Translations under genes and position numbers: made by a program | The notes under the pieces: model-generated | Told to the model about the DNA's origin: nothing | Database searches by the model: none | Seen by the model: only the letters and a program-made list of their open reading frames with translations | DNA from: an uncultured bacterium | Lineage (GTDB): Bacteria; Cyanobacteriota; Cyanobacteriia; Phormidesmidales; Phormidesmidaceae | Assembly: GCA_963923025.1 (NCBI GenBank) | Contig: CAWUKV010000003.1 | Location: forward strand, 8,776-72,775 | DNA: 64,000 bases | Reading direction: 5' to 3' | In this document: positions 1 through 64,000 of the stretch, one piece after another | Numbering within the stretch: the first letter of the stretch is position 1 | Layout of the letters: each line of letters starts with the position of its first letter

Positions 1-491
1 GCCAGTAATCGATCCGCCACCGCCAAAATGCGCGGCGTATCTTTGGGGTTAACCTCCCACACCCACTGCTGCGGCGCAATGTAGTAAGCGATCGGCACCT
101 GCGGGAAGTGCTTGCGGACAAATCGGCCCAGAACCAAGTTTGGCTGAATGTAGTCGAGCAATATCACCAAATCGGGTGGGTTGTTTTTCAGGTGCTTTTG
201 GGCCTGTCCCTGTAACCGCAGCGCCTTAAACACAAAAGGCAAGGCTTCGACAATGCCAATAGAGCTAACGGCAACGGTGTTCCCCAGCAGCTTGATGCCA
301 GCCTCTGCCATACGCACGCCACCCATACCGCTAATTTCCAGGTTGTACCCCCGCTTCTGGGCCTGCTGCTGCAGCGCCTCGATTAGCAGTGCCCCCTGCA
401 AATCGCCGGAAACCTCGCCGGTATTGATATAAATGTGGCGCGGCTTTTGCCCTTGGGCAGCGGTCGGCACATCGGCACTCGTGGTTGTCAT
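1..491 (-). CDS. lpxB: lipid-A-disaccharide synthase LpxB, N-terminal part (3' end of the gene lies beyond the window start)
   Basis: Reverse-strand ORF with ATG at 489-491. The translation begins MTTTSADVPTAAQGQKPRHIYINTGEVSGDLQGALLIEALQQ, a glycosyltransferase motif typical of LpxB. Its position after lpxA matches the cyanobacterial omp85-lpxC-fabZ-lpxA-lpxB order. Confidence 0.7.
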   Translation of the reverse strand, partial: MTTTSADVPTAAQGQKPRHIYINTGEVSGDLQGALLIEALQQQAQKRGYNLEISGMGGVRMAEAGIKLLGNTVAVSSIGIVEALPFVFKALRLQGQAQKHLKNNPPDLVILLDYIQPNLVLGRFVRKHFPQVPIAYYIAPQQWVWEVNPKDTPRILAVADRLL

Positions 492-517
492 AGCTCGTCT
501 CAGTAGTTCACCTCACC

Positions 518-1360
518 CTAAGTGCGACCCAGCCGCCGTCCCGGAATAGACCCTCGCCGTCCTTTTTCCTGGGACGCCATCAGAAAAGAATAGAGGTGAC
601 GGACATACTCATTGTTGCCAATGGAGGCCAGCTTCTCCAGCGCTTCTTGGAAGGTGAGCCCCGAGCGGTACAGCAGCCGGAAGGCCTGCTTGAGTTCTTT
701 GTAGACGCGGCCTTCGTCCAGATCGGCAATGCCAGAGCGCTGCAGCCCCACCTGGTTGAGCCCCCGCACCCGCGAAGGGTTGCCCTCAACCATAGAGTAG
801 GGAGGCACATCGCGCTCAATACGGCTCATCCCGCCCACCATAGCGTGGCGGCCAATGTGGACAAACTGGTGAATGCCTACCAAGCCGCTAACGCGGGCGT
901 TGGATTCGATGTGAACGTGTCCTGCCAAGGCAACGGAGTTAGCAATGATGACGTTGTCTTGAATAACGCAGTTGTGCGCCAGATGCACGTAGGCCATCAG
1001 CAGGTTGCGATTGCCCAGGCGAGTAATCTCACCAAACTTGGTGGGTCGATTGATGGTCACGTATTCCCGAATAACGTTGTCGTCGCCCATGGAAACCAAG
1101 CTGACCGAGCCGTCATACTTGAGATCCTGAGGCTCTAGGCCAATGGCCGCGCCGGTAAAGATATGGTTTCTAGCCCCAATCTCGGTATGCCCTTCTAGAA
1201 CGACGTGGGCACCGATGATAGTGTCTTCACCAATGCTGACCTTTTCTCCGATAACAGCGTAAGGACCGACTTTAACGCTGGGATGCAGACTGGCGCCGGG
1301 GTGGATAACGGCGGTGGGGTGAATTAAGGTCGAAGTTGTCATGGTGTCTCCGGCAGACAT
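518..1360 (-). CDS. lpxA: acyl-ACP--UDP-N-acetylglucosamine O-acyltransferase LpxA
   Basis: 280 aa ORF with hexapeptide-repeat left-handed beta-helix motifs and a conserved LpxA C-terminal helical domain. The true start is probably the MTTSTLIHP methionine at 1342. Confidence 0.9.
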   Translation of the reverse strand: MSAGDTMTTSTLIHPTAVIHPGASLHPSVKVGPYAVIGEKVSIGEDTIIGAHVVLEGHTEIGARNHIFTGAAIGLEPQDLKYDGSVSLVSMGDDNVIREYVTINRPTKFGEITRLGNRNLLMAYVHLAHNCVIQDNVIIANSVALAGHVHIESNARVSGLVGIHQFVHIGRHAMVGGMSRIERDVPPYSMVEGNPSRVRGLNQVGLQRSGIADLDEGRVYKELKQAFRLLYRSGLTFQEALEKLASIGNNEYVRHLYSFLMASQEKGRRGSIPGRRLGRT

Positions 1361-1434
1361 AACCCTGTTGGTTTGGTCAATTTATGCGCTTCATCCAGGC
1401 ACTTAATTCAGGTATTGACCTGCGACAGTGCAGG

Positions 1435-1944
1435 CTAATCGACCACGGAAAACATCAGCACCCCTTCACAAGCCAGCTTGCCGTCGACCTCTGCCCTAGC
1501 CTGCATTTTGCCAAAGCGCTGACGCTTGATGGTCAGCAGTTCTGTGGTCATGACCAGCTGGTCGCCGGGGACCACAGGCTTGCGGAACTTGACCTTATCG
1601 ATACCCGCAAACATGCAGAGACCGCTGACGCCGGGAAGCTGGGTTAGGACAATGCCACCGACCTGTGCCATGGCCTCAACAATCAGCACACCCGGCATAA
1701 TGGGACGCCCCGGAAAGTGCCCCTGGAAGTGTGGTTCATTGAAGGTAACGTTCTTGATCCCGACAGCCTTTTCGCCAGGCACATAGTCGATGATGCGGTC
1801 TACTAGGGCGAAGGGATAACGATGGGGGAGCAGCGCCTGAATTTCTTCCAGTGTGAACGTTGTCTTGACAACCGCATCGTCGGTACTGGTGTCGGTGTTT
1901 GATTCTGGAACGGTCGTGGCGGGCGCTTGGGTAACGGTGGTCAT
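1435..1944 (-). CDS. fabZ: 3-hydroxyacyl-ACP dehydratase FabZ
   Basis: Hotdog-fold signature [14 protein letters not shown]...[16 protein letters not shown]. The 6-frame ORF extends to 2016, but the MTTVTQ methionine at 1944 gives a typical FabZ length. Confidence 0.88.
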
Positions 1945-2019
1945 GGCGTGGGAAAACAGCGGTGTCGAAAACCCGCTGACAGGGTAAACAGCATCATCTG
2001 GGGGCGAAGCCCTCACCCC

Positions 2020-2904
2020 CTAACGATTAGCAGCGTAAACCGCCACCAGCTTTTGGGCAAGTTCGACATGCAGTCGGTGACTCGCTTTATAAGCAAGTAC
2101 GTGCATCGTGGGGATCGTGCCCAACAGGCTCAGATCCCCAATCAGGTCAAGTAGCTTGTGGCGGGCGGGTTCATTGTCGAAGCGCAGTGGCGGGTTCACC
2201 CAGTCGTCTGCACCACAGACCAGGGCGTTGTCCAGACTGCCGCCTTTGATTAACCCCTGCGATCGCAAATACTCAATCTGGTGGGCCAAACCAAAGGTCC
2301 GGGCCGGGGCCACGCTCTCGGTGAACGGCTCGGTACTGGGGGACCAGCTGTGCCACTGGTTGCCAATCGGGGCCACCTCAAAGTCAATACCGTAGGTGAA
2401 GCGCAGGCTAGGGGACGGCATGGCGGTGACAAAGGCGTCCTTATGCTGCACAGACACGGGGACTGTCAGGAGCATCGGCTCAACTGAGACCGTGCCTAAC
2501 GCCTGGGACGGAACCGTTGTAATAGCGCGAACCCATTCCTGGGCAGATCCGTCTAGCAGCGGCACTTCAGGACCGTCGATTTCAATGCGGGCGTTGTCGA
2601 TACCCAGCCCCCACAGTGCGGCCAGCAGGTGCTCTACGGTGCGCACACTAGCGCCGTTAGCCGTTAGCTCCGTCGATAGGGTGGTCTCTCCTGCCGCGCT
2701 AACCGATGCAGGAATGCGCGGCGAGTCAGGCAAATCAGTCCGGACGAAGTAGCGGCCCTCATCAGCCTCAGCGGGCAGAATGCGCACTTGCACGGCTGCG
2801 CCGGAGTGTAGCCCAACCCCCTGACAGACCACCGGCTCAGCTAACGTCTGCTGGGACGGCACGACCTGCAATTGAGCCGTAGCGGACTGAACAACAGGCG
2901 TCAT
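2020..2904 (-). CDS. lpxC: UDP-3-O-acyl-N-acetylglucosamine deacetylase LpxC
   Basis: 294 aa protein with LpxC-like motifs ([24 protein letters not shown]). Confidence 0.9.
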
Positions 2905-5201
2905 TAGAAACGCTCTCCCAAACCGAAGTGAATGCGGCTTTCACCCCGATCGTTGAAGCCATAGTCCAGCCGGAGCGCCCCCAGCGGCGTATTGACCCGG
3001 ACGCCGACGCCATAGCCAAAACCGCTGCCCGGTTTGCCACGGACGCCTGCGGGGTCACCCAATACCGAACTGCCACTGCCTAGGTCCGTTGCCGCATCGA
3101 CAAACACCGTGCCCCCAAGGAAGCTGGTAAACAATGGGAAACGATATTCGGCTGTGGCCTGGACGAAGCTACGACCGCTGCCCAGATCGCCCTCTTCATA
3201 GCCGCGTACAGAGTTGGTTCCCCCCAAAGAGAACGCTTCGTAGGGCGGCAACTCACCGATGACGGTTCCGGCTTGGATGTTGAAGGCGAGGGTCTCGGGA
3301 CCCTCGCCAAAGCCGGTAAAGTCGACCGGGATGTACTGGCTGTAGCTACTGCGCAACCGATTGAAGAAAAGGTTGCCGTTGCCCAGGGGAATGGCCTGTT
3401 CAGTACCCAACCGCAGCAGACTGCCGCTAGTTGGCACAAAGGGGTCATTGCGGTAGTCCCACACCAGCCCCAGAGGCACGGTCAGGAGGTCATCGCGCCC
3501 GGTACCGCTAACGGTTAGAGGATTGCCCTGCTCGTCGGTTGTGACGATAGCGCCACCCTCCTCCCGGGTGGAGATACGCTGGTAATCCAGACCCAGCGTG
3601 GCCGATAGGTTATCGCTGAGGGGACGACCAAAGGTGACGCCACCGCCCAGTCGGTTAATGCGGGGAACATCACCATTGGCCAAGGTGACGGGGGTTTCGC
3701 CGTTGTCGAAGATCAGCGATCGCGATCGTCGATTAAACACATTGACCGTGTAGGACGTCCGGTTCGGGTCGCCCGCAATCCAAGGGTCAGTGAAGCTGAG
3801 GTCAAACAGGAAATCACGAGAGCTGAGCTGAACCTCGGCCCGCAGCTTCTGGTTATTGCCGCCAAAGTTGTCCTGCTGGTAGCTGATGCTGCCAAACACG
3901 TCACCTGTCAGGTTGAAGCCTGCCGCTGCACCAATGGAGCCAGTGCTGCGTTCAGCCACGTTGACCACGACTTTCACCTGGCGGGGGTCTTCGTCACCGG
4001 GGTCCAGGGACAGGCGAATGTCGTCAAAGATGCCCAGGCCAAACACCCGCTGTAGATCCTGCTGAATGTCGGACTGCCGGAAAACATCCCCCGGCTGCGT
4101 TTCAAACTCGCGGGTAATGATAAACGGGCGGGTGCGCCCATTGATGGGATTACCGTTTTCGTCGGTGGTATCGCCATCGGCGGTAATGTAGCGGACTTCG
4201 ATATCCTCAATCACGCCTTCTGCCACAATCAGCGTCACCACACCGTCGTCAGAAACCTGAGGAGCTGCGGTCACCTGAGCCAGCACGTAGCCGTTGTCCT
4301 GGTACCAGTTATTCAGATCCAGAATGCCGTCCTGAAAGTCTCGCAGGTTAAGGATGCTGCCGTACTGTGGGCTGAAGATATCATCGACCACTTCCTCCGG
4401 CAGCACTTGATTGTCTCGAATGTCTACACGGGTCAGCACCGGGTTGGGGTCCACCAGGAACGTCACCCGCACACCCAGGACCGTATCTTCGGGCACGGCG
4501 CGAACGTCGGAGAAAAAGCCTGTGGCAAAGACGCTGTTGATGTCAGCCTGGAGCTGCGATCTCGTCGTGGTGCGACCGGGCTGCAGATCGATGGCATCGT
4601 AAACAATATCCACCAGGTCCGGCGTTAGCAATGCGCCGCCCTCACCCGCGACGGCCACCTCTGCCACCTGCACCTGCACTTCTTCTTGCGGTTCAGCGGC
4701 TTCCGGCGGCGACTCAGCCGGTGGCTCAGCTGGCGACTCAGCCGGAGGTGCGACAGGGTCGTTTACAGGCTCTGGCGGTGCGGATGCTGGAGGATTGCCA
4801 ATGCCGTCGCGAAGACGCTCTAGACGCTCAGCTGGGGTTTCTGAAGCGCTATCTTCGGTTTGCGCCAACAGCGAGGGGGCGCTAGGGGTAGGTCTTTGAG
4901 TCGCTTCGTCTACCGTCGCTTCCGTCCTGTCGGTCTCAACAGTCGGCTCAACGCTGGCGGACGTTTCGCGGGCTGGCTCAGTCGCTGTCTGCTGCGCCGT
5001 TTCAATGCTTGCCTCGCTAGCGGTAAACACCGGGGTCGGTCCAGCGCCAGCAGGGGGAACTGCATCCGGTTCAGCCAGCAAAGCTGCTGGGCTATCTAAC
5101 CCGTCTGGGGCAGCTGGATTGGCCTGGGCAGGTAACGCCACCAGCGCTGAAATTGTGCAGCAAGCCAACAGAGCTGGCGAAAAGCGCATACTCATTTCCA
5201 T
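2904..5201 (-). CDS. bamA: outer membrane protein assembly factor, Omp85/BamA family (cyanobacterial Omp85 with proline-rich N-terminal region)
   Basis: 765 aa ORF with a signal peptide, a Pro/Ala-rich linker, POTRA-like repeats and a C-terminal beta-barrel ending in GLGERF. It abuts lpxC as in cyanobacterial genomes. Confidence 0.85.
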
Positions 5202-5433
5202 GTATTAAGGGACTCCTCACACCGCTTCCAGCCGGGCTGGGCGGATCGATTAAGGCCGGAAACCCCGTTGACTGGCCCTTTGCGACACCTGCTAAGTCAG
5301 GCCGAACCGTGCTTCGCTGTGCGCCAAAACGCCGTCAACGGCTTAACCCGCCGTTCAACTGCTATGGTTACCAATTTTGATTGCTAAAAATTAACAATCG
5401 CAACAGATTCTACCGCACCGCTCTGCCAGACAC

Positions 5434-6177
5434 CTAGACAGAATGTGCCAAAATTCGATCTAGCACCTGCTGATAGGCGGCTTCGACGTTCCCCAGGTCT
5501 TGGCGGAAGCGATCTTTGTCCATGACGCGCTTGTTCGGATCCGTTTCGGCCTGATTCCATAGACGGCAGGTATCTGGACTAATTTCATCAGCCAGCAGCA
5601 GCGTGCCGCTGGCGTCGGTGCCAAACTCTAGTTTGAAGTCCACCAGAGAGATGCCGCAGTCGTTGAAAAACTGGATCATGATCTGGTTAATTTGGCTGGC
5701 CATCTGCTGCAGTTGGGACACGGTCTCCGGGCTCGCCAGGCCCATAGCCTGAATGCGATCTAGCGTCAGTAGCGGATCACCCAGATCATCATTTTTGTAA
5801 TAGAACTCCACCAGGGGCGGGCTGAGCTCGGTCCCCAAGGCCATCCCAGTTTGGCGGCAAAGGCTACCTGCCGCCAGGTTTCGCACCACCACCTCCAGCG
5901 GCACAATGGTGACGGTCTTAACCCGCATTTCGCGCTCAGTGGGCGTATCAATCCAGTGGGTCGGTATTCCCTGTGCGTTCATCAGCTTGAACAGGTGGGT
6001 CGAAAATGCACAGTTAATCTGGCCCTTTTTAGCAATTGTCCCCCTCTTCTGGGCATTGAACGCGGTGGCATCATCCTTGAAATAGGTCAGCAGCACCTGC
6101 GGATCGTCGGTCGCGTAGAGAATCTTGGCCTTGCCTTCGTAAAGCTGATCGCCGTGGGGGGTTTTGGGGAATTGAGT
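5434..6177 (-). CDS. purC: phosphoribosylaminoimidazole-succinocarboxamide synthase (SAICAR synthetase) PurC
   Basis: LYEGKAKILY N-terminal motif and a PurC-like fold. The ORF extends to 6252, but MTQFPK at 6177 is the likely start. Confidence 0.88.
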   Translation of the reverse strand, partial: TQFPKTPHGDQLYEGKAKILYATDDPQVLLTYFKDDATAFNAQKRGTIAKKGQINCAFSTHLFKLMNAQGIPTHWIDTPTEREMRVKTVTIVPLEVVVRNLAAGSLCRQTGMALGTELSPPLVEFYYKNDDLGDPLLTLDRIQAMGLASPETVSQLQQMASQINQIMIQFFNDCGISLVDFKLEFGTDASGTLLLADEISPDTCRLWNQAETDPNKRVMDKDRFRQDLGNVEAAYQQVLDRILAHSV

Positions 6178-6568
6178 CATGGTTCGTGGGTTGGGTTCGT
6201 CCATTCGTTGACGACCCATCCAATATCTCCCATTCACGAACCCAACACCCACAAATTTAAGGGGCTGTAATCACTCTAGTGTTCTGTTTCCCACGCTGGA
6301 AATTGCTTATCCAGCAATTGTGCTGTGGTGAACGGACAATCAGCAGGACACGGTTCTTCTGATAAACCTATCTCTGCCGTCGCCCGTTCTACAGCATCAG
6401 TATGTGTTGGTGATCCATGCGTAGGTAGCCTGTCCCCTAGAGCGTCGTCGAAGAACTCGTTGAGGGCTGTAGAGCGGTCATCAAGCCAAGTATCAGAGAA
6501 GAACCAAATCGCAGAGTGGAGAAACGGCTACCTGATCCTAGCCAATGTACTGGGAGAGGGGCTGCCTG

Positions 6569-9172
6569 CTACTTTGTGGTCATTGTATGCACCCCATCCC
6601 AATCACTGGGTGGCGGGGCTTGCAGATAGGCCCGTGCCCGCTCTAGGTGAATCTGAACGGCTTTGTCGAAGGGGCGAGCCTGCTCAGCCTGTTCGAACAG
6701 TTGAATCGCCTGCTGAAAGTTAGCTGACGTGTAGGCTTGGCGGCCAGTTTGGTACAGATCGAGAAAAGAGAGAACGCCGTCATCCAAAGATTTATCGCGG
6801 CTGTCGATCAGCTCATAGATTTTGACCGGCTTTCGTTTGCCTTTAACGCGGGTGAGATCGAGCTCTCTGACCCAAATATTCTCTTTGCACAGCTCGTAGG
6901 TATGCTCACTCAACACAATGTCGCAGCCGTACTGCTTGGTGATGCCCTCTAGTCGGGAGCTAAGATTGACGCCATCGCCGATGACCGTATACTCCATCTT
7001 GCGCTGGGAGCCAATGTTGCCGGAAACCACCTCACCGGAGCTGATGCCGATACCAATGCGGATTTCGGGTTGGTCTTTAGCATTGCGATCGCGATTGAAC
7101 GCCACCAGCCGATACCGCATATCCAGCGCCGCCTGCACCGACGCCCAGGCATGATTTTGCAGCGGCAGCGGTGCACCAAATACCGCCATCAGCGCATCGC
7201 CAATAAACTTATCCAGCGTGCCCTCATGGTTGAACACCGCCTCCACCATCGTCTCGAAATACTCGTTCAGCATTGAGACCACGTCCGCCGCTTCTAAGTT
7301 CTCTGTCAGGGTGGTGTAGCCGCGAATATCAGAAAAGAGAACGGTGACATCTTTACGCTCACCCACCATCAGCGCATCGTCGCCCAGGGCCATCACTCGT
7401 TCCGCCACTCCCGGCGTCATGTAGCGATACAGCGTGGTCTTCATCCGCTTTTCCTGGCTGATGTCTTCCAGCACCACCAGGCCACCACGCACGCCACCTT
7501 CCGGGTTAGTTAGCGGGTTTACCGTCAGGTTGAGGCTACGCTCTAGCAACTGTATTCGCTTAGAGTCGCTAATCTCAGGCGACTGGGTATCGCCCCACAG
7601 CCGGTAGTGGCCGTCCCCGTCAGGAATCGCCAGCACATGGGATTCATTCTCAAGCTGGTAGGCGACCCCCAGCGTCAGCGCCTGCTCTGGAACGTAGTGT
7701 TTTGCGCCATACTGTAGGCTGTCTTCCAGGCGAAACTGTAGCCGCTCCACTGGAATCACCTCCCAGATCGGGCGATTCACCAAATGGCTTTCCCAAATCT
7801 GAGCGATCTGTTTGCCCTCATCGCCATCCAGCGGGCAACCCAACAGCGCCAGCGCTGCCTCATTGATGGTGACAATGCGTCCGGCCAGGTCGGTGGAGAT
7901 TACAGCATCCGACAAACTTTGCAAAATGTCTTTTTGGTACTGCTTTTCGAGCAGTACCGCCTCAAACAGTTTGGCATTCTCTAGGGCTACCCCTGCCTGA
8001 ATATTAAATGCCCGCATGAAGGACTCATCAGAGCTAGTAAAGGCCCCTTGTGCCTTGTTAATCAGCTGGGTTACGCCAATCAGCTGGCTGTTTGAGTCAA
8101 AGACGGGCATGCAAAGAATATTGCGAGTGTGGTACCCGGTCTTTTGGTCTGCCGTAGGGTCAAAGCGATCGTCTTCGTAAGCCTTGGGGATGTTCAGAGT
8201 CTCTCCCGTGGAGGCAACATGGCCAACAATCCCCTTATCAGCAGGCTGTCGCAGGTCTAACAGCTGTTGACCATCGGCACTTTTGACCTTAGACCATAGC
8301 TCTTGTTGCCCCTCGTCCAGTAGCCATAGCGTACTGCGGTCCGCCTGCATGAGATCTCGCGCCTCAGCCATAACAGACTGTAGCGTCACCTCAAGGTCGA
8401 GGCTTTGATCGAGAGATGAGATGGCCTTAAGCAGTGCCCCCACTCCCTTTTGATTGCGAGCAGCAATATAAAAAGAGTTACAGCTCTCCAGTAAAATGCC
8501 GATGGAGCTGGCAAATTCTTCAAACGTTCTCTCATCGTCAGAAGAGAATGGCTCAACACCATGCTTGTTCAATAGCTGCACCACAGCCACCACCGTTCGC
8601 CCAGTGCTGTAGATGGGCATACACAAAATGTTGCGAGTGCGGTAGCCCGTCTTCTTATCGGTTGAGGCATCAAACCGAGGGTCGGCGTAGGCATCGGGAA
8701 TATTGAGTCGCTGTGCTGTCGAAGCGACATACCCCGCGATGCCTGCTAGCATCGGCACTCTAATTTCTAACGCGTCTTCGCCATCCCCCTGGGCAATCTT
8801 TGACCACAGTTCCTGCTTCTCTTCGTCCACCATAAAAATAGTGGTTCGCTCGGCCTGTAAAATCTCTCCAATCTTGAGGGTAAAGGCTGCCAGCAATTCT
8901 TCCAGCAGCGTTTCTAATGCCTGGTTATTGATTAGATCAATGGCTTTGAGAAAATGTCCGAACTCGTTCGTTATGCGGTCGAGCAGTTGTACAAAATCTG
9001 CGGTGGGTAGACCTCTGACCCGCTCCATCAGCCGCCCTGCCTGGTTAGACCGGGACAGAGTCGCCAAAACGCTCGTGGAACTCCCTGAAGATCGCTGCTT
9101 CAATACCCCGCTATCAGATGCTCCACTGTTAGATAATTGCCCCATAGCCTCTATGACTGGTGTGATGCCCAT
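6569..9172 (-). CDS. cyaB: multidomain class III adenylate cyclase (GAF-GAF-PAS-cyclase-TPR, CyaB1-like)
   Basis: 867 aa protein with two GAF domains (NKAQGAFTSSDE and NKHGVEPFSSDDE motifs), a PAS-like segment and a class III cyclase core (VTVLFSDIRGYT, FIGDALMAVFGAP, GDGVNLSSRLE). The C-terminal helical TPR-like tail resembles Anabaena CyaB1/CyaB2 architecture. Confidence 0.8.
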   Translation of the reverse strand: MGITPVIEAMGQLSNSGASDSGVLKQRSSGSSTSVLATLSRSNQAGRLMERVRGLPTADFVQLLDRITNEFGHFLKAIDLINNQALETLLEELLAAFTLKIGEILQAERTTIFMVDEEKQELWSKIAQGDGEDALEIRVPMLAGIAGYVASTAQRLNIPDAYADPRFDASTDKKTGYRTRNILCMPIYSTGRTVVAVVQLLNKHGVEPFSSDDERTFEEFASSIGILLESCNSFYIAARNQKGVGALLKAISSLDQSLDLEVTLQSVMAEARDLMQADRSTLWLLDEGQQELWSKVKSADGQQLLDLRQPADKGIVGHVASTGETLNIPKAYEDDRFDPTADQKTGYHTRNILCMPVFDSNSQLIGVTQLINKAQGAFTSSDESFMRAFNIQAGVALENAKLFEAVLLEKQYQKDILQSLSDAVISTDLAGRIVTINEAALALLGCPLDGDEGKQIAQIWESHLVNRPIWEVIPVERLQFRLEDSLQYGAKHYVPEQALTLGVAYQLENESHVLAIPDGDGHYRLWGDTQSPEISDSKRIQLLERSLNLTVNPLTNPEGGVRGGLVVLEDISQEKRMKTTLYRYMTPGVAERVMALGDDALMVGERKDVTVLFSDIRGYTTLTENLEAADVVSMLNEYFETMVEAVFNHEGTLDKFIGDALMAVFGAPLPLQNHAWASVQAALDMRYRLVAFNRDRNAKDQPEIRIGIGISSGEVVSGNIGSQRKMEYTVIGDGVNLSSRLEGITKQYGCDIVLSEHTYELCKENIWVRELDLTRVKGKRKPVKIYELIDSRDKSLDDGVLSFLDLYQTGRQAYTSANFQQAIQLFEQAEQARPFDKAVQIHLERARAYLQAPPPSDWDGVHTMTTK

Positions 9173-9309
9173 TGCACTGGAAGATGCCTACAGAACCATA
9201 GTTCCCAAGGCAGCGCAGCAGCGATAATGCCACTGTTATACCGTGATTTGGGTGAGGTGTGAGGCGTTAGTCTATTGCGCTAGTTAGGTCGGTCAGAAGA
9301 TTGCCCCCA

Positions 9310-10857
9310 TTACTGCTCCTTCTTCAACAGCGGGAAAGCAATCACATCGCGGATGCTGGCGCTGTCGGTCAGCAGCATAACCAGTCGGTCGATGCCCATG
9401 CCCATGCCTGCTGCGGGGGGCATGCCGTACTCTAGCGCAGTCAAAAAGTCTTCATCAACGCCCTGGGCTTCGAGGTCGCCTGCCGCCTTTTTCTCGGCTT
9501 GGGCCTCCAGGCGCTGGCGCTGATCTAAGGGATCAGTCAGCTCCGAAAAGCCGTTAGCGGTTTCGCGTCCGACAATAAACAGCTCAAACCGTTCAACCAA
9601 GCCCGGCTTACTGCGGTGGGGCTTAGCCAGGGGCGAGATTTCGACCGGATAGTCGGTAATAAAGGTGGGCTGAATCAGCGTTTCTTCGACTTTCTGCTCA
9701 AAAGCTTCGTTAAGTAGGTTGCCCAGGCTGGGGCAATCGTCAATGTTGGTGATACCGGCCTGTTTGGCAGCGGTTTTGCCCTCGTCCAAATTGGCAAACT
9801 GGGTAAAGTCTAACCCCGTTTTATCTTTCACCGCGTCGTGCATGGTCGTGCGCTGCCAAGGGCGAGTCAGGTCGATCTTCTCACCCTGGTAGGTGATATC
9901 GGTGGTCCCTAACGCGTCCTTTGCAGCCGTGACAATTAGGGCCTCGGTAATGTCCATCATCTGGTCGTAGTCGATGTAGGTCTGGTAGATCTCAATCGAC
10001 GTGAATTCGGGATTATGACGGGTGGAGACACCCTCATTGCGAAAGATACGCCCCATTTCAAACACCTTCTCGAAGCCACCCACCAGCAGCCGCTTTAGGT
10101 GCAGCTCTGTGGCAATACGCAGGTACAGCTCCATATCCAGCGTATTGTGATAAGTGATGAAGGGTCTTGCCTCTGCCCCACCAGCCTCCGGCTGTAGCAC
10201 AGGGGTTTCAATTTCAATAAATCCCTGCTGGTCTAGCTGACGGCGGATAGAGGCGGTAATCAGTGCACGCTTGCGGAAGGTGTCGCGCACTTCGGGATTG
10301 ACGATCAGGTCCACGTAGCGCTGGCGGTAGCGCTTGGCTACATCAGTCAATCCGTGCCACTTGTCAGGCAGGGGCAGCAGCGACTTGGTGAGAATGGCAT
10401 ATTCCGAGACTTTGACCGACAGTTCACCTTTGTCCGTCCGCTTAAGCGTGCCCTTAACGCCCATAATGTCGCCTGCGTCGGTGAGCTGCTTCAGGTGGGC
10501 GAAGGCCTGCTCGTCCGTATCGGCCATGGCGGCCTGGATGGTTTTCTTATCCAAGTACAGCTGAATGGTGCCGGTTTCGTCTTGCAGGGTAAAGAAGGCC
10601 AGCTTGCCAAAGACTCGGCGGGTCAGGATGCGGCCCGCGATCGCAACGGCGTCTTCGATTTCTTCGCCAGCGGGCAGATCGGCATACTCGCTTTGCAGAT
10701 CGGCAGTGTGGTGCGTAATAGGCCAGTCGTAGGCGTAAGGGTTCAGGCCCAGCCGCTTAAGGTCATCCACCTTCTGTACGCGGGCGGCGCGAAGGTCGCG
10801 GTCGTCGTTAGGTTGGGAGCCAGCGTTTGAGGCGTTGGGTGTCGAGTCAGCAGCCAT
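9310..10857 (-). CDS. lysS: lysine--tRNA ligase (class II)
   Basis: 515 aa protein with an OB-fold anticodon-binding domain and class II motifs ([24 protein letters not shown]). Confidence 0.9.
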
Positions 10858-11087
10858 TAGATAGGATTGGGTCTGAAATTGCCAGCCCCTATCTTATCGG
10901 TCTACCGGGTAAAAGTTCCATTGACGAAGAGGCGTTCTGGCCTGAGACTCTGCAAGTGGCTGTCGTCAACTTCCCACAGCGCATTTGGGTCGGAGATCCA
11001 GATGGCACAAAGTACGGGGCCACCGTAAGTACGGAGCTACAGGGCTTACCATCACGCCGCTCAAACAGGTTTTGCTCATCACGTGGC

Positions 11088-12860
11088 CTAGGATTGTACG
11101 AGTACCGGCTGTGACTGTGCTAGGGACCAGCGGCTGGCAATGGGCATCCGCCAACCCGTACCAAAGGCACGATCGGTCACCTTTAGGACAGGCGGGGCCT
11201 GACGGCGCTTAAATTCGGCACGAGTAACCAAACGGACAATACGGTCCACGGTTGCGGCATCGTGCCCAGCAGAGACAATTTCAGCAGCGGACTGGTGCTG
11301 TTGAATCAGACGTTCGAGTACGTCGTCGAGAATATCGTAGGAGGGAAGAGAGTCTTGATCGACCTGCCCCGGTTTGAGTTCGGCACTGGGGGGCTTAATT
11401 AAGATATTTTCTGGAATAATTTCGGCAGCGCTATTGGGCCGAGTAAACCCTTGAATCAGACCAAGGTGCTTGGACTGGCCTGCCTTAGCCTGGCGATTTA
11501 GCCAGCGGCACAGGGCATAGACACGGGTTTTAGGCACATCTGCGATTACGGCTAGGCCCCCGTTCATGTCGCCATAGAGGGTGCAGTAGCCCACGGCCAT
11601 TTCAGACTTGTTGCCGGTAGAGAGCAGCAGGTTACCAAACTTGTTGGAAATTGCCATGAGCAGGTTGCCGCGAATGCGCGACTGTAGATTCTCTTCGGTT
11701 ACACCTGCTTCGGTGCCAGCAAAGAGGGATTCAAACACCTGATCGTAGCCCTGCATCAGCGGCGCAATCTTCAGCGTTTGGGCCGGGCCGCCCAAATTCT
11801 CTGTCAGCTTTTCGGCGTCGCGAACAGAGTGATCAGAGCTGTAGGGAGAGGGCATGAGCACGCTAAGGACATTTTCAGCCCCAAGGGCCGCAGCGGCAAC
11901 GGCAACAACTAGCGCTGAGTCAATGCCTCCACTGAGGCCAACAACAGCTTTTTTGAAGCCACACTTACGAGCATAGTCGCGCACGCCAAGCACCAGCGCG
12001 GACCAAATTTCTGCATCGGTGTCGGTGGTTAAAGGTGAAATGTAGGCCGTTTGCAAATCCCCGTTGTGATAGTCGATCATCTGCAAATCTGCTTTAAAGG
12101 CCGCAGCTCGACTGACAACATCGCCTTGCCGGTTCAGACATACACTGCACCCGTCAAAAATGAGATCATCATTGCCGCCCACCTGGTTGACGTAGACAAT
12201 CGGGCAACCGTGTGTCTGAGTCGCGTGGCGGATCATTTCTTCTCGCAGCTGCTGTTTGCCTACGGTGTAGGGCGACCCAGACAGGTTCACAACCAGGTCT
12301 ACGCCAGCCTCCACCAGTTCAGCCGTTGGATTTACCGGATAGGCTCGCTGCCCCCAGAAACCCTCGTCATTCCATAGGTCTTCGCAAATGGTGACACCAA
12401 TGTGGACAGGGGTACCATCAAAATCGTTGAGGAAAAAGTGATTGGGCTCTGTTCCTGACTCAAAGTAGCGGTCGTCGTCGAATACGTCGTAGGTGGGTAG
12501 CAGACGCTTATGAAAAACGGCTTTGACCTGTCCGTCTTCGAGTAGAGCCATACTGTTATAAATGGGCTTTTCACCTGCAACACCTGCGTTGGGGTTCGGT
12601 GCCACGGTACCGACCAGCACCGCCAGCCCCTTGGGAAGATCCTGGGCAACTTGCCGCAGCGTCTGCTGCATCAGGTCCACAAAGCTGGGACGGAGCAACA
12701 AATCGCGGGGCGAATAGCCGCAAAGGGAGAGTTCTGGCGTCAGTAGGAGTCTAGCTCCTTGTCCAGCAGCAGTTTGAGCCGCAGCAAGAATCTGCTGGGC
12801 GTTGTTCGCAATGTCGCCAATGGTGGGGTTGAGCTGTGCGATCGCAATCTTCATTGTCAA
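11088..12860 (-). CDS. nadE: glutamine-dependent NAD+ synthetase (nitrilase domain plus NAD synthase domain)
   Basis: 590 aa protein with an N-terminal CN-hydrolase domain (LLTPELSLCGY) and a C-terminal NAD synthetase domain (GLSGGIDSA). Confidence 0.9.
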   Translation of the reverse strand: MTMKIAIAQLNPTIGDIANNAQQILAAAQTAAGQGARLLLTPELSLCGYSPRDLLLRPSFVDLMQQTLRQVAQDLPKGLAVLVGTVAPNPNAGVAGEKPIYNSMALLEDGQVKAVFHKRLLPTYDVFDDDRYFESGTEPNHFFLNDFDGTPVHIGVTICEDLWNDEGFWGQRAYPVNPTAELVEAGVDLVVNLSGSPYTVGKQQLREEMIRHATQTHGCPIVYVNQVGGNDDLIFDGCSVCLNRQGDVVSRAAAFKADLQMIDYHNGDLQTAYISPLTTDTDAEIWSALVLGVRDYARKCGFKKAVVGLSGGIDSALVVAVAAAALGAENVLSVLMPSPYSSDHSVRDAEKLTENLGGPAQTLKIAPLMQGYDQVFESLFAGTEAGVTEENLQSRIRGNLLMAISNKFGNLLLSTGNKSEMAVGYCTLYGDMNGGLAVIADVPKTRVYALCRWLNRQAKAGQSKHLGLIQGFTRPNSAAEIIPENILIKPPSAELKPGQVDQDSLPSYDILDDVLERLIQQHQSAAEIVSAGHDAATVDRIVRLVTRAEFKRRQAPPVLKVTDRAFGTGWRMPIASRWSLAQSQPVLVQS

Positions 12861-12905
12861 AATCCTTATTTTTAATATGTTTGTGAAGCCATTTTTGTGG
12901 AGCCA

Positions 12906-13673
12906 TTAAGTAAACACCATCGGCTTATCTTTTAGCGGCTCAAACGCCTCGGCATCAAACTGGTATAGGCTTGCCGGTCGCCCAGCCCCACGCGAGGTCT
13001 TGATGCCTGTGTCTTTTAGTACTTTGAGCTTTAGCAGGCGGGTACGAAAGTTGGAGTAGTCGGCAAATCCTTCGCCCAAAATAGAGGTGTAAAGCTGGTA
13101 TACGTCCCCCAGCGTAAACATTTCAGGCAGCACATCAAACGCGACAGGGCTATACTGCACCTTGCTTTTGAGTCGACCGTGGCCGTAGTTCAAAATCTCG
13201 TTGTGGTCAAAGGCCAGCTGGGGAATGCGATTGACCGGGTACCAGGCAATACCGCTGACGCCATCGGCAATCAGTTCGGCCTCGGCAAAGCGAACCAGGG
13301 CAAAGTAGCTAACCGATAGGTAGCGGACGCCGTAGGCATCCTCAGCTTCGCGGGGATCGCGCTGGGGGCCGCCAAAGGTGTAAAGCTGTTCGAGGTACAG
13401 ATTGTTGACTCGAATCTTTTCTGACAGCATCCGGTAAGCGGCTTTCTCTAGCGATTCGCCTTGGCGCACCAGCGTACCCGGCAGGCTCCAGGTGCTGGCG
13501 TAGGGCGGATCGTGGCGCATGACCAGCAGCACCATTAGGCGATGCTGCTCGGTATCGACCGAGAAAATAACATTATCAACACCCACCTTAAAATCAGCGA
13601 GGGCGTTAACAGAATTATCAGCTGGCGTTACCGGGTGGCTGCGTTTTTTGGGCGAGGTGAGTTTTCCAGGCAT
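12906..13673 (-). CDS. nrtR: Nudix-related transcriptional regulator NrtR (Nudix domain plus C-terminal winged helix)
   Basis: 255 aa protein with an N-terminal Nudix-like fold and a C-terminal DNA-binding-like domain (TLGDVYQLYTSILG...RTRLLKL). It sits between nadD and nadE. The annotated start overlaps nadD by 46 nt, so the real start may be downstream. Confidence 0.65.
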   Translation of the reverse strand: MPGKLTSPKKRSHPVTPADNSVNALADFKVGVDNVIFSVDTEQHRLMVLLVMRHDPPYASTWSLPGTLVRQGESLEKAAYRMLSEKIRVNNLYLEQLYTFGGPQRDPREAEDAYGVRYLSVSYFALVRFAEAELIADGVSGIAWYPVNRIPQLAFDHNEILNYGHGRLKSKVQYSPVAFDVLPEMFTLGDVYQLYTSILGEGFADYSNFRTRLLKLKVLKDTGIKTSRGAGRPASLYQFDAEAFEPLKDKPMVFT

Positions 13674-14305
13674 GGGTAGAGGTGGTGTTCGTAGATGTAG
13701 TCTTGTACGGCAGGAGGAACCGCCTGAAGGTTAGCGGCAGCATGGCGGTAGGCGCTAGAGGAGATGTCGAACTGCTGCGGTGGGGTGGCGATCTCAACTG
13801 TTGCCCCATGCTGCCGTAGCTGATCGACCTCTCGCTCGTGGAGGGGATAACCCGGACGGGGGAAAACCAGGATTTTGGCCTGCTGAAAGATTGCGTCGGA
13901 CTGGTACCACTTGGGCATTTGCTGCACAAGGTCTGCCCCAATCACAAAGGTAAAGGTGGCCCGAGGCCAAATTTCCCTTGCCCGTTCTATGGTGACGGAC
14001 GTGAAACGATGGCTAAGGTCAGAGTGAAGCTGCACCGTGCCTGCTGAGGGCTGCTCCGGCAAGTTCTCAATCATCAGCTCCAGCATGCGCATGCGGTCTG
14101 CCAGCGGCGACTGCCCGTCTTTATAGGGATTATCTGACGCCCACACAGCCACATGATCAAATTGCTGACTGAGCCAGGAGAGAATACCGCGATGCCCCTT
14201 GTGGGGTGGGTCGGCGCTGGTGCCAAATAGGGCAATGTTTTGCATCAGAAAAATCTGGGATGATGGGGTGATCATAGAGGAACTACACCGTTGTGCTCGA
14301 CCCAA
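13628..14305 (-). CDS. nadD: nicotinate-nucleotide adenylyltransferase NadD
   Basis: N-terminus NIALFGTSADPPHKGHRGIL carries the (H/T)xGH nucleotidyltransferase motif. Confidence 0.85.
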   Translation of the reverse strand: MGRAQRCSSSMITPSSQIFLMQNIALFGTSADPPHKGHRGILSWLSQQFDHVAVWASDNPYKDGQSPLADRMRMLELMIENLPEQPSAGTVQLHSDLSHRFTSVTIERAREIWPRATFTFVIGADLVQQMPKWYQSDAIFQQAKILVFPRPGYPLHEREVDQLRQHGATVEIATPPQQFDISSSAYRHAAANLQAVPPAVQDYIYEHHLYPCLENSPRPKNAATR

Positions 14306-14316
14306 TGGTGTAATCG

Positions 14317-15684
14317 TCAGGATCGAGGGGTTCGCCGGGTCGTCTCGGTTAATCGCCGCAGTCCGTTAGACAGGGCCACCGTATAGTCTCCCGGCTCCTC
14401 CACGTTGCGTACGCTAGCCGGAAGCTGTTTTACCGACTGCGCAGTTCGCTGGGCAATCACCTCGACCTTCTCAGCAGGCTTAACTCGCTTGCCGTCGCTC
14501 ATGACCATCTCTAGCAAGGCTGTTTCATCGGTTTCGGTTGCTTCCACCGCTAACGCCAGCCGGTCTTTTACCGCCTGACCGTCCGCTATCCGACGAAAAA
14601 TCTGCTTGCGGCCAGGATAGGTGAGCTTGCCGCTCGATTCTTTCATGACGGGGATGCTATCGATTTCTACCAGCTTGTACACGCCGTTGACAGGACTACC
14701 CGTCACCAGTTTGGTACCAAAGCCGAAGCCGTCAATCACCGCGCCGTCGCGCTGGAGCTGCACCAGGGCACACTCGTCGAGATCGCCACTGGCAAAGATG
14801 GGGGTGTTGGGCTGGTGCGATCGCACCTGCCGAGACAGCACTGCCAAGTCCCCAGAATCTAACCGCACCCCGGTCAGCCCCGTTTCATTCTTGGCCAATC
14901 GCTGTGCTGCGGCCACTGTGTCGTAGGTGTCAATCAGCAATGGTGCACCCGGAAAGTAGCGGTGAAAGGCTTCGAAAGCGTCATCCTCGGTGCCCTCAAT
15001 CGCGGCGATCGCCATCACCAGTGCATGGGCCATGGTCCCCACCGGCTTCTGACCCAGCTTCAACGCGGCTAGCACATTGGAGGTGGCCGTCAGTCCCCCA
15101 GCCAGCGCGGCGCGGGCAGCCCAGAGCGACCCCTGGGGGCTAAAGGCCCGGCGGGTGCCAAACTCTAGCAGGGTGGCCTCGGGCCCAGCTACATCTCGCA
15201 GCCGCGCTGCCCGTGTGGCAATCAGCGTTTGGTAGTTGAGCGTATTGAGCAGGTAGGTTTCCACCACTTGGGCCTGCCACAGCGGTGCCTCCACCCGCAG
15301 CATGGGCTCATTGGCAAACACCGCCGTTCCTTCGGGTACCGCCCACACATCGCCCGTGAATCCCCCCTCCATCAGCAGTGACCAAAATCGGTCCGGCGCG
15401 TGGTCAAACAGGCCAGTCTGACGCAGGGCGTCGATTTGCGCTGAGCCAAATCGAAACTGCTCTAAATAGTCCAACGCCTGAGACAGCCCCATTGCAATCA
15501 GGTAGCCAAATCCTTCGGGTAGACGTCGGGCAAATAACTCGAAGCTAGCGGTGCGCTGGTCGAGTTCCTCACCGGCATAGCAGGCCGACATCGTGAGCTG
15601 GTACAGGTCCGTCAGCAGGCCATAATCCTCGGGCGAAATGCCCAGCGCGGGGTCAAGCAGTGACTGATGTAGCAGGCCGTTCAT
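14317..15684 (-). CDS. pncB: nicotinate phosphoribosyltransferase family protein (PncB-like)
   Basis: About 455 aa with NAPRTase family motifs (LYQLTM, GTMAHALVMA, LLIDTYD). The start is chosen at MNGLL (15684); the 6-frame ORF extends to 15720. Confidence 0.8.
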   Translation of the reverse strand: MNGLLHQSLLDPALGISPEDYGLLTDLYQLTMSACYAGEELDQRTASFELFARRLPEGFGYLIAMGLSQALDYLEQFRFGSAQIDALRQTGLFDHAPDRFWSLLMEGGFTGDVWAVPEGTAVFANEPMLRVEAPLWQAQVVETYLLNTLNYQTLIATRAARLRDVAGPEATLLEFGTRRAFSPQGSLWAARAALAGGLTATSNVLAALKLGQKPVGTMAHALVMAIAAIEGTEDDAFEAFHRYFPGAPLLIDTYDTVAAAQRLAKNETGLTGVRLDSGDLAVLSRQVRSHQPNTPIFASGDLDECALVQLQRDGAVIDGFGFGTKLVTGSPVNGVYKLVEIDSIPVMKESSGKLTYPGRKQIFRRIADGQAVKDRLALAVEATETDETALLEMVMSDGKRVKPAEKVEVIAQRTAQSVKQLPASVRNVEEPGDYTVALSNGLRRLTETTRRTPRS

Positions 15685-15704
15685 ACAATTCCTCTGACGA
15701 CTTA

Positions 15705-15719
15705 TGGTTATATTAACCA
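15705..15719. promoter_or_regulatory. perfect 6-3-6 palindrome TGGTTA-TAT-TAACCA about 20 bp upstream of the pncB start; candidate NrtR operator
   Basis: The inverted repeat is seen directly. Its extended arms TATGGTTA and TAACCAAA match 7 of 8. It lies at the head of the pncB-nadD-nrtR-nadE gene string. Confidence 0.35.
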
Positions 15720-15859
15720 AAATACAGAAGAAGATCTCGGAAGCTTGGCGAATTTTTAATTTTTATCGGGAGGAGTATGAAATTCGATTATGCGTCAGTC
15801 TAGTACGGATGACGCTGAAGGAGGTGTGTAATAAGCAACGCGCGTGGCAGTCCTAGTTC

Positions 15860-15904
15860 GAGAGGGAAAGGGAAAAGGGGGGAAAGGATAAAGGGGAAAA
15901 GGGG
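15860..15904 (+). promoter_or_regulatory. 45 nt polypurine (GA-only, one T) tract with G-runs in the divergent pncB/ubiA intergenic region
   Basis: gagagggaaagggaaaaggggggaaaggataaaggggaaaagggg has H-DNA/triplex or G-quadruplex potential. Confidence 0.5.
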
Positions 15905-16135
15905 CTCGATTGGGCCCTATTGCGCGGCTATTTCTTCAGCGGGCCTGTGGAAGGTGGGGGCTCGTTCATCGACAAGAGAAGCTGCCCCCATGGGCACGTC
16001 TGCAAAAGGGTTATATTGGTCAACTGAACTAAAACCAGTTTCTTTTTTGCGCTATCAATTCCAACAAAGATCAACCGCTAAAGATATTCTGATAAGGCGC
16101 TCGATCTTCAGTATTGAGCAAATACAGACTGTCAA

Positions 16136-17041
16136 ATGTTACGCGTCACTCCCATGACCCCCACTCAACCGTCCCCCGAGCCGACCTGGATGACCGTTCT
16201 CCGGCTAATGCGATGGGATAAGCCAACTGGACGGCTAATTCTATTGGTGCCTGCCCTTTGGTCACTGTTTCTGGCTGCTCGGGGACTGCCGCCGCTGCCG
16301 CTGCTGGGCGTTGTGATATTGGGCACGCTCGCAACCAGTGCCGGGGGCTGTGTCATCAACGACCTCTGGGATCGCGATATCGACCCTAAGGTAGAGCGAA
16401 CGAAGAATAGGCCTTTGGCGTCTAAGGCGCTGTCGATAAAGGTTGCGATCGCGATCGCCTTTGTTGCCTTTCTCTGTGCGCTGATCTTGGCTCTGTATCT
16501 GCTGCAAAACCCGATTAGCTTTGTCTTTTGCGTGGCTGCAGTGCCGGTGATTGTGCTGTACCCGCTGGCTAAGCGCGTCTTTCCGGTTCCACAGCTGGTG
16601 CTGGCGATCGCCTGGGGCTTTGCCGTACTGATTCCTTGGAGTGCTGTCACCGGTCAGGTAGAGACGGCGACCTGGCTGCTGTGGGGAGCAGTGGTGCTGT
16701 GGACGCTGGGCTTCGATACGGTCTATGCCATTCCTGATCGGGAGTACGACCGACAGCTTGGGGTCAACTCCAGTGCTCGTTTTTTTGGATCCAACGCACC
16801 GGAGATGGTTGCCATCTTTTTTGCCGGAACCGCCATCATGCTGTTGTGGCTCGGCATCAACATGACATTAGGCTTTCCGTTCTGGGCGACGCTAGTAGCT
16901 GCCTGTGTGCTCTGGTTTACCCATTACCGTAAACTGCGCCGTTTTCATCCGCCCCCGCGTGTGTATGGACAAATCTTCCGTCAGAATGTGGCGATCGGGT
17001 TCATTCTGCTGGGTGGCATGATTTTGGGGCTGCTGGCATGA
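16136..17041 (+). CDS. ubiA: 4-hydroxybenzoate polyprenyltransferase, UbiA family (plastoquinone pathway in cyanobacteria)
   Basis: 301 aa protein with multiple transmembrane segments and UbiA Asp-rich motifs (NDLWDRDID, YAIPDREYD). Confidence 0.85.
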   Translation: MLRVTPMTPTQPSPEPTWMTVLRLMRWDKPTGRLILLVPALWSLFLAARGLPPLPLLGVVILGTLATSAGGCVINDLWDRDIDPKVERTKNRPLASKALSIKVAIAIAFVAFLCALILALYLLQNPISFVFCVAAVPVIVLYPLAKRVFPVPQLVLAIAWGFAVLIPWSAVTGQVETATWLLWGAVVLWTLGFDTVYAIPDREYDRQLGVNSSARFFGSNAPEMVAIFFAGTAIMLLWLGINMTLGFPFWATLVAACVLWFTHYRKLRRFHPPPRVYGQIFRQNVAIGFILLGGMILGLLA

Positions 17042-17070
17042 GGCGGGTTGCCCTGGTTAGATTAACTGCG

Positions 17071-17613
17071 CTACCCGATAAAATACGGCTTTGAAATCCA
17101 CTGATGGCCAATAATTAGGGCATAATATCCTGCAATTGGCATGAATCCAATGAATCGACACAAGATTCCGTAGACATTAGGCCGCATCAGCCACGACAGC
17201 TTTCTGTACGACAAGTAGCTCACCATAGCGAGGTATATGCCAGTAGCACCAACATAGGGTGGAAAAAGGTAATACCGCAAAATCGAGTTGGAAAAATGTC
17301 GGTCGTTAATCGTCTTCTCAAGCCATAGGCCGTAATCGTTGGTGAGGGTTTGGAGCAGCAACAGGCTTAGCAGCAACAAACCCACCGCATTGAGGAGTAA
17401 AAAGAATTGGGCTGGGATGCGATCGCAGCGTCCTGCCCAAGCAAGCAATACAATAGCCAGCGTCGCTAACGGTCCGACGATGCAGAGTGCCAAAAATGTG
17501 CGGACGCCAAAGTCCCAGAAAACGATGGTGTTAATCTCATCCGCCAGCATGATGCTATAAGACAGAGTCACCAACAAAATTACCCCCGCTAGGGTGTTGG
17601 CTACGATTCGCAT
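17071..17613 (-). CDS. hypothetical integral membrane protein
   Basis: 180 aa ORF with 4-5 predicted hydrophobic helices; no recognisable family. Confidence 0.45.
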   Translation of the reverse strand: MRIVANTLAGVILLVTLSYSIMLADEINTIVFWDFGVRTFLALCIVGPLATLAIVLLAWAGRCDRIPAQFFLLLNAVGLLLLSLLLLQTLTNDYGLWLEKTINDRHFSNSILRYYLFPPYVGATGIYLAMVSYLSYRKLSWLMRPNVYGILCRFIGFMPIAGYYALIIGHQWISKPYFIG

Positions 17614-17722
17614 AGGCAGTAGCAGAATGGTCGTTACGAATGCTCACCTTGGGCTACAGTCCAAAATAGTGAGATTACGAGCTTCATCCAATCACCACCT
17701 AGGCCATCACAAGGTATTCCCC

Positions 17723-18097
17723 ATGATTCAGCGCCTCATTACTAACATCTGTTCTGATTGCCTGCCTGAAAGCCGCGAGTTTTACACCACCCTGCTGGGA
17801 TTTGAAGTCACTTTTGACAGTAACTGGTATATCCAGCTCACTGCACCCGACAATCCTCGCATGGAGCTAGGCTTTATCCAACGAGACAATGAGCTGGTAC
17901 CAGAAGTCTTTCAGCAGCCCCCCCAAGGCGTCTACCTAACAGTCGTAGTGGACGATGTGGATGCTGTGTATGCCAAGGCACAGGCAGCTGAGGTAGAGAT
18001 TGTACAGCCCCCCAAGGACGAGTTTTATGGACAGCGACGTCTGCTGATCGTAGACCCTAACAAACTACTCATCGATGTTTCAGCCGTCATTCGGTAA
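17723..18097 (+). CDS. VOC (glyoxalase/bleomycin-resistance) family protein
   Basis: About 125 aa with beta-alpha-beta-beta-beta-like segments and a FYGQRRLLIVDPN motif. The start is chosen at MIQRL. Confidence 0.65.
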   Translation: MIQRLITNICSDCLPESREFYTTLLGFEVTFDSNWYIQLTAPDNPRMELGFIQRDNELVPEVFQQPPQGVYLTVVVDDVDAVYAKAQAAEVEIVQPPKDEFYGQRRLLIVDPNKLLIDVSAVIR

Positions 18098-18146
18098 TCT
18101 GTCGCTATTGGACAAATGATTGAGAAGAGTTGACTTAGGAGAAAAC

Positions 18147-18308
18147 GATGAGCGGTGGCTTTACATCAGGGGGCGGCATTGGCGGCAATAAGGAACCTGG
18201 AGAAGAGCCCCCAGCCTGGTTTGGATGTCTGTTTATTATCGTTGTGGCAGTGTTTGTGATGACAGTAGTCCTGTGAAGGGCTTGTCCGAGCGGCATACAT
18301 TAAGATAA
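18147..18308 (+). CDS. small hypothetical protein (53 aa, Gly-rich N-terminus, Cys-rich hydrophobic middle), absent from the ORF track
   Basis: AGGAG lies 8 nt upstream of an ATG. The translation is MSGGFTSGGGIGGNKEPGEEPPAWFGCLFIIGCGSVCDDSSPVKGLSERHTLR. Its 3' end runs into repeated-element copy A. Confidence 0.3.
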
Positions 18309-18466
18309 TCACAGCACTATGCCAAAGACTATGCCAAATATCATTGCCTGCCATAGCTGTGACTCTCGCAAGTTTCAATTGCATTGAACTTGCGCCTCGC
18401 TTGACCTGCTGTTCTGCCAAGCTTTTGCCGGAATAGAACAGGTCCAGTCAAGCAAGAAACGCTATG
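18281..18466 (+). repeat. copy A of an unclassified roughly 160-190 nt repeated element with two conserved hairpins
   Basis: Aligns to 32188-32347 over a 5' block (cttgtcc..gcataca..attgcctg), hairpin 1 (GCAAGTTTCAAT-tgc-ATTGAAACTTGC at 18368-18393), hairpin 2 (cgcttgacctg...caggtccagtcaagcaag) and a 3' gaaacgctat. Confidence 0.6.
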
Positions 18467-18501
18467 TTTACCTTAAGTGCCCCTGAATCGGCTGTAGCGG
18501 C

Positions 18502-19182
18502 TCAATAGGGCGGGTCTGCAGGGCCAGTGTATCCACACATGCCGGTGCGGGGCGAGTTCACAATCAGCATGGGCTCACCGTAGTCGTCGTGAGGGTGTGC
18601 TTCGGCATGGCCGTCACATAGCGTCCCCTTAGAATCATCTTCGTAGATACATTCCAAACATAGGTGTGTAGCAGGCTGACCGCATTCGATGCAGCTTGAC
18701 TCGACAGGGTGGTTACGGGCCATCAGGTAGATTGGTTTGGCCGTTAGCGGTTTCCCTTCGCGGATGTCAACGAGCTTAACGAGCGTTTCTGAAGAGGTGC
18801 CAAAGTCGTAGACATGTTCCAGTGCCCCTGTTCGGGAGAAAACGGCATCAATTTTTCGAGTTTTACCAAAGCCGTTTTCGAACTGACCCACCATAAACTG
18901 GCTCATGTGACCGCAGCACTCCAGCCAGATCGCCCTTAGGTAATCGTCTAGGTGACCCAGCGTTTTGGTGCCACGCATTTCTAGGTTCAACCAGTAGTCC
19001 CCGCCGTAGGCATCTTGGATGCGCAGGTGATAGAGCGTTTCGGGCTTTGCTTTGCGGGATTCAGCCTTGGTGATTGCGGCCTGACGAGTTTTACAGCTTT
19101 TGAGATGTTTGGAGACACCGCCCTTAGACAGGGTTTTACCGCAGAAGATACAGTCGCCTTTAGTCTGCTGTTTTCGTGCCAT
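18502..19182 (-). CDS. hypothetical protein, N-terminal C4-type zinc-finger-like plus pRiA4b-ORF3-like domain (tentative)
   Basis: 226 aa ORF with CIFCG...C at the N-terminus, a C..CxxC..H cluster, and LYHLRIQDAYGG...HVYDFGTSSE resembling PF07929. Confidence 0.5.
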   Translation of the reverse strand: MARKQQTKGDCIFCGKTLSKGGVSKHLKSCKTRQAAITKAESRKAKPETLYHLRIQDAYGGDYWLNLEMRGTKTLGHLDDYLRAIWLECCGHMSQFMVGQFENGFGKTRKIDAVFSRTGALEHVYDFGTSSETLVKLVDIREGKPLTAKPIYLMARNHPVESSCIECGQPATHLCLECIYEDDSKGTLCDGHAEAHPHDDYGEPMLIVNSPRTGMCGYTGPADPPY

Positions 19183-19227
19183 AAGCCAAAAGATAACGCG
19201 CCGAAGATCAGCGGTGATGTTGCGTGC

Positions 19228-19770
19228 TTAAGCTCTAGTGTAAGAGACGATCTGCTCCCAAATATCTGGAAACTCAGCCTTGATTGCCTCAGCTTTAGCA
19301 ATTTCCATATCGCGATAGTCGAAGCCAGGGGCTACGGCTTCGCCCAGTAGGCCATATTCGCCAGCTTCTAAAACGGCAGCTTTCCAGTAACCGCCCGGGA
19401 CAAGCAGTTGGGGGACTTCACCCTTGGCTAAGTCAAGCCCCAGAACGTGTCGCTCTAGCTGACCCTCAAGGGTGATCAGCAGATAGGTGATGGGCGATCC
19501 GGCTTGGAAGTAGTGGAGGATGTCAGACTTGTTCTTGTGCAAGTGATCCACCGGTCGGTCATCGGTCAGTAGGTAATAAATGGAGGTGAGGAGGTTGCGA
19601 TCGCACCCCTCCCGCTCGGTTGGCATCGTTTGACTTGTACGGTAGGTTTCGGCAAAGTAGCCCCCCTCGACGTGCTCTACCAGGCCCAACTGCTGAATAA
19701 CTGTCTGTTTATCCACTGTGCTCGACGCTAAATTTTGACGCTGATCTTTGGCACCGATCATACCGACCAA
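19228..19770 (-). CDS. cupin-fold protein (DUF985-like), tentative
   Basis: 180 aa ORF with a beta-rich cupin-like core (HVEGGYFAE...HYFQAGSP). Confidence 0.5.
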   Translation of the reverse strand: MVGMIGAKDQRQNLASSTVDKQTVIQQLGLVEHVEGGYFAETYRTSQTMPTEREGCDRNLLTSIYYLLTDDRPVDHLHKNKSDILHYFQAGSPITYLLITLEGQLERHVLGLDLAKGEVPQLLVPGGYWKAAVLEAGEYGLLGEAVAPGFDYRDMEIAKAEAIKAEFPDIWEQIVSYTRA

Positions 19771-19826
19771 TCATACCGATTTGTGCTGGGAGCAGGCGGC
19801 TGCTATCCGTTAAAACACGCTATAGA

Positions 19827-20375
19827 ATGGGCAGTGACCGAAACAGGCAGGGTATGAGCGAGCAGGACGAGGCTAGGGTTGCCTATGCGGCGGGCCAAGC
19901 CGCCTTTGAACGGGGCAGCTATCGGCAAGCCGTGACGCAGTTTGAGCGAGCTAGGGGGCTCGCGGGTCAAGGAACGATCCTTGGGGGCGAAATCCAGCTA
20001 TGGCTCGCCAATGCCTATGCTGCCGTGGGTGAGGGCAATAACGCAGTCACCGCCTGTCAGGCCTTGGCCCAGCATCCTGACCCTGAAACCCGTAAGCAGG
20101 CCAAGCGGCTGGCCTACATTTTGCAGGCACCAGAACTGGCTACTAAGCCGGAGTGGATGAGCAAGATCCCGGACTTGGGCGGCATTGAGGGCGGCAACGA
20201 CTACAAGCTCACACAGTCTCGCTACGGCCAATCCAACAGCCGACCCATGCGCCGCCTTGCGCCGGAACCAGAGCCGTTGGATTTGAGCCAGGTAAATACA
20301 AAAGACAATCAGTTTGTGTGGGTGGCGCTGCTGGGCTGTGCACTAGTGCTAGGAGGATTGCTGTGGTTCAGTTAA
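19827..20375 (+). CDS. TPR-like protein with C-terminal transmembrane anchor
   Basis: 182 aa ORF with helical TPR-like repeats and a C-terminal hydrophobic helix (FVWVALLGCALVLGGLLWF). It overlaps the next gene by 13 nt. Confidence 0.55.
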   Translation: MGSDRNRQGMSEQDEARVAYAAGQAAFERGSYRQAVTQFERARGLAGQGTILGGEIQLWLANAYAAVGEGNNAVTACQALAQHPDPETRKQAKRLAYILQAPELATKPEWMSKIPDLGGIEGGNDYKLTQSRYGQSNSRPMRRLAPEPEPLDLSQVNTKDNQFVWVALLGCALVLGGLLWFS

Positions 20376-21067
20376 TACGGCATTGGGTCAAGCGTCTGGT
20401 TCTGATTGCGTTAGTGCTGTGCCTGACTGGGTGTGTGGACTACGACCTGGGCATTCAGTTCGATAGTCAGACCCACGGTACCCTCACGCAGACCCTGCAC
20501 CTGAGTGAGCGGGTAGCGCGGTTGAACCCCGACCGAGCCCAGCATTGGCTGCGTCAGTTTGAGCAGCGGGCCAAGCTCCAGGGCGGCAGGGTAAAACGGG
20601 TGGATGCCCGAACGGTGCAGGTTACGGTGCCGTTTAACAACGGGGCAGACCTCAGCGATAGTTACAATTCTCTGTTTGACACCGAAGAGAATCCAGCGCT
20701 GGGCCAGTTGCCCGGTTCGCCGCAGCTCACCTCGCACTTAAACCTGCATCAACAAAACCGAGTCTTGGCACTGCGTAATCAGCTCGATTTAGACATCGAC
20801 CTGACCTCGCTACCCGACCTCAACACGACCCGGCAAGATTGGCGGGTGCTCAATCTTGCCTTTCACCTCGTCACCCCTTGGGGTGTGGTCACCCAGTCTG
20901 GCGGCGTGGGGCGGGGCCGCGAGGTGATATGGCCGCTACAGCCAGGGCAGATCACGCACGTTCAGGCCGAGTTTTGGGTACCCAGCCCGATTGGCATTGG
21001 CGCAGGCGCGATCGCACTGCTGATGGGGCTGGGTTACCTGCTTAAATATGGCTTCGGGAGCCGCTGA
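20363..21067 (+). CDS. lipoprotein, DUF3153-like (tentative)
   Basis: GTG start with AGGAGG 7 nt upstream, a lipobox LCLTGC and a C-terminal transmembrane helix. Its stop overlaps the start of the downstream UPF0182 gene. Confidence 0.55.
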   Translation: MVQLIRHWVKRLVLIALVLCLTGCVDYDLGIQFDSQTHGTLTQTLHLSERVARLNPDRAQHWLRQFEQRAKLQGGRVKRVDARTVQVTVPFNNGADLSDSYNSLFDTEENPALGQLPGSPQLTSHLNLHQQNRVLALRNQLDLDIDLTSLPDLNTTRQDWRVLNLAFHLVTPWGVVTQSGGVGRGREVIWPLQPGQITHVQAEFWVPSPIGIGAGAIALLMGLGYLLKYGFGSR

Positions 21068-21069
21068 GA

Positions 21070-24000
21070 ATGGAAAAAGCGCTGATGCGGGTGAAGGTGA
21101 ACACTTGGCGATGGGTGGTTGCGATCGCGGCGATGCTGCTCAGCGTTGATATTGTCACCTACTTCATGGCCGAGGGGCTGTGGTTTGAGTCCGTGGACTA
21201 CCTGCAAGCCTTTTGGCTGCGGCTGCAAACCCAGTTGGGGCTAGGAGCACTGGGGCTGGCAGGCAGCTTTGGGTTCGCCCTGGTAAATCTGCTGCGGGCG
21301 CGGCGGCTCAGCGTTGACGACAACTGTATCTTGCCCAATGCCAACAATCGACGGACGGGCATTGGTTTGACGGGGCTGTTGCCACTGGCGGTGGGGCTGG
21401 CGGTGCTGATCATGGTGCTGCTGTTGTATCACGGTCAGCTGGCCGTTACCCGCTGGCATACTCAGGATGTTGGGGACGCACTACCGGCGCTGCCGCTGTG
21501 GCTCAACTTTCGGACGGGCTGGCAGGTAACGCAACAGGTGCTGGCGCTGCCGTGGTTAGGAGCAGTGCTGCTAGTGGGAGCGGTGGGTTTCCTGATATAC
21601 CCCATGCTGCTAGGGTATCTCAGCACCGTGGTCATCAGCCTCTGTTTTGGCCTGGTGCTGTCGTCCCAGTGGTCGAGAATTCTGCCCGCGCTCAACCCCA
21701 CCGCGTTTGGCATTGACGACCCACTATTCAACAACGACATTAGCTTTTACATTTTCCGACTGCCCATTCTCGAACTAGTGGAGTTTTGGATTTCCGGACT
21801 GTTGTTGTTTACCCTGGCGCTGGTAACGCTGGTATACCTGCTGGCGGGCAACAGCCTCAGTCAAGGGCGGTTTTTGGGCCTTGCTCCCCCGCAGCGGCGG
21901 CATCTGTTTGGCCTCTCCGGCGGGCTGTTGTTGACAACAGCTCTAGACAACTGGATTGCCCGCTACGAGCTGCTGTATTCGCCTCGGGGGGTAACCTTTG
22001 GAGCCAGCTACACCGATGTTGCCGTATCTCTGCCAGTGAATACGGGCTTGAGCATTCTGGCGCTGGTGCTGGCTGTCATTCTGCTATGGCGGACGCTATT
22101 TTGGGATACCACCTTTCGCGGGCTGGTGGAATGGCTGATGATGATTGGCCGCAACCAGTACGCCTACGTTCCCAAGGTACCGGTACGGCCTCGCAGTTCT
22201 CGACTGCTGATTAGCATTGTGCTGGGCTATTTGGCAGTGAGCGTGCTAGGCGCAACGGTAGTGCCGGGGATTGTGCAGCGGCTGGTAGTACAGCCGAACG
22301 AGCTCGAACGAGAAACGCCCTTCATTGAGAAAACAATTGCGTTTACCCGCCAAGCTTTTAACCTGACGGATGTTCAGGATGAGGTATTCATACCAGAAGA
22401 TTCTCTGACAGCGGCAGACTTGGAGCGCAACAACCTGACAGTCCGCAACATCCGCGTTTGGGACACCCGTCCCCTGCTAGAGAGTAACCGGCAGCTCCAG
22501 CAGATTCGCTCGTACTACGAGTTTGTAGATGCTGATGTCGACCGCTATACCCTGCGCAACGACGACGGCAGTACCGAGCGCCGTCAGGTAATTATTTCAG
22601 CGCGGGAGCTGAATACTGACCGATTAGATGAGATTGCCCAAACTTGGGTGAACCGACATTTGAGCTATACCCACGGCTACGGGTTCACCATGAGCCCAGT
22701 CAATACGGCGGGGGTCGGCGGCCTGCCGACCTACTTCATTAAAGACATTGCCCATGTCCCTAGCAACCCAGCGGTGGCCCGTAGCATTCCGGTAGGGGAG
22801 CCGCGCATCTACTTTGGCGAGCTGACAAACAACTACGTCATGACGTCGACTCGAGTAGAAGAGTTGGACTACCCCAGCGGCAGCGACAATGTGTACACCG
22901 TCTATGACGGGCAGGGCGGCATCAGCATTGGCGACCCCTTTCGGCGGTTGCTGTATGCCAAGCATCTAGGCGACTGGCAAATGCTGTTTACCGACAACTT
23001 TACGCCCGAGACACAGCTGTTGTTTCGGCGCAACATTCAAGACCGAGTGAAGCGGATTGCGCCGTTTCTGCAGTTTGACCAGGATCCCTACCTGGTAATT
23101 GCCAATGTACCCTCTGCCCCCGCCAACGAGCAAAACAAGCTGTATTGGATTGTGGATGCCTATACGACGAGCGATCGCTACCCCTATGCCGACCCAGAGC
23201 AAAACGAGTTCAACTACATCCGCAACTCGGTCAAGGCGGTGGTGAATGCGTACCAGGGGACGGTCGACTTTTACGTAGCCGATGCCGAAGACCCGGTCAT
23301 TCAAACTTGGGCCAGTCTATTTCCCAACATGTTTCAGCCGCTAGCAGACATGCCCACTGAGCTGGCGGCTCACATCCGCTACCCCCAAGACTATTCATTG
23401 GTGCAGTCTAATCAGCTGCTAACGTATCACATGACGGATCCGCGCGTGTTCTATAACCGTGAGGACCAGTGGCGGGCACCCAGCGAAATTTACGCCAACG
23501 AGCAGCAGGTAGTGGAACCCTACTATCTGATTATGAGGCTGCCGGATGCGGACGCTGAGGAGTTCATTCTCTTGCGTCCTTTCACGCCTCGTCAGCGTAA
23601 CAACCTGATTGCTTGGCTGGCGGCTCGTTCAGACGGCGAAAACTATGGGCGCATTTTGCTGTACCGCTTCCCCAAGCAGGAGCTCGTGTTTGGTCCAGAA
23701 CAGATTGAGGCTCGAATTAACCAGGATCCCGAGATTTCGCAGCGGATCTCCCTGTGGGACACCCAGGGCTCACGGGCGAATCAGGGCAATCTACTGGTAA
23801 TTCCCATTGAAGATTCTCTTTTGTACGTGGAGCCGTTATACCTAGAAGCAGAACAAAATCAGCTGCCAACCCTGGCACGAGTTATCGTGGCTTACCAAAA
23901 TAGAATTGCGATGGCAGAAACGCTGGATCAGTCGCTCAGTGCTATCTTTAACCAGCGCAAGTCGAGCAGCCCAGCGATTATTCGCGATCTTGAAAACAGC

Positions 24001-24084
24001 GAGGCTGATACGCCCGACCAAATCGACCAGCTGCTGCTACCGGATGAGCCAGCTCCGTCAAACACCATTGAGCCAAGCGAATAA
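21070..24084 (+). CDS. UPF0182 family membrane protein (paralog 1)
   Basis: 1004 aa ORF with an N-terminal multi-transmembrane region and a large extracytoplasmic domain carrying the conserved YIDAYTTSDRYPY and LLVIPIEDSLLYVEPLYL motifs. Confidence 0.85.
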   Translation: MEKALMRVKVNTWRWVVAIAAMLLSVDIVTYFMAEGLWFESVDYLQAFWLRLQTQLGLGALGLAGSFGFALVNLLRARRLSVDDNCILPNANNRRTGIGLTGLLPLAVGLAVLIMVLLLYHGQLAVTRWHTQDVGDALPALPLWLNFRTGWQVTQQVLALPWLGAVLLVGAVGFLIYPMLLGYLSTVVISLCFGLVLSSQWSRILPALNPTAFGIDDPLFNNDISFYIFRLPILELVEFWISGLLLFTLALVTLVYLLAGNSLSQGRFLGLAPPQRRHLFGLSGGLLLTTALDNWIARYELLYSPRGVTFGASYTDVAVSLPVNTGLSILALVLAVILLWRTLFWDTTFRGLVEWLMMIGRNQYAYVPKVPVRPRSSRLLISIVLGYLAVSVLGATVVPGIVQRLVVQPNELERETPFIEKTIAFTRQAFNLTDVQDEVFIPEDSLTAADLERNNLTVRNIRVWDTRPLLESNRQLQQIRSYYEFVDADVDRYTLRNDDGSTERRQVIISARELNTDRLDEIAQTWVNRHLSYTHGYGFTMSPVNTAGVGGLPTYFIKDIAHVPSNPAVARSIPVGEPRIYFGELTNNYVMTSTRVEELDYPSGSDNVYTVYDGQGGISIGDPFRRLLYAKHLGDWQMLFTDNFTPETQLLFRRNIQDRVKRIAPFLQFDQDPYLVIANVPSAPANEQNKLYWIVDAYTTSDRYPYADPEQNEFNYIRNSVKAVVNAYQGTVDFYVADAEDPVIQTWASLFPNMFQPLADMPTELAAHIRYPQDYSLVQSNQLLTYHMTDPRVFYNREDQWRAPSEIYANEQQVVEPYYLIMRLPDADAEEFILLRPFTPRQRNNLIAWLAARSDGENYGRILLYRFPKQELVFGPEQIEARINQDPEISQRISLWDTQGSRANQGNLLVIPIEDSLLYVEPLYLEAEQNQLPTLARVIVAYQNRIAMAETLDQSLSAIFNQRKSSSPAIIRDLENSEADTPDQIDQLLLPDEPAPSNTIEPSE

Positions 24085-24440
24085 AGGGGCTAGGGATGAG
24101 CCGTACGAATAGTTGTTTTACTGATATTCTGAAAAGCCATGAGCTAGAACAACTCCATATCAATATCAGTCCATCAGGTCTGAGCTCATAGGCTCCAAGC
24201 GGTGGCCTTATTGGTAGGCGCCGCGTTAGTGCAGCAGGGCGATCGCTACAGGGAAGACCCCAGAAGAAAACCCAACGACGAGACGACTCAGTCAAAAATT
24301 GCCGAATACAATGGCAGTATGGCGTACGCCCAAAACAACAGTCAGCTATGGACAGGCTACCAAACCAGCTCATCCCAAGCCGCACGCTCTGCTTGCCAAA
24401 CCACGATTGAGCTCGTCAAGGAGCCCATAAGGAGGAGGAG

Positions 24441-24599
24441 ATGCGTACCGCAAGACACGTAGGGTCACGTGCTGGCCCAAGACCGGTATCCAAAAACACA
24501 AATTTTCCTACACATTTATCTAAAGATGAAGCTATTGAACAAGCCCATTCGCGAGTTCCTAACCCCAAAAACCGCATCGCGTTTAATATTCCATGCTGA
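24441..24599 (+). CDS. small basic ORF (52 aa) translationally coupled to the downstream binding-protein gene
   Basis: AAGGAGGAGGAG lies immediately upstream of the ATG. Its stop overlaps the next start (ccATGcTGA). The translation is MRTARHVGSRAGPRPVSKNTNFPTHLSKDEAIEQAHSRVPNPKNRIAFNIPC. Confidence 0.4.
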   Translation: MRTARHVGSRAGPRPVSKNTNFPTHLSKDEAIEQAHSRVPNPKNRIAFNIPC

Positions 24600-25738
24600 A
24601 AGCGCTTTTATCCCCTCTCACCGCCCCCGACCTACGCCAACTGTCCACCGCGGCCCTGACCCTGGCCGTACTGCTGGGCACCGCCGCCTGCCAAACCCCA
24701 ACCGAGACAGCAGTAGATGCTGAGGCCCCAGCTGAAGCAGTAGCAGATGAGGCTGCCGAAGCACCGGCTGAGCTGACGTCTGTGAACTTCACGCTGTCCT
24801 GGCTATTACAGGGCGTAGACGGGCCGCTAACCCTGGCGATAGACCGGGGCTACTTTGCCGAGGCGGGGTTGGACGTTAGCTTTGAGCGCGGCTTCGGCTC
24901 ATCGGACACCGCTTCGAAGATTGCTGCAGGCCAGTACGACATGGGCTTTGGCGATGTTTATTCCATGATCGAATTCAATCAGCAAAACCCGGATGACAAG
25001 CTGATTGCTGTGGCAGTGACCACCAACCGCGCCCCCTTCGCTTTGCTGGCGTTTGAAGACAGCGGCATCGAATCATTGGACGACATGGCCGGGAAGAAAC
25101 TGGGTGCCCCCGTGGGCGACGCCCCTCGGCGGCTGTGGCCCGTCCTGGCAGAGGAAGCTGGCGTAGACGCCGATGCAGTGGAGTGGGTCAGTATGGAACC
25201 CAAGCTGCGTCAGAGCTTTTTGCTCCAGGGCAACGTCGATGCCATTAGCGGCTTCAGCTATTCCATGATTCCAGCCCTAGTCGAGGCCGGTAAAACCCTC
25301 GACGACATGAACATTTTCTACTATACCGAGAACGGGCTGGACTTCTACGGCAACGTCATTATGGTGAAAGAGTCTTTCCTAGCCGAGAATCCTGAAGTGG
25401 TAGAAGGCTTTTTGGCAGCTTACATCAAAGGCATGCAGGACGCCGTCGCCGACCCCGAAGCTGGCCTAGCCGCAGTTATGGCTGCGGGTGACGAACTGAT
25501 GGACGAGAACGCCGAGCGGCTGAGATTGCAGATTGCGCTCGATGGCCTACTGGTGAACGAAGAAGTGGAAGAGATTGGCTTTGGCGCTGCCGACCCTGAA
25601 CGACTAGAAGCCACCATTGCCCAAACGGTCGAGGGCTTTGACTTACCTGAAACACCGGCAGTGGAAGAGGTCTTTGATGATAGCTATCTACCTGCGTTAG
25701 AAGACCGGCTACCCGGCGAGGTGGGGACTTTAGAGTAA
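24593..25738 (+). CDS. ABC-type transporter periplasmic substrate-binding lipoprotein, NMT1/THI5 (SsuA/TauA/ThiY-like) family
   Basis: 381 aa ORF with signal peptide and lipobox LLGTAAC, and a periplasmic binding fold. No permease or ATPase gene lies adjacent. Confidence 0.75.
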   Translation: MLKALLSPLTAPDLRQLSTAALTLAVLLGTAACQTPTETAVDAEAPAEAVADEAAEAPAELTSVNFTLSWLLQGVDGPLTLAIDRGYFAEAGLDVSFERGFGSSDTASKIAAGQYDMGFGDVYSMIEFNQQNPDDKLIAVAVTTNRAPFALLAFEDSGIESLDDMAGKKLGAPVGDAPRRLWPVLAEEAGVDADAVEWVSMEPKLRQSFLLQGNVDAISGFSYSMIPALVEAGKTLDDMNIFYYTENGLDFYGNVIMVKESFLAENPEVVEGFLAAYIKGMQDAVADPEAGLAAVMAAGDELMDENAERLRLQIALDGLLVNEEVEEIGFGAADPERLEATIAQTVEGFDLPETPAVEEVFDDSYLPALEDRLPGEVGTLE

Positions 25739-25754
25739 GAGGTGCGTAGATCGA

Positions 25755-26753
25755 ATGCTGGTGACCCAACACCCTGTCTTTCGACAGTTTTGGTATCCGG
25801 TAATGCCGCTAGAACGCTTGCGGTCAGGGCCACAGGCGTTTTCTTTGCTGGGTCAGTCACTGGCATTGTGGCTAAACGCAGCAGAGCAGCCGGTAGCCGT
25901 AGAAGACCGCTGCTGTCATCGCTCCGCAAAGCTCTCTAAAGGGGTAGTTAAGGATGGGCATCTCCAGTGCCCGTACCACGGCTGGTGCTTTGCGGGAACA
26001 GGGGCCTGTACTCTGGTCCCGCAATTGGCTGAGCCAGTTATCCCGAAAACCTACCGAGTCAAATCCTTTCGCTGCGACTCGCGTTATGGCTATGCCTGGG
26101 TCTGTCTAGACACGCCCAGGGCAGACATTCCGGCTATTGCAGAAGCAGAGGACCCAGCCTTTCGCTACATTCCTGAGTTTTACGAAATCTGGCAGTGCGC
26201 AGGACTGCGGCTGATGGAAAATTCTTTTGACAATGCCCATCCGCACTTTGTTCACGACAAAACCTTTGGCCTACAGCAGGACCCCATCCCCCCTGCCCCC
26301 GATACGTTTGTTGAGTCGCCATCTGGCTTCACGATGACCTATCGGCTGCCGGTCAAAAATTCTACAGAGCAGCAGCGCAACCTTGGCATGGAGGAGACAC
26401 GCACCGTGCGCATCAGTGAGGGCAAGTGGTACGCCCCCTTTATCAGAACGCTGAAGATCACCTATCCCAACGGGCTCATCCATCTCATTTTCACAGCGGC
26501 TACCCCCATTGATGATGGCTCAATTCAGGTTGTACAGTTTTGCCTGCGCAACGATGGAGAAGCGGATGCCAAAGCCGCAGACATTGTGGCGTTTGACCGG
26601 GCAGTAACCCTAGAGGACAAACTGATTTTAGAAGGAACCGACTCTGACGTGCCGCTGGACATAAAGGCTGAACAGCACATGGTCAGCGACAAACCCGGCA
26701 TTGTTATGCGTCATCGGCTAGCTGCACTCATTCGTGACACAGAGGGTCGCTGA
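25755..26753 (+). CDS. Rieske [2Fe-2S] non-heme iron oxygenase alpha subunit (PAO/VanA-like)
   Basis: Rieske motif CCHRSAKLS...CPYHGW and a mononuclear iron motif ENSFDNAHPHFVHD. Confidence 0.85.
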   Translation: MLVTQHPVFRQFWYPVMPLERLRSGPQAFSLLGQSLALWLNAAEQPVAVEDRCCHRSAKLSKGVVKDGHLQCPYHGWCFAGTGACTLVPQLAEPVIPKTYRVKSFRCDSRYGYAWVCLDTPRADIPAIAEAEDPAFRYIPEFYEIWQCAGLRLMENSFDNAHPHFVHDKTFGLQQDPIPPAPDTFVESPSGFTMTYRLPVKNSTEQQRNLGMEETRTVRISEGKWYAPFIRTLKITYPNGLIHLIFTAATPIDDGSIQVVQFCLRNDGEADAKAADIVAFDRAVTLEDKLILEGTDSDVPLDIKAEQHMVSDKPGIVMRHRLAALIRDTEGR

Positions 26754-26779
26754 TGGTATTCGGCGCGATCGCGATACTA

Positions 26780-27343
26780 TCAGCCCACGACGGACACCTC
26801 AGACCGCTGCCGTTCCGAGTAGGCTTTTAGCCCTTCTAGGTCTTTGATCTGAAGCTCACGGACCCATTTCACAATGCCAAAAAGCTTTGCCGGCACATGG
26901 AACGGGCGGTCGTAGGTGTTGTCGAAATGCAACGTCACTTCTGTCTGCTGATTAGGCAGCGATCGCAGGTCAAAGTCAAGGTAAGGCGTATGCTTCAGCG
27001 GACCACTATCGACCAGGGTCATCGAGACCTTTTGGTTCGGCTCTAGCCCAATAATTTCCTGATGGCCAAAGCGCTTGCCTTCGTCAAAAAAGACCGTGCG
27101 GGCCCCGACAGCACCATCGGCATTCTCAACTGAGCAAGTTGAGCCCGTTGCCTCGGGCCATGCCGACCATGCCATCAATCGATCTTGCCAGCGAATATTG
27201 TTGTACACCTGCTCAACTGGGGCGTTCACAACGATCTTCTCTGAATATTCGACCTTGTTGGGTAGCAAGAAAACCAACACCAAACACGCGCCCAAAAGTA
27301 GGATTGCTCCATTGAGAACAATTGCCATAACTTCTCCATTCAA
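26780..27343 (-). CDS. SRPBCC (polyketide cyclase/START-like) family protein with N-terminal transmembrane anchor
   Basis: 187 aa ORF with a hydrophobic N-terminus and a Bet v1-like fold. Confidence 0.55.
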   Translation of the reverse strand: MNGEVMAIVLNGAILLLGACLVLVFLLPNKVEYSEKIVVNAPVEQVYNNIRWQDRLMAWSAWPEATGSTCSVENADGAVGARTVFFDEGKRFGHQEIIGLEPNQKVSMTLVDSGPLKHTPYLDFDLRSLPNQQTEVTLHFDNTYDRPFHVPAKLFGIVKWVRELQIKDLEGLKAYSERQRSEVSVVG

Positions 27344-27425
27344 GGCTGATGACGACCCGCGTCTATGCCAGTCGCCTGTACAATATAATTAGAACACAAA
27401 GTATCTTGATCATCAAGTTAAAATT

Positions 27426-27875
27426 TTGAGTCATCCTGAAAGTCTAGAATCCATCATTCTTGCAGGGCGAAGAATTCATGCGGCCATTGACGCTGTAGAC
27501 TACGCCATTTCCGAACATCTCGGCATTCATCGCAACGATTTGCGGGCGCTTAACTTGCTAGAGGACGGTCCACTCTCCCCAAAAATGATTGCCGAGCGAG
27601 TTGGGCTAACTAGCGGCTCAGTCACCGCGCTGATTGACCGATTAGAAAAGGCAGGCTTTGTAGAACGCCGACCCTCAAAAACCGATCGCCGTTCGATAGA
27701 AGTTGGTATTGCACCGCATCGTTATGCAGAGATTGGTGCGCTGTATCGCCAGTGTGCCGCAGGGTTGATGAACAAGTTTGGCGACAAAACAGAAGATACG
27801 ATAAAAGCATCGGTAGCGGTGCTCTCAGAGTTTGCTGAGGCGATGGAGCAAGCAGCTGCATCACTAGAGGACTAG
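27426..27875 (+). CDS. MarR family transcriptional regulator
   Basis: Winged-helix segment LSPKMIAERVGLTSGSVTALIDRLEKAGFVERRPSKTDRR. Confidence 0.85.
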   Translation: MSHPESLESIILAGRRIHAAIDAVDYAISEHLGIHRNDLRALNLLEDGPLSPKMIAERVGLTSGSVTALIDRLEKAGFVERRPSKTDRRSIEVGIAPHRYAEIGALYRQCAAGLMNKFGDKTEDTIKASVAVLSEFAEAMEQAAASLED

Positions 27876-27939
27876 CAGCCTGTTAAACAACTGCCCCCAG
27901 CGCCAGCGCCCTGGGGGCAGTTCGGTCAGAGCGCTACAG

Positions 27940-29919
27940 CTATGCCTGAATGACGAAGTTGTCAGCGTCTAAGGTCGGTGCGCCTTCCAGCGTTGCATAC
28001 TGTCCGCCGCTGCCAAAACCTGCTTCCGCACCGTTGGCGTTGTAGTACAGCGTACCGGTATCGGCACCGTAAACAATCAGGGCATCGCTCAGTTCTGCCT
28101 CTTCGGCGCTGTTCACCACCGCAAACTCATCAGCAGATAGCGGCCCACCGACAGCACTGGTGAGCTGAGTAAAGACGGTCAGATCTAGCACAATGCTGTC
28201 AATGTCCTCAAAGTTCTGGATTTGATTGGTGCCGATATCTGCCGCATCAAAGGCAGCACCAGTGTCAAAGCCAAAGAAATCGGCCCCATCGCCGCCAATG
28301 AGAATATCGTTGCCACCACCACCAATCAGTAGGTCGGCCCCGCCGCCGCCAATGAGAATATCGTCGCCGGCACCGCCGATGAGAATGTCGTTACCCGCGC
28401 CACCGTCGGCCACGATTGGGGTTAATGTCGCGCTGGCATTGAGAAAATCATTACCCTCCCCACCAGAAAAAACTACAGACTGAACGTCGCTACCGGTCAG
28501 ATCCTCAACCGTCAGCGAATCATCACCACCCTGGCCGTTAATCTCAAACTGTTCGATCCCTTCGTTAGTGAGGGTAAACAGCCCCAGATTTAGGCGGTCA
28601 AAAATAGCCTGACCGTTCACCTGGCCTAAGTTGAACTCATCCCCAGGGCCGTCAGCGCCGTTGACCTGGGTAACGTCGAACCCGGCACCCCCATCAATGA
28701 AGTCGCTGCCGTCGCCGTTGTTCCAAATAAAGCGGTCGTCACCATCACCCAGGTTGGCAGTATCGCTGCCTCGCTGGCCCACAACAATGTCGTTGCCCGC
28801 CCCAGCAAAGAATGTGTCATCGGCGGAGCTGCCCAGCAGCAGGTCGTCACCATCACCCCCAAAAGCCTCAATCGTTGTCGTGCTTTCTCTGGCATCTAAG
28901 AGGTCATTTCCGTCACCGCCTGAGAAGACCACCTTTTTCACCGCACTGCCGGTCAGATCACCCACCGTCAGTGAATCGTCACCGCCGAGGCCATTGATTT
29001 CAAACCGCTCGACGTTCTCATTCGTCAGGGTAAACGGCCCCAGATTCAGGCGGTTGAAAATGGCCTGACCATTCTCCTGACTCAGGTCAAACTGGTCGCC
29101 AGGGCCGTCAGCCCCGTTGACCTGCGTGGTGTCGTAGCCCTTGCCACCGTCAATAAAGTCGCTGCCGTCACCGTTGTTCCAAACGAAACGATCGCGCCCT
29201 CCACCGAGGCGAGCAGTATCGCTGCCCCGCTGGCCCACAACAATATCGTCACCCGACCCGGCCACAAAAGTATCGTCCGCAGAGCCACCCAGCAGCAGAT
29301 CGTCACCGCTACCGCCCTTGGCTTTAATTTTAGTCGAACTCTCACGGGCATCTAACGTATCGTTGCCGTCGCCACCGGAGAAAACAACCTTCTTTACAGC
29401 GCTGTTGGACAAATCGCCAACCGTCAAAGAATCATCGCCACCCAGGCCATTGATTTCAAACCGTTCGATATTCTGGTTGGTGAGGGTAAACGGCCCCAGA
29501 TTCAGGCGGTTAAAGATGGCCTGTCCATGCGCTTCTCTCAGGTCGAACTGGTCGCCAGGGCCATCAGCACCGTTAACCTGCGTGGTGTCGTAGCCCTTGC
29601 CACCGTCAATAAAGTCGCTACCGTCACCGTTGTTCCAAACAAACCGATCGCGGCCTGCCCCCAGGAAGGCAACGTCGTTTCCTGTCTGACCAACAACGAC
29701 ATCGTTTCCACTACCGGCAAACATAACGTCGGTGCCAGCACCGCCTAAAATCGTATCGTCACCGTCTAAACCGAAGAAAATATCGTCCTGATCACCGCCT
29801 ATTAGCCCGTCATCGCCATTGCTGCCGATGAAAATGTCGCCCAGATCCTCAATCTCAGGCGCGTCATCGAAGATCGAACCGACAATCTGATTAACCAAAA
29901 ACGCTAGAAAAGAATTCAT
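27940..29919 (-). CDS. RTX-type calcium-binding protein with hemolysin-type GGxGxD repeats
   Basis: About 660 aa. The start is at MNSFLAF (29919) with AAGGAG upstream. It carries dozens of GGDGNDxL / GGxGxDxx nonapeptides and three roughly 150 aa internal repeats. Confidence 0.85.
   Translation of the reverse strand: MNSFLAFLVNQIVGSIFDDAPEIEDLGDIFIGSNGDDGLIGGDQDDIFFGLDGDDTILGGAGTDVMFAGSGNDVVVGQTGNDVAFLGAGRDRFVWNNGDGSDFIDGGKGYDTTQVNGADGPGDQFDLREAHGQAIFNRLNLGPFTLTNQNIERFEINGLGGDDSLTVGDLSNSAVKKVVFSGGDGNDTLDARESSTKIKAKGGSGDDLLLGGSADDTFVAGSGDDIVVGQRGSDTARLGGGRDRFVWNNGDGSDFIDGGKGYDTTQVNGADGPGDQFDLSQENGQAIFNRLNLGPFTLTNENVERFEINGLGGDDSLTVGDLTGSAVKKVVFSGGDGNDLLDARESTTTIEAFGGDGDDLLLGSSADDTFFAGAGNDIVVGQRGSDTANLGDGDDRFIWNNGDGSDFIDGGAGFDVTQVNGADGPGDEFNLGQVNGQAIFDRLNLGLFTLTNEGIEQFEINGQGGDDSLTVEDLTGSDVQSVVFSGGEGNDFLNASATLTPIVADGGAGNDILIGGAGDDILIGGGGADLLIGGGGNDILIGGDGADFFGFDTGAAFDAADIGTNQIQNFEDIDSIVLDLTVFTQLTSAVGGPLSADEFAVVNSAEEAELSDALIVYGADTGTLYYNANGAEAGFGSGGQYATLEGAPTLDADNFVIQA
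28290..29660. repeat. roughly 450 bp intragenic tandem repeat, about 3 copies, inside the RTX gene
   Basis: Near-identical DNA blocks occur at a 450 bp period. For example gtcgccagggccgtcagccccgttgacctgcgtggtgtcgtagcccttgccaccgtcaataaagtcgct is seen at about 29095 and again at about 29545. Confidence 0.7.
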
Positions 29920-30473
29920 TTCGGGGGTCTCCTTCAGTGTTAGATGAGAATGATGAGCTTTCTGAAAAAGAATTTGCACGCGAAGCCGTCCTCAACAGAT
30001 AAGCGAGGAATATGGCATTATCTTTAACAGAAGAGAGAGATTTTCTCTTTACTTTTTGTTATGGCAGCAGAACGACACAGGCATTAGATAGTTCGCTATT
30101 GCTACCAGATGACTCTCATAAAGGCTTATAACAAAGCCAACAGAGAAGAATTAAAAGCAAAGCCAGGGAATAACAGAATCGGGCATTCAGACATAGATAC
30201 GAGTCGTTGCCAACATTGGATGTGGCTTTTTCGAGATTTGACAGGTTAGTTGTGGCTGCTTGAGCTAGAGGACGTCAACCGAACCACTGTTTATAACTAG
30301 CGCCATTTACGTTAGGACACCGAGTACAGTGATCCTGCTTGTCATAAAGCGAAATGGCGTCACAGCCTTTTCCTGACGGATCTGACCGCTGCTGTATTTA
30401 CCTGTCTGAATACCAATACGACCGATGCGACCTATTGGATGAGTTTTTTTGATTTTTCCTTGAAGCCCTTGAC

Positions 30474-31265
30474 CTATATGGTTTCTGCAACCACTGGGCC
30501 AGCAGGCTGGTCGGGTAAGTTTACCGATTCAACTGTGACAATCACGTCTTTTACCCAGGGCCGCGATTGGTACACAGGCGGCATCTCTAGGGTGACAAAA
30601 ACGCTGCCGGAACGGGTTTGAAACTCACCACAGGGGATGTACTCACCCTGGTGGCTAACCCACAGGGCGTAGGTTTGGTCGGTAGATAGCGGAGCAAGGT
30701 TTTCAAAGGCGATCGCAGCTTGCAACCCGTCCGTATCGACAATCATGCTGCCAAACGCATCGGCATCCGCATCGGTACCCGCAAAGTCATAAAACCGGGT
30801 GGCAGGCTGCTGCAAAATCAGCTGGGCCTGCTGGGCGGGTGCAGCCGCCAGGAGCGCTTGCCGTAATTGCTGATTTGCCAGTCGTAGGCGATGGTTGTTT
30901 AACCCCAGTACTAGCGATAGCGCTGCCGCACCGACTGCCGCAGCGGCCAGCCCCCAGGTCACCATCGACCGTTGGGGACGTTGCAGCACGGGTGCGGCTT
31001 GGCTGACTGGTTGAGGTGTAGCGGTGTCTAGTTTTGTTAGGATGCGATCGCGCAAATAATCCGGCGGCGTCATCAGCGGTAGCTCGTCGAGCATCAACCC
31101 CACCGTGCTCTCCAGTCGGTTCACCTCTGCCCGCAGCTCCGGACGTTCGACCACCAATCGAGCAAAGTCGTCTGCCTGCTCAGCTGAGAGGTTGCCCGCC
31201 ACATAGTCAGCGGCCAGTTCTTTTAGGTTTCGTTCAGCATCCATAGGGCAGTCGTGGGTCGTCAA
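30474..31265 (-). CDS. anti-sigma factor (RskA-like, membrane-spanning)
   Basis: 263 aa ORF with an N-terminal anti-sigma domain, a central transmembrane helix (WGLAAAAVGAAALSLVLGL) and a C-terminal periplasmic domain. It lies directly downstream of the ECF sigma gene. Confidence 0.75.
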   Translation of the reverse strand: MTTHDCPMDAERNLKELAADYVAGNLSAEQADDFARLVVERPELRAEVNRLESTVGLMLDELPLMTPPDYLRDRILTKLDTATPQPVSQAAPVLQRPQRSMVTWGLAAAAVGAAALSLVLGLNNHRLRLANQQLRQALLAAAPAQQAQLILQQPATRFYDFAGTDADADAFGSMIVDTDGLQAAIAFENLAPLSTDQTYALWVSHQGEYIPCGEFQTRSGSVFVTLEMPPVYQSRPWVKDVIVTVESVNLPDQPAGPVVAETI

Positions 31266-31309
31266 TCACAGGGGTATCTTCAGGGTCGGTTATGAGGGCA
31301 TTGCAACCA

Positions 31310-31909
31310 TTACTCAACGAAATCTTGCAGCAAATCCTTTAGCTTTAGCAGGCCCTGACGCATTCGCGACTTGACCGTCCCTAAAGGAATGTTCGTTTGA
31401 CTAGCTATTTCGGATTGACTGAATCCATGATAGTAGGCCAGCCATAGCAGCTCCCGTTGCTTTTCGGGCAGGGTTTTCAGTGCCTCCCGAACTCGCTGTG
31501 CCCGTTCACCCAGCGTGGCCTGGGCTTCGGGCAACGAAAACGACTCCACCGGGGGAACCAGTCCTTTCAAAATGCGCTGTCGGTTGCTGCGGGTACGGAT
31601 GCGATCAATCGCTCGGTTGCGCGTCACCGTACTCAAAAACCGCGCCAAAGAACCACGGCTGGGGTCATAGGTTTGCTTCTGCCAAAGGTTCAGAAAGACT
31701 TCTTGAGTTAAGTCTTCGGCCTCCGGTCCGCGATTGAGAACCTTGAAGGCAATGGTATAGACCAAGCGTGAGTAGCGATCGTACAAAACCGTCAATGCGG
31801 CCTTATCCCCTCGCCGTAGGGCCAGCACCAACACGTCGTCAGTTGCGTCTTCCCAGTCTGAAACCTGACGTTTTGACCCTTCAGAAGGCATAGGCTCAGA
31901 ACCCATCAA
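31310..31909 (-). CDS. ECF (sigma-70 group 4) RNA polymerase sigma factor
   Basis: Sigma region 2 (LTQEVFLNLWQ) and region 4 helix-turn-helix (YHGFSQSEIASQTNIPLGTVKSRM). Confidence 0.85.
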   Translation of the reverse strand: MMGSEPMPSEGSKRQVSDWEDATDDVLVLALRRGDKAALTVLYDRYSRLVYTIAFKVLNRGPEAEDLTQEVFLNLWQKQTYDPSRGSLARFLSTVTRNRAIDRIRTRSNRQRILKGLVPPVESFSLPEAQATLGERAQRVREALKTLPEKQRELLWLAYYHGFSQSEIASQTNIPLGTVKSRMRQGLLKLKDLLQDFVE

Positions 31910-31998
31910 GGGGTCGTTCGTGTGAATCTATACAGCGTGGATACTGAAAACTATCTCATTTAGGCAGGGTGCGATCCTAGCAAGTTGAGAAACTTTAC

Positions 31999-32022
31999 GG
32001 GGGGGGCAAGGGGCAAGGGGGG
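31999..32022 (+). other. G-rich tract (G8-caa-G4-caa-G6) with G-quadruplex potential
   Basis: ggggggggcaaggggcaagggggg seen directly between the ECF sigma promoter region and repeat copy B. Confidence 0.4.
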
Positions 32023-32187
32023 ATTGGTTGGCCGCTAGTCTAGCGGTTGCCGCCTTGGCTTGCTCTTGATGAAACAGTTGACTTTTTAGATAGGGAAAAT
32101 TGTTGTGCGGTTGGGAGTATGGGATAACGCAAATTTAGTGTCCTGGGTTAGCACGTGGAGAAAGGAACAAGTAGACGTGTTAGGCGA

Positions 32188-32347
32188 CTTGTCCACGCTT
32201 AGCATACAAAAATTGCCTGTAACAAAGCGTATGGGCTGGGTATGTATAGCAAGTTTCAATTGCATTGAAACTTACGCCTCGCTTGACCTGCTGTGCTGTC
32301 AAGCTTCTATCGATCAAGAATGAGTCAAGTCAAGCGAGAAACGCTAT
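32188..32347 (+). repeat. copy B of the repeated two-hairpin element
   Basis: Hairpin 1 at 32249-32275. Hairpin 2 is a perfect 10 bp stem, CTCGCTTGAC ... GTCAAGCGAG, at 32278-32338. The terminal gaaacgctat lies at 32337-32346. Confidence 0.6.
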
Positions 32348-32628
32348 ACATGGCCGATTATGAGTAGATAGCCTTAAGTATTTGACGGCATGTCATTCCG
32401 TTCGCTTTAGCGGCTCCTTTGGAGCAACGGAGTCGAGGAATCTCTCGATGTATAACGCTTTCGCCGAGATGCTTCGACAAGCTCAGCATGACACTAGTGC
32501 ATCGTCAAAGCTTAATTTTAGGGTAGACGGAAGCGAGCTTACACCTGGCATCTTCGACTTTTATAGTGGACCCCAAAAACTGGACAGGTAGCTAAGCTCT
32601 GAATCACTCGGAAAAATGGGAGTCATTC

Positions 32629-32946
32629 ATGAGCAGAAAACGGAAACACTACAGCGCTCAGTTCAAGGCAAAAGTAGCCCTTGAAGCGGTTCGCGGAGAA
32701 AAGACATCAGCTGAATTAGCCAGTGCGTATGAAATCCATCCAACGCTGATCAATGGCTGGAAACGTCAGCTGCTGGAGGATGCCAGCGCACTGTTTGACG
32801 GCGGGACATCAGCCAGTAAAGTCGAGTCAGACACTGAGGCTCAGATTGCCGAGCTGTATCGCCAGATTGGTCAACTGACGGTCGAGCGTGATTTTTTAGC
32901 CAAGCGGTGCGCACAATCGGGACTGCCGAGCGCAAGGCCTTGGTAG
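32629..32946 (+). CDS. IS3-family transposase OrfA (helix-turn-helix plus leucine zipper)
   Basis: MSRKRKHYSAQFKAKVALEAVRGEKTSAELASAYEIHPTLINGWKRQ is the classic IS3/IS150 OrfA. Confidence 0.85.
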   Translation: MSRKRKHYSAQFKAKVALEAVRGEKTSAELASAYEIHPTLINGWKRQLLEDASALFDGGTSASKVESDTEAQIAELYRQIGQLTVERDFLAKRCAQSGLPSARPW

Positions 32947-33177
32947 ATGAGCAGCATCCGAGTTTGAGTCTGGTACGTCAGTGTCAACTGCTGGGTATCA
33001 GCCGTTCGAGTCTTTACTATAGCAGCCGCCAGATCCGTTAGGACAAGGCTGCGACAACCTATAGCTCTACGCCTAGCTCTACGCCTAGCGGGACTGCCGT
33101 ACTCGATGTCCTAAGCGATATGGCGCTAGCTATACCAGAGTGTCGGCCCGCCAGCTGAGGAGCTGACATTACTGCGG

Positions 33178-33870
33178 TTGATCGATGAGCAGTATCTGCA
33201 AACGCCGTTCTACGGCAGCAGGCGGATGATGGTGCATTTGCGTCAACTGGGCTATTCGGTGAATCGTAAGCGGGTGCAGCGTTTGATGCGTCAGCTGGGC
33301 TTACAAGCGGTCTATCCCAAGCCTAAGCTGAGCCAGCCCCATCCCGGACACAAGGTGTATCCCTACCTGCTGCGTGGGGTTGAGATTACGAGCGTCAATC
33401 AAGTCTGGAGTACTGATATCACCTATCTGCCAGTGCTAAAGGGCCATTTCTATCTCGTTGCTGTGATGGACTGGTTTAGTCGAAAGGTGCTGAGCTGGCG
33501 GATTTCAAACACGATGGACGGTCAGTTTTGTGTGGCGGCTTTGGAGGAAGCCTTAAACACATTTGCCAAGCCAGCGATCTTTAACTCTGACCACGGGGCT
33601 CAGTTTACGGCCAATGCTTTTACGGACTGTCTAAGGCAAGCAGGCATTGAGATCAGCATGGATGGCCGAGGCCGCTGTCATGACAACATCTTTATCGAGC
33701 GGTTGTGGCGGTCGGTGAAATGGGAGTTGATCTATCTCAAGACGTTTGATGATGGACGGCAGTTGTCCCGTGAGGTGTCGGACTGGTTTCACTGGTACAA
33801 CCGCCAGAGACTGCATCAGTCACTCAATTATCGGACACCGGATGAAATTTATTTTGAGGGAGGTGGATAA
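33178..33870 (+). pseudogene. IS3-family transposase OrfB (DDE integrase core); its N-terminal linker to orfA is disrupted
   Basis: The rve-domain sequence (DITYLPV...FNSDHGAQF...ERLWRSVKWE) is intact. Stops and a perfect 12 bp tandem duplication (agctctacgcct x2 at 33063-33086) lie between orfA and orfB in place of the usual -1 frameshift overlap. Confidence 0.7.
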
Positions 33871-33970
33871 ATATGATTTGAGCTGTGATACGCTTTGGAG
33901 CAAGAACAGATTTTGTTGTCCTTTCAGAGCTTAATTGCACTGCAAAACTGTCCAAGCTTTGGGGTCCACT

Positions 33971-35083
33971 TCAGATGTCATCGTATCGGGTCTCAAATGC
34001 CTTGAGTTGGTCAATGTCTAAGGCCTCCTCACCCTTGTCTTTGGCTTGATTGACCTGATGGAGTATGGTCACCAACAGCACGCTCATCTGATAGGCCCAC
34101 CATTGCTGATGATGCTCTAGGACAAACTGCAATTCCCTCAGGTGATGGGCATTACAGAGGAAATAAGCACAATCATAGCCGCTGTAGCTCTGCCAGCCAT
34201 CATGAACGGCCTTACCCGAGAACACGGGCAGTATGCCCATCTCGTCCATCGCCAAGCGGCCCCGTTTGGTATGGACAAAGTAGTAGGTCAACCCATCAGT
34301 GCAGGCCACATGCAGCCAAAACAGTTGGCCGTTGACCCGCATCCCCGTTTCGTCAAAGTGAACCAGGCTCGCGTTCGCCAACTGCGATTGAACGCGCTGC
34401 TCGACCAAGGCCAACTGCTCGAAGCAGTGCTTGCGGCTGTTATACAGCGTCCCTTCTGAGACCGTTGCCCCAAACAGGTCCTTCAGGACCTCAGTGGTGC
34501 GAGCTGAGGGCAGCAGTTGAGCCTCCATCAGGTACAGCATCACTCCTCTCAAGCGCGGACCATACTGCACCACGGTCGTTGCAGTGGCGGGAAAGCTTGC
34601 TTGGTTCTGATGACCACAGTGACGACAACACTTCACGCTAGCGCGATGTTCCGTCACCAGTGGCTCTATCGGCTCAATGTCAACCACCTGACGGGCTATC
34701 CACTCTTCAACCGCCTCGGCGGCTAGTGAACCACCGCACTGCTGACAATAATTCTCCTCGTGATATTCCACCCAATCAGCTTGCGACTGCCACTCTAACG
34801 TCTGGCCTTGATGACCCGGTTGTCCCCCTGACGACTTGCCACTCTTTCCCCGCAGGCTTTTCGTCCGCTTCTTAAACCCATCACCTGATGGCGGCTTGTG
34901 GCTGTTGCGACTCGTCTTTTTCTCTCGGCCTTCCAGCTTATCTAGACGCGCTTCTAGACTATCGAGACGCTTGAGTTCCTTAAGGAGCTGTTGCACCAAC
35001 GACACGACCGCTTCCTCGCCCTCTTGGTAGATGGCTCGGATCTCTGCTTCGCTCAGCTCAATTCGCTTCGGCGGTTTACTCAA
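33971..35083 (-). pseudogene. IS66-family transposase TnpC, C-terminally truncated (370 aa of about 520)
   Basis: Motifs KPPSGDGFKKR, a zinc finger CQQCGG...CRHCGH, HFDETG and NAHHLRELQ. The ORF ends 3 bp from the IS3 right end, and no tnpA or tnpB is present. Confidence 0.75.
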
Positions 35084-35172
35084 ATCTGACTATCGATACT
35101 CTGATTTATGATTTACACCAGCCTCGGGTAAAACTTTGAAAATATTGCTATTTTCTTTAGCCTGAGTAGTAA

Positions 35173-35295
35173 CAAGATTGGACAGAAGACGGTATTGCAA
35201 CAGACTTGTTGGAGCAAGGCATCACTAAAGATGAAATCGTCTTAGCCTTTCATCCCCCGCATCTGCGACAGTACACCGAGTTTTCTGCCGCCTGA
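35173..35295 (+). pseudogene. remnant of an XisI-like gene (C-terminal about 40 codons only)
   Basis: QDWTEDGIATDLLEQGITKDEIVLAFHPPHLRQYTEFSAA follows an in-frame TAG TAA. It resembles the C-terminus of cyanobacterial XisI proteins. Confidence 0.4.
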
Positions 35296-35299
35296 TATT

Positions 35300-35341
35300 A
35301 ATATTGTTGCCTGTGACGAAAATATTGTTGCCTGTGACGAA
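35300..35341. repeat. perfect 21 bp direct repeat x2 (aatattgttgcctgtgacgaa)
   Basis: Seen directly, immediately after the XisI remnant. Confidence 0.85.
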
Positions 35342-35552
35342 CACCGATCAAGGCCAGGGGGCATGCTAGATACTGCCTTCCTCAACCGCGAAAAGCTACT
35401 TCTCATTGGGTAGCCGTCGCCGAAGACTTTCTCCTGTGTTCAAAAAACTGATAGCCCTGTTGGATTGCTTGAAGAATGATGACTACCAGTACTTGAGACG
35501 AATGTGCATGAGAGGGTAAGGGGTTAGTTGCGCACCTTCCCAGCTTCGCCGA

Positions 35553-36500
35553 ATGGTAGGCTCTTACAGATGTTCAACGGGCAGTTTATCTCTGCTCCGC
35601 TTGCCTGTGCTACCCCCAACGCTTCAACCCGGCGATACGCTCCACGTCATTGCACCCAGTGGAGCACTGCGAGAAACGACGGCGTTTAAAGCTGGGGTGG
35701 CGATCTGGCGGCAGCGGGGTTACGACGTGCAGCTCAGCCCCGGTTACGATCAGCGCTGGGGCTACCTGGCCGGGGAAGATACCCTGCGCCGACATCAGCT
35801 TTTGACGGCGCTCAAAGATCCTAACTGCAAGGGCATACTTTGTGCCCGTGGGGGTTACGGGGGCACTCGCCTGCTAGAAGATTGGCGGTGGCCTCGGGTT
35901 GAGCCGAAGTGGCTGATTGGGTTCTCAGATGTGACCAGCCTGCTGTGGAGCTGGGACCGTCAGGGGGTCTCCGGACTTCATGGACCGCTGCTAACCACAA
36001 TTGCCAGAGAGCCGGACTGGTCGCTAGCGCGGCTGTTTGACTGGGTTGAGCAGCAGCATCTGCCACCGCTTCAGGGGGAGACTTGGGTGTCGGGTACGGC
36101 GACCGGGCAGCTGCTGCCTGCCAATTTGACGGTGGCAACCTGTCTGCTAGGGACGGTCCACGAGCCCAATTTGGACGGTACAATTCTGGCGTTTGAGGAT
36201 GTGACAGAAGCGCCGTATCGGCTGGACCGAATGCTGACGCACTGGCGCATGCTGGGCAAGTTTGACGGCGTACGCGGGATTGCGGTAGGGCGGTTTAGTC
36301 AGTGTGAGCCGCCTACGGGAGTGCCAAGCTTTACAGCACTGGAGGTGCTGCGAGAGCGGTTGGGAGATTTGGGAGTGCCAATTGTGGCGGGGCTGCCCTT
36401 TGGGCACGATGGCGAAAATGCAGCACTGCCGGTGGGGATTACGGCGACGGTGGATGGGGATGCAGGGATGTTGCGGTTTCCGGATTACGATAGGGGGTGA
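35553..36500 (+). CDS. ldcA: LD-carboxypeptidase (peptidase S66, muramoyltetrapeptide carboxypeptidase)
   Basis: 315 aa ORF with HVIAPSG...GYDQRWGYLAG...CARGGYG...GFSDVT motifs of the S66 family. Confidence 0.8.
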   Translation: MVGSYRCSTGSLSLLRLPVLPPTLQPGDTLHVIAPSGALRETTAFKAGVAIWRQRGYDVQLSPGYDQRWGYLAGEDTLRRHQLLTALKDPNCKGILCARGGYGGTRLLEDWRWPRVEPKWLIGFSDVTSLLWSWDRQGVSGLHGPLLTTIAREPDWSLARLFDWVEQQHLPPLQGETWVSGTATGQLLPANLTVATCLLGTVHEPNLDGTILAFEDVTEAPYRLDRMLTHWRMLGKFDGVRGIAVGRFSQCEPPTGVPSFTALEVLRERLGDLGVPIVAGLPFGHDGENAALPVGITATVDGDAGMLRFPDYDRG

Positions 36501-36521
36501 TGGGATTGAGTAATCTAACCT

Positions 36522-37244
36522 GTGGTTCCTTTAAGCGATAACAATCCGACACGGACGACGCCTTACGTTGTTTTTGTGCTGATTGCCATTAATGTTGTCA
36601 TCTTCCTGTACGAGCTGACGCTGCAGGCGGGGCCGACAGATGTGGCGCTGCAACAGTTTTTTAACACCTGGGCAATTGTGCCGCGTGAGCTGACCGAGAG
36701 CTTTACCGGGCAGTCGTCGGTGCCTTTGGGCGAGTGGTTTACGTTGGTGAGTTCGCAGTTTCTGCACGGGGGCTTTCTGCACATTGCGGGCAATATGCTC
36801 TACCTGTGGATCTTCGGGAACAACATCGAAGACCAGCTGGGGCACGTAAAGTTCATCGTGTTTTATTTGGTGTGTGGCGTGCTGGCAGGGCTGTGCCAGT
36901 GGATTTTTGAGCCGATGTCGACTATTCCGACGTTGGGGGCCAGTGGCGCGATCGCAGGTGTCATGGGTGCATACATCATCCGCTTCCCCAAAGCCCAAAT
37001 CCTGACGTTCTTGCCGCTGTTCTTTATCTTCACCACCGCTCGCATTCCGGCGATCTTCTTTTTGGGCTGGTGGTTTGTGCAGCAGGCGTTTTACAGCATT
37101 GCCAGCCTAGGAGCTTCTGCCGACATGGGGACCGGCGGCGTCGCCTACCTGGCCCACGCAGGCGGGTTCGTCTTCGGCGTCATTCTCGGGCCGCTCTTAG
37201 GCCTATTCCCAGTCGGGACCGGCCCTTTCAAGCGCAGGCAATAG
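36522..37244 (+). CDS. rhomboid family intramembrane serine protease
   Basis: Six transmembrane helices, GNMLYLWIFG, the catalytic GASGAIAGVMGAY (GxSG) motif and a downstream AHAGG histidine. Confidence 0.85.
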   Translation: MVPLSDNNPTRTTPYVVFVLIAINVVIFLYELTLQAGPTDVALQQFFNTWAIVPRELTESFTGQSSVPLGEWFTLVSSQFLHGGFLHIAGNMLYLWIFGNNIEDQLGHVKFIVFYLVCGVLAGLCQWIFEPMSTIPTLGASGAIAGVMGAYIIRFPKAQILTFLPLFFIFTTARIPAIFFLGWWFVQQAFYSIASLGASADMGTGGVAYLAHAGGFVFGVILGPLLGLFPVGTGPFKRRQ

Positions 37245-37286
37245 ATATGAACACCCCTTCATCCTTTTGCCTTCCGCCTTTCCACT

Positions 37287-37871
37287 TCAGTCCAGCACAA
37301 AATCATACGGAATATCCAACGCCCCCTGCCCCACGGTGCCCTGATACGTCTGGCTCTCGCCCTGGTTCAGAATCGTCAGCGTATAGTCCACGGTCGTCGT
37401 TCGTTCCGTGCAGGGAATCGACAGCGCCACGATGGCAGAATACTCCCCTGCGGGAGCCGCATCCGTCGGCCAAAAGATATTCTCCACCGGGGCAAATCCG
37501 GTGTTCTCGCAATAGGCGTTAGCATCGACGTCGAGCTGGCCGCCGGACGGCACTGCTGGGTTAAAGTAGCTGACGGTATCTCCAGAAGGGTCCACCACAA
37601 TTAGGTCCAGGTCATCCTCGGTTTGCCACCGCAGCGTCACCTGAATATCGCCAGTTTGCAAAACCGGCTCTGACCCGCTAAAGGCTGACCCGCCACACAG
37701 CTCAGCCAAGTCGTAAAGCTGACCGTCATCTTCTACATAGCAGCCGCTGTGGCTTTGGGCCAGTGCAGCATCAGTGCTAGCCGCCATGGCCAACGCCCCA
37801 GCTAACACAGCAAAGCCAGCGGCAACTCGCCTAGTCAAAACAGAGATATCGAGCAAACGGGGGCCGTTCAT
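37287..37871 (-). CDS. secreted hypothetical protein
   Basis: 194 aa ORF with a signal peptide (RRVAAGFAVLAGALAMAAS) and a beta-rich domain. Confidence 0.5.
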   Translation of the reverse strand: MNGPRLLDISVLTRRVAAGFAVLAGALAMAASTDAALAQSHSGCYVEDDGQLYDLAELCGGSAFSGSEPVLQTGDIQVTLRWQTEDDLDLIVVDPSGDTVSYFNPAVPSGGQLDVDANAYCENTGFAPVENIFWPTDAAPAGEYSAIVALSIPCTERTTTVDYTLTILNQGESQTYQGTVGQGALDIPYDFVLD

Positions 37872-38131
37872 AGCAGGTTGTAAACAATCACGTTGGGCAA
37901 GACGGCCTTAGGTTTCCCGTTCCCAGTTAGAAGTGTTTCATTCCCCAATTCGGCACTTGCCCACAGTTGAATGAGCCTTTGCCATAATGGGTAGGATAGA
38001 TCATTCGATCTACCGTCTGTAAATCTACTCAGACCCTGCTGATCTGTCTAACGGGGAGGGGTTCAAAGTAGTAGACAGACGCCGTATCGGTATGCTATGC
38101 AAAGGTCACTTCGCCTACCACCTGAACACCT

Positions 38132-38962
38132 ATGGGGTCTTCCATCCTTGCGATTTTGTCGCTGCTGATTATCAGCTACAGCGTTGGCTCGGTGCGCGTC
38201 ATCAATGAGTCAGAAGCAGCCTTGGTCGAACGCCTGGGTAAGTACCGGGCCACCCTACGACCCGGGCTGAATTTCGTTGTACCGCTGCTAGACCGGGTTG
38301 TTCTGCGAGAGAACCTGCGCGAGCAAACGTTAGATATTGAGCCTAAGACTGCGATCACGCGCGACAACGTCACCCTTGAAGTAGACTCCATTGTTTACTG
38401 GCGCATTCTCGACCTGGAGAAAACCTACTACGCCATTGAGGATGTGGAGTTCGCCATTCAAGAGCTGGTCACCACGACGCTCCGCTCCGAAATCGGCAAA
38501 CTCGAGCTGCAAAGCACCTTCTCCTCTCGGGAACGCATCAACAAGGCATTGCTGGACGAGCTCGACGAAGCCACCGAACCCTGGGGTGTAAAGGTCAACC
38601 GGGTCGAGGTTCAAGAGATTAAGCCGCCGCCGGAAGTGGTCGAGTCGATGCAGCGGGAACAGGCGGCGATGATCGAGCGCAACGCTGAAATTCTTAAGGC
38701 AGAGGGGCAGAAGAAGGCCAAAATCCTTGAAGCTGAGGGGACAGTGCAGTCCATGCAGCTACTGGCCCAGGCGTTTGACGGGGCTGAAAACCGTAAGGAC
38801 ATTCTGAATTTTCTCATCGCTCAGCGCTACGTTGAGGCCAACCAGAAACTGGGCGAGAGCGATAACTCTAAGGTTGTGTTTATGAATCCTCGCGACCTGA
38901 CCGAGGGACTGGTCGATTTGATCGACAGCGAAGTCAACGTCCGCGACCTGAAGGGCAACTAA
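38132..38962 (+). CDS. SPFH/band 7 (stomatin-like) family protein
   Basis: N-terminal transmembrane helix and an SPFH domain (LRENLREQTLDIEPKTAITRDNVTLEVDSIVYWRI), followed by a coiled-coil tail. Confidence 0.85.
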   Translation: MGSSILAILSLLIISYSVGSVRVINESEAALVERLGKYRATLRPGLNFVVPLLDRVVLRENLREQTLDIEPKTAITRDNVTLEVDSIVYWRILDLEKTYYAIEDVEFAIQELVTTTLRSEIGKLELQSTFSSRERINKALLDELDEATEPWGVKVNRVEVQEIKPPPEVVESMQREQAAMIERNAEILKAEGQKKAKILEAEGTVQSMQLLAQAFDGAENRKDILNFLIAQRYVEANQKLGESDNSKVVFMNPRDLTEGLVDLIDSEVNVRDLKGN

Positions 38963-39122
38963 TACAGGCAGACGGCGATCATCTCAGAAGTCTGCTGCCG
39001 CCCTGCGTTCTAGTCCAAAGCTATATGCCCTCTCCCGACAGCCTTTCTTATCGGTAAGATAAGGAGCGGCACAAGGCTGTCGCTTGAAGATCTGAAGTGC
39101 CCAAAGAATTTGGGATCTAATC

Positions 39123-40196
39123 ATGTCCGTTGTAAACGAGCAGAACAAAGTCCAGGCTGTAACTTCGTCTGAGCAGGTCGAACCGCCGTTACTAGGACGA
39201 TCGCTACCCGAACTTACTCAATGGGTGCAGCAGCAGGGGCAGCCTGCCTATCGGGGCAAACAGCTTTACCAATGGATTTACAGCAAAGGGGCACGGTCGT
39301 TCGACGACATTACCGTCTTCTCAAAGAAATGGCGGGCAGAGGTTGCGCCAGATGTGCTGGGTCGGGCCACTATCCACCATCGCTCGGTTGCACCGGACGG
39401 CACCGTCAAATTTTTGCTGCGGCTGGGCGACGACAACATCATCGAAACGGTGGGCATGCCGACAGAAAAGCGGCTAACCGTTTGCGTGTCTTCTCAGGTG
39501 GGCTGTCCCATGGCCTGCGACTTCTGCGCCACAGGCAAAGGCGGCTTTTTACGTAATCTAGATACCCACGAAATTGTCGATCAGGTGCTGACGGTACAGT
39601 CCGACTTTGAGCAGCGGGTCAGCAACATTGTGTTTATGGGCATGGGCGAGCCGTTGCTGAATACCGACGCAGTCGTTGCTGCCGTGCGCTGTCTAAACCA
39701 GGATGTTGGCATTGGTCAGCGGCAAATGACAATCTCAACCGTCGGGATTCCGGGGCGCATTCGTCGACTGGCCCAGCATCAGCTACAGGTAACGCTGGCC
39801 GTGAGTCTGCACGCGTCCAATCAGGCGCTGCGCGAACAGCTAATTCCCAGCGCTCGGCAGTATCCCCTGACCGATCTGCTGACCGAATGTCGAGAATACG
39901 TGCAGATGACCGGCAGACGGGTCACCTTCGAGTACATTCTGCTAGCCGGACTGAACGACAACCCTGAACAGGCCAAGGAACTTGCCCGTCATCTGCGGGG
40001 CTTCCAAAGTCACGTTAACCTCATCCCCTACAACCCGATTACAGAGGTAGACTACAAGCGCCCAGATCGCCAACGCGTCCAGGCCTTTGCAGATGCACTG
40101 GACGCGTTGGGGGTGGCGGTAAGTGTGCGCTACTCGCGTGGGCTTGAAAAGGACGCGGCTTGCGGACAGCTTAGGGCATCAAAAGTGGCGGCCTAA
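39123..40196 (+). CDS. rlmN: 23S rRNA (adenine2503-C2)/tRNA methyltransferase RlmN (radical SAM)
   Basis: [11 protein letters not shown] radical SAM motif with an RlmN-type N-terminal domain. Confidence 0.9.
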
Positions 40197-40228
40197 ACCG
40201 CCCCACTGGCCTCAAGACTTCGCCGAGT

Positions 40229-40417
40229 TTATCTGGAACAAACGGCGGGCAAACCAGGCGCATACGCTTCAATAACGGCACCCGTTTTCTGGCAGGTAAT
40301 CATTAAATAGTCACAGCTAGCGCACTGCGTTCGAATCAACTGTTGCTGATTCAAAAAGTGACGCTCGGCGTGATCCCCACAGTTTGGACAGTGGACTCTT
40401 TGGGTGGTTGTAGACAT
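40229..40417 (-). CDS. small zinc-ribbon protein (62 aa)
   Basis: Two CxxC pairs (CPNCGD ... CASCDY). Confidence 0.4.
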   Translation of the reverse strand: MSTTTQRVHCPNCGDHAERHFLNQQQLIRTQCASCDYLMITCQKTGAVIEAYAPGLPAVCSR

Positions 40418-40798
40418 TGATAATCGCTCCGCATCAATAGGTCTATTATGACCAATTGCCTATTCTCTATCAATAATCCAGAAGACACAAAATAGCCTGG
40501 GATCATGACATATTGGGCGATCCCAAATTCTCTACAACCTATATCTGCCAATGGCCATAGGTAAAAAAACCTACCGAAATTTTCTATCCAGCCGGATAAA
40601 AAATCAACACAAAAGTTATCGAGAAGCTGAAAAGAACCGTAATAGCTCGTTTGTTTAGCGCAGGGCAAACAGTAGCGGTTACTACTTTTTAATATTGTCT
40701 ACAGATTTGGCCGTTGCAGTTATCAATAGCACCGTTATTGGCTTTCCCTTCATTCTTTTGCCCCCTACCTTTTGCCTTTCTCCGTTTGCCTTCCCGCA

Positions 40799-42682
40799 CT
40801 AGGCATTCTGCGGGTGAAAGTAGTCGTAAATCTGCTGCGCTAGCTGTGGACCAATACCGGGTACCTCGGTCAGCTGCTCCGGCTTGGCTTCACGGATGTA
40901 GTCGATGGTTCGGAAGGTGGCTAGCAGCTGCTTTTGGCGATGGTGGCCGAGTCCGGGAATCTCGCTGAGGCGAGAACGGCGCATGCGATCGCTGCGCTTT
41001 TTGCGGTGGAAGGTAATAGCAAAGCGGTGGGCCTCATCCCGCAGGCGACGCAGCAGCTGCACCCCCGGCTGTTCCGCCTCGGTGTCCAACGGTGTTGATT
41101 CACCCGGCAGGAAAATTTCTTCTCGCTTCTTTGCCAGACTGACGACTTTTACCTCCGACAGCAGGTTCATCTCACGCAGCTGCGCCACCACTGCCGACAG
41201 TTGACCTTTGCCCCCGTCAATCATCACCAGGTCGGGCCAGTCGGGGTTGCCCACCCGCTCTTTGCTGGGGTCTTCGGCGTACTTGCGAAACCGTCGACGA
41301 ATCACTTCGGCCATGCTGGCAAAGTCGTCCGAGCGGCCCGCCCGGACGTCGGGGTTCTTGATTTTGTAGTGGCGGTAGTGCTGCTTGGCTGGCAGCCCAT
41401 CCACAAACACCACCTGAGAAGCCACCGCATCTGACCCCTGAATATGGGAGATGTCGTAGCCCTCAATGCGCTTGGGCATGTCCGGCAGGTCCAAAATTTC
41501 TGCTAGGTCCAGCTGGGCCTGGGCGTTGCGGTCGGCAAAGCGCTGGGTACGGGCCAGCTCGTACTGGGCGTTACGCTCGACCATGTCCACCAGCTCAGCC
41601 TTAACCTGACGCTGGGGCACTTCAATGGAGACCTTACGGCCTTTCTGCCGGGTCAAAAACTCCGCCAAAATGTCAGCCTCTGGCAGCTCGTGCTGCACCA
41701 TTACCTCGGTGGGAATTTCGATATCGTCCACGTTGCCGTAGTGTTCTTCGAGAACGCGCTGCAAAATCTCACCACAGGTGCCCGACTGGGCATCGGCCAT
41801 GAATCCTAATCGACCGACTAAACGACCAGCGCGAATTTGAAACAGTTGAATGCTGGCGTGCTGATCGTCACTGGCGAGTGCGATCGCATCCCGTGAAATC
41901 GTATCGTCGGGTATGGCCACCTTCTGGTGGGCGCTCAACTTCTCTAGCCCCTGAATCTGGTCTCGCAGCCGGGCCGCATGCTCATAGTTCAGCTTCTCAG
42001 CCGCCTCGGCCATCTGTTTCTTGAGAATCTTCACCAGCTCGTGGCTGCGCCCCTGAAAGACCATCGCCACCCGGTGAATAATCTTGTGATAGTCCTCAGG
42101 AGAAATCAGCTGCTGACACACCCCCGGACACTGGCCGATGTCGTAGTTGAGACAGGGGCGGTCCTTAAACAGCGGCTGACGTCGCTGCCGCAGCGGAAAC
42201 ACCTTTTTAACAATCTGTAGGGTGCGCCGCAGCAGCCCTGCATCGACGTAGGGGCCGTAGTAGCGGTCTTTGGCATTTTTGCGCCGCTTGCGAGTGATAA
42301 AGATGCGCGGATAGTCCTCAGACCAGGTCACGCAGAGAAAAGGATATTTCTTGTCGTCCTTGAGCAGCACGTTGAAGTGGGGCTGGTGCCGCTTAATCAG
42401 GTTGGCTTCGAGGGCTAGCGCCTCCGCTTCGGTGTCGGTAACAATGAACTCAATCTCCGCTACCTGCGTCACCATGATGCTGATGCGCGGCGTGTGGTGA
42501 TAGCCATCCCGAAAGTAGGACCGTACCCGATTGCGCAGACTCTTGGATTTGCCAATGTAAAGAATCTGGTCGGTGGCGTCCCGCATGAAATACACCCCAG
42601 GTTCTTGAGGGATCTCTTTAAGGCGGGCTTCTAAGCGCTCGGGGTCTTTGAGTAGAGTCTGAGGAGAGGATGTCGCGGGCAT
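40799..42682 (-). CDS. uvrC: excinuclease ABC subunit C
   Basis: 627 aa ORF with a GIY-YIG domain ([29 protein letters not shown]), a UvrBC-interacting region, an RNase H-like endonuclease domain and a C-terminal HhH. Confidence 0.9.
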
Positions 42683-42735
42683 TTTACGTTCGTCGCGTTG
42701 CTAGGGACGGTTTTCTGTGCTGAAGCCCTCCTAGA

Positions 42736-42782
42736 CATTGGAGCGTCCCTGGGCATTGGAGCGTCCCTGGGCATTGGAGCCC
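42736..42782. repeat. 18 bp tandem repeat x2.6 (cattggagcgtccctggg) about 55 bp upstream of the uvrC start
   Basis: Seen directly. Confidence 0.85.
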
Positions 42783-43061
42783 CACGGCTGGCCTCCAACC
42801 CTCCGGCTGACATGGCTTACACAGTCGCTGTCAGCCCTCAGTTTAACGCTCCTCATCTGATGGGACTGGGAACACACCGAAACGTAACGGTTCGGATTCT
42901 ACCCTGCGGCAATTCTCAGTATGAAGTATGGTTTAAGGTGCTTAAAAACACATCAATTTTCTGCGTGTAAGCAGTGGATTGTCCGTATCCCTCAACTTTG
43001 TATAGGAGAGTATAAATAGACACCCTAATATCCTGTCGATAGTCACGCCATACCCACAGAT

Positions 43062-43265
43062 ATGACCATTGATGAATTTGAGATTCGTTATCGCGAATCG
43101 ATGCGCGAAGTCCTTGACCAGCTCCAGTACGCCGTGATGCTCTCGGCTCAGCTACAGGAAACAGTTGGCACCATCGGATCTTCTCTGCAAACGCTGAACC
43201 ACACGACGGAGCAGTTCATTACCCAACAGCGAGATGCGGCGGAGTCTGCAACCTCGCGGAATTAG
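43062..43265 (+). CDS. small hypothetical helical protein (67 aa)
   Basis: ORF with no obvious Shine-Dalgarno sequence and a coiled-coil-like sequence. Confidence 0.25.
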   Translation: MTIDEFEIRYRESMREVLDQLQYAVMLSAQLQETVGTIGSSLQTLNHTTEQFITQQRDAAESATSRN

Positions 43266-43382
43266 GGAAAAAGTAAAAGGCAAAAGGCAGAAAAAATCCT
43301 GTCCTAGCTGGTTTTTGGTGCATAGCAGTGCTAAGCCAGGTCCAAGTTGAAACCTGTCGCTTTTCTCGTTGGAGAAGCTCTA

Positions 43383-43412
43383 ATTCTGGACGTGGAAATT
43401 CTGGACGTGGAA
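43383..43412. repeat. perfect 15 bp tandem repeat x2 (aattctggacgtgga)
   Basis: Seen directly. Confidence 0.85.
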
Positions 43413-43470
43413 AAGGGTTAGTTCTTGAGCCAGCGTATTGGGTATCCACAAAGGTGCTTCACTTGCGCTC

Positions 43471-43860
43471 TTAGCTTGGCAAGGTGGCTTGGATGACTTT
43501 ATGGAGCTGGTCTGGCTGGATAGGCTTGGTTAGGTAACCGGCTGCGCCCAGGGTCATTGCCTTTTGCCGGTCAGACTGGAAGGCGTATCCGCTCACCACC
43601 AGAACCGGAATCGTGTTGAATTTTGGATGGTGCTGTAGCGTTTCTAGAATCGATAGGCCGCTCATACGGGGCAGCTTTATGTCCAACAGAATGAGATGCG
43701 GTTGAAAGGCCGCGATCGCATCCAAGTAATCCGTTCCATCGGCCAGCGGCATTACGGTGTAGCCGCAAAACTGAAGAAAGTCAGTAAATAGCACCCGATT
43801 GCCGTAGTCATCTTCAATTAAGAGAATTCGGCTGCCGGTTTGCTCATCAAACGCCATCAT
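43471..43860 (-). CDS. single-domain response regulator (CheY-like receiver)
   Basis: ILLIEDD...LILLDIKLP...LVVSGYA...KP receiver motifs; no output domain. Confidence 0.85.
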   Translation of the reverse strand: MMAFDEQTGSRILLIEDDYGNRVLFTDFLQFCGYTVMPLADGTDYLDAIAAFQPHLILLDIKLPRMSGLSILETLQHHPKFNTIPVLVVSGYAFQSDRQKAMTLGAAGYLTKPIQPDQLHKVIQATLPS

Positions 43861-44430
43861 GTTGCTTTACCGTCCCGTCATTTCTCCGTTACACCAGCCT
43901 TTGTTGGGTTAGAACAAGACCGCGATGCCATATGGTTATGCGCTGCGAAAGAAAACCATACTCAGTGGCCTGACAGAATGCAGACCGTACTTCATTCAAC
44001 GGAGATCACGGATGGATAACCGGACGGTTTGTATAAAATATCGGTGCAAGTCCGATGAATATACTGAATTTTACTGAATTGTTTTTCGCTAAACGTGAAA
44101 ATGTATCAGGATACGGTGAAGTTAATGCAAAGTTAACGCAGCACCATTCAACATAGCCGCCTACACCTGTCATCGAATCGTTGAAATCGCTGATTCAAAC
44201 ACGCGTTTTGAGCAAGAACGGTTTGCAGCGACACCCAACAGTCGACTGTCGTTGACAGTCCCGCGTGTGGAATTTCGATGCCAGAAATTCTCTCTGACAG
44301 CGCAATAGAAGTTACCGTACGCGGCTACACCAACAGCCGCCGTGATGCTAGCCCGGTCAGCCTGTGTCAGTCAGTACGCTCAAGGTGTGATCTGGGCACA
44401 GCTTACAGGCTCGCAATTCAACAGGCACTC

Positions 44431-44468
44431 AATCCGCAGCCTCGCAATCCGCAGCCTCGCAATCCGCA
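44431..44468. repeat. 15 bp tandem repeat x2.5 (aatccgcagcctcgc)
   Basis: Seen directly within a 720 bp noncoding stretch. Confidence 0.85.
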
Positions 44469-44588
44469 TAGGGGGTGGAACCGAACCACCTGTCATGGAT
44501 CGCTCTCCGCCCTGCAAATAACGACACTCGTTAAATAACGACATGCGGAGACTCAGACACAGTGACACCACAGATATCCACACCCAAA

Positions 44589-45755
44589 TCAAGCCAGAAA
44601 CTCACCGATGCGCTCAATAGCTACGGTCAGTCGTTCTGGAGCGTGGACCAGCGCAAACCGCACGTAGCCTTCACCAGCCTTACCAAATCCGCGTCCAGGG
44701 GAGAGGGCCACCCCCGTCTGTTCGACGAGCTGCGTGCAAAACCCGATAGAATCCTGCTGCCAACGCTCGGGCAGCCTTGCCCAAAGGTACATCGTGGCGT
44801 CGGGGGCTGGAACCGTCCAGCCCAGCTTGTCCAGGGCCGCAGTCGCCGCATCACGCCGCTCACGAAACGTCTCGACCATTGCAGTAACGCTGTCTTGGGG
44901 ACCATTGAGGGCCGCGATCGCACCTCGCAAAATACCGGGGTACTGGTTAAAGTCCACATTGGCCTTTACCTGACGCAGCGCCCGAATCAGGTCGGCATTG
45001 CCAATGGCGTAGGCGATACGAAAGCCCCCCATGTGGTACGACTTCGAAAAGCTAAAGAACTCAATCGAGCAAGTTTTCTCCCGGTCCGCTTGGAAGATGG
45101 ACGGCGGCAAACTGTCGGTAAAGACTAAATCGCTGTAGGGAAAGTCGTGGGCCAGCACCAGGTCGTGCTGCTGACAAAACGCCACCGCTTCCTCAAAGAA
45201 GGACAATGGCGCGGTAGCCGTGGTGGGGTTGTGGGGGTAGCTCAGCACCATCAGCCGTGCCTGCTCTACCACCGCCTGGGGAATGTCACTGAACACCGGC
45301 AAAAAGTTGTTTTCTGCCAGCAGCGGCATGGGGTAGACCTGCCCATTCGCCAGATGCACGCCCCCCGAGTGAGACGGGTAACCCGGATCTTGCAGCAGCG
45401 CAAAATCACCGGGGTTCAAAATCGCCAGCGGCAGATGAGCCGTGCCCTCCTGGGAGCCAATGAGCTGCAAGACCTCGGTATCCGGATCGACTGGAATGCC
45501 GTACTTGCGGGTGTAGGCCTGAGCCGCAGCCACTCGAAACGGACGAGTGCTGTGAAAGAGAGGATAGCCGTGGGTGGTGGTGTCGGGCAGGGCCGCCGCG
45601 ATCGCATTCAGTACATGGGCAGGCGGCGACAGGTCCGAAGACCCCAGCGACAGGTCAATCACTGATTTGCCTGCGGCAGCGGCCTTTGCCTTGGCCGTAT
45701 CCATATCCGCAAAAACGTTTGTCTGTAGGGGGGCCAGTCGGGCAGAAAATTTCAT
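44589..45755 (-). CDS. class I/II pyridoxal-phosphate-dependent aminotransferase
   Basis: 388 aa ORF with SFSKSYHMGGFRIAY (PLP-lysine region) and NPTTATA motifs. Confidence 0.85.
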   Translation of the reverse strand: MKFSARLAPLQTNVFADMDTAKAKAAAAGKSVIDLSLGSSDLSPPAHVLNAIAAALPDTTTHGYPLFHSTRPFRVAAAQAYTRKYGIPVDPDTEVLQLIGSQEGTAHLPLAILNPGDFALLQDPGYPSHSGGVHLANGQVYPMPLLAENNFLPVFSDIPQAVVEQARLMVLSYPHNPTTATAPLSFFEEAVAFCQQHDLVLAHDFPYSDLVFTDSLPPSIFQADREKTCSIEFFSFSKSYHMGGFRIAYAIGNADLIRALRQVKANVDFNQYPGILRGAIAALNGPQDSVTAMVETFRERRDAATAALDKLGWTVPAPDATMYLWARLPERWQQDSIGFCTQLVEQTGVALSPGRGFGKAGEGYVRFALVHAPERLTVAIERIGEFLA

Positions 45756-45834
45756 AATCGCGGCACAATCAGCTGTTCTCGTATTTTATTGCAACCGTTC
45801 AGAACCAACCTGAAATATCGCCATCCGTCTAGCG

Positions 45835-46713
45835 CTACCCCAAAAACAGCAAACAAACCCCACCCGACGCCACCAGCGCCCCTACCACGGCCCGCCCGGT
45901 AATTCGCTCTCCTAAAACCGCTGCCATCGGCAGCACAAACACCGGACTGGTTGCCAGTAGCGCCTGGGCCACACCCGTCTCCGCAAACTTAAAAGCGGTC
46001 TGCTGCAGCCAAATCGCCAGATAGGTGCCGAAGAACGCGGCAACGGCAACCCCAGCTAACAGTCGCCCCGATTTCAGCTGTTTAACGCCCTGTCCGGCAT
46101 GGGGACGCACCGCCAGCATGACACCCAGACAAACCAGACCGGCCAGCAGCCGGAGCAGAGCACTCCACAGCGGGTCCACGCTGGTCCCCGCCAGCGCCGC
46201 GCGAGACAGGACTGCCCCCGTCGCCTGCCCCGTTGCCGCCAGTAAGCCAAAAATTAGCCCTCGCTGTAGCGATCTCACTTCTCCTGGTGCAGCCCGCTCA
46301 CCCACCACCCAGGCCACACCTGCCAACGTCACCCCAATGCCCACCCAGGCCAGGCTCGACAGCCGCTCCCCAATGAAGCCCAACGCCATCAACGCCGACA
46401 GGGGCGGGGCCAGGGTCTCCATCAGGAGCGCCCGCCGGGGTCCCAAGTCGTTGACCGTAGCAAAGTAGGCGGTGTCCCCTAACCCAATGCCGATCACCCC
46501 ACTGATCAGTAGAAGAAGAACGACGGGACCGGGTAAATCAACCCGCAGCTGCTGGCGGAGGAGGAGGGTGAGACAGATGAGTGCGATCGCAATCCCACCC
46601 TTTACCAAGTTCAGCACCAGCGGCGGCAGTCGCTTCCCCAATCGCCCAAATAGAAGCGTTGCAAACGCCCACAGCCCCGCCGCCGCCAGCGCCGCAATTT
46701 CCCCTCGAAACAT
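45835..46713 (-). CDS. EamA/DMT family transporter
   Basis: 292 aa ORF with 10 predicted transmembrane helices in two EamA-like halves. Confidence 0.75.
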   Translation of the reverse strand: MFRGEIAALAAAGLWAFATLLFGRLGKRLPPLVLNLVKGGIAIALICLTLLLRQQLRVDLPGPVVLLLLISGVIGIGLGDTAYFATVNDLGPRRALLMETLAPPLSALMALGFIGERLSSLAWVGIGVTLAGVAWVVGERAAPGEVRSLQRGLIFGLLAATGQATGAVLSRAALAGTSVDPLWSALLRLLAGLVCLGVMLAVRPHAGQGVKQLKSGRLLAGVAVAAFFGTYLAIWLQQTAFKFAETGVAQALLATSPVFVLPMAAVLGERITGRAVVGALVASGGVCLLFLG

Positions 46714-46846
46714 GCCACACTCCCCAGATCACCCCCTCACCCTACATACTGATAGGGCAGAGCGGTATTCACGCCGTCGATAGGTTTAGGTCTACAGGTT
46801 TGGGTCTACCCGCTCGAACCAAGCAGACGTCAGCAGAATCGAAGCT

Positions 46847-47947
46847 ATGGTCAACGTTGTCAGCGCCGACACACTGGAAAAGGTTATTGGGACGGATGCA
46901 ACCACCGCCCCGACGCTTTCACCTACGCTACAGCAGACGTTGTCCACGCCGCTGCAGATCGGCAATGTCACTGTCCAGAGTCGCGTCCTGCAGTCGCCGC
47001 TCTCGGGCGTGACCGATCTGGTCTTTCGAAGACTGGTACGCCGCTATGCCCCCCAGTCGATGATGTACACCGAAATGGTCAGCGCCTCGGAGCTGCACCA
47101 CGTCCGCAAACTACCCAGGCTGATGGAGGTTGACCCAGACGAACGCCCTATTAGCATTCAGCTATTTGACTGTCGGCCCGACTTTCTGGCCGAAGCCGCC
47201 CGCAAAGCCGTGGACCAGGGCGCAGATACGGTAGACATTAATATGGGCTGCCCCGTCAACAAAATTACGAAGAACGGGGGCGGCTCCTCGCTGCTGCGCG
47301 ACCCCCAAACCGCCGCTGCCATTGTGGAAGCCGTAACAGCAGCCGTAGACGTACCCGTCACCGTCAAGACCCGGATTGGCTGGTCTGCCAGTGACATCAA
47401 TGCCATTGAGTTTGCCCGTCATATGGAAGCAGCCGGCGCTCAAATGCTGACCCTGCATGCCCGTACCCGCGACCAGGGCTACAACGGCACCGCCAACTGG
47501 CAGTGGATCGCCCAGGTCAAAGCCGCCCTCAGCATTCCTGTCGTTGCCAATGGTGATATCTTCTCTGTCGCCGCCGCTGTGCAATGCCTCGAGCAAACGG
47601 GGGCGGATGGCGTGATGTGCTCTCGCGGTACTTTGGGCTATCCCTTTCTAGTAGGGGAAATCGACCACTTTCTCAAAACCGGCCAGCAGCGCGCCGCACC
47701 AACTATTGCTGAGCGACTCCAGTGCGCCCGCGAGCACCTAATTATGCTGGCTGACTACAAAGGTAAAAGCGGCATTCGTCAGGCCCGTAAGCACATGACC
47801 TGGTATGCCAAAGGGTTTTCAGGCGCAGCCGAACTCCGCGATCAGCTGTGCCGCATCGACTCGGTTGAGCAGGGCTGTGCCCTGCTCGATGACGCCATAG
47901 ATCGGTTATCCGCCGCCGCAAAATTATCAAACAGTTCGCTAGAGTAA
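46847..47947 (+). CDS. dus: tRNA-dihydrouridine synthase
   Basis: TIM-barrel FMN-binding motifs (SPLSGVTD, DINMGCP, the conserved lysine in NKITKNGGGSSLL). Confidence 0.85.
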   Translation: MVNVVSADTLEKVIGTDATTAPTLSPTLQQTLSTPLQIGNVTVQSRVLQSPLSGVTDLVFRRLVRRYAPQSMMYTEMVSASELHHVRKLPRLMEVDPDERPISIQLFDCRPDFLAEAARKAVDQGADTVDINMGCPVNKITKNGGGSSLLRDPQTAAAIVEAVTAAVDVPVTVKTRIGWSASDINAIEFARHMEAAGAQMLTLHARTRDQGYNGTANWQWIAQVKAALSIPVVANGDIFSVAAAVQCLEQTGADGVMCSRGTLGYPFLVGEIDHFLKTGQQRAAPTIAERLQCAREHLIMLADYKGKSGIRQARKHMTWYAKGFSGAAELRDQLCRIDSVEQGCALLDDAIDRLSAAAKLSNSSLE

Positions 47948-48015
47948 AAGAACACCGGTATACTCCAAGCTAAAGAATAAAAATACAGATCGCTGTTCCT
48001 TCAATTGAACCGTCT

Positions 48016-48666
48016 ATGACTTCCTACGCCACCTACAGTTCTCGGGCCGACATGGGCGAACTGCGTCGCCTGAGAAGTTTGCTGCCGCCCGAACTTCAGA
48101 GCTGGGTGACGGTGGAACCTGCAACCGACGTGGCCCCACCCCTGATCACCTGCGAGGAGCTGGGCAAAGACCAGGTCGAAGTGCAGATTGATCTGATCAA
48201 GTGGGAGCAGTTGGCAATTGACCAGCGCAACCTGCTGTTCTGGCACGAAGTCGCCCGGGTACAGAACGACACCATTCCCCGTGACGGGTGGGAGATGGCA
48301 GCGCTAGCCATTGGTTTGGGTGGCGCAGTCGGTGAACTGTGGGTACAGGATGGGTTGCTCCTGTTACTGGCTTTGGGGCTGTGCGGCATCTCGGGCTGGC
48401 GGCTCTACAAGCGCAACAACGCCTCTAAAACGCTGCAAGAGGCCATCGACGCAGACGAAAAAGCCATTGCTCTGGCAACTCGATTCGGCTACACCCTACC
48501 GAACGCCTACAAAAGCTTGGGTAGCGCCCTGAAGACGCTGATCGAGCAGACGCCCAAAAAAAAGCAGCGCGATCGCTACATCAAACGTCTTGAAGCCCTG
48601 AAGAAAAGTGCCAATCGGGCCAAGGAACGCACCCGCAGCAATCGCGGTCCGTCCCAGGCCTACTGA
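48016..48666 (+). CDS. hypothetical protein (possible DUF3318-like) with central transmembrane helix
   Basis: 216 aa conserved-looking ORF with one hydrophobic segment. Confidence 0.45.
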   Translation: MTSYATYSSRADMGELRRLRSLLPPELQSWVTVEPATDVAPPLITCEELGKDQVEVQIDLIKWEQLAIDQRNLLFWHEVARVQNDTIPRDGWEMAALAIGLGGAVGELWVQDGLLLLLALGLCGISGWRLYKRNNASKTLQEAIDADEKAIALATRFGYTLPNAYKSLGSALKTLIEQTPKKKQRDRYIKRLEALKKSANRAKERTRSNRGPSQAY

Positions 48667-49192
48667 CCCTTACAAACTGCTCAGCCACGGCTGCGCTGAT
48701 GTTCATTTCGATCTGTGCCAAGCAGAATTGCCATACTCGGTGTCATAGCGTAAATGGCGCTAGCTACAGACAGACGTTACTGAGCTTTTGATAGACCACT
48801 TCACCTTGAACCTCTGCTAATTTATTTAGTGGAGGTTTAATAGTATTTTTATAAAATCCTTCCGGAGCATATTTGAGAATGTATTAAGACGCAAAAGTGC
48901 AGCATTTCAGCACCGAATCCGCAGTTTCCCCCAAGCGGTTTAATCAGCCGATACCTAGATTGGGGAAGGACACATGATGTATAGCCCCCTTGTCTATTGA
49001 GGCCCCAGAATCAAGCCTATTCAAGGGGTTACGGGAAAAGGACACTCACTTTTTTGTAACTTCAAGGAGTGAGCAAGATTCTCTGAAGGCGTTTGTATCG
49101 AGCCTTTCACATCCGAAAGATACCGCTACGCTGTTGGAGTGGTAGGCATCTTGGCTAGTGTTCGTTTCTGCTGAAATCTAGAACTCTTATAA

Positions 49193-50485
49193 ATGCGTAT
49201 TCTCGTTTACTCCTACAACTATCACCCCGAACCCATCGGTATCGCGCCACTGATGACCGAGCTGGCAGAAGGGCTGGTTGCTAGGGGCCACGACGTTCGA
49301 GTGGTCACGGCAATGCCGAACTACCCCGAGCGCAAAATCTATCCCGATTATCGGGGCAAGCTGTTTGTCGAAGAAGAGCGCAATGGCGTCCACATTCAGC
49401 GCTGCTTCGTGGCAATTCGCCCTAATCCTGGGTTAGTCACCCGTGTCCTACTCGACGGCAGCTTCTCCTTCCTCAGCTTTTTCCAGGCCATGAAGGGCTG
49501 GCGGCCCGACATCATCCTCTCCACTAGTCCGTCACTTCCGGCTTCTGTGCCTGTAGCGGTAGTCCGAGCGCTGTTCTCTTGCCCGGTTGTCCTAAGCCTA
49601 CAAGACATCCTGCCCGAGGCTGCGGTACAGACGGGCCTAATTACCAATAAAATCGCCATTCGGGCCTTTGAGCTGTTAGAGAAGTTTGCTTATGCCAGCG
49701 TCGACCGGATTGCCGTTATCACCCCCTCCTTTGCCGACAACCTGATGAGCAAAGGCGTTCGTCCCGAAAAGATGAACTGTATCTCAAACTGGGTAGACGT
49801 CAACTTCATTCGTCCCCAATCAAAAACCGACAACGCCTTCCGCGAAAAGCACGGCCTTCAGGATAAGTTTGTTGTCCTCTACTCCGGCAATATTGCCCGT
49901 ACTCAGGGCGTGAGAACCATCGTTCGAGCCGCTGAACAGCTCAAGCATGAGCCCAACGTTGAGTTCGTGATTGTGGGTGAAGAAAGCCAGCTAGCAGACC
50001 TTAATGACCTGAAGGAAGAACTGGGCGTTACCAATGTCACGCTGCTGCCCTTTGCTCCCCGCAAGGACCTACCCGAAATGCTGGCGGCTGCCGATGTCTC
50101 ACTGATCATGCAAAAGAAGAACGTGGTTGGCTTCAACATGCCGTCCAAAACCATGGTGCTACTGGCCAGTGGCCGCCCGGTAATTGCCTCTGTCCCCCGC
50201 GATGGTGCAGCTGCTCGGGCCATCCGCGACAGCAAAGGCGGCATCGTCACCCCACCCGAAAACCCGTCCCTGCTGGCTAAGGCCATTCTCAAGCTCAGCC
50301 AAGATCCAGAACGGGCTGAGGCACTGGGCAAATACGGTCGCCAGTACGCCATCGAAAACTACTCCTTCGAGCAAGCTATCGATTCCTACGAAACACTGCT
50401 CAAAAACCTGGCAACTGCACCGGCTAGCACCCGCCTCGCCCCTGTTCCCCCCATGGGCGCAGTCGAAAAGGCCACTGGTCTTTAA
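49193..50485 (+). CDS. glycosyltransferase family 4 (GT-B, WbuB-like)
   Basis: MRILVYSYNYHPEPIGIAPL N-terminus and a C-terminal EX7E-type region. Confidence 0.85.
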   Translation: MRILVYSYNYHPEPIGIAPLMTELAEGLVARGHDVRVVTAMPNYPERKIYPDYRGKLFVEEERNGVHIQRCFVAIRPNPGLVTRVLLDGSFSFLSFFQAMKGWRPDIILSTSPSLPASVPVAVVRALFSCPVVLSLQDILPEAAVQTGLITNKIAIRAFELLEKFAYASVDRIAVITPSFADNLMSKGVRPEKMNCISNWVDVNFIRPQSKTDNAFREKHGLQDKFVVLYSGNIARTQGVRTIVRAAEQLKHEPNVEFVIVGEESQLADLNDLKEELGVTNVTLLPFAPRKDLPEMLAAADVSLIMQKKNVVGFNMPSKTMVLLASGRPVIASVPRDGAAARAIRDSKGGIVTPPENPSLLAKAILKLSQDPERAEALGKYGRQYAIENYSFEQAIDSYETLLKNLATAPASTRLAPVPPMGAVEKATGL

Positions 50486-50711
50486 TCTGCCTTGCGGCCA
50501 TCACCTTTGTCCCGCTCCATCAGATTTGTCCCGATTGACCTGACGGCAACCAATCGGATCGCCAGCTTCTACCGTAGGCTGGGTTGAGCGCTAGCGTAAC
50601 CCAACGAAACCTTCGCTATGGCAGTCGAAGGGTTGATAAAGGAACGGACGCAACCCCTAACGGCATCAGCGTGTGACGCCAAAACCACAGGTGACCCAAG
50701 CCACAGAACCA

Positions 50712-53582
50712 CTACTCTGAGGCATTCAGTGCTTCGAGCAACTGACCCAATTCCGCCTGAGCTTCGCCGTAGGCTTCCCAATCACCGGCTTGCAACGCAT
50801 CTTGACTCGCCTGATAGGCCTCAAGCGCAGCCTCGATCTGCTGAGTGCGTCCGGTTGTCGTCGGGGCAGCGGGTGCTGATGTTGCAGGAGCAGCGGGCTC
50901 TGGCGCAGATTCTGCGGGTGCTGGCGTTGGCGCTGGCGCCTGCGGCTGCTCAGCAGTATCACCAAAAATCTGGTTCAAAGCTTGTTCTAGCGTAGGCTCC
51001 ATCACGATGGTGTCGTCATAGGAGACAATCACCCGGCGCAGCTCGGGAATGCCGCCGTTGCGGCTCCCCCCTTCTCCGGCATCTCTAGCTTGTAAATAGA
51101 TAGGCTCTACGTACAGCAGCGACTGATCGACCGGAATCACCAGCAGGTCACCCCGAAAGACCTCTGACCCTTCCTGATTCCATAACGTCAGCTGCTGAGA
51201 GATCTCTGGGTCTTGGTCAATGCGAGTATCAATCTGCCTGGGGCCGAAGATCAGCGCCTGCCGAGAGAATTCGTAAAGCACCAGCTCCCCGTAGTTCTCG
51301 CCATCGCAGCGGGCCGCCATCCACGCCACCATGTTGTTCTTACCCACCGGGGTATAGGGCAGAATCAACAAGAACTCTTCGATATCGCTGCCGGGCAGCT
51401 TCATAATCACGTAGTACGGCTCCACCACCTCAGCGGTTTCCTCTCGCGAAACCTGGGTAGGAAAGGCCCAAAGGTCTTCCTGGTTGTAGAACACCTCGGG
51501 ACGCTGAATGTGATAGGCCAGGTACATCTGCGCCTGCACCTTGAATAGATTCAGCGGATAGCGGAAGTGTGCCTTGAGCTGGTCCGATGCTTCGTCCATC
51601 GGGGTCATCAGGCCAGGGAAAATCCGTTGATAGGAGGCCAGAATAGGGTCTTCGGCATCGGCCACATAGAGCGTCACCGCACCGTCGTAGGCATCGACGA
51701 CCACCTTTACTGCATCGCGAATGTAATTCGTCCCAGAGGCGGCAATGCTACGGATAGCGCCATCGAACTGAGCGCCCCCACTTTGACTCCGCTGAAGCGG
51801 CTGCGAATAGGGGTAGCGGTTGCTGGTGGTGTAGGCATCAATAATCCACTGCATGCGCCCGTCAATCAGGGCCAGGTAAGGGTCGCTGTCGAGCGACAGA
51901 AAGGGGGCCAGTTGAGAGACGCGATCGCGAATCGAGCGATGGTACTGAATGCGCGAATCCGGTGTCACATAGTTAGACAGCAGCAGCGGCATTGCCCCTA
52001 GGTCGTAGGCATAGGCCAGCCGTCGAGGGCCGTTCAGCGATACCCCCCCAGTACCCGTATACTCGTAGCTCGCGTTCTCATCCCCCAGCGGATAGTCAAA
52101 CTCAGGCTGACGGGTACCGGTAACGATGTAGTCGGACGTTTCTTCGCCGTAATAGATGCGCGGCTGGTCGATGGCAATATCCACGCTAGTTTGGGGCGGC
52201 AGGTCTTTGATCCAAAGCTGGGGCAGGCCGTCGCGCGTCACCTGATTGACCGGGCTCATGGCCAGACCGTAGCCGTGGGTGTAAATTAAATGCTGGTTAA
52301 CCCAGGTTTGCGCCGTTTCGGGTAGGGCACGGGTGCGCAGCTCTCTGGGAGAAAGCATCACCTGGCGATAGTCCCCATCTACCGTGTAGCGGTCGATGTC
52401 CACATCGCGAAAGCGGTAGTAGGGTCGCAGGGTTTGCAGGCTGCTGTAGGTGGTTTGCAGGGGCCGATAGTCCCACAGACGAATGTTGTCGAGGGTCGCC
52501 CGGTTATCGTCCAGCGACGCCTGCGTCAGTCCCGCCTCAACAGCAAAATCGTCCTCCTGCACCGTGTCTAGCCCGTAGGCTGCACGGGTAAAGGCAATAC
52601 TGTGTTCGATATAGGGCGTTTCTTTTTCCAGTTCGGTGGGCTCCACCACAAACGACTGCTGAAACCAGGGATAGACGCCTGCCAGCACCAGTGCGGCCAC
52701 AGCATAGACCCCAATCGCCGCCAACGGCAACGAAAAGCCGCCCCGCCGCACCGAGACCAGAAACAGGACTCCCACCACAACAGTGATGAAGCCCAGAATG
52801 CCATAGGCCGCCATTCGCGCATTCACATCGGTGTAGCCCGCGCCGTACACCACCCCCGTAGGCGAGTACAGCAGCTCGTAGCGAGCCACCCAAAATCCTA
52901 GGGCCGCGACGACTGATAGCAAAGCCAGTAACGCACAGAGGTGGGTTTTGACCTCACCGGTAAGAAAGTACTTCCAGCCCCGCTCTGGACGAATCTCTCC
53001 CTTCAGGGCATAGATGCTGACGGCAAAAATCAACGACCACACCAGCAGCTCAATCGCAGCGTTGCGCAAGCTTTCGTACAGGGGCAGTTGAAAGACATAG
53101 AAGCTGACATCCTGACCATACAGCGGGTCGGCAATGTCAAAAGGGACCGGATTGAGAAACTTGAGCACCGCCTCCCACTGGGCCACACCGCTTACGGCAG
53201 CACCAATGGCCAGCATCGTTATCAGCGTGAGGCTAATGCCCTTGACCATGCCAGGCAGGTAGGGATCCCACTCTCGGTTTTGGCTGACGGCCATCAGCCG
53301 GTGTCGCGTCAGGTACTGAGCAATCCGGTAGTTGGCATAGAGTACGCCCCACCAAACCAGAAAACTCAGGATCGCGATCGCACCCTGCCACCGCAGCCGA
53401 GTCCAAAACACCTGTCCATAGCCCACCGCCCCAAACCACCAGGACTCAGTCAGGACGTGGACTAGCGTCTCTGAAAATAGAAAAACGAGCAGAACAACCG
53501 CAAGAATGATCAGCCAGCGGGATCGAAAAGCGGTTTTGGTCATGGACATGAATCGACAGGAGAAGCCAGCAAGGCGTAGCAA
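50712..53582 (-). CDS. UPF0182 family membrane protein (paralog 2)
   Basis: 956 aa ORF with an N-terminal multi-transmembrane region, the motifs IIDAYTTSNRYPY and LLVIPVDQSLLYVEPIYL, and a Pro/Ala-rich C-terminal tail. About 50 percent identical to paralog 1 over the conserved domain. Confidence 0.85.
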   Translation of the reverse strand: MLRLAGFSCRFMSMTKTAFRSRWLIILAVVLLVFLFSETLVHVLTESWWFGAVGYGQVFWTRLRWQGAIAILSFLVWWGVLYANYRIAQYLTRHRLMAVSQNREWDPYLPGMVKGISLTLITMLAIGAAVSGVAQWEAVLKFLNPVPFDIADPLYGQDVSFYVFQLPLYESLRNAAIELLVWSLIFAVSIYALKGEIRPERGWKYFLTGEVKTHLCALLALLSVVAALGFWVARYELLYSPTGVVYGAGYTDVNARMAAYGILGFITVVVGVLFLVSVRRGGFSLPLAAIGVYAVAALVLAGVYPWFQQSFVVEPTELEKETPYIEHSIAFTRAAYGLDTVQEDDFAVEAGLTQASLDDNRATLDNIRLWDYRPLQTTYSSLQTLRPYYRFRDVDIDRYTVDGDYRQVMLSPRELRTRALPETAQTWVNQHLIYTHGYGLAMSPVNQVTRDGLPQLWIKDLPPQTSVDIAIDQPRIYYGEETSDYIVTGTRQPEFDYPLGDENASYEYTGTGGVSLNGPRRLAYAYDLGAMPLLLSNYVTPDSRIQYHRSIRDRVSQLAPFLSLDSDPYLALIDGRMQWIIDAYTTSNRYPYSQPLQRSQSGGAQFDGAIRSIAASGTNYIRDAVKVVVDAYDGAVTLYVADAEDPILASYQRIFPGLMTPMDEASDQLKAHFRYPLNLFKVQAQMYLAYHIQRPEVFYNQEDLWAFPTQVSREETAEVVEPYYVIMKLPGSDIEEFLLILPYTPVGKNNMVAWMAARCDGENYGELVLYEFSRQALIFGPRQIDTRIDQDPEISQQLTLWNQEGSEVFRGDLLVIPVDQSLLYVEPIYLQARDAGEGGSRNGGIPELRRVIVSYDDTIVMEPTLEQALNQIFGDTAEQPQAPAPTPAPAESAPEPAAPATSAPAAPTTTGRTQQIEAALEAYQASQDALQAGDWEAYGEAQAELGQLLEALNASE

Positions 53583-53679
53583 TGATTACAAAGCTTAGCG
53601 TTTTGTCGCAGCCGTCGAAGTCTTTGCCCTCTCCCTGCAAAGAACTGATACATCTGTCATTGGTATCTCTATTCTGTCA

Positions 53680-54477
53680 TTGATATCTCTATTAGGAGAA
53701 AGTCCAACGCGGTCAATGCTTCAGTCGTTCCAGGTCGATGCACTGCAGGTCGAGGTCTACGCCACCAAGGCCGAACTCGATGCAGCGGCATCAGACCATG
53801 TGATTCACACCCTCAAAGCCGCAACACTGCAAAGCCTTGCGGCGGTTGTCTTTGCCACGGGCAGTACACCGCTAGGGCTGCTACAGCACCTGCGGGACCG
53901 GCAGGCCGAAGTGGACTGGACTCAAGTTGTTGGTCTGCATTTAGATGAGTACTTGGGCATCAGCCCTACCCACCCGGCCAGCTTCCAACACTACCTGCGA
54001 GAACAGGTCGGGGCAGTACTGCCGTTTCATGCCTTCTATTACTTAAACAGCCAAGCCCTAGAACCGATTACCGAGTGCGATCGCTACACCAACCTCATCA
54101 AAACTCATGCCCCCGACCTGTGCATACTCGGCATCGGCAACAACGGCCACCTAGCCTTCAACGATCCTGCTGTGGCAAATCCCTACGACTCCCGCTGGGT
54201 CAAGCTCGTCCAGCTCGACGAAAAAAACCGACAGCAGCAGTTCCAGTCCGGCCATTTCTCGACCCTTGAACAGGTCCCACAGTATGCCTACACGCTGACG
54301 ATGCCCGCCATTTTTTCCACTGGGAAACGACTCTGCCTAGCCAAAGGCGAACGCAAAGCCGCCATCGTCCAGCAACTGCTACAGGGCTCTGTCAATACCG
54401 CCTGTCCCGCCAGCTTCCTGCGACACCAGCCCGGCACGCGCCTATTCCTCGATACCGCTGCCGCATCCGAGCTGTAA
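53680..54477 (+). CDS. glucosamine-6-phosphate deaminase / 6-phosphogluconolactonase family protein
   Basis: NagB/Pgl fold motifs (VFATGSTP, LGIGNNGHLAFNDP). Confidence 0.75.
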   Translation: MISLLGESPTRSMLQSFQVDALQVEVYATKAELDAAASDHVIHTLKAATLQSLAAVVFATGSTPLGLLQHLRDRQAEVDWTQVVGLHLDEYLGISPTHPASFQHYLREQVGAVLPFHAFYYLNSQALEPITECDRYTNLIKTHAPDLCILGIGNNGHLAFNDPAVANPYDSRWVKLVQLDEKNRQQQFQSGHFSTLEQVPQYAYTLTMPAIFSTGKRLCLAKGERKAAIVQQLLQGSVNTACPASFLRHQPGTRLFLDTAAASEL

Positions 54478-54578
54478 AAGCACCACGTCTTTGACCTGAA
54501 CAGTGCTGTCGCGATCGCAATACCTCCAACCCTAGAGCGACCCTTCTGCCTTTCCCCCTTCGCCTTTCCCCCTTCCCC

Positions 54579-56549
54579 TCACTCCGTTCCCGACATCCCT
54601 GCTAAATACGTGTATTGCCCCATACTCGTCTCGTAGTGCTGAAGCAGCAACCGCGCCTCATCAAGGGTAATCGTGTCCTCCTGCAATGCCGCCTCCGACC
54701 GCCGCCGAATTTGCTCGATCAGGTCTTCGGCGTCGTACTGCACATAGCTCAGCACCTCCTGCATGGTGTCACCCTTCACCACATGCTCTACTCGGTAGCC
54801 CCGGGGGGTGAGGTGAATGTGAACGGTATGGGTATCGCCAAACAGATTGTGCAAATTGCCCATCGTTTCCTGATACGCCCCGTTGAGGAACATTCCCAAG
54901 TAGTAGGGCTCACCGGGTATAAACGGGTGCAGCTCCAGGGCCGACTTTACGTCATGCAGGTCGATAAACTGATCAATTTTGCCGTCGCTATCACAGGTCA
55001 GGTCTGCCAGAATGCCTCGGCAGGTGGGCTCCTCGTCTAGCCGATGAATCGGCATGACGGGAAATAGCTGACCAATGGCCCAACTATCCGGCGCAGACTG
55101 AAATACAGAGAGATTGGCCATGTAGGTCAACGCCATAATCTGCTGCAAGCCTTCCAGATCGTCCGGCACGTAGTCCTCCTGACGGACAACATCCATAATC
55201 TTCTGGCAGCAGGCCCAAAACAGCGTCTCGATCTGGGCTCGTTCAGTCAGGCTCAGGTAGCCAAAGTTAAACAGGCTCGCCGCCTCCTCTTTGAACTGCT
55301 CCGCATCGTGAAATGCCTCCTGGTAGGACGCCAGGTCAATGGACTGGTAGGTCTCGTACAGCTCGCGCAAAATAGCGTGATCGCTGGTCGCTGGCGGCTC
55401 CGGCTGCGGCGACTGCACCCCACTCACGCCCAACACGTCAAACACCAAAACGGACTGGTGAGAGGCCAATGCCCGTCCGCTTTCACTCACCAGCGTTGGC
55501 ATCGGCAGTCCCCGCGATTGACAGGCTTCCTTGACCTCGGCCACAACATCGTTGGCATAATTTTGGGTGCTGTAGTTTTTGGAGGCATGAAAGTTCGTTT
55601 TTGAACCGTCGTAGTCCACCCCGAGACCGCCGCCCACATCCAGATACTGCATATTGGCCCCGAGCTTGGCCAGCTCCACATACACCTGACAGGCTTCGCG
55701 CAGCGCATCCTTGATCACGCCAATGGACGAAATCTGGGAGCCAATATGAAAGTGCAGCATTTGCAGACAGGGCAGCATGTCCGCCTGCTCTAGCCGCTGC
55801 ACCACCGTCAGAATTTCAGGAATGGTGAGGCCAAATTTAGCCCGGTCTCCCGCCGACCCACCCCACCGGCCCACACCCCGACTGTTCAGCTTCACCCGAA
55901 CACCCAAACAGGGCTGAATACCTAATCGGCGACTGGTCTCAATCACCAGGTCCACCTCATCCAGCTGCTCTAGGACCAGAATGGGCTGCTGCCCCAGCCG
56001 CTGCCCCAGCATGGCAGTTTCGATGTAGGCCTGGTCCTTGTAGCCGTTGCACACCAGCAACGCCCCCGGCGTATTCAACGTAGCCAGCGCAATCAGCAGT
56101 TCGGGCTTTGACCCGGCCTCCAGCCCAAACCGATGGGCTTGGCCAAACCGCACTAGATCTTCGACTAGATGCCGCTGCTGGTTGCACTTGATCGGGAAAA
56201 CGCCACGGTAGCTGCCCTCGTAACCATATCGAGCCATGGCCTTGGCAAAACAAGCCGTTAGCCGCTCCAGCCGGTCTTCCAGAATGTCAGAAAACCGAAT
56301 CAGCAGCGGCAAACTCAGGTTGCGCTGCTGAAGGGCCTGAACAAGTTTGAACAGGTCGAGTGAGCCGCCGCGATCGCCCTTGGGCGATACTGTCACATGT
56401 CCAGCTGCATTGATCGAAAAGTAAGGATCGCCCCAGCCCTCAATCCGATACAGCGCTTCGCTGTCCACCGTCGTCCAAGATCGCTGGATCAGCTTGGATG
56501 GAGGACGTTGGGTCCGTCCCCTAGGCCGAGACGAGGAGAGAGAAGTCAT
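54579..56549 (-). CDS. speA: biosynthetic arginine decarboxylase
   Basis: 656 aa ORF with the SpeA N-terminal region (YRIEGWGDPYFSIN) and a PLP-binding fold (FPIKCN). Confidence 0.9.
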   Translation of the reverse strand: MTSLSSSRPRGRTQRPPSKLIQRSWTTVDSEALYRIEGWGDPYFSINAAGHVTVSPKGDRGGSLDLFKLVQALQQRNLSLPLLIRFSDILEDRLERLTACFAKAMARYGYEGSYRGVFPIKCNQQRHLVEDLVRFGQAHRFGLEAGSKPELLIALATLNTPGALLVCNGYKDQAYIETAMLGQRLGQQPILVLEQLDEVDLVIETSRRLGIQPCLGVRVKLNSRGVGRWGGSAGDRAKFGLTIPEILTVVQRLEQADMLPCLQMLHFHIGSQISSIGVIKDALREACQVYVELAKLGANMQYLDVGGGLGVDYDGSKTNFHASKNYSTQNYANDVVAEVKEACQSRGLPMPTLVSESGRALASHQSVLVFDVLGVSGVQSPQPEPPATSDHAILRELYETYQSIDLASYQEAFHDAEQFKEEAASLFNFGYLSLTERAQIETLFWACCQKIMDVVRQEDYVPDDLEGLQQIMALTYMANLSVFQSAPDSWAIGQLFPVMPIHRLDEEPTCRGILADLTCDSDGKIDQFIDLHDVKSALELHPFIPGEPYYLGMFLNGAYQETMGNLHNLFGDTHTVHIHLTPRGYRVEHVVKGDTMQEVLSYVQYDAEDLIEQIRRRSEAALQEDTITLDEARLLLQHYETSMGQYTYLAGMSGTE

Positions 56550-57347
56550 AGGGTATGGTGTGGTGCAAGTTCGTCGGTTGTATTGCGCGCAACGCTGAAA
56601 GACGGTTGTACTGGGTAACGCAAATCAATTAACAAAGCCTCATCCTGCCATTTATCGAACAACCTTTAATCTGCTTCATCCCAAATTAATGAGGTCAATA
56701 TCAAGCAAATGGCAAAATTAAGCGGGAACCTTTACACTTACTAAAAGTCACTAAGCAATTTGACTGAGTTCAAAAGGCTAAACTGTGAGACATAAAGACG
56801 CATCTACCGTTAGATTACACACCGACCCATGAGTTTTTCCGGCTCCCCCACGCTCCAAACTCTGTAGAAGCCCCACTTGGGTTCGGTACGATTACAGGTG
56901 CTTTATGTCCGTCTTTTCGCTGAAATTGCTACTCTCTGTAGGCCTAGCTGGTTCAATATTAATAAGTCATTGGTGATGCAGTATCCAAATCGTGATGCTG
57001 TCGAACTCGACTTAGTAATCCACAAAGTGCCCACCCGCAATTTAGCAGTAGCAGAAGACAAGTATTAATCCAACGTCAATACTGTAGAACAAGCTAGCCC
57101 AATACAGACCATTGAGCAGCTTAAACATGCAACTTCGGTGATTTAAATCAGTTTGCTAAGTTTCGGACTTAGCTATTGTCTGTAACAATTCAGGTTGATT
57201 TGTTGCATCCGTTCCCGCGTTCTTCCGCGTTCCTTGACACGTTTTCTATTACTATCCTCGCTTCAGCTCATGCCTAAAATTGCTTTCGAATCTTATAAAG
57301 TAAACGGATATGCTGCTCAACCTGCAGTGTCGGAGGGGACTCAAAGA

Positions 57348-57932
57348 ATGACGCGCAGTACCTCATCGCTGGTAATTCCTTCACTGGCGATCAACTTACT
57401 TATTTTGCTGGTGGCTGTCATTGCCGCTGTCCTGTTTGGTCGCACCATTAATTTGGCGCAGTCGTCCGAAGTACTTCGCCAAACCTTGGTTGCACCGCCC
57501 CAGTGGCTGATTCTGGCAACGCTGCTGATTATTCCAGTCTGGTACCTGATTCTGGATGGTATGAGCACGATGGGAAATCGGTTACGGTTACCCTTTGCTG
57601 GGAGCCAACAGCGCGCCAAGCGCATCTATGCCGGTCGGGTCCACCTGGTTCTGCTAGCCTTCTACTTCAACGCTATTCTGGTAGCGCTGTGCTGGTCGGC
57701 AGCCGCAATGCCCTTGTTCTCAAAGCTGTTTTTGGCGGCAGTGTTCTCCATCGCCATCTACGCGCTCGGGCAAAGCGTACCGTCTACTCGACTCAGCTAC
57801 TTACTCTCCGGGGTTCTGTTCGTTGTGGTGCTGGTAACGACTCAGGCGTTCATCATCTACAAGATGCAGGCTGAGGCCGAGGCAACTGGCGAAGAACTCC
57901 GTGAGCAGTTCGAGCAGCCTGAAGATAACTAG
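57348..57932 (+). CDS. hypothetical membrane protein
   Basis: GGAGGGG lies 9 nt upstream of the ATG. The product is about 195 aa with 5 transmembrane helices and an acidic C-terminus. Confidence 0.5.
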   Translation: MTRSTSSLVIPSLAINLLILLVAVIAAVLFGRTINLAQSSEVLRQTLVAPPQWLILATLLIIPVWYLILDGMSTMGNRLRLPFAGSQQRAKRIYAGRVHLVLLAFYFNAILVALCWSAAAMPLFSKLFLAAVFSIAIYALGQSVPSTRLSYLLSGVLFVVVLVTTQAFIIYKMQAEAEATGEELREQFEQPEDN

Positions 57933-57966
57933 TCCGCTATCACAACACGCGACCACAACACGCAGA

Positions 57967-59547
57967 CTAGCTCAGCTGCACCACAGCCGCGTCGTCCATC
58001 AACGTCTCGCCGGTCAGCAGGTCATCCACAGTCAACCGCAAGAAGCGACTACCATCAACACAAAAACTTACCCGTACACGATCGCTCCCTGGAAATCCGG
58101 GGGGCGTTAGCGTTGCAATGCTGCGGGCGCTGTCGCTGTCATTGAGGGGTTTCACCGTTTGCGCACCGCGCCGCTGCCGGGTCACCAACTGGCCGTTTTC
58201 AAAGAAAATCTCGGTGTTGGTGTCCCCTTCGCCCAGTTCGCCAATCACCAGCTCAATGCTGGGTTGCTGGGCGACAGAGGCCCCTAACATCAGCTCCACT
58301 GGCTCCGCCATGGGGTAGGGCTGCCCCGTCGGAATAATGGCATGCCAGCCGTGACGGTTTTCGCGACGGTCCCAGTAGCGGATGCCGTAGCTGTGATAAA
58401 GAAAATCGTTTAGTTCAACCCCCTGTTGAAGCTGCAGTGCGCCTTCGGCAACGGCGGTAAAGGGGCGATCGAGTTTTACTTTACTGGAGTCGAATCGACC
58501 TTTGAGCCAATCCTGCACTGCCGGAATTTGGGCACTGCCCCCCACCAGCAGGACCGCGTCAATGTTGTCGGGCTCAATCCCACGGCGACGGGCCTGCTGT
58601 AGCACCTGATCGAGCCGGTTGTCCAACCGCTCAAACAGCCCTCGCTGAGTCAGGATGACATCAAACTGCTCACGGGATAGCGCCAGGTCATAACTGTCTA
58701 GGGTTTCGTCATCAAAGTAGCTCTCTTGGGCTGAGGAAGCTGACGATAGGCGAATTTTGAGACGTTCTACCAGCCGCAGGGTTAGCGGCGTAATGGGCAA
58801 CGCCTGGGCCTCAGTGAAGTGGTCGGCTAGCCAGTTGTCCAAGTCGGCCCCGCCCAGCGCTTCCCCAGCTTTGGCCAGCACCTGAGCCGTTTGCAACCGC
58901 TGAGACGACTGTAGGGGGACTTTCCCCCACTTCAGCACAAAGCCCAGGGGCTGACGCGATCGCGACCCGGTCAGCTGCACCAAAGAAAAATCTAGCGTGC
59001 CACCACCAAAATCAACCACCAAAACGGTTTCGTCACCCTGCAGCCCATAGCCCAAAGCCGCAGCGGTAGGCTCATCGAGCAGCCGCACCTGATTGATCGC
59101 CAGCGTTTGGCACACCTCCGCCAGCCAGCTGCGGTAGGTTTCAAAGCTGTCTACTGGCACCGTAAAGGTCAGCGAATCTAGGTCGGGCTCCTGCTGTCGG
59201 GCTTGGTCGATCAGCGCGGTCAAGAACCACTGGCCTATGGTTTCAAAGCTCAGCGCTTGCCCGTCTAGCGTCGGTAAAAACCCCTGCACAGTACTGCCGA
59301 TGCCACGCTTGAACTGCTGAAAGTAGCGGGGGTCTTCGCGCGTTAGCCCGCGATCGCGCACCGGTTGCCCCACAGTGACAGCCGCCGCTGCAGCATCGTC
59401 CACATAAACCAGGCTGGGTACCAGAGCAGGCTGGTCGCCTAGCTGCCAGCCCAGATCGCCCAGTGACAACACCTCGGGCTGTTGGGTTGCACGATTCCAC
59501 CGGGCAACGACGGTGTTACTCGTCCCAAAGTCAATTGCCAGTGTCAT
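57967..59547 (-). CDS. Hsp70-family (actin-fold ATPase) protein with non-canonical C-terminal domain
   Basis: N-terminus MTLAIDFGTSNTVVA, then DEPTAAALGYGL, VVDFGGGTLDFSL and LLVGGSAQIP. Confidence 0.8.
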   Translation of the reverse strand: MTLAIDFGTSNTVVARWNRATQQPEVLSLGDLGWQLGDQPALVPSLVYVDDAAAAAVTVGQPVRDRGLTREDPRYFQQFKRGIGSTVQGFLPTLDGQALSFETIGQWFLTALIDQARQQEPDLDSLTFTVPVDSFETYRSWLAEVCQTLAINQVRLLDEPTAAALGYGLQGDETVLVVDFGGGTLDFSLVQLTGSRSRQPLGFVLKWGKVPLQSSQRLQTAQVLAKAGEALGGADLDNWLADHFTEAQALPITPLTLRLVERLKIRLSSASSAQESYFDDETLDSYDLALSREQFDVILTQRGLFERLDNRLDQVLQQARRRGIEPDNIDAVLLVGGSAQIPAVQDWLKGRFDSSKVKLDRPFTAVAEGALQLQQGVELNDFLYHSYGIRYWDRRENRHGWHAIIPTGQPYPMAEPVELMLGASVAQQPSIELVIGELGEGDTNTEIFFENGQLVTRQRRGAQTVKPLNDSDSARSIATLTPPGFPGSDRVRVSFCVDGSRFLRLTVDDLLTGETLMDDAAVVQLS

Positions 59548-59573
59548 CTCTCAAATCCCTAATGTCGGGGTTT

Positions 59574-60167
59574 CTAGCTTTGGGGGATAGCGGCCATGCC
59601 AATTAGACCTCCTAGGAACAGCCCCGAAAAGCACACACCAGCCAGCATCAGGCTGCTACGACCACGACCGTGGAGACTAACCAGGCGATCTCCAGCACGG
59701 GCACTGACAAACGCACAGATAAACGTAAGAACGAACGTCCCGAGCGCCGAACCAGCAATAGTCGTAGCCGTTTGCTGTAGCGAGATGGCATCAATATCGT
59801 CAGGGCCCCCATAGCCGACCGCAATCCCTAGGGCCACCAGCAGCAAACCCGCACCCAAACAGCTCAACCGCACAGCCCACCAAGCTTTCGCACGCGACAG
59901 TAACTGTAGCGCCTGGGGTCCAGCTAAGGCCAAACACTGCATCAGCGTTCCAGCCAAGGCCATCGGCCAAACCCAGTAAGGGGGGTAAAAGGCCACTAGC
60001 AGCAAGCCGGAGATGGCATAGACCAGCATCGACAATACGAGGGCTCGCCAGGGCATCGCTAAAGTGCGCAAACGTCGCGGTGGGCGAGGCGGCGCAGCAT
60101 TCGGAGGTGGGGGTTGAGAATTCGCCATAACGAAGGTGTTGCCGAGACGGGCCATAGCTAGTGGCAA
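59574..60167 (-). CDS. hypothetical membrane protein
   Basis: 197 aa ORF with 4-5 transmembrane helices and a proline-rich N-terminus; the start is uncertain. Confidence 0.45.
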   Translation of the reverse strand: MPLAMARLGNTFVMANSQPPPPNAAPPRPPRRLRTLAMPWRALVLSMLVYAISGLLLVAFYPPYWVWPMALAGTLMQCLALAGPQALQLLSRAKAWWAVRLSCLGAGLLLVALGIAVGYGGPDDIDAISLQQTATTIAGSALGTFVLTFICAFVSARAGDRLVSLHGRGRSSLMLAGVCFSGLFLGGLIGMAAIPQS

Positions 60168-60238
60168 ACCCGCAGGTCACCAACCAGAAATCGTTTACGA
60201 GTATACCGGGCTGGGGGGCCCAGGACAGCGCCAGACAG

Positions 60239-60694
60239 CTAGGCTAGCGCAAACTCTCTCATGGCCGGGACGAAGTTACGATTTTCGTGACTGGGACGGC
60301 TGAGCTTGACGAGGGCGAAGCGCTGGGCTGTACTGAGCGACTGCCACTGTTGGTCCGACACCGACAGCTGGTGCGCCTGAGCCTTGACCTTGACCTGATC
60401 AGGCACCGTCGCCGATCGCCAGGGCGGCTGTGGGTCAATAGCCAGTAGCTTCGCAGGCTGACCCGTGTGAGCAACCACCCGCGATTGCAAATAATCTCGA
60501 TATGCCGATACCTGCTCGTGGGTATCGCAGGGCAAATCTACCAGCAACTGCCGTTCGGTCTGAGTGAACTGGTTCCAGTGAGCCAGCTTGAGCTTAACCC
60601 CACAGGTATCGAGCTTCAGCCGTACCGTCATTGGGATACACCGCAGCGATGCGACAAATTCGTCTTCAAAACTAAAAAAGGCAGAGGCTGTCAT
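60239..60694 (-). CDS. nitrate-reductase-associated protein family (tentative)
   Basis: 151 aa ORF; the N-terminus FFSFEDEFVASLRCIPMTVRLKLDTCGVKLKL resembles the TIGR02664-type family, judged from memory. Confidence 0.45.
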   Translation of the reverse strand: MTASAFFSFEDEFVASLRCIPMTVRLKLDTCGVKLKLAHWNQFTQTERQLLVDLPCDTHEQVSAYRDYLQSRVVAHTGQPAKLLAIDPQPPWRSATVPDQVKVKAQAHQLSVSDQQWQSLSTAQRFALVKLSRPSHENRNFVPAMREFALA

Positions 60695-60754
60695 GGCAGA
60701 GGTTAGGGAGCCAGCAAAGTCTGCCAGTCAGTGTAATCGTCAGCCCGTGTAATC

Positions 60755-60766
60755 GGAAGGCCTTCC
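60755..60766. promoter_or_regulatory. perfect 12 bp palindrome GGAAGGCCTTCC in a divergent intergenic region
   Basis: Seen directly; adjacent direct repeats lie at 60808-60850. Confidence 0.3.
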
Positions 60767-61171
60767 AAACAGCCCAACCTATCGGTTGGGCGTACGAGCT
60801 GTGCCCTTGCGCCGTGCTCTTGAAATTGGCCCACGCTCTTGAGATTGGGCCCACAGGCGTCAGCGATTCAAGCCGATCCACAGCCGCACCGCTGTCACCA
60901 AAATCCGACGTTCAAAATGTTTCACTATGTAAACCAAACCCCTGTCAATACATGGACTAGAGGCAATTCAACTTGACGTCACTAATGACTTACGCGACAC
61001 TACAGAAAGCCTGAGTAATCGCTTCTATTAAAGCTTCTGTTTGTAAATCTATCTTTAGAAATGTCCTGAAGCTGAGGTTTTTCCTTGGTTTATCTGGTGC
61101 ATTTTGGTTAGAGAAACGGCGCTTATGAGTTGCGATCTCATTTGGTTCAGTTCAAGGAGTCTGCGGCCTAC

Positions 61172-61393
61172 ATGGAAACCTTAGAGTTTGTGATCTACCC
61201 CGACGGTCGAGTCAAAGAGCTGGTGACCGGTATTGTGGGCACATCCTGCGCTGAGGTTACGGCCGCTATTGAGGCCCAGTTAGGCGACGTCACAACCCAG
61301 CAGAAAACATCTGAGTTCTTTGCTCAGCCTGTTCAGAACTCAACAACTGTTCAGAACTCAGCAACGTCACAGTCGACCTACACCAGTTGGTAG
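61172..61393 (+). CDS. DUF2997 family protein
   Basis: METLEFVIYPDGRVKELVTGIVGTSCAEVTAAIEAQLG matches the DUF2997 N-terminal pattern. It pairs with ycf35 downstream. Confidence 0.6.
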   Translation: METLEFVIYPDGRVKELVTGIVGTSCAEVTAAIEAQLGDVTTQQKTSEFFAQPVQNSTTVQNSATSQSTYTSW

Positions 61394-61448
61394 CCCCATA
61401 CCAGTTGGTAGCCCTATATCAGTTGGTAGCCCCATACCAGTTGGTAGC
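61383..61448. repeat. 18 bp tandem repeat x3.7 (ccagttggtagccccata) spanning the stop of the DUF2997 gene
   Basis: Seen directly; each unit contains TGGTAG. Confidence 0.85.
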
Positions 61449-61667
61449 AAGGTCCATCTAGTTCTCGGCACTTACTCCAGAATTGACGACCGCTGCGGAT
61501 GCGTCTCGATAATAGGCATCGCGACGTCCCATAGCCTCTTCGGTACCGCAACTCAACGAGCCGAAGCCGCAAGCCCGCTCAGCCTAATCCTCACAACGCC
61601 TTGATCAAATCAATGTTCAATGGCTGTTGTACCGTCCGATAGCCCTAAGATAATCAGCTAACTTCCC

Positions 61668-62060
61668 ATGTCGCACTTTAGCCAAATCAAAACCAAGATT
61701 CGTAACCTGCCTGCACTTCAGGCAGCGCTGACCGATCTCAAGGCTGACTGGGCCGCTGGGCCTAAGGCGGTTCGAGGCTACCAGGGTAAAACCGAAACCG
61801 CTGAGGTCGTCATTGAGCAGGACAACGGCTATGACCTGGGCTTCAAGCGCAATGCCGACACAGGCGAGTACGAGCTGGTAGCTGACCTGCAATACTGGCA
61901 CCAACCGCTTTCCGTTGAGGGCTTTCTAGGGCGGCTCACCCAGCGCTATGCCTATCACACCGTCCTCAACGAAACCAGTAGCCAAGGCTTCCAGGTTGCT
62001 GAGCAGCAGCAGCAGGCTGACGGGTCTATTCGCCTAGTCCTACAGCGCTGGAACGGCTAG
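61668..62060 (+). CDS. ycf35: DUF1257 (Ycf35) family protein
   Basis: MSHFSQIKTKIRNLPALQAAL...AEVVIEQDNGYDLGF is the typical Ycf35 N-terminus. Confidence 0.7.
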   Translation: MSHFSQIKTKIRNLPALQAALTDLKADWAAGPKAVRGYQGKTETAEVVIEQDNGYDLGFKRNADTGEYELVADLQYWHQPLSVEGFLGRLTQRYAYHTVLNETSSQGFQVAEQQQQADGSIRLVLQRWNG

Positions 62061-62206
62061 GGCTTCACCGCTGAGTCCAAAGGCGATAATTGCCGAGCCT
62101 TGAAGCCGCAGCCTGCATGACTGCGGCTTTGCTATAGCCGCTATTACGATCTTTACTACCTACAGCAAAGGCTAAACAGCAGGGGTAGACAATCGAGGGT
62201 TCTGTT

Positions 62207-62722
62207 ATGTCAGCCGCGAATTCAGATCAGCCGATGGATGATGCGACGACGCGCCCACCCGAAGGTCATAAATCGGGGGTAGAACGACCTGACGGTATCT
62301 TGCCGGAGGCCGTAGCGGCACCGCGATCGCAGCTCGAACCAGAACTGGGCGGACAGCTGCGCGATGCCGCCCTACGGTCTGGGTTAGAACCGGAGTTGGG
62401 TGGACAACTGCGCCAGCGGGGAGTCTACGTAGACGAACTGACCTGCATTGGCTGTACCCACTGTGCCCACGTGGCCCGAAACACCTTCTACATTGAAGAA
62501 GACCATGGTAGGGCACGGGTTTTCCGGCAAAACGGTGACAGCGAGGCGCTGATCCAGGAGGCCATCGATACCTGCCCGGTAGACTGCATCCACTGGCTCG
62601 ACTACACCGAACTTAAGCAAAAAGAAATCGAGCGGCGCTATCAGGTCATTCCCGTAGCCGGGTTTCCTGTCTCTAAGGCCCTAATTGCTCGGCAGCAGCG
62701 GCAGGCAAAGAGAAAAACTTAG
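62207..62722 (+). CDS. ferredoxin-like protein with single 4Fe-4S-type cysteine cluster
   Basis: CIGCTHCAHVARNTF...CPVDCIHW (CxxCxxC...CP), preceded by two copies of LEPELGGQLR. Confidence 0.55.
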   Translation: MSAANSDQPMDDATTRPPEGHKSGVERPDGILPEAVAAPRSQLEPELGGQLRDAALRSGLEPELGGQLRQRGVYVDELTCIGCTHCAHVARNTFYIEEDHGRARVFRQNGDSEALIQEAIDTCPVDCIHWLDYTELKQKEIERRYQVIPVAGFPVSKALIARQQRQAKRKT

Positions 62723-62962
62723 AAAAAACGTCCTTGAGTGTTGGTATGGCAGTCGCAGGGTGGGTTAAAGCATTCGACTGCGTCGAGGGGCTCCAGCGTC
62801 AAGAACTTCAGGTCAGGAACTGTCCCTTGTATGTTGAGAGGGGAAGCGCTAGACCGCTAGCAACTCGACGAATGCAATAGACCTCGTCAATTGCCCTTGA
62901 TCAATCCCGTTTGGGTTAATCGCTTCAAATATTATTCAGATATTCAAATAAACCAGCCCATC

Positions 62963-63952
62963 TTAGGGCGCTGCTGGCGGCGCTTCGACCCCAACTGTAC
63001 CGTCAGTACTGACCGTGACTTGCGCTACTACGGCCTGAGCAGGCGCAATGGGCGCTTCGGGTAACGCAATTGGATACTGCGCAGCTGCGGCATTAACTGG
63101 CAGGACCTCAATCAAGCGTCCCTCTGCATCGATCGTGACCTGATAGATCAGCGGGGTTGCGATCGCGGCATCAGCCAATTGGGTTAAGACATAGTCGCTG
63201 ACACCCACAGCGGTGTCCATCGGGATGGGTGAGCCAGCCGCAACGTTACCCAATCCCGTTTCCGCCGCAGCCTCAGTCTCTGGTAATGGCACGCGCGCTG
63301 CGGTGCTGCCTCTAGATGCACCGCCCCGTTCTGCCTGTTCCAACGAGGGGGAAGATTCTGATTCGTCTGCTGATGGGTCTGGCGGCACAAAAATTACAGC
63401 TGGTGGCTCAGCGGGCGCTTCGGTCGGTTCACGGCTGGGTTGTGGGGCAGGCGCTGACCGGTCTGCCTGAAGGGCTGAGTCGGCATCTGTCGTTGCGCCA
63501 TTGGTTTCGGCAGGTTCCGACACCGTTGCGGTGGGCGGTGGGGCAGAATTTTGCCGACGAGGTAAGGTCTCAGTCTGGTTATCTGGCTGGGAGGACAGAC
63601 GACCGGCGGTGTTAGTCTCTGGTCGATTAGCAGGGGGTGAAGCGGTGGACGGCGGTGTAGAGGGTCGTTCTCGGTCAGATGCAGGGGCATCCAAATCCGC
63701 TGCATCAATCGGCGTCTCTGGCGGTACTGCCGCATCTGACTCTAACTCAGCAGCATCTGCAGGCGCACTTTCGGCAACTGCCCCAAAGTCTTCCTCAATA
63801 AAAACATCCCCCGCCGACTGAGTTGCCAGTTCGGGCTGCTGGCGTAGGGTTGCAGTTACCCCCACGGCCACCACAAAGGCCGCAGCGACCGAGCCGGTCC
63901 ATAGCAGGCGCTGACGACGGCGGCGAGACAAGGTCGCCGGGGACGCCGCCAC
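62963..63952 (-). CDS. Pro/Ala/Glu-rich membrane-anchored hypothetical protein
   Basis: N-terminal RRRRQRLLWTGSVAAAFVVAVGV transmembrane helix followed by a long low-complexity region and a conserved-looking C-terminal domain. Confidence 0.5.
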   Translation of the reverse strand: MAASPATLSRRRRQRLLWTGSVAAAFVVAVGVTATLRQQPELATQSAGDVFIEEDFGAVAESAPADAAELESDAAVPPETPIDAADLDAPASDRERPSTPPSTASPPANRPETNTAGRLSSQPDNQTETLPRRQNSAPPPTATVSEPAETNGATTDADSALQADRSAPAPQPSREPTEAPAEPPAVIFVPPDPSADESESSPSLEQAERGGASRGSTAARVPLPETEAAAETGLGNVAAGSPIPMDTAVGVSDYVLTQLADAAIATPLIYQVTIDAEGRLIEVLPVNAAAAQYPIALPEAPIAPAQAVVAQVTVSTDGTVGVEAPPAAP

Positions 63953-64000
63953 CGGCGACAGCGCTGGCAGTACCGCCGCAGCCTGATCATACTGATCTAA

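Follow-up and report, generated by a model that had tools for sequence, protein, structure and literature searches.

A 17-kb stretch out of gene order in a marine filamentous cyanobacterium, best read as ordinary genome plasticity

Does a stretch of about 17 kb (18.3–35.6 kb) that is out of gene order in a marine filamentous cyanobacterium, relative to the closest relative found, represent an acquired accessory island, or are these long-resident genes that have come to lie together? The initial annotation favored the former, placing an accessory gene patch at 18100–35550. Against the MAG J06632_22 this is the largest interval without shared gene order in the window (the whole 64,000-nucleotide stretch of DNA that was analysed), and the proposed borders are nearly exact, as gene order is shared with J06632_22 up to 18,277 and again from 35,622. 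The best reading of the interval is ordinary genome plasticity, because it consists for the most part of cyanobacterial genes of long residence, reordered by insertion sequences (IS), and is not a foreign island. The features framing it are these:

11088–15684, minus strand: NadE-NrtR/NUDIX-NMNAT-NAPRTase (Pfam and gene calls)
16154–17041, plus strand: UbiA (Pfam and gene calls)
between UbiA and VOC, minus strand: 180-aa membrane protein (gene call)
17723–18097, plus strand: VOC/glyoxalase (Pfam and gene calls)
18148–18276, plus strand: conserved 42-aa ORF, closing the left conserved block (11088–18276)
18366–18464, plus strand: element A, copy 1, a 99-bp MITE-like double hairpin
35553–36500: LdcA (Pfam and gene calls), start of the right conserved block
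35553–40524: right conserved block (LdcA, rhomboid, 194-aa protein, Band_7, RlmN, 62-aa ORF)

Window positions 11098–18277 are colinear with J06632_22 contig L087, with amino acid identities of 86–95% for most genes and the 180-aa membrane protein as an outlier at 61%. Because the conserved block extends through the 42-aa ORF, the true left break is at 18.28–18.47 kb. At the other side, positions 35622–40524 are colinear with J06632_22 contig L089 at 83–97% amino acid identity. A direct join of UbiA/VOC to LdcA/rhomboid had been predicted for relatives. This fails in J06632_22, where an ISAs1-like IS and then the contig end follow VOC on L087, and where other genes (for a histidine kinase, HCP and CTDH, plus a CrtW-like remnant) occupy at least 4.8 kb upstream of LdcA; nor is the gene order of the window found to be kept in relatives. 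The left edge is polymorphic within the species as well. The same-species contig L130 (99.65% identical) tracks the window to 18,473, 9 bp past the first copy of element A, and then diverges: an ISAs1-like IS comes next and after it TetR, CHRD and hydrolase genes instead of the window sequence, which is a rearrangement and not a simple insertion. Two further contigs, L132 and L133, break within this copy of element A, at 18399. Gene order is therefore broken at both edges, with a within-species alternative junction beside an IS.

Being out of gene order does not imply that genes are accessory, because the blocks shared with J06632_22 are short (5–11 kb) everywhere and uvrC likewise falls in a gap between them. 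These blocks measure 7.2, 4.9 and at least 10.6 kb, and the order breaks at five points from 11 to 54.5 kb; scrambled gene order is the background state in this comparison.

All of the gene content named in the initial annotation is found by Pfam and gene calls, including a second UPF0182 copy in the window:

18502–19182, minus strand: zinc-finger protein, 226 aa, weakly PRiA4_ORF3-like
19228–19716, minus strand: Cupin_5 (DUF985) protein (Pfam E=8.6e-46)
19854–20375, plus strand: TPR protein, overlapping the DUF3153 gene
20363–21067, plus strand: DUF3153 protein, directly 5' of UPF0182-1
21070–24084, plus strand: UPF0182 paralogue 1, UPF0182-1 (Pfam E=1.6e-289)
24593–25738, plus strand: NMT1/SsuA-like binding protein
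25755–26753, plus strand: Rieske/VanA_C oxygenase
26780–27328, minus strand: SRPBCC/AHSA1 (Pfam), divergent from MarR
27426–27875, plus strand: MarR (Pfam)
27940–29919, minus strand: RTX calcium-binding repeat protein, with 456-bp internal repeats
30282–30356, no strand assigned: element B, MITE-like, with a second copy at 48704–48778
30474–31244, minus strand: RskA-type anti-sigma factor, downstream of the ECF sigma factor
31310–31891, minus strand: ECF sigma factor, exceeding the NCBIfam PRK12519 cut-off
32247–32346, plus strand: element A, copy 2, 100 bp, with TA on both sides
50712–53582, minus strand: UPF0182, second copy

The PRiA4-ORF3-like label of the zinc-finger protein stands only as a weak resemblance, with a sub-threshold match to PF07929 (E=0.009, 16 bits where the cut-off is 26.6), a domain present in 8 of 120 listed homologues. 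There are more than 3,200 homologues of approximately 60–78% identity and near-constant length (226–228 aa), in cyanobacteria and some Chloroflexota. No orthologue above 80% is seen in the two nearest MAGs, which are fragmentary, and the best non-self match among the matches listed is 78%. UPF0182-1 has orthologues that are 87% identical in J06648_16, 86–92% in J06632_22 and 49–70% in other cyanobacteria, and their neighbours differ in every case: the J06632_22 gene lies alone beside PlsC/FabD, and that of J06648_16 has yet other neighbours. Its divergence from J06632_22 is within the range of most flank genes (83–97%). Both UPF0182 paralogues have orthologues in relatives, conserved across the clade, and both are old. 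The TPR and DUF3153 genes, also adjacent on 2.1-kb same-species contigs, had been called partner genes of UPF0182; they are not conserved partners, being found within 10 kb of UPF0182 at none of about 30 cyanobacterial UPF0182 loci.

The binding protein and the Rieske oxygenase also occur as a pair in the MAG P01_D01_bin.1 (85% and 82% amino acid identity), where an ABC ATPase follows the Rieske gene and the upstream region differs from that of the window. As no ABC partner genes lie beside the binding protein in the window, it was rightly described as an orphan. Relatives thus carry orthologues of patch genes (UPF0182-1 and the binding-protein/Rieske pair) at other loci. The sigma and anti-sigma genes are found at 99.4–99.7% on contigs L135 and L136 from other samples, and identity within the population is equal in the patch (99.4–99.7%) and the flanks (99.2–99.85%).

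Composition provides further insight. There are 9 HIP1 sites in the 13.9 kb from 18.1 to 32.0 kb (0.65/kb, 26-fold over chance, against 0.58/kb in the whole window), with none in the RTX gene, and codon bias in the patch matches that of the flanks (p=0.82); by these two measures the sequence is native to 32 kb. Tetranucleotide distance stays normal as far as about 26 kb and rises mildly at 26–32 kb (z 1.6–1.9), an increase to which the repetitive RTX gene contributes; only 32–36 kb stands out clearly (z=2.5). Some patch genes, namely the zinc-finger protein, the cupin and those from Rieske through sigma, have a slightly reduced GC3 (median 0.595 versus 0.655, p=0.03); both the minimum GC3 (0.46) and the strongest codon bias of the window belong to MarR. 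The k-mer and GC comparison suggested for 18–35 kb therefore bears out an unusual composition at 32–36 kb, along with the slight drop in GC3, but not at 18.5–26 kb, where composition is native. The cargo had been considered typical of the flexible genome; with native HIP1 density and codon bias, and with UPF0182-1 and the zinc-finger family conserved, it is not.

The nested IS3, IS66 and xisI remnants reported at the right end are present, and both perfect tandem duplications are real:

32567–33969, plus strand: IS3-family element, ends TG...CA
32629–32946, plus strand: IS3 orfA
33062–33132, inside IS3: B-like MITE, 71 bp, holding a 12-bp tandem duplication
33062–33089: perfect tandem duplication, 12 bp x2.3
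33178–33870, plus strand: IS3 orfB, interrupted by the 71-bp B-like MITE
33971–35170, minus strand: IS66-family element, 3' end truncated by IS3
33971–35083, minus strand: truncated IS66 transposase, 370 aa
35173–35295, plus strand: xisI C-terminal remnant (XisI profile positions 72–109 of 110, E=1.3e-13)
35300–35341, plus strand: perfect tandem duplication, 21 bp x2

At the ends of the IS3 element the sequence shows no matching target duplication. The IS66 transposase corresponds to residues 1–370 of a 492-aa population copy (99.2% identity) and is cut exactly at the IS3 edge, the missing remainder being absent from the window. IS66 in turn cuts xisI, and this insertion is strain-specific: two contigs of the same species, L082 and L083, lack it and part from the window upstream of 35171, and L082 retains XisI positions 5–109 with one in-frame stop. 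Since L082 also has the 21-bp duplication, the duplication predates the IS66 insertion.

A plausible explanation, which we hold with slightly better than even confidence, is that the interval is a plasticity zone in which IS-associated rearrangement has joined at least five native modules into a mosaic, with a recent IS pile-up at the right. The modules would be the zinc-finger protein and cupin; TPR, DUF3153 and UPF0182-1; the binding protein and Rieske oxygenase, severed from their ABC partners; SRPBCC, MarR and RTX; and the ECF sigma and anti-sigma factors. They would have become neighbours by repeated IS- and repeat-associated rearrangement, that is, transposition and then recombination, deletion or inversion between IS copies. 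In the pile-up, IS66 would have entered xisI, IS3 would then have truncated IS66, and the MITE would have inserted into IS3. We infer that the arrangement stems from IS recombination rather than from horizontal acquisition of one block, although the lower GC3 in part, the mild tetranucleotide rise at 26–32 kb and the zinc-finger orthologue that is not seen count against a native mosaic.

The main reading of the initial annotation, a single horizontally acquired genomic island between VOC and LdcA, is in our view very improbable. It retains an interval that is out of order between conserved blocks, a left edge that is polymorphic in the species, recent mobile-element remnants at one end and slightly lower GC3 in some genes. 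However, composition is mostly native in HIP1 density and codon bias, the paralogues are old, UPF0182-1 is as similar to its J06632_22 orthologue as most flank genes are to theirs, the modules are dispersed at other loci in relatives, and the flanks are not joined in J06632_22. An att-like exact repeat is also lacking, and as first noted there is neither tRNA nor integrase: a search of all 64 kb finds no tRNA, and Pfam finds no tyrosine or serine recombinase domains in the window, only DDE transposases. Element A, put forward as a possible border mark, is a dispersed MITE-like element that occurs in other genomes and contexts too, and not an att pair. A variant to which we give the least credence of all is that its direct copies bracket a composite mobile unit of 13.8 kb (18465–32246), which recombination or transposition at these copies could excise or may have moved in one piece. 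These two copies are the only ones in 64 kb (0.01 matches expected by chance), and the left one adjoins the strain-level breakpoint of L130. Yet they share only about 84% identity over 100 bp, independent copies elsewhere each have their own TA flanks, L130 has an IS after copy 1 and not the sequence that follows copy 2, and no variant deleted between the copies is seen.

A more credible alternative, though still an improbable one, is a replacement-type flexible island at a fixed hot spot, where the flanks stay neighbours in all related genomes and the cargo differs by strain, recombination in the conserved flanks or at repeats swapping one set for another. The cargoes would be the window set, the ISAs1-TetR-CHRD-hydrolase set of L130, and the IS with histidine kinase, HCP, CTDH and CrtW of J06632_22. 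Content does switch exactly at the inner edges of both conserved blocks, in the relative and in the sister strain; IS elements are at the left edge in two lineages; and L130 comes from the same sample as L083, which has the IS66-free xisI-LdcA edge. Against this, no contig of another genome spans both flanks, each ending earlier, and the cargo consists of conserved, native-looking genes found at other loci in relatives. As gene order breaks often across the whole window, a pair of breakpoints 17 kb apart can be unrelated. We think it unlikely, more so than the hot spot, that the right junction was mis-joined in assembly. In that case the patch and the LdcA block might not be neighbours in the real chromosome, because the path from sigma to LdcA crosses IS3 and IS66 sequence with other copies in the genome, IS3 orfA and the IS66 transposase having many near-identical ones on other contigs. 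The source is a metagenome scaffold, and contigs of other samples stop at 32430, just past the second copy of element A (the same-species L136), or begin within the xisI region (L082, L083). None of them crosses 32.43–35.17 kb, and the join there is backed by the window organism's own two assemblies and no other. These, a 69-kb ENA scaffold and a 72.8-kb NCBI contig, nevertheless give the same path, and unique junctions (MITE inside IS3, IS3/IS66 and IS66/xisI) are present along it.

IS-rich cyanobacteria undergo IS-driven rearrangement and have low conservation of gene order. The window resembles them in its short blocks shared with a relative at about 78% nucleotide identity, in the ISAs1-like, IS3 and IS66 elements at its breakpoints, and in its strain-variable IS insertions and nested or truncated IS fragments. 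Nothing essential sets it apart, and our plasticity zone would be one more instance, from an uncultured marine Leptolyngbya-like lineage. Marine picocyanobacteria have flexible or hypervariable genomic islands with conserved flanks and variable content. Conserved flanks and content differing among close relatives are seen here as well, whereas the cargo is compositionally native and includes clade-conserved genes, the edges are without tRNA or integrase, and no contig of another genome links the flanks. Classical tRNA/integrase islands and ICEs are matched in size (about 17 kb), in mobile debris at one edge and in direct repeats near the edges. In contrast to these, the window has no tRNA, tyrosine or serine recombinase or conjugation genes, its repeats are imperfect copies of a dispersed MITE, and its composition is not foreign.

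Judged by sequence, elements A and B are themselves similar to Tc1/IS630-type TA-target MITEs: they are 70–100 bp long and non-coding, with TA on both sides, short terminal inverted repeats (TAGC...GCTA), sharp borders, strong hairpins and several copies in unrelated contexts. They differ in that no partner transposase is identified for either and only six copies of A are seen. Two compensatory base-pair changes in the hairpin hint at selection on it.

The stretch from about 18.3 to 35.6 kb (the patch) is, in our judgement and with moderate confidence, a plasticity zone of native gene modules with a recent pile-up of IS and MITE sequences at its right edge. Native modules would have been joined by repeated IS-associated rearrangement, and the pile-up at the right edge would then have followed. 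The patch is a commonplace case of a known phenomenon; of some local interest are the IS polymorphisms between strains and the small, structured, MITE-like repeats at its junctions. The initial annotation described it as accessory DNA bounded by repeats and IS debris; the observations behind that description are confirmed and the interpretation is partly supported. Every gene it listed was found in its place by Pfam and the public gene calls, and the two perfect tandem duplications (12 bp at 33062–33089 and 21 bp at 35300–35341) are real.

Genes of the patch and its flanks, in window coordinates
11088–15684 (-), left flank: NAD cluster of NadE, NrtR-like NUDIX regulator, NMNAT and NAPRTase, with gene order kept in the relative J06632_22
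left flank, continued: UbiA, membrane protein, VOC/glyoxalase protein
18148–18276 (+): 42-aa ORF downstream of VOC
18502–19182 (-), patch, first half: 226-aa zinc-finger protein
first half, continued: Cupin_5, TPR and DUF3153 proteins
21070–24084 (+): UPF0182, the paralogue inside the patch
second half: NMT1/SsuA-like binding protein, Rieske/VanA_C oxygenase, SRPBCC protein, MarR
27940–29919 (-): RTX protein, with internal repeats at 28493–29665
second half, continued: ECF sigma factor
30474–31244: RskA-type anti-sigma factor
right end of patch: IS3, truncated IS66, xisI remnant
right flank: LdcA, rhomboid, Band_7, RlmN, UvrC
50712–53582 (-): second UPF0182 paralogue

Uncultured marine Leptolyngbya-like cyanobacteria, the MAGs J06632_22 (GCA_039821475.1) and J06648_16, were the nearest genomes found. 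J06632_22 shares about 78% nucleotide identity with the window and 83–97% identity in most proteins, and next come Leptothoe, Adonisia and Leptolyngbya sp. Heron Island J at about 65–70% protein identity. To examine the borders we compared J06632_22 contigs L087 and L089, with L139 as a control. L087 is colinear with 11098–18277, from NadE through VOC plus the conserved 42-aa ORF, and then continues into 510 bp of unrelated sequence with the end of an ISAs1-like transposase before the contig ends. L089 is colinear with 35622–40524, from LdcA through RlmN plus a 62-aa ORF, after which a metallophosphatase stands in place of the window's uvrC; upstream of LdcA it carries a histidine kinase, HCP (Carot_N), CTDH (NTF2), two hypothetical genes and a CrtW-like remnant, the last being found there instead of xisI, which is absent from this position. 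Because colinearity ends at 18277 and 35622, the limits drawn earlier at 18.1 and 35.55 kb lie no more than about 200 bp from the measured limits of shared gene order. The direct VOC–LdcA junction predicted for relatives fails on the available J06632_22 contigs, and no contig linking both flanks in another genome was found among those compared. Gene order conserved across relatives, which would have spoken for core DNA, was not seen either, the patch being out of order with J06632_22.

Over 11–54.5 kb the window and J06632_22 are separated by five breakpoints. The control contig is colinear with 43845–54478 and then breaks, so that the shared blocks measure 7.2, 4.9 and at least 10.6 kb; the patch accounts for a gap of 17.3 kb between them, and uvrC with its small neighbours (40525–43844) for one of 3.3 kb. 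The relatives at 65–70% protein identity have no neighbours in common with the window, even for UbiA and LdcA (for example on contigs L084 and L085). With breakpoints this frequent, blocks this short and no shared neighbours in the more distant relatives, absent sharing of gene order is the norm here and by itself cannot identify accessory DNA or tell accessory from core genes. A general caution follows: in IS-rich filamentous cyanobacteria, where shared gene-order blocks extend over only a few kb, an island-like stretch can be made up of genes that are conserved and vertically inherited and have simply changed place. Density of the HIP1 octamer and equal divergence from relatives are cheap added checks.

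HIP1 (GCGATCGC), a cyanobacterial octamer used as a marker of nativeness, occurs at 37 sites in the window against 1.4 expected. Nine of these lie in 18.1–32.0 kb (0.65/kb, compared with 0.58/kb for the whole window) and none in the IS cluster at 32.0–35.5 kb. A k-mer check proposed for 18–35 kb found atypical composition only in the IS cluster: tetranucleotide distance from the rest of the window peaks at 32–36 kb (z=2.5), is mildly raised at 26–32 kb (z 1.6–1.9), where the repetitive RTX gene lies, and is unremarkable over 18–26 kb, z being at most 1.3 up to 26 kb. GC and GC skew, suggested as a companion check, follow gene orientation and reveal nothing further. Codon bias does not differ between patch and flank genes (p=0.82; 0.95 when length-corrected), and GC3 is marginally lower in the patch (0.595 versus 0.655, p=0.03).

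The individual genes also have relatives elsewhere, the patch UPF0182 gene and the binding-protein/Rieske pair both being present in related genomes at other loci. The two UPF0182 paralogues are about 42–47% identical to each other, and both have orthologues in J06632_22 (86–92% and 86%) as well as in Leptothoe, Heron Island J and other members of the Leptothoe/Leptolyngbya-like clade. The duplication is old, because both paralogues are conserved with orthologues across the clade, and the patch gene is not a stray second copy. Its neighbours differ in each of three related genomes; none of the 80 UPF0182 loci returned by a genome scan has another gene of the 64-kb window within 10 kb, and DUF3153 and TPR appear as conserved neighbours nowhere else in the UPF0182 loci examined. 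These loci testify to scrambling but give no ancestral context. In the related MAG P01_D01_bin.1 the binding protein and Rieske oxygenase (85% and 82% identity) lie in another neighbourhood and are followed by an ABC ATPase, and for this reason we consider the window pair a cut-off piece of a transporter/oxygenase operon.

The family of the 226-aa zinc-finger protein numbers more than 3,200 members, constant in length and about 60–78% identical, in cyanobacteria and some Chloroflexota, and has no Pfam assignment above threshold. A zinc-finger protein is indeed present as first described; the PRiA4_ORF3 label attached to it rests below cut-off (PF07929, E=0.009, 16.2 bits against a gathering cut-off of 26.6), with a precomputed PF07929 match in 8 of 120 listed homologues, and denotes at most a distant resemblance. 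The ECF sigma factor scores above the NCBIfam PRK12519 cut-off. A sigma/anti-sigma pair, sigG-sapG, is reported to be conserved in cyanobacteria (PMC2758279), and the patch pair is a candidate counterpart, offered as a lead only. The RTX gene holds 2.6 copies of a 456-bp repeat (78% identity) together with 27-bp nonapeptide-type repeats and has no HIP1 site. PADLOC identified no defence systems in the patch, apart from generic winged-helix similarity of MarR.

The right edge records a succession of events. IS3 elements are recognized by an orfA HTH, an orfB DDE domain (rve), TG...CA inverted-repeat ends and a length of about 1.2–1.5 kb; the window copy has HTH_Tnp_1 followed by HTH_21, rve and rve_3, an inverted repeat (I6) and ends read from the sequence, and measures 1,403 bp, of which 71 bp are a MITE interrupting orfB. 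Inspection of the sequence found no matching target duplication at its TG...CA ends, which fits an IS-associated deletion. The neighbouring IS66 has DDE_Tnp_IS66, zf-IS66 and DUF6444 domains, and its transposase comprises residues 1–370 of a 492-aa population copy, stopping precisely at the edge of IS3; the window lacks the remaining residues, and this copy has neither the accessory tnpA/tnpB genes nor the second end. The xisI remnant matches the XisI profile at positions 72–109 of 110 (E=1.3e-13). In two sister-strain contigs, L082 and L083, agreement with the window begins only at 35171, and upstream of this point they carry an almost full-length xisI with one in-frame stop (bases 1–384; positions 5–109 in L082, E=1.3e-31). 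The IS66 insertion is therefore strain-specific and, given the stop in the sister strains, xisI was probably a pseudogene already before IS66 landed. The 21-bp duplication is also found in strains without IS66. L082 and L083 begin at one and the same base, possibly within the end of xisH, and this points to a repeat boundary.

Small repeats accompany these junctions. Element A, 100 bp long, has sharp ends common to its six copies (TAGCAAGTTTC...GAAACGCTA), most of which are flanked by TA; its consensus forms a double hairpin (z about -3 to -5), with two compensatory base-pair changes among the six.

Small repeats
element A, window: 18366–18464 (copy 1) and 32247–32346 (copy 2), in direct orientation
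element A, other contigs: L001 13590–13694; L098 about 1637–1741; L099 about 111–212; L121 about 706–810
element B: 30282–30356 and 48704–48778
B-like copy: 33062–33132, TA-flanked, interrupting IS3 orfB and holding the 12-bp perfect tandem duplication

Of the four copies of element A outside the window, one is in J06648_16, 560 bp downstream of UPF0182, and the others are on unrelated metagenome contigs; a metagenome scan with an exact 19-mer of the element gave 38 matches, only three of which carry the element in full, the rest being due to chance. Element A has the features of a MITE (short, non-coding, with terminal inverted repeats, target duplication and dispersed copies), no partner transposase was identified, and it has no match in Rfam, which gave none at gathering thresholds for the whole window. 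Because copies recur in other genomes and contexts, element A is a dispersed MITE-like repeat and not an att pair; the two window copies are about 84% identical, and those in L001, L098, L099 and L121 lie in unrelated contexts. The direct pair first noted does coincide with the junctions, but as a dispersed repeat and not as an attachment site.

Contigs from other samples bear on how the patch arose. Identity between the window and a 69-kb ENA metagenome scaffold (DRIS22-1, SAMN24661204, scaffold_42) is 99.9%, the differences being a few substitutions and indels, one of them of 3 bp in the anti-sigma gene. In that gene, compared on L086 and L081, the 3-bp indel shows as 256 versus 257 aa. Proteins of the window are found on a 72.8-kb NCBI contig as well. 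Contigs of four other samples are 99.2–99.85% identical to the window, with the patch interior colinear at 21160–26487, 26415–31305 and 30254–32430 and no more diverged than the flanks. One sister-strain contig, L131, has the left junction as in the window (VOC, 42-aa ORF, element A, zinc-finger gene). Another, L130, matches only up to 18473, 9 bp past element A, and continues with an ISAs1-like IS (end CAGGGTTATTTCATTCTA) followed by TetR, CHRD and hydrolase genes that are not in the window. Since the sequence past its IS differs from the window continuation, L130 carries a rearrangement or replacement and not a plain insertion. L130 and L083 stem from one sample, SAMN24661215. ISAs1-like elements lie just right of the 42-aa ORF in both L130 (3668–7555) and L087 (8654–8787), in opposite orientations, and this site may be an IS insertion hot spot.

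Each flank is conserved, but the adjoining sequence differs both in J06632_22 and in the sister strain, as would be the case for a flexible island of the replacement type at a fixed hot spot; with breakpoints frequent throughout the window and some of the patch genes at other loci in relatives, we regard this explanation as unlikely. An assembly mis-join through IS copies at 32.43–35.17 kb would account for the colinear interior ending at 32430 and the sister-strain match resuming at 35171. The window agrees with the 69-kb scaffold, and we give a mis-join a low probability. A single acquired island, for which the lack of shared order between conserved flanks might speak, is very improbable: ARAGORN found no tRNA or tmRNA in the 64 kb, the only recombinase domains there in Pfam are DDE transposases (both absences having been noted at the outset), and 18.5–32 kb is native in HIP1 and in codon bias (p=0.82). 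As regards presence or absence as one block, the patch is out of order in J06632_22 and one sister-strain contig diverges at 18473, yet the patch UPF0182 gene and the binding-protein/Rieske pair occur at other loci in relatives. Element A is the only flanking direct repeat, none derived from an attachment site being found, and a unit bracketed by its two copies is the least credible of these explanations, given the dispersal of the element.

Having favoured a plasticity zone of native modules, we also considered a more active part for element A, as a preferred landing or recombination site at whose hairpins ISs insert and strains swap or re-join cassettes. L130 departs from the window 9 bp away from copy 1, and the breaks of short-read contigs fall within or close to the two copies. 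We think such a role doubtful at best; if true, it would account for the presence of a copy at each end of the 13.8-kb portion of the patch outside the IS cluster, and for the position of an ISAs1-like element only 9 bp away from copy 1 in the sister strain.

Small dispersed repeats are common in this lineage. Further short intergenic repeats lie at about 62742–62858, 43331–43395 and 42673–42715, with copies 79–100% identical on J06632_22 contigs L089 and L139 (twice) and on L121. The 42-aa ORF at the left border, Gly-rich at its N-terminus and with a hydrophobic tail, is conserved both in J06632_22 and in all same-species contigs and is probably a real small membrane protein.

Follow-up and report, generated by a model that had tools for sequence, protein, structure and literature searches.

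The closest known systems to the repeat described here are the TA-target MITEs of bacteria, exemplified by the Correia elements of Neisseria and the Nezha/IS630-associated MITEs of cyanobacteria. Correia elements start with TATAG and finish with CTATA. Many accepted MITEs have no known partner insertion sequence (IS). As defined in review PMC10969869, MITEs are non-coding units of about 50–500 bp that carry terminal inverted repeats and occur in several copies in unrelated contexts. They are mostly intergenic, lie at times within genes or other mobile elements, and combine conserved ends and a variable centre with stable hairpin folding (PMC10969869). A second class of small non-autonomous units is hairpin-based: PATEs, derived from IS200/IS605, and REPINs, both moved by Y1/HUH transposases. 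The left-end and right-end hairpins of the IS200/IS605 family resemble one another. Cyanobacterial sRNA families (e.g. Yfr2-5) and Rfam motifs are likewise short, structured, multi-copy and intergenic.

The stretch of cyanobacterial DNA analysed here (the window, 64 kb) contains two blocks that are probably independent insertions of a low-copy, non-autonomous, MITE-like transposable element of about 100 bp. The element family is previously uncatalogued, and the finding is real yet fairly ordinary. The likeness to TA-target MITEs, to which no sequence similarity was detected, is one of features: size, lack of coding capacity, terminal inverted repeats, TA at both flanks, a mostly intergenic location with an occasional gene interruption, conserved ends around a variable centre and a stable hairpin fold. 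The element differs from these MITEs in its perfect repeat of 4 bp, in an 18-bp repeat broken by a 21-nt segment that makes a 12-bp hairpin, in a copy number of a handful per genome against tens to hundreds, and in having no partner IS found.

The repeat unit and its ends

The original prediction of two homologous blocks in direct orientation, with both hairpins retained, was borne out. Positions 18368–18465 and 32249–32347 share 81–84% identity (BLAST and a gapless repeat finder over the 64 kb window). A core 25-mer and 19-mer occur at these two sites only, with a chance expectation of 0, and a covariance model (R1), run unfiltered, recovers two copies from the window and no others. The features are as follows.

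18366..18464, + strand: copy A, a decayed 99-nt copy (model R1, 118.7 bits)
32245..32246, no strand: TA, left flank of copy B, putative target-site duplication (sequence and flank table)
32247..32346, + strand: copy B, the intact 100-nt element, TAGCAAG...GAAACGCTA (model R1, 122 bits)
32249..32275, + strand: hairpin 1 of copy B, a 12-bp stem that has a single basal C.A mismatch, with the loop TGC (folds)
32278..32338, + strand: hairpin 2 of copy B (folds, interrupted-repeat analysis)
32347..32348, no strand: TA, right flank of copy B, putative target-site duplication (sequence and flank table)
32556..33979, + strand: neighbouring IS3-family insertion sequence, not part of the element (inverted repeats 32556–32587 and 33948–33979)

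True homology between the two copies is confined to this unit of about 100 nt. The further 5' block that they had been thought to share (18281–18365 against 32188–32246) aligns with a score of 16, compared with 12.6 ± 2.1 for shuffled sequence, and 52 of 500 shuffles match it. The overlap proposed between copy A and a small open reading frame is also refuted: the frame stops at 18276, and the conserved core begins at 18366. Other claims stood. Conservation is non-coding, as a 1-nt indel between the copies disrupts any common reading frame, and the unit has no coding capacity. A 37-aa gene and an 84-aa ORF overlap element copies. Copy B lies near an IS3 end: 208 bp separate it from position 32556, where the left inverted repeat begins.

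Of the two, copy B seems intact, whereas copy A has the look of a decaying relic. In copy A, the left terminus reads TCGC in place of TAGC and the right flank TG in place of TA. As had been described, its hairpin 1 is short of 1 nt and its hairpin 2 has a mismatch (C.A). In a second assembly, from the same strain, this copy shows an extra T>A at 18391, within hairpin 1.

The unit is bounded by TA-TAGC...GCTA-TA, where hyphens mark its ends. The perfect terminal repeat, TAGC/GCTA, is 4 bp only. Read in reverse complement, the final 18 nt (GTCAAGCGAGAAACGCTA) match left-end nucleotides 1–4, 7–11 and 33–41 exactly, which makes an 18-bp terminal inverted repeat that needs two gaps. The interruptions on the left, of 2 nt and then of 21 nt, are atypical. 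The 21-nt segment and adjacent repeat bases form hairpin 1, which falls within the interrupted part of the left terminal repeat. The arms of hairpin 2 are the inner portion of the terminal inverted repeat, paired with each other around a centre that varies freely. Terminal inverted repeats had been reported as lacking, which is wrong. Rejection of a MITE on that ground was premature, given the short perfect termini, the interrupted 18-bp repeat, the TA flanks and one split gene. Among all copies, TA is found at the left flank in five of seven and at the right flank in eight of nine. The pattern fits a duplication, and equally an element that carries a terminal TA and always inserts after TA; the two cannot be told apart.

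Distribution and evidence of insertion

The unit was found in two other marine cyanobacterial genomes and one metagenome at 82–92% identity. The window holds two copies, MAG J06648_16 two and MAG J06627_28 one; metagenome ERZ1740067 holds at least four, together with a diverged variant of about 205 nt that retains both ends. In all, nine copies or fragments and the long variant come from four genomes or metagenomes. An 18-mer scan of the genome collection, the sole genome-collection scan behind the copy number, returned 89 loci, of which three were real. A 20-mer scan of metagenomes returned four loci, all from one sample, and viral contigs and the plasmid collection gave no match or chance matches only. 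Genomes appear to contain only a handful of copies, which is very few for a MITE, and the carriers are a small group of marine filamentous-type cyanobacteria.

Homology among all copies breaks off at the limits of the same ~100 nt, and the sequences beyond are unrelated. The length from GCAAG to GCTA is 98 nt in all seven complete copies except copy A (97 nt), constant despite substitution divergence of 8–19%. Contexts are likewise unrelated (desaturase/DinB, SDR/aminoacyl-tRNA synthetase, Wzy/flippase, ECF sigma factor), and orientation and distance relative to neighbouring genes are inconsistent across copies. At least three copies lie between convergent genes (copy A and loci L006 and L062), the L090 unit directly 3' of a minus-strand gene, the L005 copy antisense within an operon, and copy B upstream of a divergent sigma gene. 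The downstream neighbours in the window are a convergent 226-aa gene for copy A and the IS3 for copy B. The 100-nt size, the lack of coding capacity, the inverted repeat at the termini, albeit interrupted, and the several copies in unrelated contexts are MITE features.

A decayed gene at locus L092 of the metagenome is split by the unit; its reading frame meets a stop inside the element. With 102 nt taken out (the element and one TA), ...SRLRNY runs on in frame into FLLR, giving ...LRNYFLLR. The intact Acaryochloris homolog WP_012167171.1 reads ...SRLRNYFFLR at this junction. The match restored across the junction is of four residues only, in the sole case of an interrupted gene, and FLNH follows downstream after a 16-nt deletion. 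The split gene and its Acaryochloris homolog cannot confidently be called a transposase because their similarity to IS256/ISL3 is sub-threshold. No empty site was recovered through the proteins flanking the window copies: the strain recurs only as a second, 99.9% identical assembly, and its next relatives, at 78% and 71% protein identity, lack synteny. At the J06648_16 locus (L062), the element is present in five of five assemblies.

A transposase encoded elsewhere would recognise and bind the conserved ends. The unit would insert at TA within T-rich sequence, with duplication of the TA. The enzyme would most likely be of the IS630/Tc1-mariner type, favoured because of the TA target and the terminal inverted repeats. 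A partner transposase with matching ends was found neither in the window nor in the fetched loci, the plasmid collection or the viral contigs. When essentially all large ORFs of the window were searched with Pfam, the only transposases were those of the IS3 (orfA matching HTH_Tnp_1 and orfB matching rve) and of an IS66 fragment, both with unrelated ends.

Hairpins and competing readings

Hairpin 1 (GCAAGTTTCAAT/tgc/ATTGAAACTT[A/G]C) and hairpin 2 (CTCGCTTGAC...GTCAAGC[G/A]AG) are present in both window copies. The hairpin 2 arms of copy B, CTCGCTTGAC at 32278–32287 and GTCAAGCGAG at 32329–32338, enclose the variable centre. The 10-bp stem is invariant in six of the seven complete copies; across the unit the ends are kept, and conservation is lowest in the centre. 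Folds are more stable than those of shuffled sequence on both strands (z of −3.3 to −5.7). Of the two stems, one covaries. Three compensatory double substitutions (L006, L005 and L092), falling at two stem positions, preserve pairing in hairpin 1, and its covariation score is attained by 6 of 500 shuffles. Hairpin 2 has no covariation, and its interior pairs are freely broken. An earlier pair count had the register of helix 1 off by one, and its helix-1 figures are disregarded.

The behaviour of hairpin 1 bears on an unlikely alternative, in which the unit is an IS200/IS605-derived PATE or REPIN-like element moved by a Y1/HUH transposase. Such an element would target a T(T/G)TA-type tetranucleotide, inserting on its 3' side and leaving no duplication, and its hairpins would be the left-end and right-end recognition structures. 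Two subterminal hairpins are present, and pairing in hairpin 1 is maintained as if structure, not sequence, were read, a trait shared with PATEs and REPINs. The left flanks, TTTA in four of six copies, ATTA in one and TGTA in one, possibly form a conserved tetranucleotide, and the L092 junction is explained equally well if nothing was duplicated and the terminal TA is the element's own. The two hairpins, GCAAGTTTCAAT and CTCGCTTGAC, show no relation in sequence, however, whereas those of IS200/IS605 are alike, and only 2 nt separate hairpin 1 from the left end. Pairing between guide and cleavage site, a rule in IS200/IS605, is not possible either: the four bases on the 5' side of hairpin 2 are GCGC, which do not complement the putative cleavage site, TATA. 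The unit also carries a clear, though interrupted, 18-bp terminal inverted repeat, which the IS200/IS605 family lacks. It has no GTAG-type REP motif, and neither a Y1 transposase nor TnpB was seen in the window. The element thus lacks the similar hairpins and guide complementarity of PATEs and has the terminal inverted repeat that they lack.

If hairpin 1 is read as a folded single strand, the unit would not be a passive DDE-type MITE: hairpin 1 could be a recognition structure of an undescribed hairpin-dependent mobilisation system in marine cyanobacteria, or the unit could be a mobile structured-RNA module that alters the fate of host transcripts at each site of insertion. This would explain the three compensatory double changes together with the strictly constant length, and is given only a slim chance. 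Under the MITE-like reading, the compensatory changes are a small unexplained oddity, unexpected if the site is read as double-stranded DNA.

A structured non-coding RNA, with the copies as paralogous genes for an sRNA or as cis-acting mRNA elements (3'-UTR stabilisers or processing sites), is very improbable. The stable folds on both strands, the covariation in hairpin 1 and the constant length despite divergence would suit it, as would the positions of copy A, L006 and L062 between convergent genes and of L090 3' of a gene, which are sites expected of 3'-UTR elements. Against it, orientation and neighbours are inconsistent (L005 antisense in an operon, L092 in a pseudogene, copy B ahead of a divergent sigma gene), unlike the strand relations of Yfr2-5-type sRNAs. 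G.U and C.A mismatches are about equally common and so give no strand preference, and hairpin 2, as noted, does not covary. Promoter and terminator scans found none inside the element, and no conserved promoter or terminator lies within or beside the unit. The TA-bounded termini and the split gene at L092 are transposon features. The claim that the repeat belongs to no known family was upheld: Rfam, with its riboswitches, ribozymes, sRNAs and parts of retrons or group II introns, gave no match at gathering score across the whole window. At E<=10 the two copies gave chance matches only (an Avashort thermometer scoring 15.7 bits where the threshold is 88, mir-236 and an archaeal RNase P), and loci L090–L093 gave none. 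No new RNA class is demonstrated here, and an RNA-level or recombination-site function, as first suggested, is a minor possibility. Three further candidates were rejected. A hammerhead-type three-way junction, judged by eye, has GCGC/AAAC strands without CUGAUGA and an unfit register of stem III and cleavage site. A retron msr/msd ncRNA is contradicted by inconsistent contexts and by the lack of a reverse transcriptase among the neighbours at any locus, and attC or att sites by inconsistent contexts and no integrase nearby.

The 14 kb interval and significance of the family

The two copies had been taken to bracket a 14 kb accessory patch. They are in direct orientation, 13.9 kb apart; in a low-copy family two copies so near are mildly unexpected, and remnants of IS3 and IS66 adjoin copy B. 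The patch is unsupported because GC and gene content match the flanks and there are no mobility genes: between 18.5 and 32.2 kb GC is 0.51–0.59, as outside, and the genes (UPF0182, DUF3153, NMT1, Rieske, MarR, RTX, ECF sigma/anti-sigma) are as housekeeping-like as those beyond it. That the copies bound a composite transposon, or form the attL/attR of an island, can be dismissed as extremely unlikely: the interval has uniform GC and no integrase, transposase or tRNA, the outer (left) terminus of copy A is degenerate, the element occurs singly at unrelated loci of other genomes, and copy B is an independent insertion because it has a TA on each of its own sides. The 14 kb stretch that separates the copies is ordinary chromosomal DNA rather than cargo.

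The analysis thus removes a false lead, that of a 14 kb island, and defines a family of small mobile elements, giving its consensus, its covariance model and the exact boundaries of the unit. The maintained hairpin within one terminal repeat is a minor curiosity regarding element recognition. For the annotation of marine Leptolyngbya-like cyanobacterial genomes, the family definition helps to avoid spurious small ORFs called over the element, and the element is usable as an insertion marker between strains.

Extent of the repeat in the window

The element is a non-coding repeat that occurs twice in direct orientation: copy A (18366-18464) is decayed and copy B (32247-32346) is intact. Reading and alignment of both regions, with BLAST, match 18368-18465 to 32249-32347 at 81–84% identity. 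The repeat is therefore real, yet narrower than originally described. The homologous blocks first proposed hold up over about 100 nt; the wider extent, a shared "5' block" (18281-18365 versus 32188-32246), is not significant, with an alignment score of 16 against 12.6 ± 2.1 for shuffles, 52 of 500 of which reach it. Two core words of the element are confined to copies A and B in the window (0 expected by chance), and a covariance model searched without filters recovers two copies and no more from the 64 kb. Both predicted hairpins are present, and the fold is stabler than that of dinucleotide shuffles on either strand (z = -3.3 to -5.7). Copy A had also been placed over the 3' end of a small ORF; the ORF ends at 18276 and the conserved core is untouched. 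This 42-codon frame just upstream (18148-18276, plus strand), glycine-rich at its N-terminus and hydrophobic at its C-terminus, is an annotated gene of the ENA assembly (L096, 10907-11035). In a second assembly of the same strain copy A carries one further substitution, inside hairpin 1, which fits a decaying copy.

The two copies had been thought to bracket a 14 kb accessory patch. GC content is 0.51–0.59 within this interval and the same outside it, no tRNA is found in the window, and no integrase or transposase is found among the interval genes. These encode a conserved 226-aa protein (>3000 homologs), Cupin_5, DUF3153, UPF0182, an NMT1-type binding protein, a Rieske oxygenase, AHSA1/SRPBCC, MarR, an RTX-type protein and an ECF sigma/anti-sigma pair. 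Beyond the interval the gene content is just as unremarkable (NAD biosynthesis, UbiA, UvrC, RlmN, Dus, arginine decarboxylase, LpxA, FabZ and others). TA lies on either side of copy B itself, the outer end of copy A is degenerate, and copy A is decayed, so that bracketing is unsupported. The same 64 kb holds paralogous genes for UPF0182-family membrane proteins in inverted orientation (21070-24084, plus strand; 50712-53582, minus strand), with patches of 71–81% nucleotide identity.

Ends, dispersal and insertion

Multiple alignments and a table of flanks give the boundary pattern TA/TAGCAAG...GAAACGCTA/TA, the slashes marking the edges. TA is present at 5/7 flanks on the left and 8/9 on the right, and inferred target sites are rich in T. 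When reverse-complemented, the final 18 nt (GTCAAGCGAGAAACGCTA) match left-end positions 1-4, 7-11 and 33-41 exactly. The element, originally said to lack terminal inverted repeats, therefore has one, with two interruptions in its left half, AA and a 21-nt segment. Hairpin 1 is this segment paired with adjacent repeat bases; in hairpin 2 the inner stretch of the terminal repeat pairs across the centre. The two ends are the best conserved parts and the centre is the least, the usual pattern in non-autonomous transposons.

A species-representative genome collection, scanned once with one exact word, yielded 89 loci, only three of which contain the whole element by BLAST. A second word, applied to metagenomes, recovered four contigs, all from one sample.

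Copies of the element elsewhere
L006 and L062: marine MAG "Cyanobacteria bacterium J06648_16", GCA_039817185.1, whole element
L005: J06627_28, whole element
L090 and L092: metagenome sample ERZ1740067
L091: ERZ1740067, 5'-truncated
L093: ERZ1740067, end-truncated contig; 786-989 (minus strand), diverged variant of about 205 nt

The L093 variant retains both ends in recognizable form around a centre extended by about 100 nt, suggesting either that the element varies in size or that this is an intermediate on the way to a longer parent. Scanned viral contigs and plasmids gave no genuine match. In all copy pairs homology is confined to the same ~100 nt, with unrelated flanks; the span from GCAAG to GCTA is 98 nt in each complete copy and 97 nt in copy A. 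Adjoining genes differ at every locus (glyoxalase and the 226-aa protein; ECF sigma factor and IS3; fatty-acid desaturase and DinB; SDR and aminoacyl-tRNA synthetase; Wzy and flippase; a CheW-like gene), and orientation relative to them is inconsistent. L090 (133-238) and L093 (1043-1145) also have in common a 106-nt unit, 75% identical and ending ...GAGGTTTA, without an Rfam match. In L090 it adjoins the element without a gap, and in L093 it is 54 nt away from the long variant; it could be a further repeat or a site where insertion is favoured.

In L092 the element sits within a decayed gene, intact multi-copy homologs of which are found by tblastn on Acaryochloris plasmids. The homolog WP_012167171.1 reads ...TPRASSLVENLNSRLRNYFFLRRTLG...QYFLNH..., and ...TPRASSMVENLNSRLRNY in L092 leads directly into the element. 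Removal of 102 nt (963-1064, the element plus one TA) gives an in-frame junction with FLLR and extends the alignment, NYFLLR against NYFFLR, a short restored match in one case; FLNH comes next, past a 16-nt deletion. This single comparison nevertheless puts the apparent insertion at a TA and sets the element length at 100 nt. No DNA-level empty site was found among assemblies of the window strain (one other, 99.9% identical), relatives of the flanking protein (the next are 78% and 71% identical and lack synteny) or assemblies of the J06648_16 locus (element present in 5/5 carrying it).

Affinity and neighbouring repeats

The element satisfies the descriptive criteria for MITEs summarized in PMC10969869. 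It is small and non-coding, has terminal inverted repeats and a short direct repeat at its flanks, and is scattered in unrelated contexts, occasionally inside genes or other mobile elements. It is probably MITE-like, and as such a new family, low in copy number, within a known kind of element. The combination of TA flanks and inverted repeats characterizes the IS630/Tc1-mariner superfamily, and by analogy the partner would be of this type. No partner transposase is found in the window, where the only transposases belong to two elements with ends unrelated to the repeat:

32556-33979: IS3
33971-35083, minus strand: truncated IS66-family transposase gene (DUF6444, zf-IS66, part of DDE_Tnp_IS66), directly abutting the IS3 right end

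The IS66 fragment and the repeats at 32.2–33.1 kb form a small cluster of mobile-element debris. Between copy B and IS3 lies a strongly self-complementary unit of about 110 nt (32385-32500; DNA fold z = -3.1), single-copy in the window, with two inverted arms (TGTCATTCCG...GGAATCTCTCG and CGAGATGCTTCGACAAGCTCAGCATGACA); it is possibly one more small palindromic repeat. Three sites belong to a third repeat family, with 75–80% identity:

30282-30356, minus strand
33078-33132, plus strand: within IS3, between orfA (32629-32946) and orfB (33178-33870), where stops break the orfB frame
48704-48778, plus strand

The edges of the copy within IS3, TA/TAGC...GCTA/TA, resemble those of the studied element; this copy may share its partner transposase or be an IS3 relic.

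Hairpin 1 and competing mechanisms

Compensatory double changes affect two stem positions of hairpin 1 and are found in three copies: U-A is replaced by A-U in L006 and by G-C in L005, and in L092 the adjacent pair has become G-C. L062 resembles a half-changed intermediate. The covariation is modest, and seven sequences underlie it: the observed doubly changed cells are reached by 25/500 shuffles and the covariation score by 6/500, with slid controls far lower. Hairpin 2 has an invariant 10-bp stem, which is therefore uninformative on structure, and pairs in the interior of this hairpin are freely disrupted. Neither strand is favoured, since wobble and C.A mismatches occur at similar frequencies.

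The main rival to a MITE-like element is single-strand mobilization dependent on hairpins, in the manner of IS200/IS605, PATEs or REPINs, for which hairpin 1 covariation and the ambiguous TA duplication both speak; against it, the two hairpins are dissimilar, the terminal repeat is interrupted, and there is no guide/cleavage-site complementarity. A free-standing RNA gene is unlikely because Rfam gives no match, no promoter or terminator is conserved, and contexts are inconsistent.

The covariation may stem from selection favouring a folded strand, or, we infer, may arise by template-switch repair within the quasi-palindrome. For the MITE-like element, the sole unusual feature is that its left terminal repeat contains a hairpin that has been maintained.

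Follow-up and report, generated by a model that had tools for sequence, protein, structure and literature searches.

A probable recent operon fusion places a UPF0182 gene behind a conserved TPR–DUF3153 gene pair in a marine cyanobacterium

Introduction

Can the genes packed against a UPF0182 gene in a cyanobacterium reveal the partners of this protein family? The question is raised by a locus in a metagenome scaffold from a marine cyanobacterium, of which a 64,000-nucleotide stretch (the window) was analysed here. Open reading frames at 19827-20375, 20318/20363-21067 and 21070-24084 on the plus strand encode a TPR protein, a DUF3153 lipoprotein and a UPF0182 protein (paralogue A), and a second UPF0182 frame (paralogue B) is found at 50712-53582 on the minus strand. 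A first-pass annotation, which named these genes correctly, took the three adjacent ones to specify a stoichiometric envelope complex, and proposed that their operon context could throw light on a widespread family of large membrane proteins whose function is poorly understood. The evidence assembled below favours another reading, to which a probability of about 0.8 is assigned: the locus arose by an operon fusion that is recent and restricted to one lineage, and does not represent a conserved three-protein system.

The TPR-DUF3153 pair

The TPR gene (19854..20375, plus strand) encodes a tail-anchored protein of 173 residues. The longest open reading frame begins at 19827, but the ATG at 19854 is better supported by the database gene call and by orthologues. 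Matches to Pfam TPR_14 and TPR_16 are weak and below cutoff, and in the PDB the protein finds generic consensus-TPR matches only. A KD scan confirms the C-terminal anchor noted earlier, with one transmembrane helix at residues 154-172; no signal peptide is found in the protein, and its TPR domain is cytoplasmic. The gene has a dN/dS of ~0.07 against a close relative (L001), within the range of ~0.05-0.07 seen for all four genes. To its left lies a divergent Cupin_5 (DUF985) gene (19228..19716, minus strand; Pfam), which is syntenic in both of the closest relatives (L001 and L002) and serves as a conserved marker of that side of the locus.

The DUF3153 gene (20363..21067, plus strand) encodes 234 residues, in agreement with the database, and matches PF11353 with 116.2 bits against a cutoff of 21.4 (E=1.8e-33). 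Its identification as a lipoprotein is borne out by a signal peptide with the lipobox LTGC at residues 21-24 (Cys24). As there is a C-terminal transmembrane helix at about residues 209-230 besides the lipid anchor, the protein is anchored in the membrane at both ends, and a periplasmic (or lumenal) location is proposed. [quoted passage not shown] Across 133 homologues and 205 genome loci, the named DUF3153 entries are all cyanobacterial except one MAG labelled Candidatus Obscuribacterales. No mention of DUF3153 was found in the literature searched.

The two genes meet in a coupling region (20351..20375) that matches its earlier description: AGGAGG, a Shine-Dalgarno-like motif, at 20351-56 precedes the GTG start at 20363, and the first 13 nt of the DUF3153 gene overlap the end of the TPR gene, whose stop is TAA (20373-75). 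TPR adjoins DUF3153 in ~30 of 78 species loci, those of Leptolyngbya-like clades, and in 15 of the 31 species loci with a linked TPR gene a start codon is likewise found at -13. In Oscillatoriales the pairing is absent from DUF3153 loci and a PmbA/TldD-like gene is often found upstream instead. To judge by adjacency and stop/start overlap across species, TPR and DUF3153 form a pair whose coupling by overlap is conserved. The ancestral unit would be a translationally coupled cyanobacterial bicistron for a small TPR protein, cytoplasmic and tail-anchored, and a DUF3153 lipoprotein.

Downstream of this pair, ~35 loci of other species carry a block of LapA_dom (PF06305), ScpA and NTP_transferase genes, with LapA_dom matches of 40-56 bits against a cutoff of 28. 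No LapA-domain gene is found in the 64-kb window, and the block that is usual in most relatives is gone from its narrow clade.

UPF0182-A and the conservation of its neighbourhood

In the window, the pair is followed directly by UPF0182-A (21070..24084, plus strand; 1004 residues). The junction (21056..21072) comprises an SD-like GGGAG at 21056-60 within the 3' end of the DUF3153 gene, its TGA at 21065-67, a 2-nt spacer and the ATG at 21070-72. The genes had been described as overlapping at both boundaries; the tight packing and the 13-nt TPR/DUF3153 overlap stand, whereas the supposed TGA/ATG overlap is in fact the spaced arrangement TGAgaATG. In a pattern scan of 19000-25000, promoter- and terminator-like sites were no more frequent than in shuffled sequence, and neither gene junction had one.

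If the three proteins formed a system, their genes should adjoin in independent lineages. In a search that had a positive control, other species yielded 76 informative loci of DUF3153 (those with at least 1 kb of downstream sequence), none of which had UPF0182 downstream of it. Conversely, a DUF3153 or TPR gene lay near UPF0182 in none of 58 informative loci from other species (at least 800 nt upstream), comprising 43 from other phyla, 2 of B type and 13 of A type, the last a modest neighbourhood sample and mostly Leptolyngbya-like. Among these loci are those of the next-closest relatives (72-87% amino-acid identity); A orthologues at 87, 85 and 72% identity are preceded by PsbP-like/Maf genes or small ORFs. 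The DUF3153-UPF0182 junction is confined to very close relatives, at 99-87% nucleotide identity.

These counts, an outcome that the first-pass annotation itself had named as refuting, undo its central proposal, a stoichiometric envelope complex in which the operon reveals the partners of UPF0182, and such a complex is now improbable. The tight packing, with its 13-nt overlap and 2-nt spacer, speaks for it, as do the membrane nature of all three proteins and the retention of the fusion in a lineage that has diverged by 13% in nucleotide sequence. There is also a weak parallel in M. smegmatis, where MSMEG_4237, the strongest phenotypic partner of UPF0182, and MSMEG_4239, the LppM orthologue, are two locus tags apart, LppM being the protein whose fold DUF3153 has. 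Besides the lack of adjacency in other species, however, UPF0182 is widespread in phyla in which no DUF3153 gene adjoins it, and paralogue B, like most orthologues of A, stands by itself among neighbours that vary. The hope that operon context would help to assign a function to UPF0182 fares little better: the genes came together recently and adjoin only in a few closely related strains, near-identical to 87% identical, which makes the operon a weak handle.

Two ancient UPF0182 paralogues

Paralogue B (50712..53549, minus strand; 945 residues) is an intact, monocistronic gene 27 kb from A. Its likely start is the ATG at 53549, the open reading frame reaching a TTG at 53582. The earlier description of B as a second full-length paralogue on the minus strand was thus correct, except that its identity to A is 43% over 813 residues and not ~50%. 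Both proteins match Pfam PF03699 (cutoff 27) over their full length, A with 962.8 bits (E=1.6e-289) and B with 977.1 bits (E=7.6e-294). Paralogue A is the canonical cyanobacterial form, scoring 1367 bits against the NCBIfam equivalog NF002707 / PRK02509, over the cutoff of 949, whereas B scores 868 bits.

The architecture expected of the family, about 7 N-terminal transmembrane helices followed by a large extracytoplasmic domain, is recovered. In A, the KD scan gives 7-8 hydrophobic segments in residues 1-400 and then a soluble domain of ~600 residues; in B it gives ~7 segments in residues 1-292, A having extra hydrophobic segments in its N-terminal region compared with B. An AF2 model of A, of moderate quality (pLDDT 67.6), has long helices to residue 429, followed by a domain of mixed alpha/beta structure, and at this quality no structural analogue was found in the PDB.

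The proposed phylogeny places the paralogues in separate clades, each with 200/200 support. A and B occur together in at least 16 named organisms; two copies are therefore the norm in this clade, and the earlier suggestion that most genomes carry only one does not apply to it. The flanks of B are syntenic in relatives at 86% and 64% identity (L155 and L156). In both, as in the window, a Glucosamine_iso-family gene (53680..54477, plus strand) is divergent from B. A glycosyltransferase gene (49193..50485, plus strand) is convergent with B; a gene of the same family adjoins B in L155, and in L156 a single gene separates the two.

Might one of the copies nevertheless be decaying after a duplication, or have been acquired horizontally in recent times? 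B does fall below the curated cutoff of all three NCBIfam UPF0182 models and scores slightly higher on PRK00068, a non-cyanobacterial subfamily model, and monophyly of A and B with respect to other phyla is recovered in only 108/200 replicates. Such an origin is nonetheless very improbable, since both genes are full length and intact, with dN/dS of ~0.05-0.06 for A and ~0.05 for B against orthologues at 84-87% identity (84-86% for B), which also disposes of the concern that one paralogue could be a pseudogene; each copy, moreover, falls in a fully supported clade of cyanobacterial sequences, the two are found together in 16 named relatives, and synteny around B extends to 64% identity. Paralogue B is a second copy of ancient origin that has been conserved independently and still occupies its ancestral locus.

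Origin of the fusion

It is A that appears to have changed its surroundings. DNA homology to relatives (blastn) is limited to 19832-21057 and 21064-24053, with a break between 21057 and 21064, and in L001 and L002 the cupin/TPR/DUF3153 synteny is kept and then lost after DUF3153. The same junction is present in three independent contigs (L159, L160 and L161; 99.2, 97.2 and 86.6% nucleotide identity), which differ in sample and assembler (Logan SRR22824316, ENA ERZ21854028 and ENA ERZ23491790). A chimeric join, which the metagenomic source of the scaffold and the absence of the junction from all other species sampled might suggest, is effectively refuted by this recurrence, in one case at just 86.6% identity, and by the intactness of both reading frames as far as the join.

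The fusion is genuine but young and clade-restricted, because the junction is seen only in these three contigs of very close relatives. As it has lasted across about 13% nucleotide divergence, it must be at least tolerated and could be advantageous. Under the fusion reading, UPF0182-A would have been relocated on its own, leaving behind its usual 5' intergenic region, to a position 2 nt behind the DUF3153 stop; lacking a 5' region of its own, it would now be transcribed from the TPR/DUF3153 promoter, and the spacing suggests that its translation may occur by termination-reinitiation.

Comparison with known systems

The statement that UPF0182 has no assigned function is somewhat dated. A 2025/26 preprint, which draws on CRISPRi/TnSeq data and AF3 models from Actinobacteria, connects the family with FtsH, with YccA and with MSMEG4237, a small transmembrane protein, in membrane-protein quality control, and predicts a tetrameric dome (10.1101/2025.11.14.688347); a second source on its function is also available (10.64898/2026.01.04.697598). 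A functional lead for UPF0182 thus already existed from mycobacteria. By family membership, the window proteins would most likely act as is proposed for their actinobacterial homologues, as oligomeric inner-membrane scaffolds with a large extracytoplasmic dome that work with FtsH and YccA in quality control; no linkage to ftsH or yccA was seen.

A connection between this machinery and DUF3153 can be imagined. LppM-fold lipoproteins (DUF3153 and actinobacterial LppM) and small membrane partners might share an envelope-homeostasis network with UPF0182 and FtsH, a speculative and rather unlikely idea. The hints are that MSMEG_4237, the top UPF0182 partner in M. smegmatis, is two genes from MSMEG_4239; that DUF3153 in most cyanobacteria is flanked by membrane-anchored TPR and LapA-domain proteins, recalling the FtsH adaptor system LapAB; and that UPF0182-A occupies the place of the LapA-domain gene in the window clade. 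If true, a quality-control machine of UPF0182 and FtsH would have DUF3153 and TPR as its accessory factors in cyanobacteria, with possible consequences for the turnover of thylakoid and photosystem II proteins.

In E. coli, the FtsH adaptor LapB is anchored at its N-terminus and carries about 9 TPRs together with a rubredoxin-like domain. The likeness of E. coli LapA/LapB (YciS/YciM) to the loci of ~35 other cyanobacterial species, where one cluster likewise combines a cytoplasmic, membrane-anchored TPR protein with a protein that has a LapA domain, is an analogy only. The TPR protein of the window was considered as a LapB/YciM-type adaptor and rejected: it has 173 residues, a C-terminal anchor, no rubredoxin domain and no LapB family match in Pfam or NCBIfam.

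The reference for DUF3153 is the M. tuberculosis lipoprotein LppM (Rv2171; PDB 2nc8; Pfam PF21946), whose architecture of lipobox signal peptide and C-terminal transmembrane helix (PMC5217060) it shares. The likeness is one of fold and anchoring, sequence identity being only 13-18%: the LppM model gives the window protein 16.1 bits (E=0.014), under its cutoff of 27, and matches 2 of 25 family members weakly, and a DUF3153 profile search by sequence did not retrieve 2nc8. LppM binds glycolipids (PIMs), a biochemical trait. PIMs are not known from cyanobacteria, so any lipid ligand of DUF3153 would differ. Coupling to a TPR gene is a feature of DUF3153 and is not reported for LppM. DUF3153 may now be characterised as a lipoprotein of cyanobacteria with the LppM fold and two anchors, paired with a tail-anchored TPR protein and usually found near a LapA-domain gene.

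UPF0182 itself, exemplified by M. smegmatis MSMEG_1959, M. tuberculosis Rv3193c and C. glutamicum cgp_0896, shares with both window paralogues an end-to-end model match and the plan of about 7 transmembrane helices and a large extracytoplasmic domain. To carry both paralogues is nothing unusual in this group of cyanobacteria, and a clade with two anciently diverged copies is suited to testing sub-functionalisation, for example between plasma membrane and thylakoid. M. smegmatis has one UPF0182 protein, whereas the window cyanobacterium has two deeply diverged ones.

Gene organisation and topology

The succession of a small tail-anchored TPR protein gene, a DUF3153 lipoprotein gene and the UPF0182 paralogue A is a real operon fusion, though a young one. 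All four open reading frames described in the first-pass annotation are present. The longest ORF of the TPR gene spans 19827-20375 (+) and matches TPR_14/TPR_16 weakly, under the Pfam cutoff; ATG 19854 is its likelier start, giving a protein of 173 aa in agreement with orthologues and with the database gene call. For DUF3153 the longest ORF is 20318-21067 (+; Pfam DUF3153 E=1.8e-33), with a start at GTG 20363 behind AGGAGG at 20351-56; the product in the database is the same 234 aa (MVQLIRHW...LTGC). The TPR stop codon, TAA, lies at 20373-75, and the 13-nt overlap reported for this junction, with its GTG start and AGGAGG, is borne out by the sequence at 20351-20375. The second junction had also been described as an overlap, but two nucleotides (GA) separate the DUF3153 stop, TGA 21065-67, from the start codon of A, ATG 21070-72, and an SD-like GGGAG is found 9 nt upstream of this ATG. 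A itself occupies 21070-24084 (+; Pfam UPF0182 E=1.6e-289). The second paralogue, B, has its longest ORF at 50712-53582 (-; Pfam UPF0182 E=7.6e-294), where ATG 53549 is the likelier start of a 945-aa protein.

A hydropathy scan and structure models agree with the topologies first proposed. The TPR protein has a single C-terminal transmembrane helix and no signal peptide, which makes it a tail-anchored protein whose TPR domain is on the cytoplasmic side. DUF3153 carries a lipoprotein signal, plus a C-terminal transmembrane helix, and UPF0182, expected to have about seven transmembrane helices and a large soluble domain, shows 7-8 hydrophobic segments ahead of a domain of ~600 residues. In a consensus scan, promoter- and terminator-like sites were in no excess over shuffled sequence across 19000-25000, and none was found at either gene junction.

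The window lies on a metagenome scaffold (ENA ERZ23492192, DRIS22-1 scaffold_42), of which NCBI has a 72.8-kb copy. The closest relatives of the proteins encoded in the window are from Leptolyngbyaceae-like MAGs of marine origin, among them 'Cyanobacteria bacterium J06632_22'. Elsewhere in the window, a compact cluster at ~11088-15684 (-; L084 19-4615) serves NAD salvage and its regulation, with genes for NAD synthase, a NUDIX regulator resembling NrtR, a nucleotidyltransferase and NAPRTase. An ECF sigma factor and an adjoining RskA-type anti-sigma factor are encoded at ~30471-31891 (-; L084 19402-20822). At 27940-29979 (-) lies the gene for a 679-aa protein built of repeated HemolysinCabind (RTX-type) units, which includes three near-identical internal modules of ~150 aa each. 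Scanned for Rfam families and tRNA genes, the window gave no matches.

Conservation of the gene neighbourhood

The three genes had been read as encoding a stoichiometric envelope complex, whose operon context might help to assign a function to UPF0182. A DUF3153 alignment was scanned against GTDB, with one genome per species, giving 205 confirmed loci, the best 80 of which were taken with 8-kb flanks; 76 have at least 1 kb downstream of DUF3153. With the window as positive control, a tblastn search for UPF0182, whether A or B, had no match at any of these 80 best loci. A metagenome scan added 68 further UPF0182 loci, and neither DUF3153 (profile HMM and tblastn) nor the TPR gene was found at any of the 58 UPF0182 loci whose upstream sequence reaches 800 nt or more (13 A-type, 2 B-type and 43 from other phyla). 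Clustering the neighbours at 64 metagenome loci in search of a conserved UPF0182 partner gave lineage-specific synteny only. Conservation of the three-gene neighbourhood is thus refuted at any meaningful phylogenetic depth.

The closest relatives locate the break. Two of them, with DUF3153 proteins 83% (L001) and 67% (L002) identical to that of the window, keep the synteny of cupin (-), TPR and DUF3153 genes, which stops directly 3' of DUF3153 with a 0.9-kb spacer and then unrelated genes. A-orthologues at 87%, 85% and 72% identity are preceded by PsbP-like and Maf genes, or by small ORFs, and those of Leptothoe kymatousa and Leptolyngbya iicbica have yet other genes upstream. The first observation was mostly right, while its reading as a conserved stoichiometric three-protein complex is unsupported, the loci scanned having shown no such adjacency outside a narrow clade. 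The TPR domain, on the cytoplasmic side, and the LppM-fold domain of DUF3153, on the extracytoplasmic side, could touch only via their C-terminal transmembrane helices, and a contact of either protein with UPF0182 would be hypothetical.

UPF0182-A lies directly 3' of a PsbP-like gene and maf at L081 3494-4651, L082 4773-5983, L145 3449-4848 and L088 229-822; this synteny is missing at other A-type loci (L085-L091, L157, L158). Such partial conservation might point to a link with thylakoids or PSII.

The TPR/DUF3153 module

A TPR gene stands directly upstream of DUF3153 at ~30 of 78 informative loci, all of them Leptolyngbya-like or Phormidesmis-like. Among 31 TPR-linked loci, 15 match the window in having a start codon at exactly -13 relative to the end of the TPR gene, and at 20 the TPR stop is no more than 75 nt from the lipobox cysteine codon. 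In Oscillatoriales (Lyngbya, Laspinema, Limnoraphis and others) the TPR gene is often replaced by that of a PmbA/TldD-type metallopeptidase, ~0.1-1.5 kb upstream of DUF3153 (L019, L021, L032-L034, L038, L041, L044, L046, L047, L049, L059, L067, L068).

Downstream of DUF3153, ~35 cyanobacterial species have a gene for a LapA-domain small membrane protein (LapA_dom, PF06305; 40-56 bits against a cutoff of 28), followed by ScpA and NTP-transferase genes. This block is present in Trichodesmium erythraeum IMS101 and in the next-closest relatives of the window (L003-L007), with further examples within L003-L078 at L012 8753-9118, L064 8889-9263, L031 9451-10311 and L014 10891-12057. None of its three genes occurs within the 64-kb window, and the two closest relatives lack the block as well. 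The ancestral unit is thus the coupled TPR/DUF3153 bicistron, and in the clade of the window UPF0182-A holds the place usual for the LapA_dom gene.

The two UPF0182 paralogues

A scores 1367 bits against a cutoff of 949 for the cyanobacterial equivalog PRK02509 (NCBIfam); B falls under all three curated NCBIfam UPF0182 cutoffs. They are 43% identical over 813 residues, somewhat less than the ~50% first estimated. The second full-length copy, which had been singled out as unusual, does exist, but two copies are normal for the clade: 16 uniquely named organisms are common to the A and B homologue lists, among them Leptothoe kymatousa, Leptolyngbya sp. Heron Island J, L. iicbica, Almyronema epifaneia and J06632_22. 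In a distance tree of 53 sequences with 200 bootstraps, the A and B clades are each supported in 200/200 replicates, and the separation of A plus B from other phyla in only 108/200. The distance between A and B (1.08) is close to the distances to other phyla (1.14-1.22), and the split is therefore ancient. None of the four genes is a pseudogene, a possibility that had been considered for the paralogues: dN/dS against the closest orthologues is ~0.05-0.07 (with dS saturated) for A and B, and likewise for DUF3153 and TPR.

The neighbours of B are a Glucosamine_iso gene, which is divergent from it, and a glycosyltransferase gene, which is convergent; the flanks are the same in J06632_22 and nearly the same in Leptothoe kymatousa. 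B is at the ancestral locus, A being the copy that moved. The N-terminal membrane region of A (residues ~85-180) has ~65 additional residues and hydrophobic segments relative to B, which aligns with A only from residue 179 of the latter; the C-terminal tail of B is Ala/Pro-rich, with a weak DUF3597 match.

Origin of the fused junction

An assembly chimera at the DUF3153/A junction can be ruled out because the junction is common to three independent contigs: L159 (Logan SRR22824316), L160 (ENA ERZ21854028) and L161 (another DRIS22-1 sample). Each has the order TPR, DUF3153, 2-nt gap and UPF0182-A N-terminus, with an identical junction string, agccgcTGAgaATGg, at nucleotide identities to the window of 86.6%, 97.2% and 99.2%, respectively. 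These three contigs are short and carry the two further members of the DUF3153 90% cluster. The fusion is thereby also dated, to after the split from the J06632_22 lineage (76-80% nucleotide identity) and before that of the 87% lineage.

DNA homology to relatives covers window positions 19832-21057 (TPR and DUF3153) and 21064-24053 (UPF0182-A alone), and the sequence downstream of A in relatives has no homologue in the window. A therefore stands in the window as one gene, stripped of the intergenic region that usually precedes it. The usual A neighbours, PsbP-like and Maf, are not found elsewhere in the 64-kb window. No flanking direct or inverted repeats and no mobile element were found around UPF0182-A. 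Transposase genes (HTH_Tnp_1 and rve; IS66 family) lie at ~32629-34084 (L084 21560-23015), ~8.5 kb downstream; these IS elements, more than 8 kb from A, have no apparent connection with the rearrangement.

A 14-nt motif, GGGCTAGGATAGCC, is common to the two closest relatives without the fusion, 35-45 nt upstream of the UPF0182-A start (L081 5960-5973; L154 1503-1516), where it may act as a promoter or in regulation. A similar sequence follows the stop codon in the window and would point to a circular or tandem-duplication intermediate, but it is not significant, its score being reached by 12/300 and 35/300 shuffles. UPF0182-A has thus relocated as a single gene to 2 nt behind the TPR/DUF3153 pair and has been kept there in a narrow clade. 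Its transcription would now start at the promoter of that pair, and its translation may depend on reinitiation.

Function and comparison with known systems

UPF0182 has no sequence relatives in the PDB, and no structural analogue was accepted, the best match (E=0.097) coming from a moderate model of A (pLDDT 67.6). Knock-down phenotypes of MSMEG1959 correlate with those of MSMEG4237 (r=0.87), ftsH (0.80) and yccA (0.67), with similar correlations in C. glutamicum and B. breve, and a tetrameric UPF0182 dome binding YccA and MSMEG4237 has been predicted by AF3 (bioRxiv 10.1101/2025.11.14.688347). Selection with ethidium bromide gives parallel mutations in MSMEG_1959 or MSMEG_4237 (10.64898/2026.01.04.697598). 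Family membership would make FtsH-linked membrane-protein quality control the likeliest role for both A and B.

DUF3153 is mentioned in no paper within the literature searched, and has no sequence relatives in the PDB. Its AF2 model (25 sequences, pLDDT 86) has one outstanding structural neighbour, the M. tuberculosis lipoprotein LppM (2nc8; Foldseek E=5.6e-8), which was described as a new fold and combines a signal peptide and lipobox with a C-terminal transmembrane segment and PIM-binding activity (PMC6151718, PMC5217060). DUF3153 resembles LppM in its lipoprotein signal and lipobox and its C-terminal transmembrane segment; at the sequence level, however, its match to the LppM family PF21946 is sub-threshold (E=0.014), and LppM was not reached by profile search. 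On its model, DUF3153 is therefore best described as a predicted LppM-fold protein outside the LppM Pfam family.

The LppM gene, Rv2171, is MSMEG_4239, so that the UPF0182-linked MSMEG_4237 is two locus tags away. From locus-tag order we take MSMEG_4237 to be Rv2169c. The latter belongs to DUF3040 and lacks a LapA domain, which disposes of a direct homology between the DUF3153-LapA_dom block and the mycobacterial cluster. Together with the fusion in the window, this proximity gives two phyla in which an LppM-fold lipoprotein gene is near something tied to UPF0182. We nevertheless consider a real functional link of DUF3153/TPR with UPF0182 improbable, the parallel being suggestive at best. Two by-products are worth keeping: DUF3153 can be assigned to the LppM fold, and TPR/DUF3153(/LapA_dom) form a conserved module. 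In E. coli, LapAB is an FtsH adaptor system, and the usual cyanobacterial neighbours of DUF3153, an anchored TPR protein and LapA_dom, loosely recall lapAB.

Follow-up and report, generated by a model that had tools for sequence, protein, structure and literature searches.

A probable chance reading frame over a predicted NtcA-type promoter ahead of a putative purine-scavenging gene pair in a cyanobacterium

Our analysis of the window (the whole 64,000-nucleotide stretch of DNA that was analysed) suggests, with a probability that we put at roughly 60%, that a conspicuous 52-codon open reading frame (ORF) preceded by a Shine-Dalgarno (SD) sequence is a chance frame lying over the NtcA-type promoter of a two-gene operon for scavenging purine-like nitrogen compounds. 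According to this reading, the gene for a substrate-binding lipoprotein and the Rieske oxygenase gene behind it would be driven by their own promoter, activated in nitrogen limitation, from a start at about 24534 that would put some 58 nt of leader, with no SD, ahead of the first gene. The SD and the ORF, which lie across and upstream of the promoter, would then be a fortuitous, strain-specific frame with no part in expression of the binding protein. The lipoprotein would act in the periplasm as the receptor for an ABC importer of the NitT/TauT type whose permease and ATPase are presumably encoded elsewhere in the genome, and the cytoplasmic Rieske enzyme would oxidise the compound brought in, either hydroxylating or N-demethylating it. 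Judging from the gene context in relatives, what the two proteins scavenge for its nitrogen is most probably an N-heterocycle of the oxidised-purine type (xanthine, hypoxanthine, urate or a methylxanthine), or possibly a related trione such as barbiturate or cyanurate. Genes that would pass as an "ABC transporter substrate-binding protein" and an "aromatic ring-hydroxylating dioxygenase" may thus be re-read as an uptake-and-oxidation pair, probably NtcA-regulated, for a purine-like nitrogen source.

The original prediction had taken the SD, the ORF and the overlap of its stop codon with the binding-protein start as a sign of translational coupling or a leader peptide. The layout itself is as described (Table 1): the GGAGG core of the purine run ends 5 nt before the ATG of the ORF, the TGA of the ORF (24597-24599) falls within the ATGCTGA that begins the binding-protein gene, and the 20 nt before that gene are free of any purine-rich motif. 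The oxygenase gene does follow directly, although after 16 nt and not the 17 first counted, and its VanA-like Rieske identity is borne out by Pfam (Rieske, 76.5 bits; VanA_C, 70.3 bits). No ABC permease or ATPase gene adjoins the binding-protein gene or lies anywhere else in the 64 kb, and the expected MarR and SRPBCC genes are found just downstream. We rejected these last two as members of the module, since they are syntenic with the pair in 0 of 80 orthologous loci.

Table 1. Coordinates of the features at the locus, numbered from the first nucleotide of the window
Feature	Position	Strand	Basis or remark
AAGGAGGAGGAG, Shine-Dalgarno-like purine run	24429..24440	+	sequence read directly
52-codon ORF, most likely non-functional as a gene	24441..24599	+	ORF list
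Limit of upstream homology between haplotypes A and B	24473..24478	.	MAFFT and blastn
NtcA-type box GTATCCAAAAACAC	24486..24499	+	motif scan, kept in both haplotypes
-10-like hexamer AAAGAT	24522..24527	+	22 nt after the NtcA-type box
NMT1/THI5-family (NitT/TauT-type) substrate-binding lipoprotein, 381 aa	24593..25738	+	Pfam PF09084
Signal peptide, lipobox end LLGTAA-C33	24593..24691	+	family alignment
GAGGTG, SD-like, 10 nt before the oxygenase ATG	25739..25744	+	sequence read directly
Rieske non-haem-iron oxygenase alpha subunit (Rieske + VanA_C), 332 aa	25755..26753	+	Pfam
SRPBCC gene	26780-27343	minus	
MarR gene	27426-27875		downstream of the pair

Canonical NtcA-activated promoters of cyanobacteria consist of the box GTAN8TAC, a spacer of about 22 nt and the hexamer TAN3T. 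The window holds a composite of GTATCCAAAAACAC, 22 nt and AAAGAT (24486-24527), overlain by the 52-codon ORF. This composite resembles these promoters in its box, in the 22 nt that follow the box and in the -10 hexamer, which like theirs has A second and T sixth. It differs from them in that the box, which fits GT-N10-AC, has one mismatch to GTAN8TAC (GTA-N8-CAC, with C for T), and in that its hexamer, AAAGAT, is weak, a point that counts against the promoter reading. No consensus promoter turned up in a generic sigma-70 scan between the UPF0182 gene and the binding-protein gene. The orthologues argue for a promoter here: a perfect GTAN8TAC lies upstream of 45 of 71 of them (6.0 ± 2.4 in shuffles), and in 41 of 70 of their upstream sequences a box is followed by N22 and NANNNT, as against 1.27 ± 1.14 in shuffled sequences (maximum 5); among 410 control upstream regions taken from those loci, the frequency is 5.9%. 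A strict form of the composite motif is present in 13 of the 70 loci (0.05 in shuffles). Among 19 sequences (17 loci, the window and L084), 15 carry AAAGAT, CAAGAT or AATGAT at this distance of 22 nt from the box, and for the window copy the alignment with the L001-L019 copies holds as far as the "...tttat.. AAAGAT". We infer from these comparisons that a conserved NtcA-type promoter, presumably bound by NtcA, underlies the 52-codon ORF, with transcription predicted to start at about 24533-24536, downstream of the start codon of the ORF.

The binding protein matches PF09084 (NMT1) with E = 9e-38 (130.7 bits against a Pfam cutoff of 20.5) and belongs to a family of 322 homologues with a conserved length of 375-385 aa. 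Its signal ends in LLGTAAC, with a nearly invariant Cys33 (at least 90% of 36 aligned sequences) that is usually followed by Gln, and by these features it is an exported lipoprotein. The nearest solved relative is the pyrimidine-binding ThiY (3IX1, E = 6e-14). The oxygenase has no signal peptide, and its translation contains the Rieske ligands C53-x-H55-x16-C72-x2-H75 (25911-25979) and the mononuclear-iron motif E155-x3-D159-x2-H162-x4-H167 (26217-26255). Its best solved match over the full length is NdmA, a methylxanthine N-demethylase (E = 1.1e-37). The likeness to NdmA and NdmB (PDB 6ICK, 6ICL) includes a full-length alignment with NdmB as well (E = 4.9e-29) and the retention of both motifs, whereas the sequence similarity is remote, an NdmD-type reductase is missing and the caffeine-degradation context is absent. 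Two cyanobacterial paralogues of the oxygenase (P0199 and P0210, 61-62% identity) are named HpxD by NCBI; the oxygenase of the window does not bear that name, and no HpxD model matched it in the NCBIfam scan.

The neighbourhoods of orthologues bear both on the pairing of the two genes and on their likely substrate. At least six genomes (L001, L002, L007, L010, L011 and L013) have the binding-protein gene next to the oxygenase gene, many others have the two in shared clusters, and the standing of the two as a functional pair is supported. They had been proposed to form a module that captures and oxidises a substrate; the pairing holds, but a self-contained module does not, given that the lipoprotein is exported, the oxygenase lacks a signal peptide and transporter genes are usual at such loci. 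An ABC ATPase gene adjoins in 63 of the 80 orthologous loci and a permease gene in 58, and the binding protein is thus an "orphan" at this locus only. In L001 the order is binding protein, oxygenase, ATPase; in L011 it is binding protein, oxygenase, 2-oxoglutarate (2OG) dioxygenase, ATPase, permease. A DIOX_N/2OG oxygenase gene comes after the Rieske gene in both L002 and L011, and up to three Rieske oxygenase paralogues surround one receptor gene in L088. The Microcoleus orthologues (53-57% identity) lie among genes for HpxO, hydroxyisourate (HIU) hydrolase, OHCU decarboxylase, PuuE allantoinase and allantoate amidohydrolase, with the HpxO urate hydroxylase scoring 609 bits against a cutoff of 500. 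Formamidase and a Bmp nucleoside transporter are further contexts among the 80 loci. The closest orthologues of the binding protein are divergent from genes for a ring-opening amidohydrolase (AtzD/TrzD family), an OPRT-like protein and GntR, and that they adjoin an AtzD-family amidohydrolase and not urate genes counts against the purine reading. Genes for purine catabolism, for a transporter or for a reductase are all missing from the window: it has no ABC permease or ATPase, 2OG dioxygenase, Bmp, HpxO, HIU hydrolase, OHCU decarboxylase, AtzD-family, PRT or GntR gene.

The operon parallels the proteobacterial xanthine-riboswitch (NMT1 motif) regulon, in which NMT1/TauA binding proteins, HpxD-like Rieske proteins and PcbC/DIOX_N dioxygenases are found (Yu & Breaker 2020, PMC7373994). 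The same three protein families come together in a purine-oxidation context in both; the proteobacterial proteins are themselves biochemically uncharacterised. Unlike that regulon, the present system has a cyanobacterial host and its control is apparently transcriptional and NtcA-type, and a xanthine riboswitch is missing both from 23800-28200 of the window and from 11 related loci; a gathering-score Rfam scan of those 11 gave no riboswitch, leader or sRNA and hit only a CRISPR repeat in L003, which is unrelated. Plasmid homologues in Deinococcus and Azospirillum have transporter and amidohydrolase contexts, again with no riboswitch. In the Klebsiella hpx system (de la Riva et al. 2008, as cited in PMC7373994), the Rieske hypoxanthine/xanthine hydroxylase HpxDE occurs with HpxO, HIU hydrolase and OHCU decarboxylase. 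Our oxygenase is similar to it as a VanA/NdmA-like Rieske alpha subunit with Microcoleus orthologues encoded between HpxO, HIU hydrolase and OHCU decarboxylase genes, a likeness by class, context and NCBI names. It differs in that the window has no adjacent HpxE-type reductase and no urate genes; no HpxE-type reductase is among the neighbours listed for the Microcoleus orthologues either.

One alternative, which we consider unlikely, is that the substrate is not a purine at all but a sulfonate, handled by a TauA/SsuA-like receptor and a TsaM/Msm-like Rieske enzyme, or a methoxylated aromatic acid, handled by a VanA-like O-demethylase. The msm and tsa operons, in which sulfonate transporters are paired with Rieske monooxygenases, offer a precedent, and the VanA_C domain of the oxygenase and the absence of purine genes from the window are in keeping with it. 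The top NCBIfam matches of the binding protein point the same way, being SsuA_fam (TIGR01728) and the taurine binding protein model (TIGR01729), but their scores (67.7 against a cutoff of 163.5 and 38 against 304.25, respectively) are far below what those models require, and on these scores and the genomic context we rejected a sulfonate or taurine assignment. Also against a non-purine substrate are the contexts of urate catabolism, ring-opening amidohydrolase with OPRT-like gene, formamidase and Bmp among the 80 loci, in which no sulfur-assimilation or aromatic-acid genes were seen beside the pair, as well as the nitrogen-control type of the predicted promoter. Finally, the closest solved oxygenase, NdmA, has a purine substrate and is well ahead of the dicamba demethylase DdmC (1e-37 versus 1.5e-17).

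The purine-like reading supplies a short, testable list of ligands for both proteins and a candidate route for the use of purine nitrogen in cyanobacteria; a search of a limited collection of papers found no cyanobacterial study of this binding-protein/oxygenase system. A broader proposal, tentative and somewhat short of even odds, is that many filamentous cyanobacteria import oxidised or methylated purines or related ureide heterocycles through NtcA-controlled ABC receptors of the NMT1 family and then oxidise them with a dedicated family of Rieske oxygenases independent of the molybdenum cofactor, thereby feeding urate and ring-opening amidohydrolase pathways. The window would then hold a minimal, two-gene version of this system.

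For the 52-codon ORF, a chance reading frame is most likely, and the outcome is deflationary for the feature originally flagged, in which a textbook-looking SD, an upstream ORF and a stop/start overlap would amount to an accidental frame over a promoter. That the ORF is instead translated from its strong SD, with ribosomes re-initiating at the overlapping ATG or with the product acting as a regulatory leader peptide, we regard as very unlikely. The ORF is like coupled upstream ORFs and leader peptides in its strong SD, its shortness and a stop overlapping the downstream start, and the run, its spacing from the ATG and the overlap are all real. It is unlike them in being unconserved, in having no coding signature, in being partly deleted in a sister strain and in probably lying upstream of the transcription start, with the predicted conserved promoter inside the frame and 3' of its start codon. 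Conservation speaks against coupling on the very point that the original prediction had named as its refutation: the ORF is absent where relatives retain both the binding protein and the oxygenase, including all six genomes named above with adjacent genes, among which the pair is 87% and 82% identical in L001 and 84% and 81% in L002 (binding protein and oxygenase, respectively). Its 52-aa translation has no tblastn match in the 80 orthologous loci down to E = 10, and the 16 orthologue upstream regions examined contain short ORFs unrelated to it or none.

The sequence features that suggest coupling can be set against what is expected by chance and what is usual in this genome. The 12-mer AAGGAGGAGGAG is unique in the window, and the run was not found in the sister strains L084 and L087 or in any orthologous locus. 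AAGGAGG occurs three times in the window, both strands counted, and its remaining copies (15818 on the plus strand and 49731 on the minus strand) precede no gene. The SD-plus-ORF configuration is no rarity by chance: of the shuffled windows, 11.5% have one or more copies of AAGGAGG followed 3-9 nt later by an ATG that opens a frame of 50 codons or more. The Met-Leu-Lys codons at the head of the binding-protein gene (ATG CTR AAA) incidentally create the +1-frame stop just after its ATG, in L001 as well, and the overlap is uninformative because stops fall within 7 nt of the ATG in two frames out of three. The missing SD of the binding-protein gene favours coupling at first sight, but starts of this kind are normal in both the gene family and the genome: in all 16 orthologues examined, the 40 nt before the start are free of an SD, and an SD-like tetramer precedes about 6 of the 29 large ORFs of the window and is missing before about 23. 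With the absence of an SD so usual in orthologues and genome alike, no coupling is needed to explain translation. An alternative start with its own ribosome-binding site, the other way in which the claim might have failed, is excluded, since 24593 is the sole possible start (the frame opens at 24587, and as far as the lipobox 24593 is its one ATG, GTG or TTG codon). Strong SD motifs are weak predictors in cyanobacteria, where most genes have none.

Composition and regulation tell a similar story. The ORF has a codon score of -0.12, compared with 0.35 ± 0.13 for real genes and lower than 99.8% of 52-codon windows taken from real genes, and a GC3 of 0.33 versus 0.65 in genes; its codon usage looks non-coding, and Pfam finds no domain in it. 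The ORF region has no terminator or antiterminator hairpins and no regulatory codon runs, and a permissive covariance-model scan of 23800-28200 returned no Rfam riboswitch, leader or sRNA at E <= 1. In favour of coupling, no terminator was predicted between the UPF0182 gene and the ORF, so read-through transcripts could carry the SD and the ORF.

The strains fall into two haplotypes, A (the window, L085 and L086) and B (L084 and L087), which are 99.3% identical from 24478 to 27166 and have no similarity upstream by MAFFT and blastn. Homology stops at about 24473 in L084, which has neither the SD nor the beginning of the ORF (its ATG and first 10 codons) and in which a 10-nt duplication alters the end of the ORF. 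The breakpoint lies 8-13 nt upstream of the NtcA-type box, and the box itself is retained in both haplotypes. Haplotype B carries a 64-codon ORF of its own (L084:394-588), with 39 codons in common with the window ORF, GAGGA before its start and an end 6 nt before the binding-protein ATG, a placement that can be counted for coupling. So can the five differences between haplotypes in the shared block, of which 3 are synonymous and 2 non-synonymous in the ORF frame, numbers too few for significance.

Least probable of all is a young, species-restricted small-protein gene (52 aa in haplotype A, 64 aa in haplotype B) unrelated to binding-protein expression: neither haplotype interrupts the frame, which in each comes with an SD-like motif and a start ATG, synonymous differences are slightly in excess, and gene callers call the 64-aa form, which has a hydrophobic N-terminus, on L084 and L087, but they leave the 52-codon ORF uncalled on L085 and L086, both termini differ between the two forms, the codon score and GC3 are as poor as given above, the sole homologue in a HMMER search of 1.84 billion representative proteins is the strain variant P0247, one SNP within haplotype A is non-synonymous in the ORF frame (R to L at 24574), and promoter and leader function would account for the shared block.

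Two minor observations concern the same region. The HMMER search with the 52-aa sequence also gave two further matches, repetitive and of low identity, which we disregarded. An overlapping 86-codon frame (24202-24462) was considered as a gene or pseudogene and rejected: it has no Pfam domain and no homologues, and it carries two non-synonymous strain SNPs.

Everything on which the original prediction built is present in the sequence and in the Pfam assignments (see the table): the Shine-Dalgarno (SD)-like run, the 52-codon ORF behind it, the overlap of its TGA with the ATG at 24593 of the 381-aa binding-protein gene (ATGCTGA), and a binding-protein start ahead of which no SD-like sequence was found. 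The first GGAGG core ends 5 nt 5' of the small ORF's ATG as read from the sequence. The binding-protein frame is open only from 24587 and holds no further start codon ahead of the lipobox, so 24593 is the sole start that retains the signal peptide. Of the 29 large ORFs in the window, only about 6 show an SD-like tetramer no more than 20 nt from the longest-ORF start.

Features around the binding-protein and oxygenase genes (window positions)
Feature	Position	Strand	Remarks
UPF0182 gene	21070-24084		upstream of small ORF
SD-like run AAGGAGGAGGAG	24429-24440	+	sequence reading; ATG 24441 immediately 3'
Small ORF	ATG 24441; TGA 24597-24599	+	52 codons
NtcA-type box GTATCCAAAAACAC	24486-24499	+	start of stretch common to haplotypes A and B
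Hexamer AAAGAT	24522-24527	+	exactly 22 nt past GTATCCAAAAACAC
NMT1 domain, PF09084			in 381-aa protein; E = 9e-38 (Pfam)
Rieske + VanA_C gene	25755-26753	+	Pfam; 16-nt spacer after binding-protein gene
SRPBCC gene	26780-27343	-
MarR gene	27426-27875

The meaning proposed for this layout, a small ORF coupled to the binding-protein gene or encoding a leader peptide, fails on comparison with relatives, where the ORF is missing although the binding-protein/oxygenase pair is retained. We searched 80 orthologous loci drawn from GTDB genomes for its peptide by tblastn, and none gave a match even at E = 10. The two loci L001 (binding protein 87%, oxygenase 82% identical) and L002 (84% and 81%) keep the pair and lack the small ORF, as do L007, L010, L011 and L013, and the upstream DNA of pair-keeping loci holds either unrelated short ORFs or none. 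No SD-like motif was found within 40 nt 5' of the start in any of the 16 binding-protein orthologues examined. Among 1.84 billion representative proteins, an exhaustive HMMER search returned one true relative of the peptide, P0247, a strain-level variant of this very locus; two further matches were discounted as repetitive and of low identity. The small ORF also scores -0.12 in codon usage versus 0.35 +/- 0.13 for 52-codon windows of the 29 large ORFs, below 99.8% of those windows, and its GC3 is 0.33 versus 0.65. We found no homologues of an overlapping 86-codon frame (24202-24462) either. The flagged upstream ORF is thus most likely without function; translational coupling to the binding-protein gene appears highly improbable, and an independent young small gene, which sits poorly with the codon usage, is slightly less probable still.

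Chance goes some way toward explaining the layout. The window carries AAGGAGG three times on its two strands, the other two copies ahead of no gene, and block-shuffled windows contain at least one AAGGAGG followed 3-9 nt on by an ATG and at least 50 open codons in 11.5% of cases, or 41% when the search is relaxed to AGGAGG. The stop right behind the binding-protein ATG is a consequence of its Met-Leu-Lys codons (ATG CTR AAA) and recurs in L001; because a stop codon falls within 7 nt of the ATG in two of the three frames, the stop/start overlap carries little information. A second AAGGAGG, in the stretch 15818-15900 of the plus strand, has no gene start behind it; a tract rich in purines, gggaaagggaaaaggggggaaaggataaaggggaaaa, comes next.

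Strain variation bears on the same question. Two haplotypes can be told apart among metagenome contigs of this species, A (the window, L085 and L086) and B (L084 and L087). Haplotype A runs from UPF0182 through a 508-nt spacer to the binding-protein gene, and its three SNPs within the spacer are each non-synonymous in whatever ORF they hit, including the one inside the small ORF (24574, R to L). In L084, haplotype B matches the window at 99.3% identity between 24478 and 27166, is unrelated to it upstream of about 24473, and lacks the small ORF's SD, ATG and first 10 codons. In both B contigs a 10-nt tandem duplication, ATCGCGTTTA (L084:567-586, about window 24575-24584), directly 5' of the binding-protein ATG, alters the small ORF's end and lengthens the 5' leader. 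Haplotype B has an ORF of its own, L084:394-588, with 64 codons, 39 of them in common with the window's small ORF, a GAGGA motif ahead of its start and an end 6 nt short of the binding-protein ATG; gene callers predict this ORF and not its haplotype A counterpart. A coding role is favoured solely by this ORF and by the synonymous nature, in its frame, of three of the five A/B differences in the shared block, but these counts are too few for significance. The two haplotypes part completely at 24473-24478, just 5' of the promoter box. Upstream DNA of haplotype B (L084:1-470) contains short palindromic dispersed repeats, CCCCTAGCCCC...GGGGCTAGGGG, also seen in L008, L018 and L070. In the window, half of such a repeat, AGGGGCTAGGGA, directly follows the UPF0182 stop at 24084-24095; this suggests a repeat-mediated rearrangement.

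Rather than a gene, the stretch within the small ORF probably contains a nitrogen-controlled promoter belonging to the binding-protein gene itself. Promoters activated by NtcA have the geometry GTAN8TAC, about 22 nt, TAN3T. The elements at 24486-24527 have this spacing, the box carrying one mismatch (CAC for TAC) that is common to L001 and L002. Of 71 loci, 45 have a perfect GTAN8TAC within 300 nt 5' of the binding-protein gene, versus 6.0 +/- 2.4 in shuffles. The composite GTR-N8-YAC-N22-NANNNT occurs in 41 of 70, versus 1.27 +/- 1.14 (maximum 5) in shuffles, and in 5.9% of 410 upstream regions taken as controls from other ORFs of these loci. With the stricter hexamer [AC]A[AT][GT]AT the composite is found in 13 of 70 loci (0.05 in shuffles), and the aligned promoters, the window's included, share '...tttat.. 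AAAGAT'. A generic sigma-70 scan saw no promoter in this region. Transcription is predicted to start near 24534, about 93 nt 3' of the small ORF's ATG. Since the strain breakpoint sits 8-13 nt upstream of the box, DNA further 5' seems dispensable for the operon.

The 36 HIP1 octamers (GCGATCGC) in the 64-kb window (GC 55%), together with close homologues that are all cyanobacterial, identify the host as a cyanobacterium. The binding protein belongs to a well-conserved family of cyanobacterial lipoproteins of 375-385 aa, with an almost invariant Cys33 usually followed by Gln; it does not reach the SsuA and TauA NCBIfam cutoffs, and among solved proteins its closest relative is ThiY, which binds a pyrimidine. 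Its description as an orphan is correct at the window's locus only: no ABC ATPase, permease, 2OG oxygenase or Bmp/PnrA gene lies in the 64 kb, but an ATPase adjoins the binding-protein gene in 63 of 80 loci and a permease in 58. In L001 the order is binding protein, oxygenase, ATPase, and in L011 a DIOX_N/2OG oxygenase, ATPase and permease follow the pair; the L001 ATPase gene lies at L001:8212-9042 and the L011 permease gene at L011:10425-11222.

The oxygenase has intact Rieske and mononuclear-iron motifs, and its top solved match is the methylxanthine N-demethylase NdmA (full length, E = 1.1e-37; NdmB, 4.9e-29), while cyanobacterial SxtT and SxtDIOX match its N-terminal part only. Its family is tight (49-83% pairwise identity) and takes in a Microcoleus urate-cluster member and three L088 paralogues. 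The Microcoleus neighbourhood includes, besides this Rieske orthologue, HpxO urate hydroxylase (609 bits, cutoff 500), hydroxyisourate hydrolase, OHCU decarboxylase, PuuE allantoinase and allantoate amidohydrolase. The L088 paralogues (Elainellaceae, L088:6506-10993; 61-68% identity to the window's oxygenase, two of three named HpxD by NCBI) surround one NMT1 binding-protein gene, with nitrile hydratase genes adjoining. Divergent from the binding-protein gene in the closest marine relatives, and at the closest orthologues of the binding protein (L003-L022, e.g. L083:6746-9727), are genes for an AtzD/TrzD-family ring-opening amidohydrolase, which falls under the cyanuric-acid equivalog cutoff (320 vs 360 bits), and for OPRT-like, HbpS-like and GntR proteins; proteobacterial plasmid homologues neighbour amidohydrolases and formamidase. 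A DIOX_N/2OG-Fe(II) oxygenase gene lies 3' of the Rieske gene in two relatives (L002:4447-8265, L011:8180-9118), followed in L002 by a Bmp/PnrA-type nucleoside-binding protein and a double ABC ATPase. In Proteobacteria, a riboswitch sensing xanthine and urate controls NMT1/TauA binding-protein genes, HpxD-similar Rieske dioxygenases and PcbC/DIOX_N dioxygenases (Yu & Breaker, PMC7373994). The L002 and L011 neighbours are of the families of that regulon; unlike it, neither the window's locus nor 11 related loci yielded a xanthine riboswitch.

The operon belongs to a type of system already known, in which an ABC receptor is paired with a Rieske oxygenase to use N-heterocycles; its substrate is a prediction. 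Under nitrogen limitation, NtcA would activate the promoter, and an SD-less mRNA, on which the adjacent genes are presumably co-transcribed, would yield an exported lipoprotein and a cytoplasmic oxygenase, the latter with a GAGGTG motif 10 nt 5' of its start. A purine-like N-heterocycle may pass from the lipoprotein to an ABC permease and ATPase whose genes would lie at another place in the genome, and the Rieske enzyme, served by ferredoxin or an unlinked reductase, could then hydroxylate or demethylate this compound for urate or ureide catabolism. Because the two proteins act in different compartments, the "capture-and-oxidise" module first proposed could work only via an importer. An NtcA link for a receptor/oxygenase system of this type in cyanobacteria is plausible and has not been described before.

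The MarR and SRPBCC genes are absent from all 80 orthologous loci and are neighbours without relation to the module. Further along, the minus strand carries a 679-aa ORF (27940-29979) with three internal repeats, each about 160 aa long, in which GGxGxD/DDxL-type motifs abound; its product resembles RTX-type calcium-binding repeat proteins.
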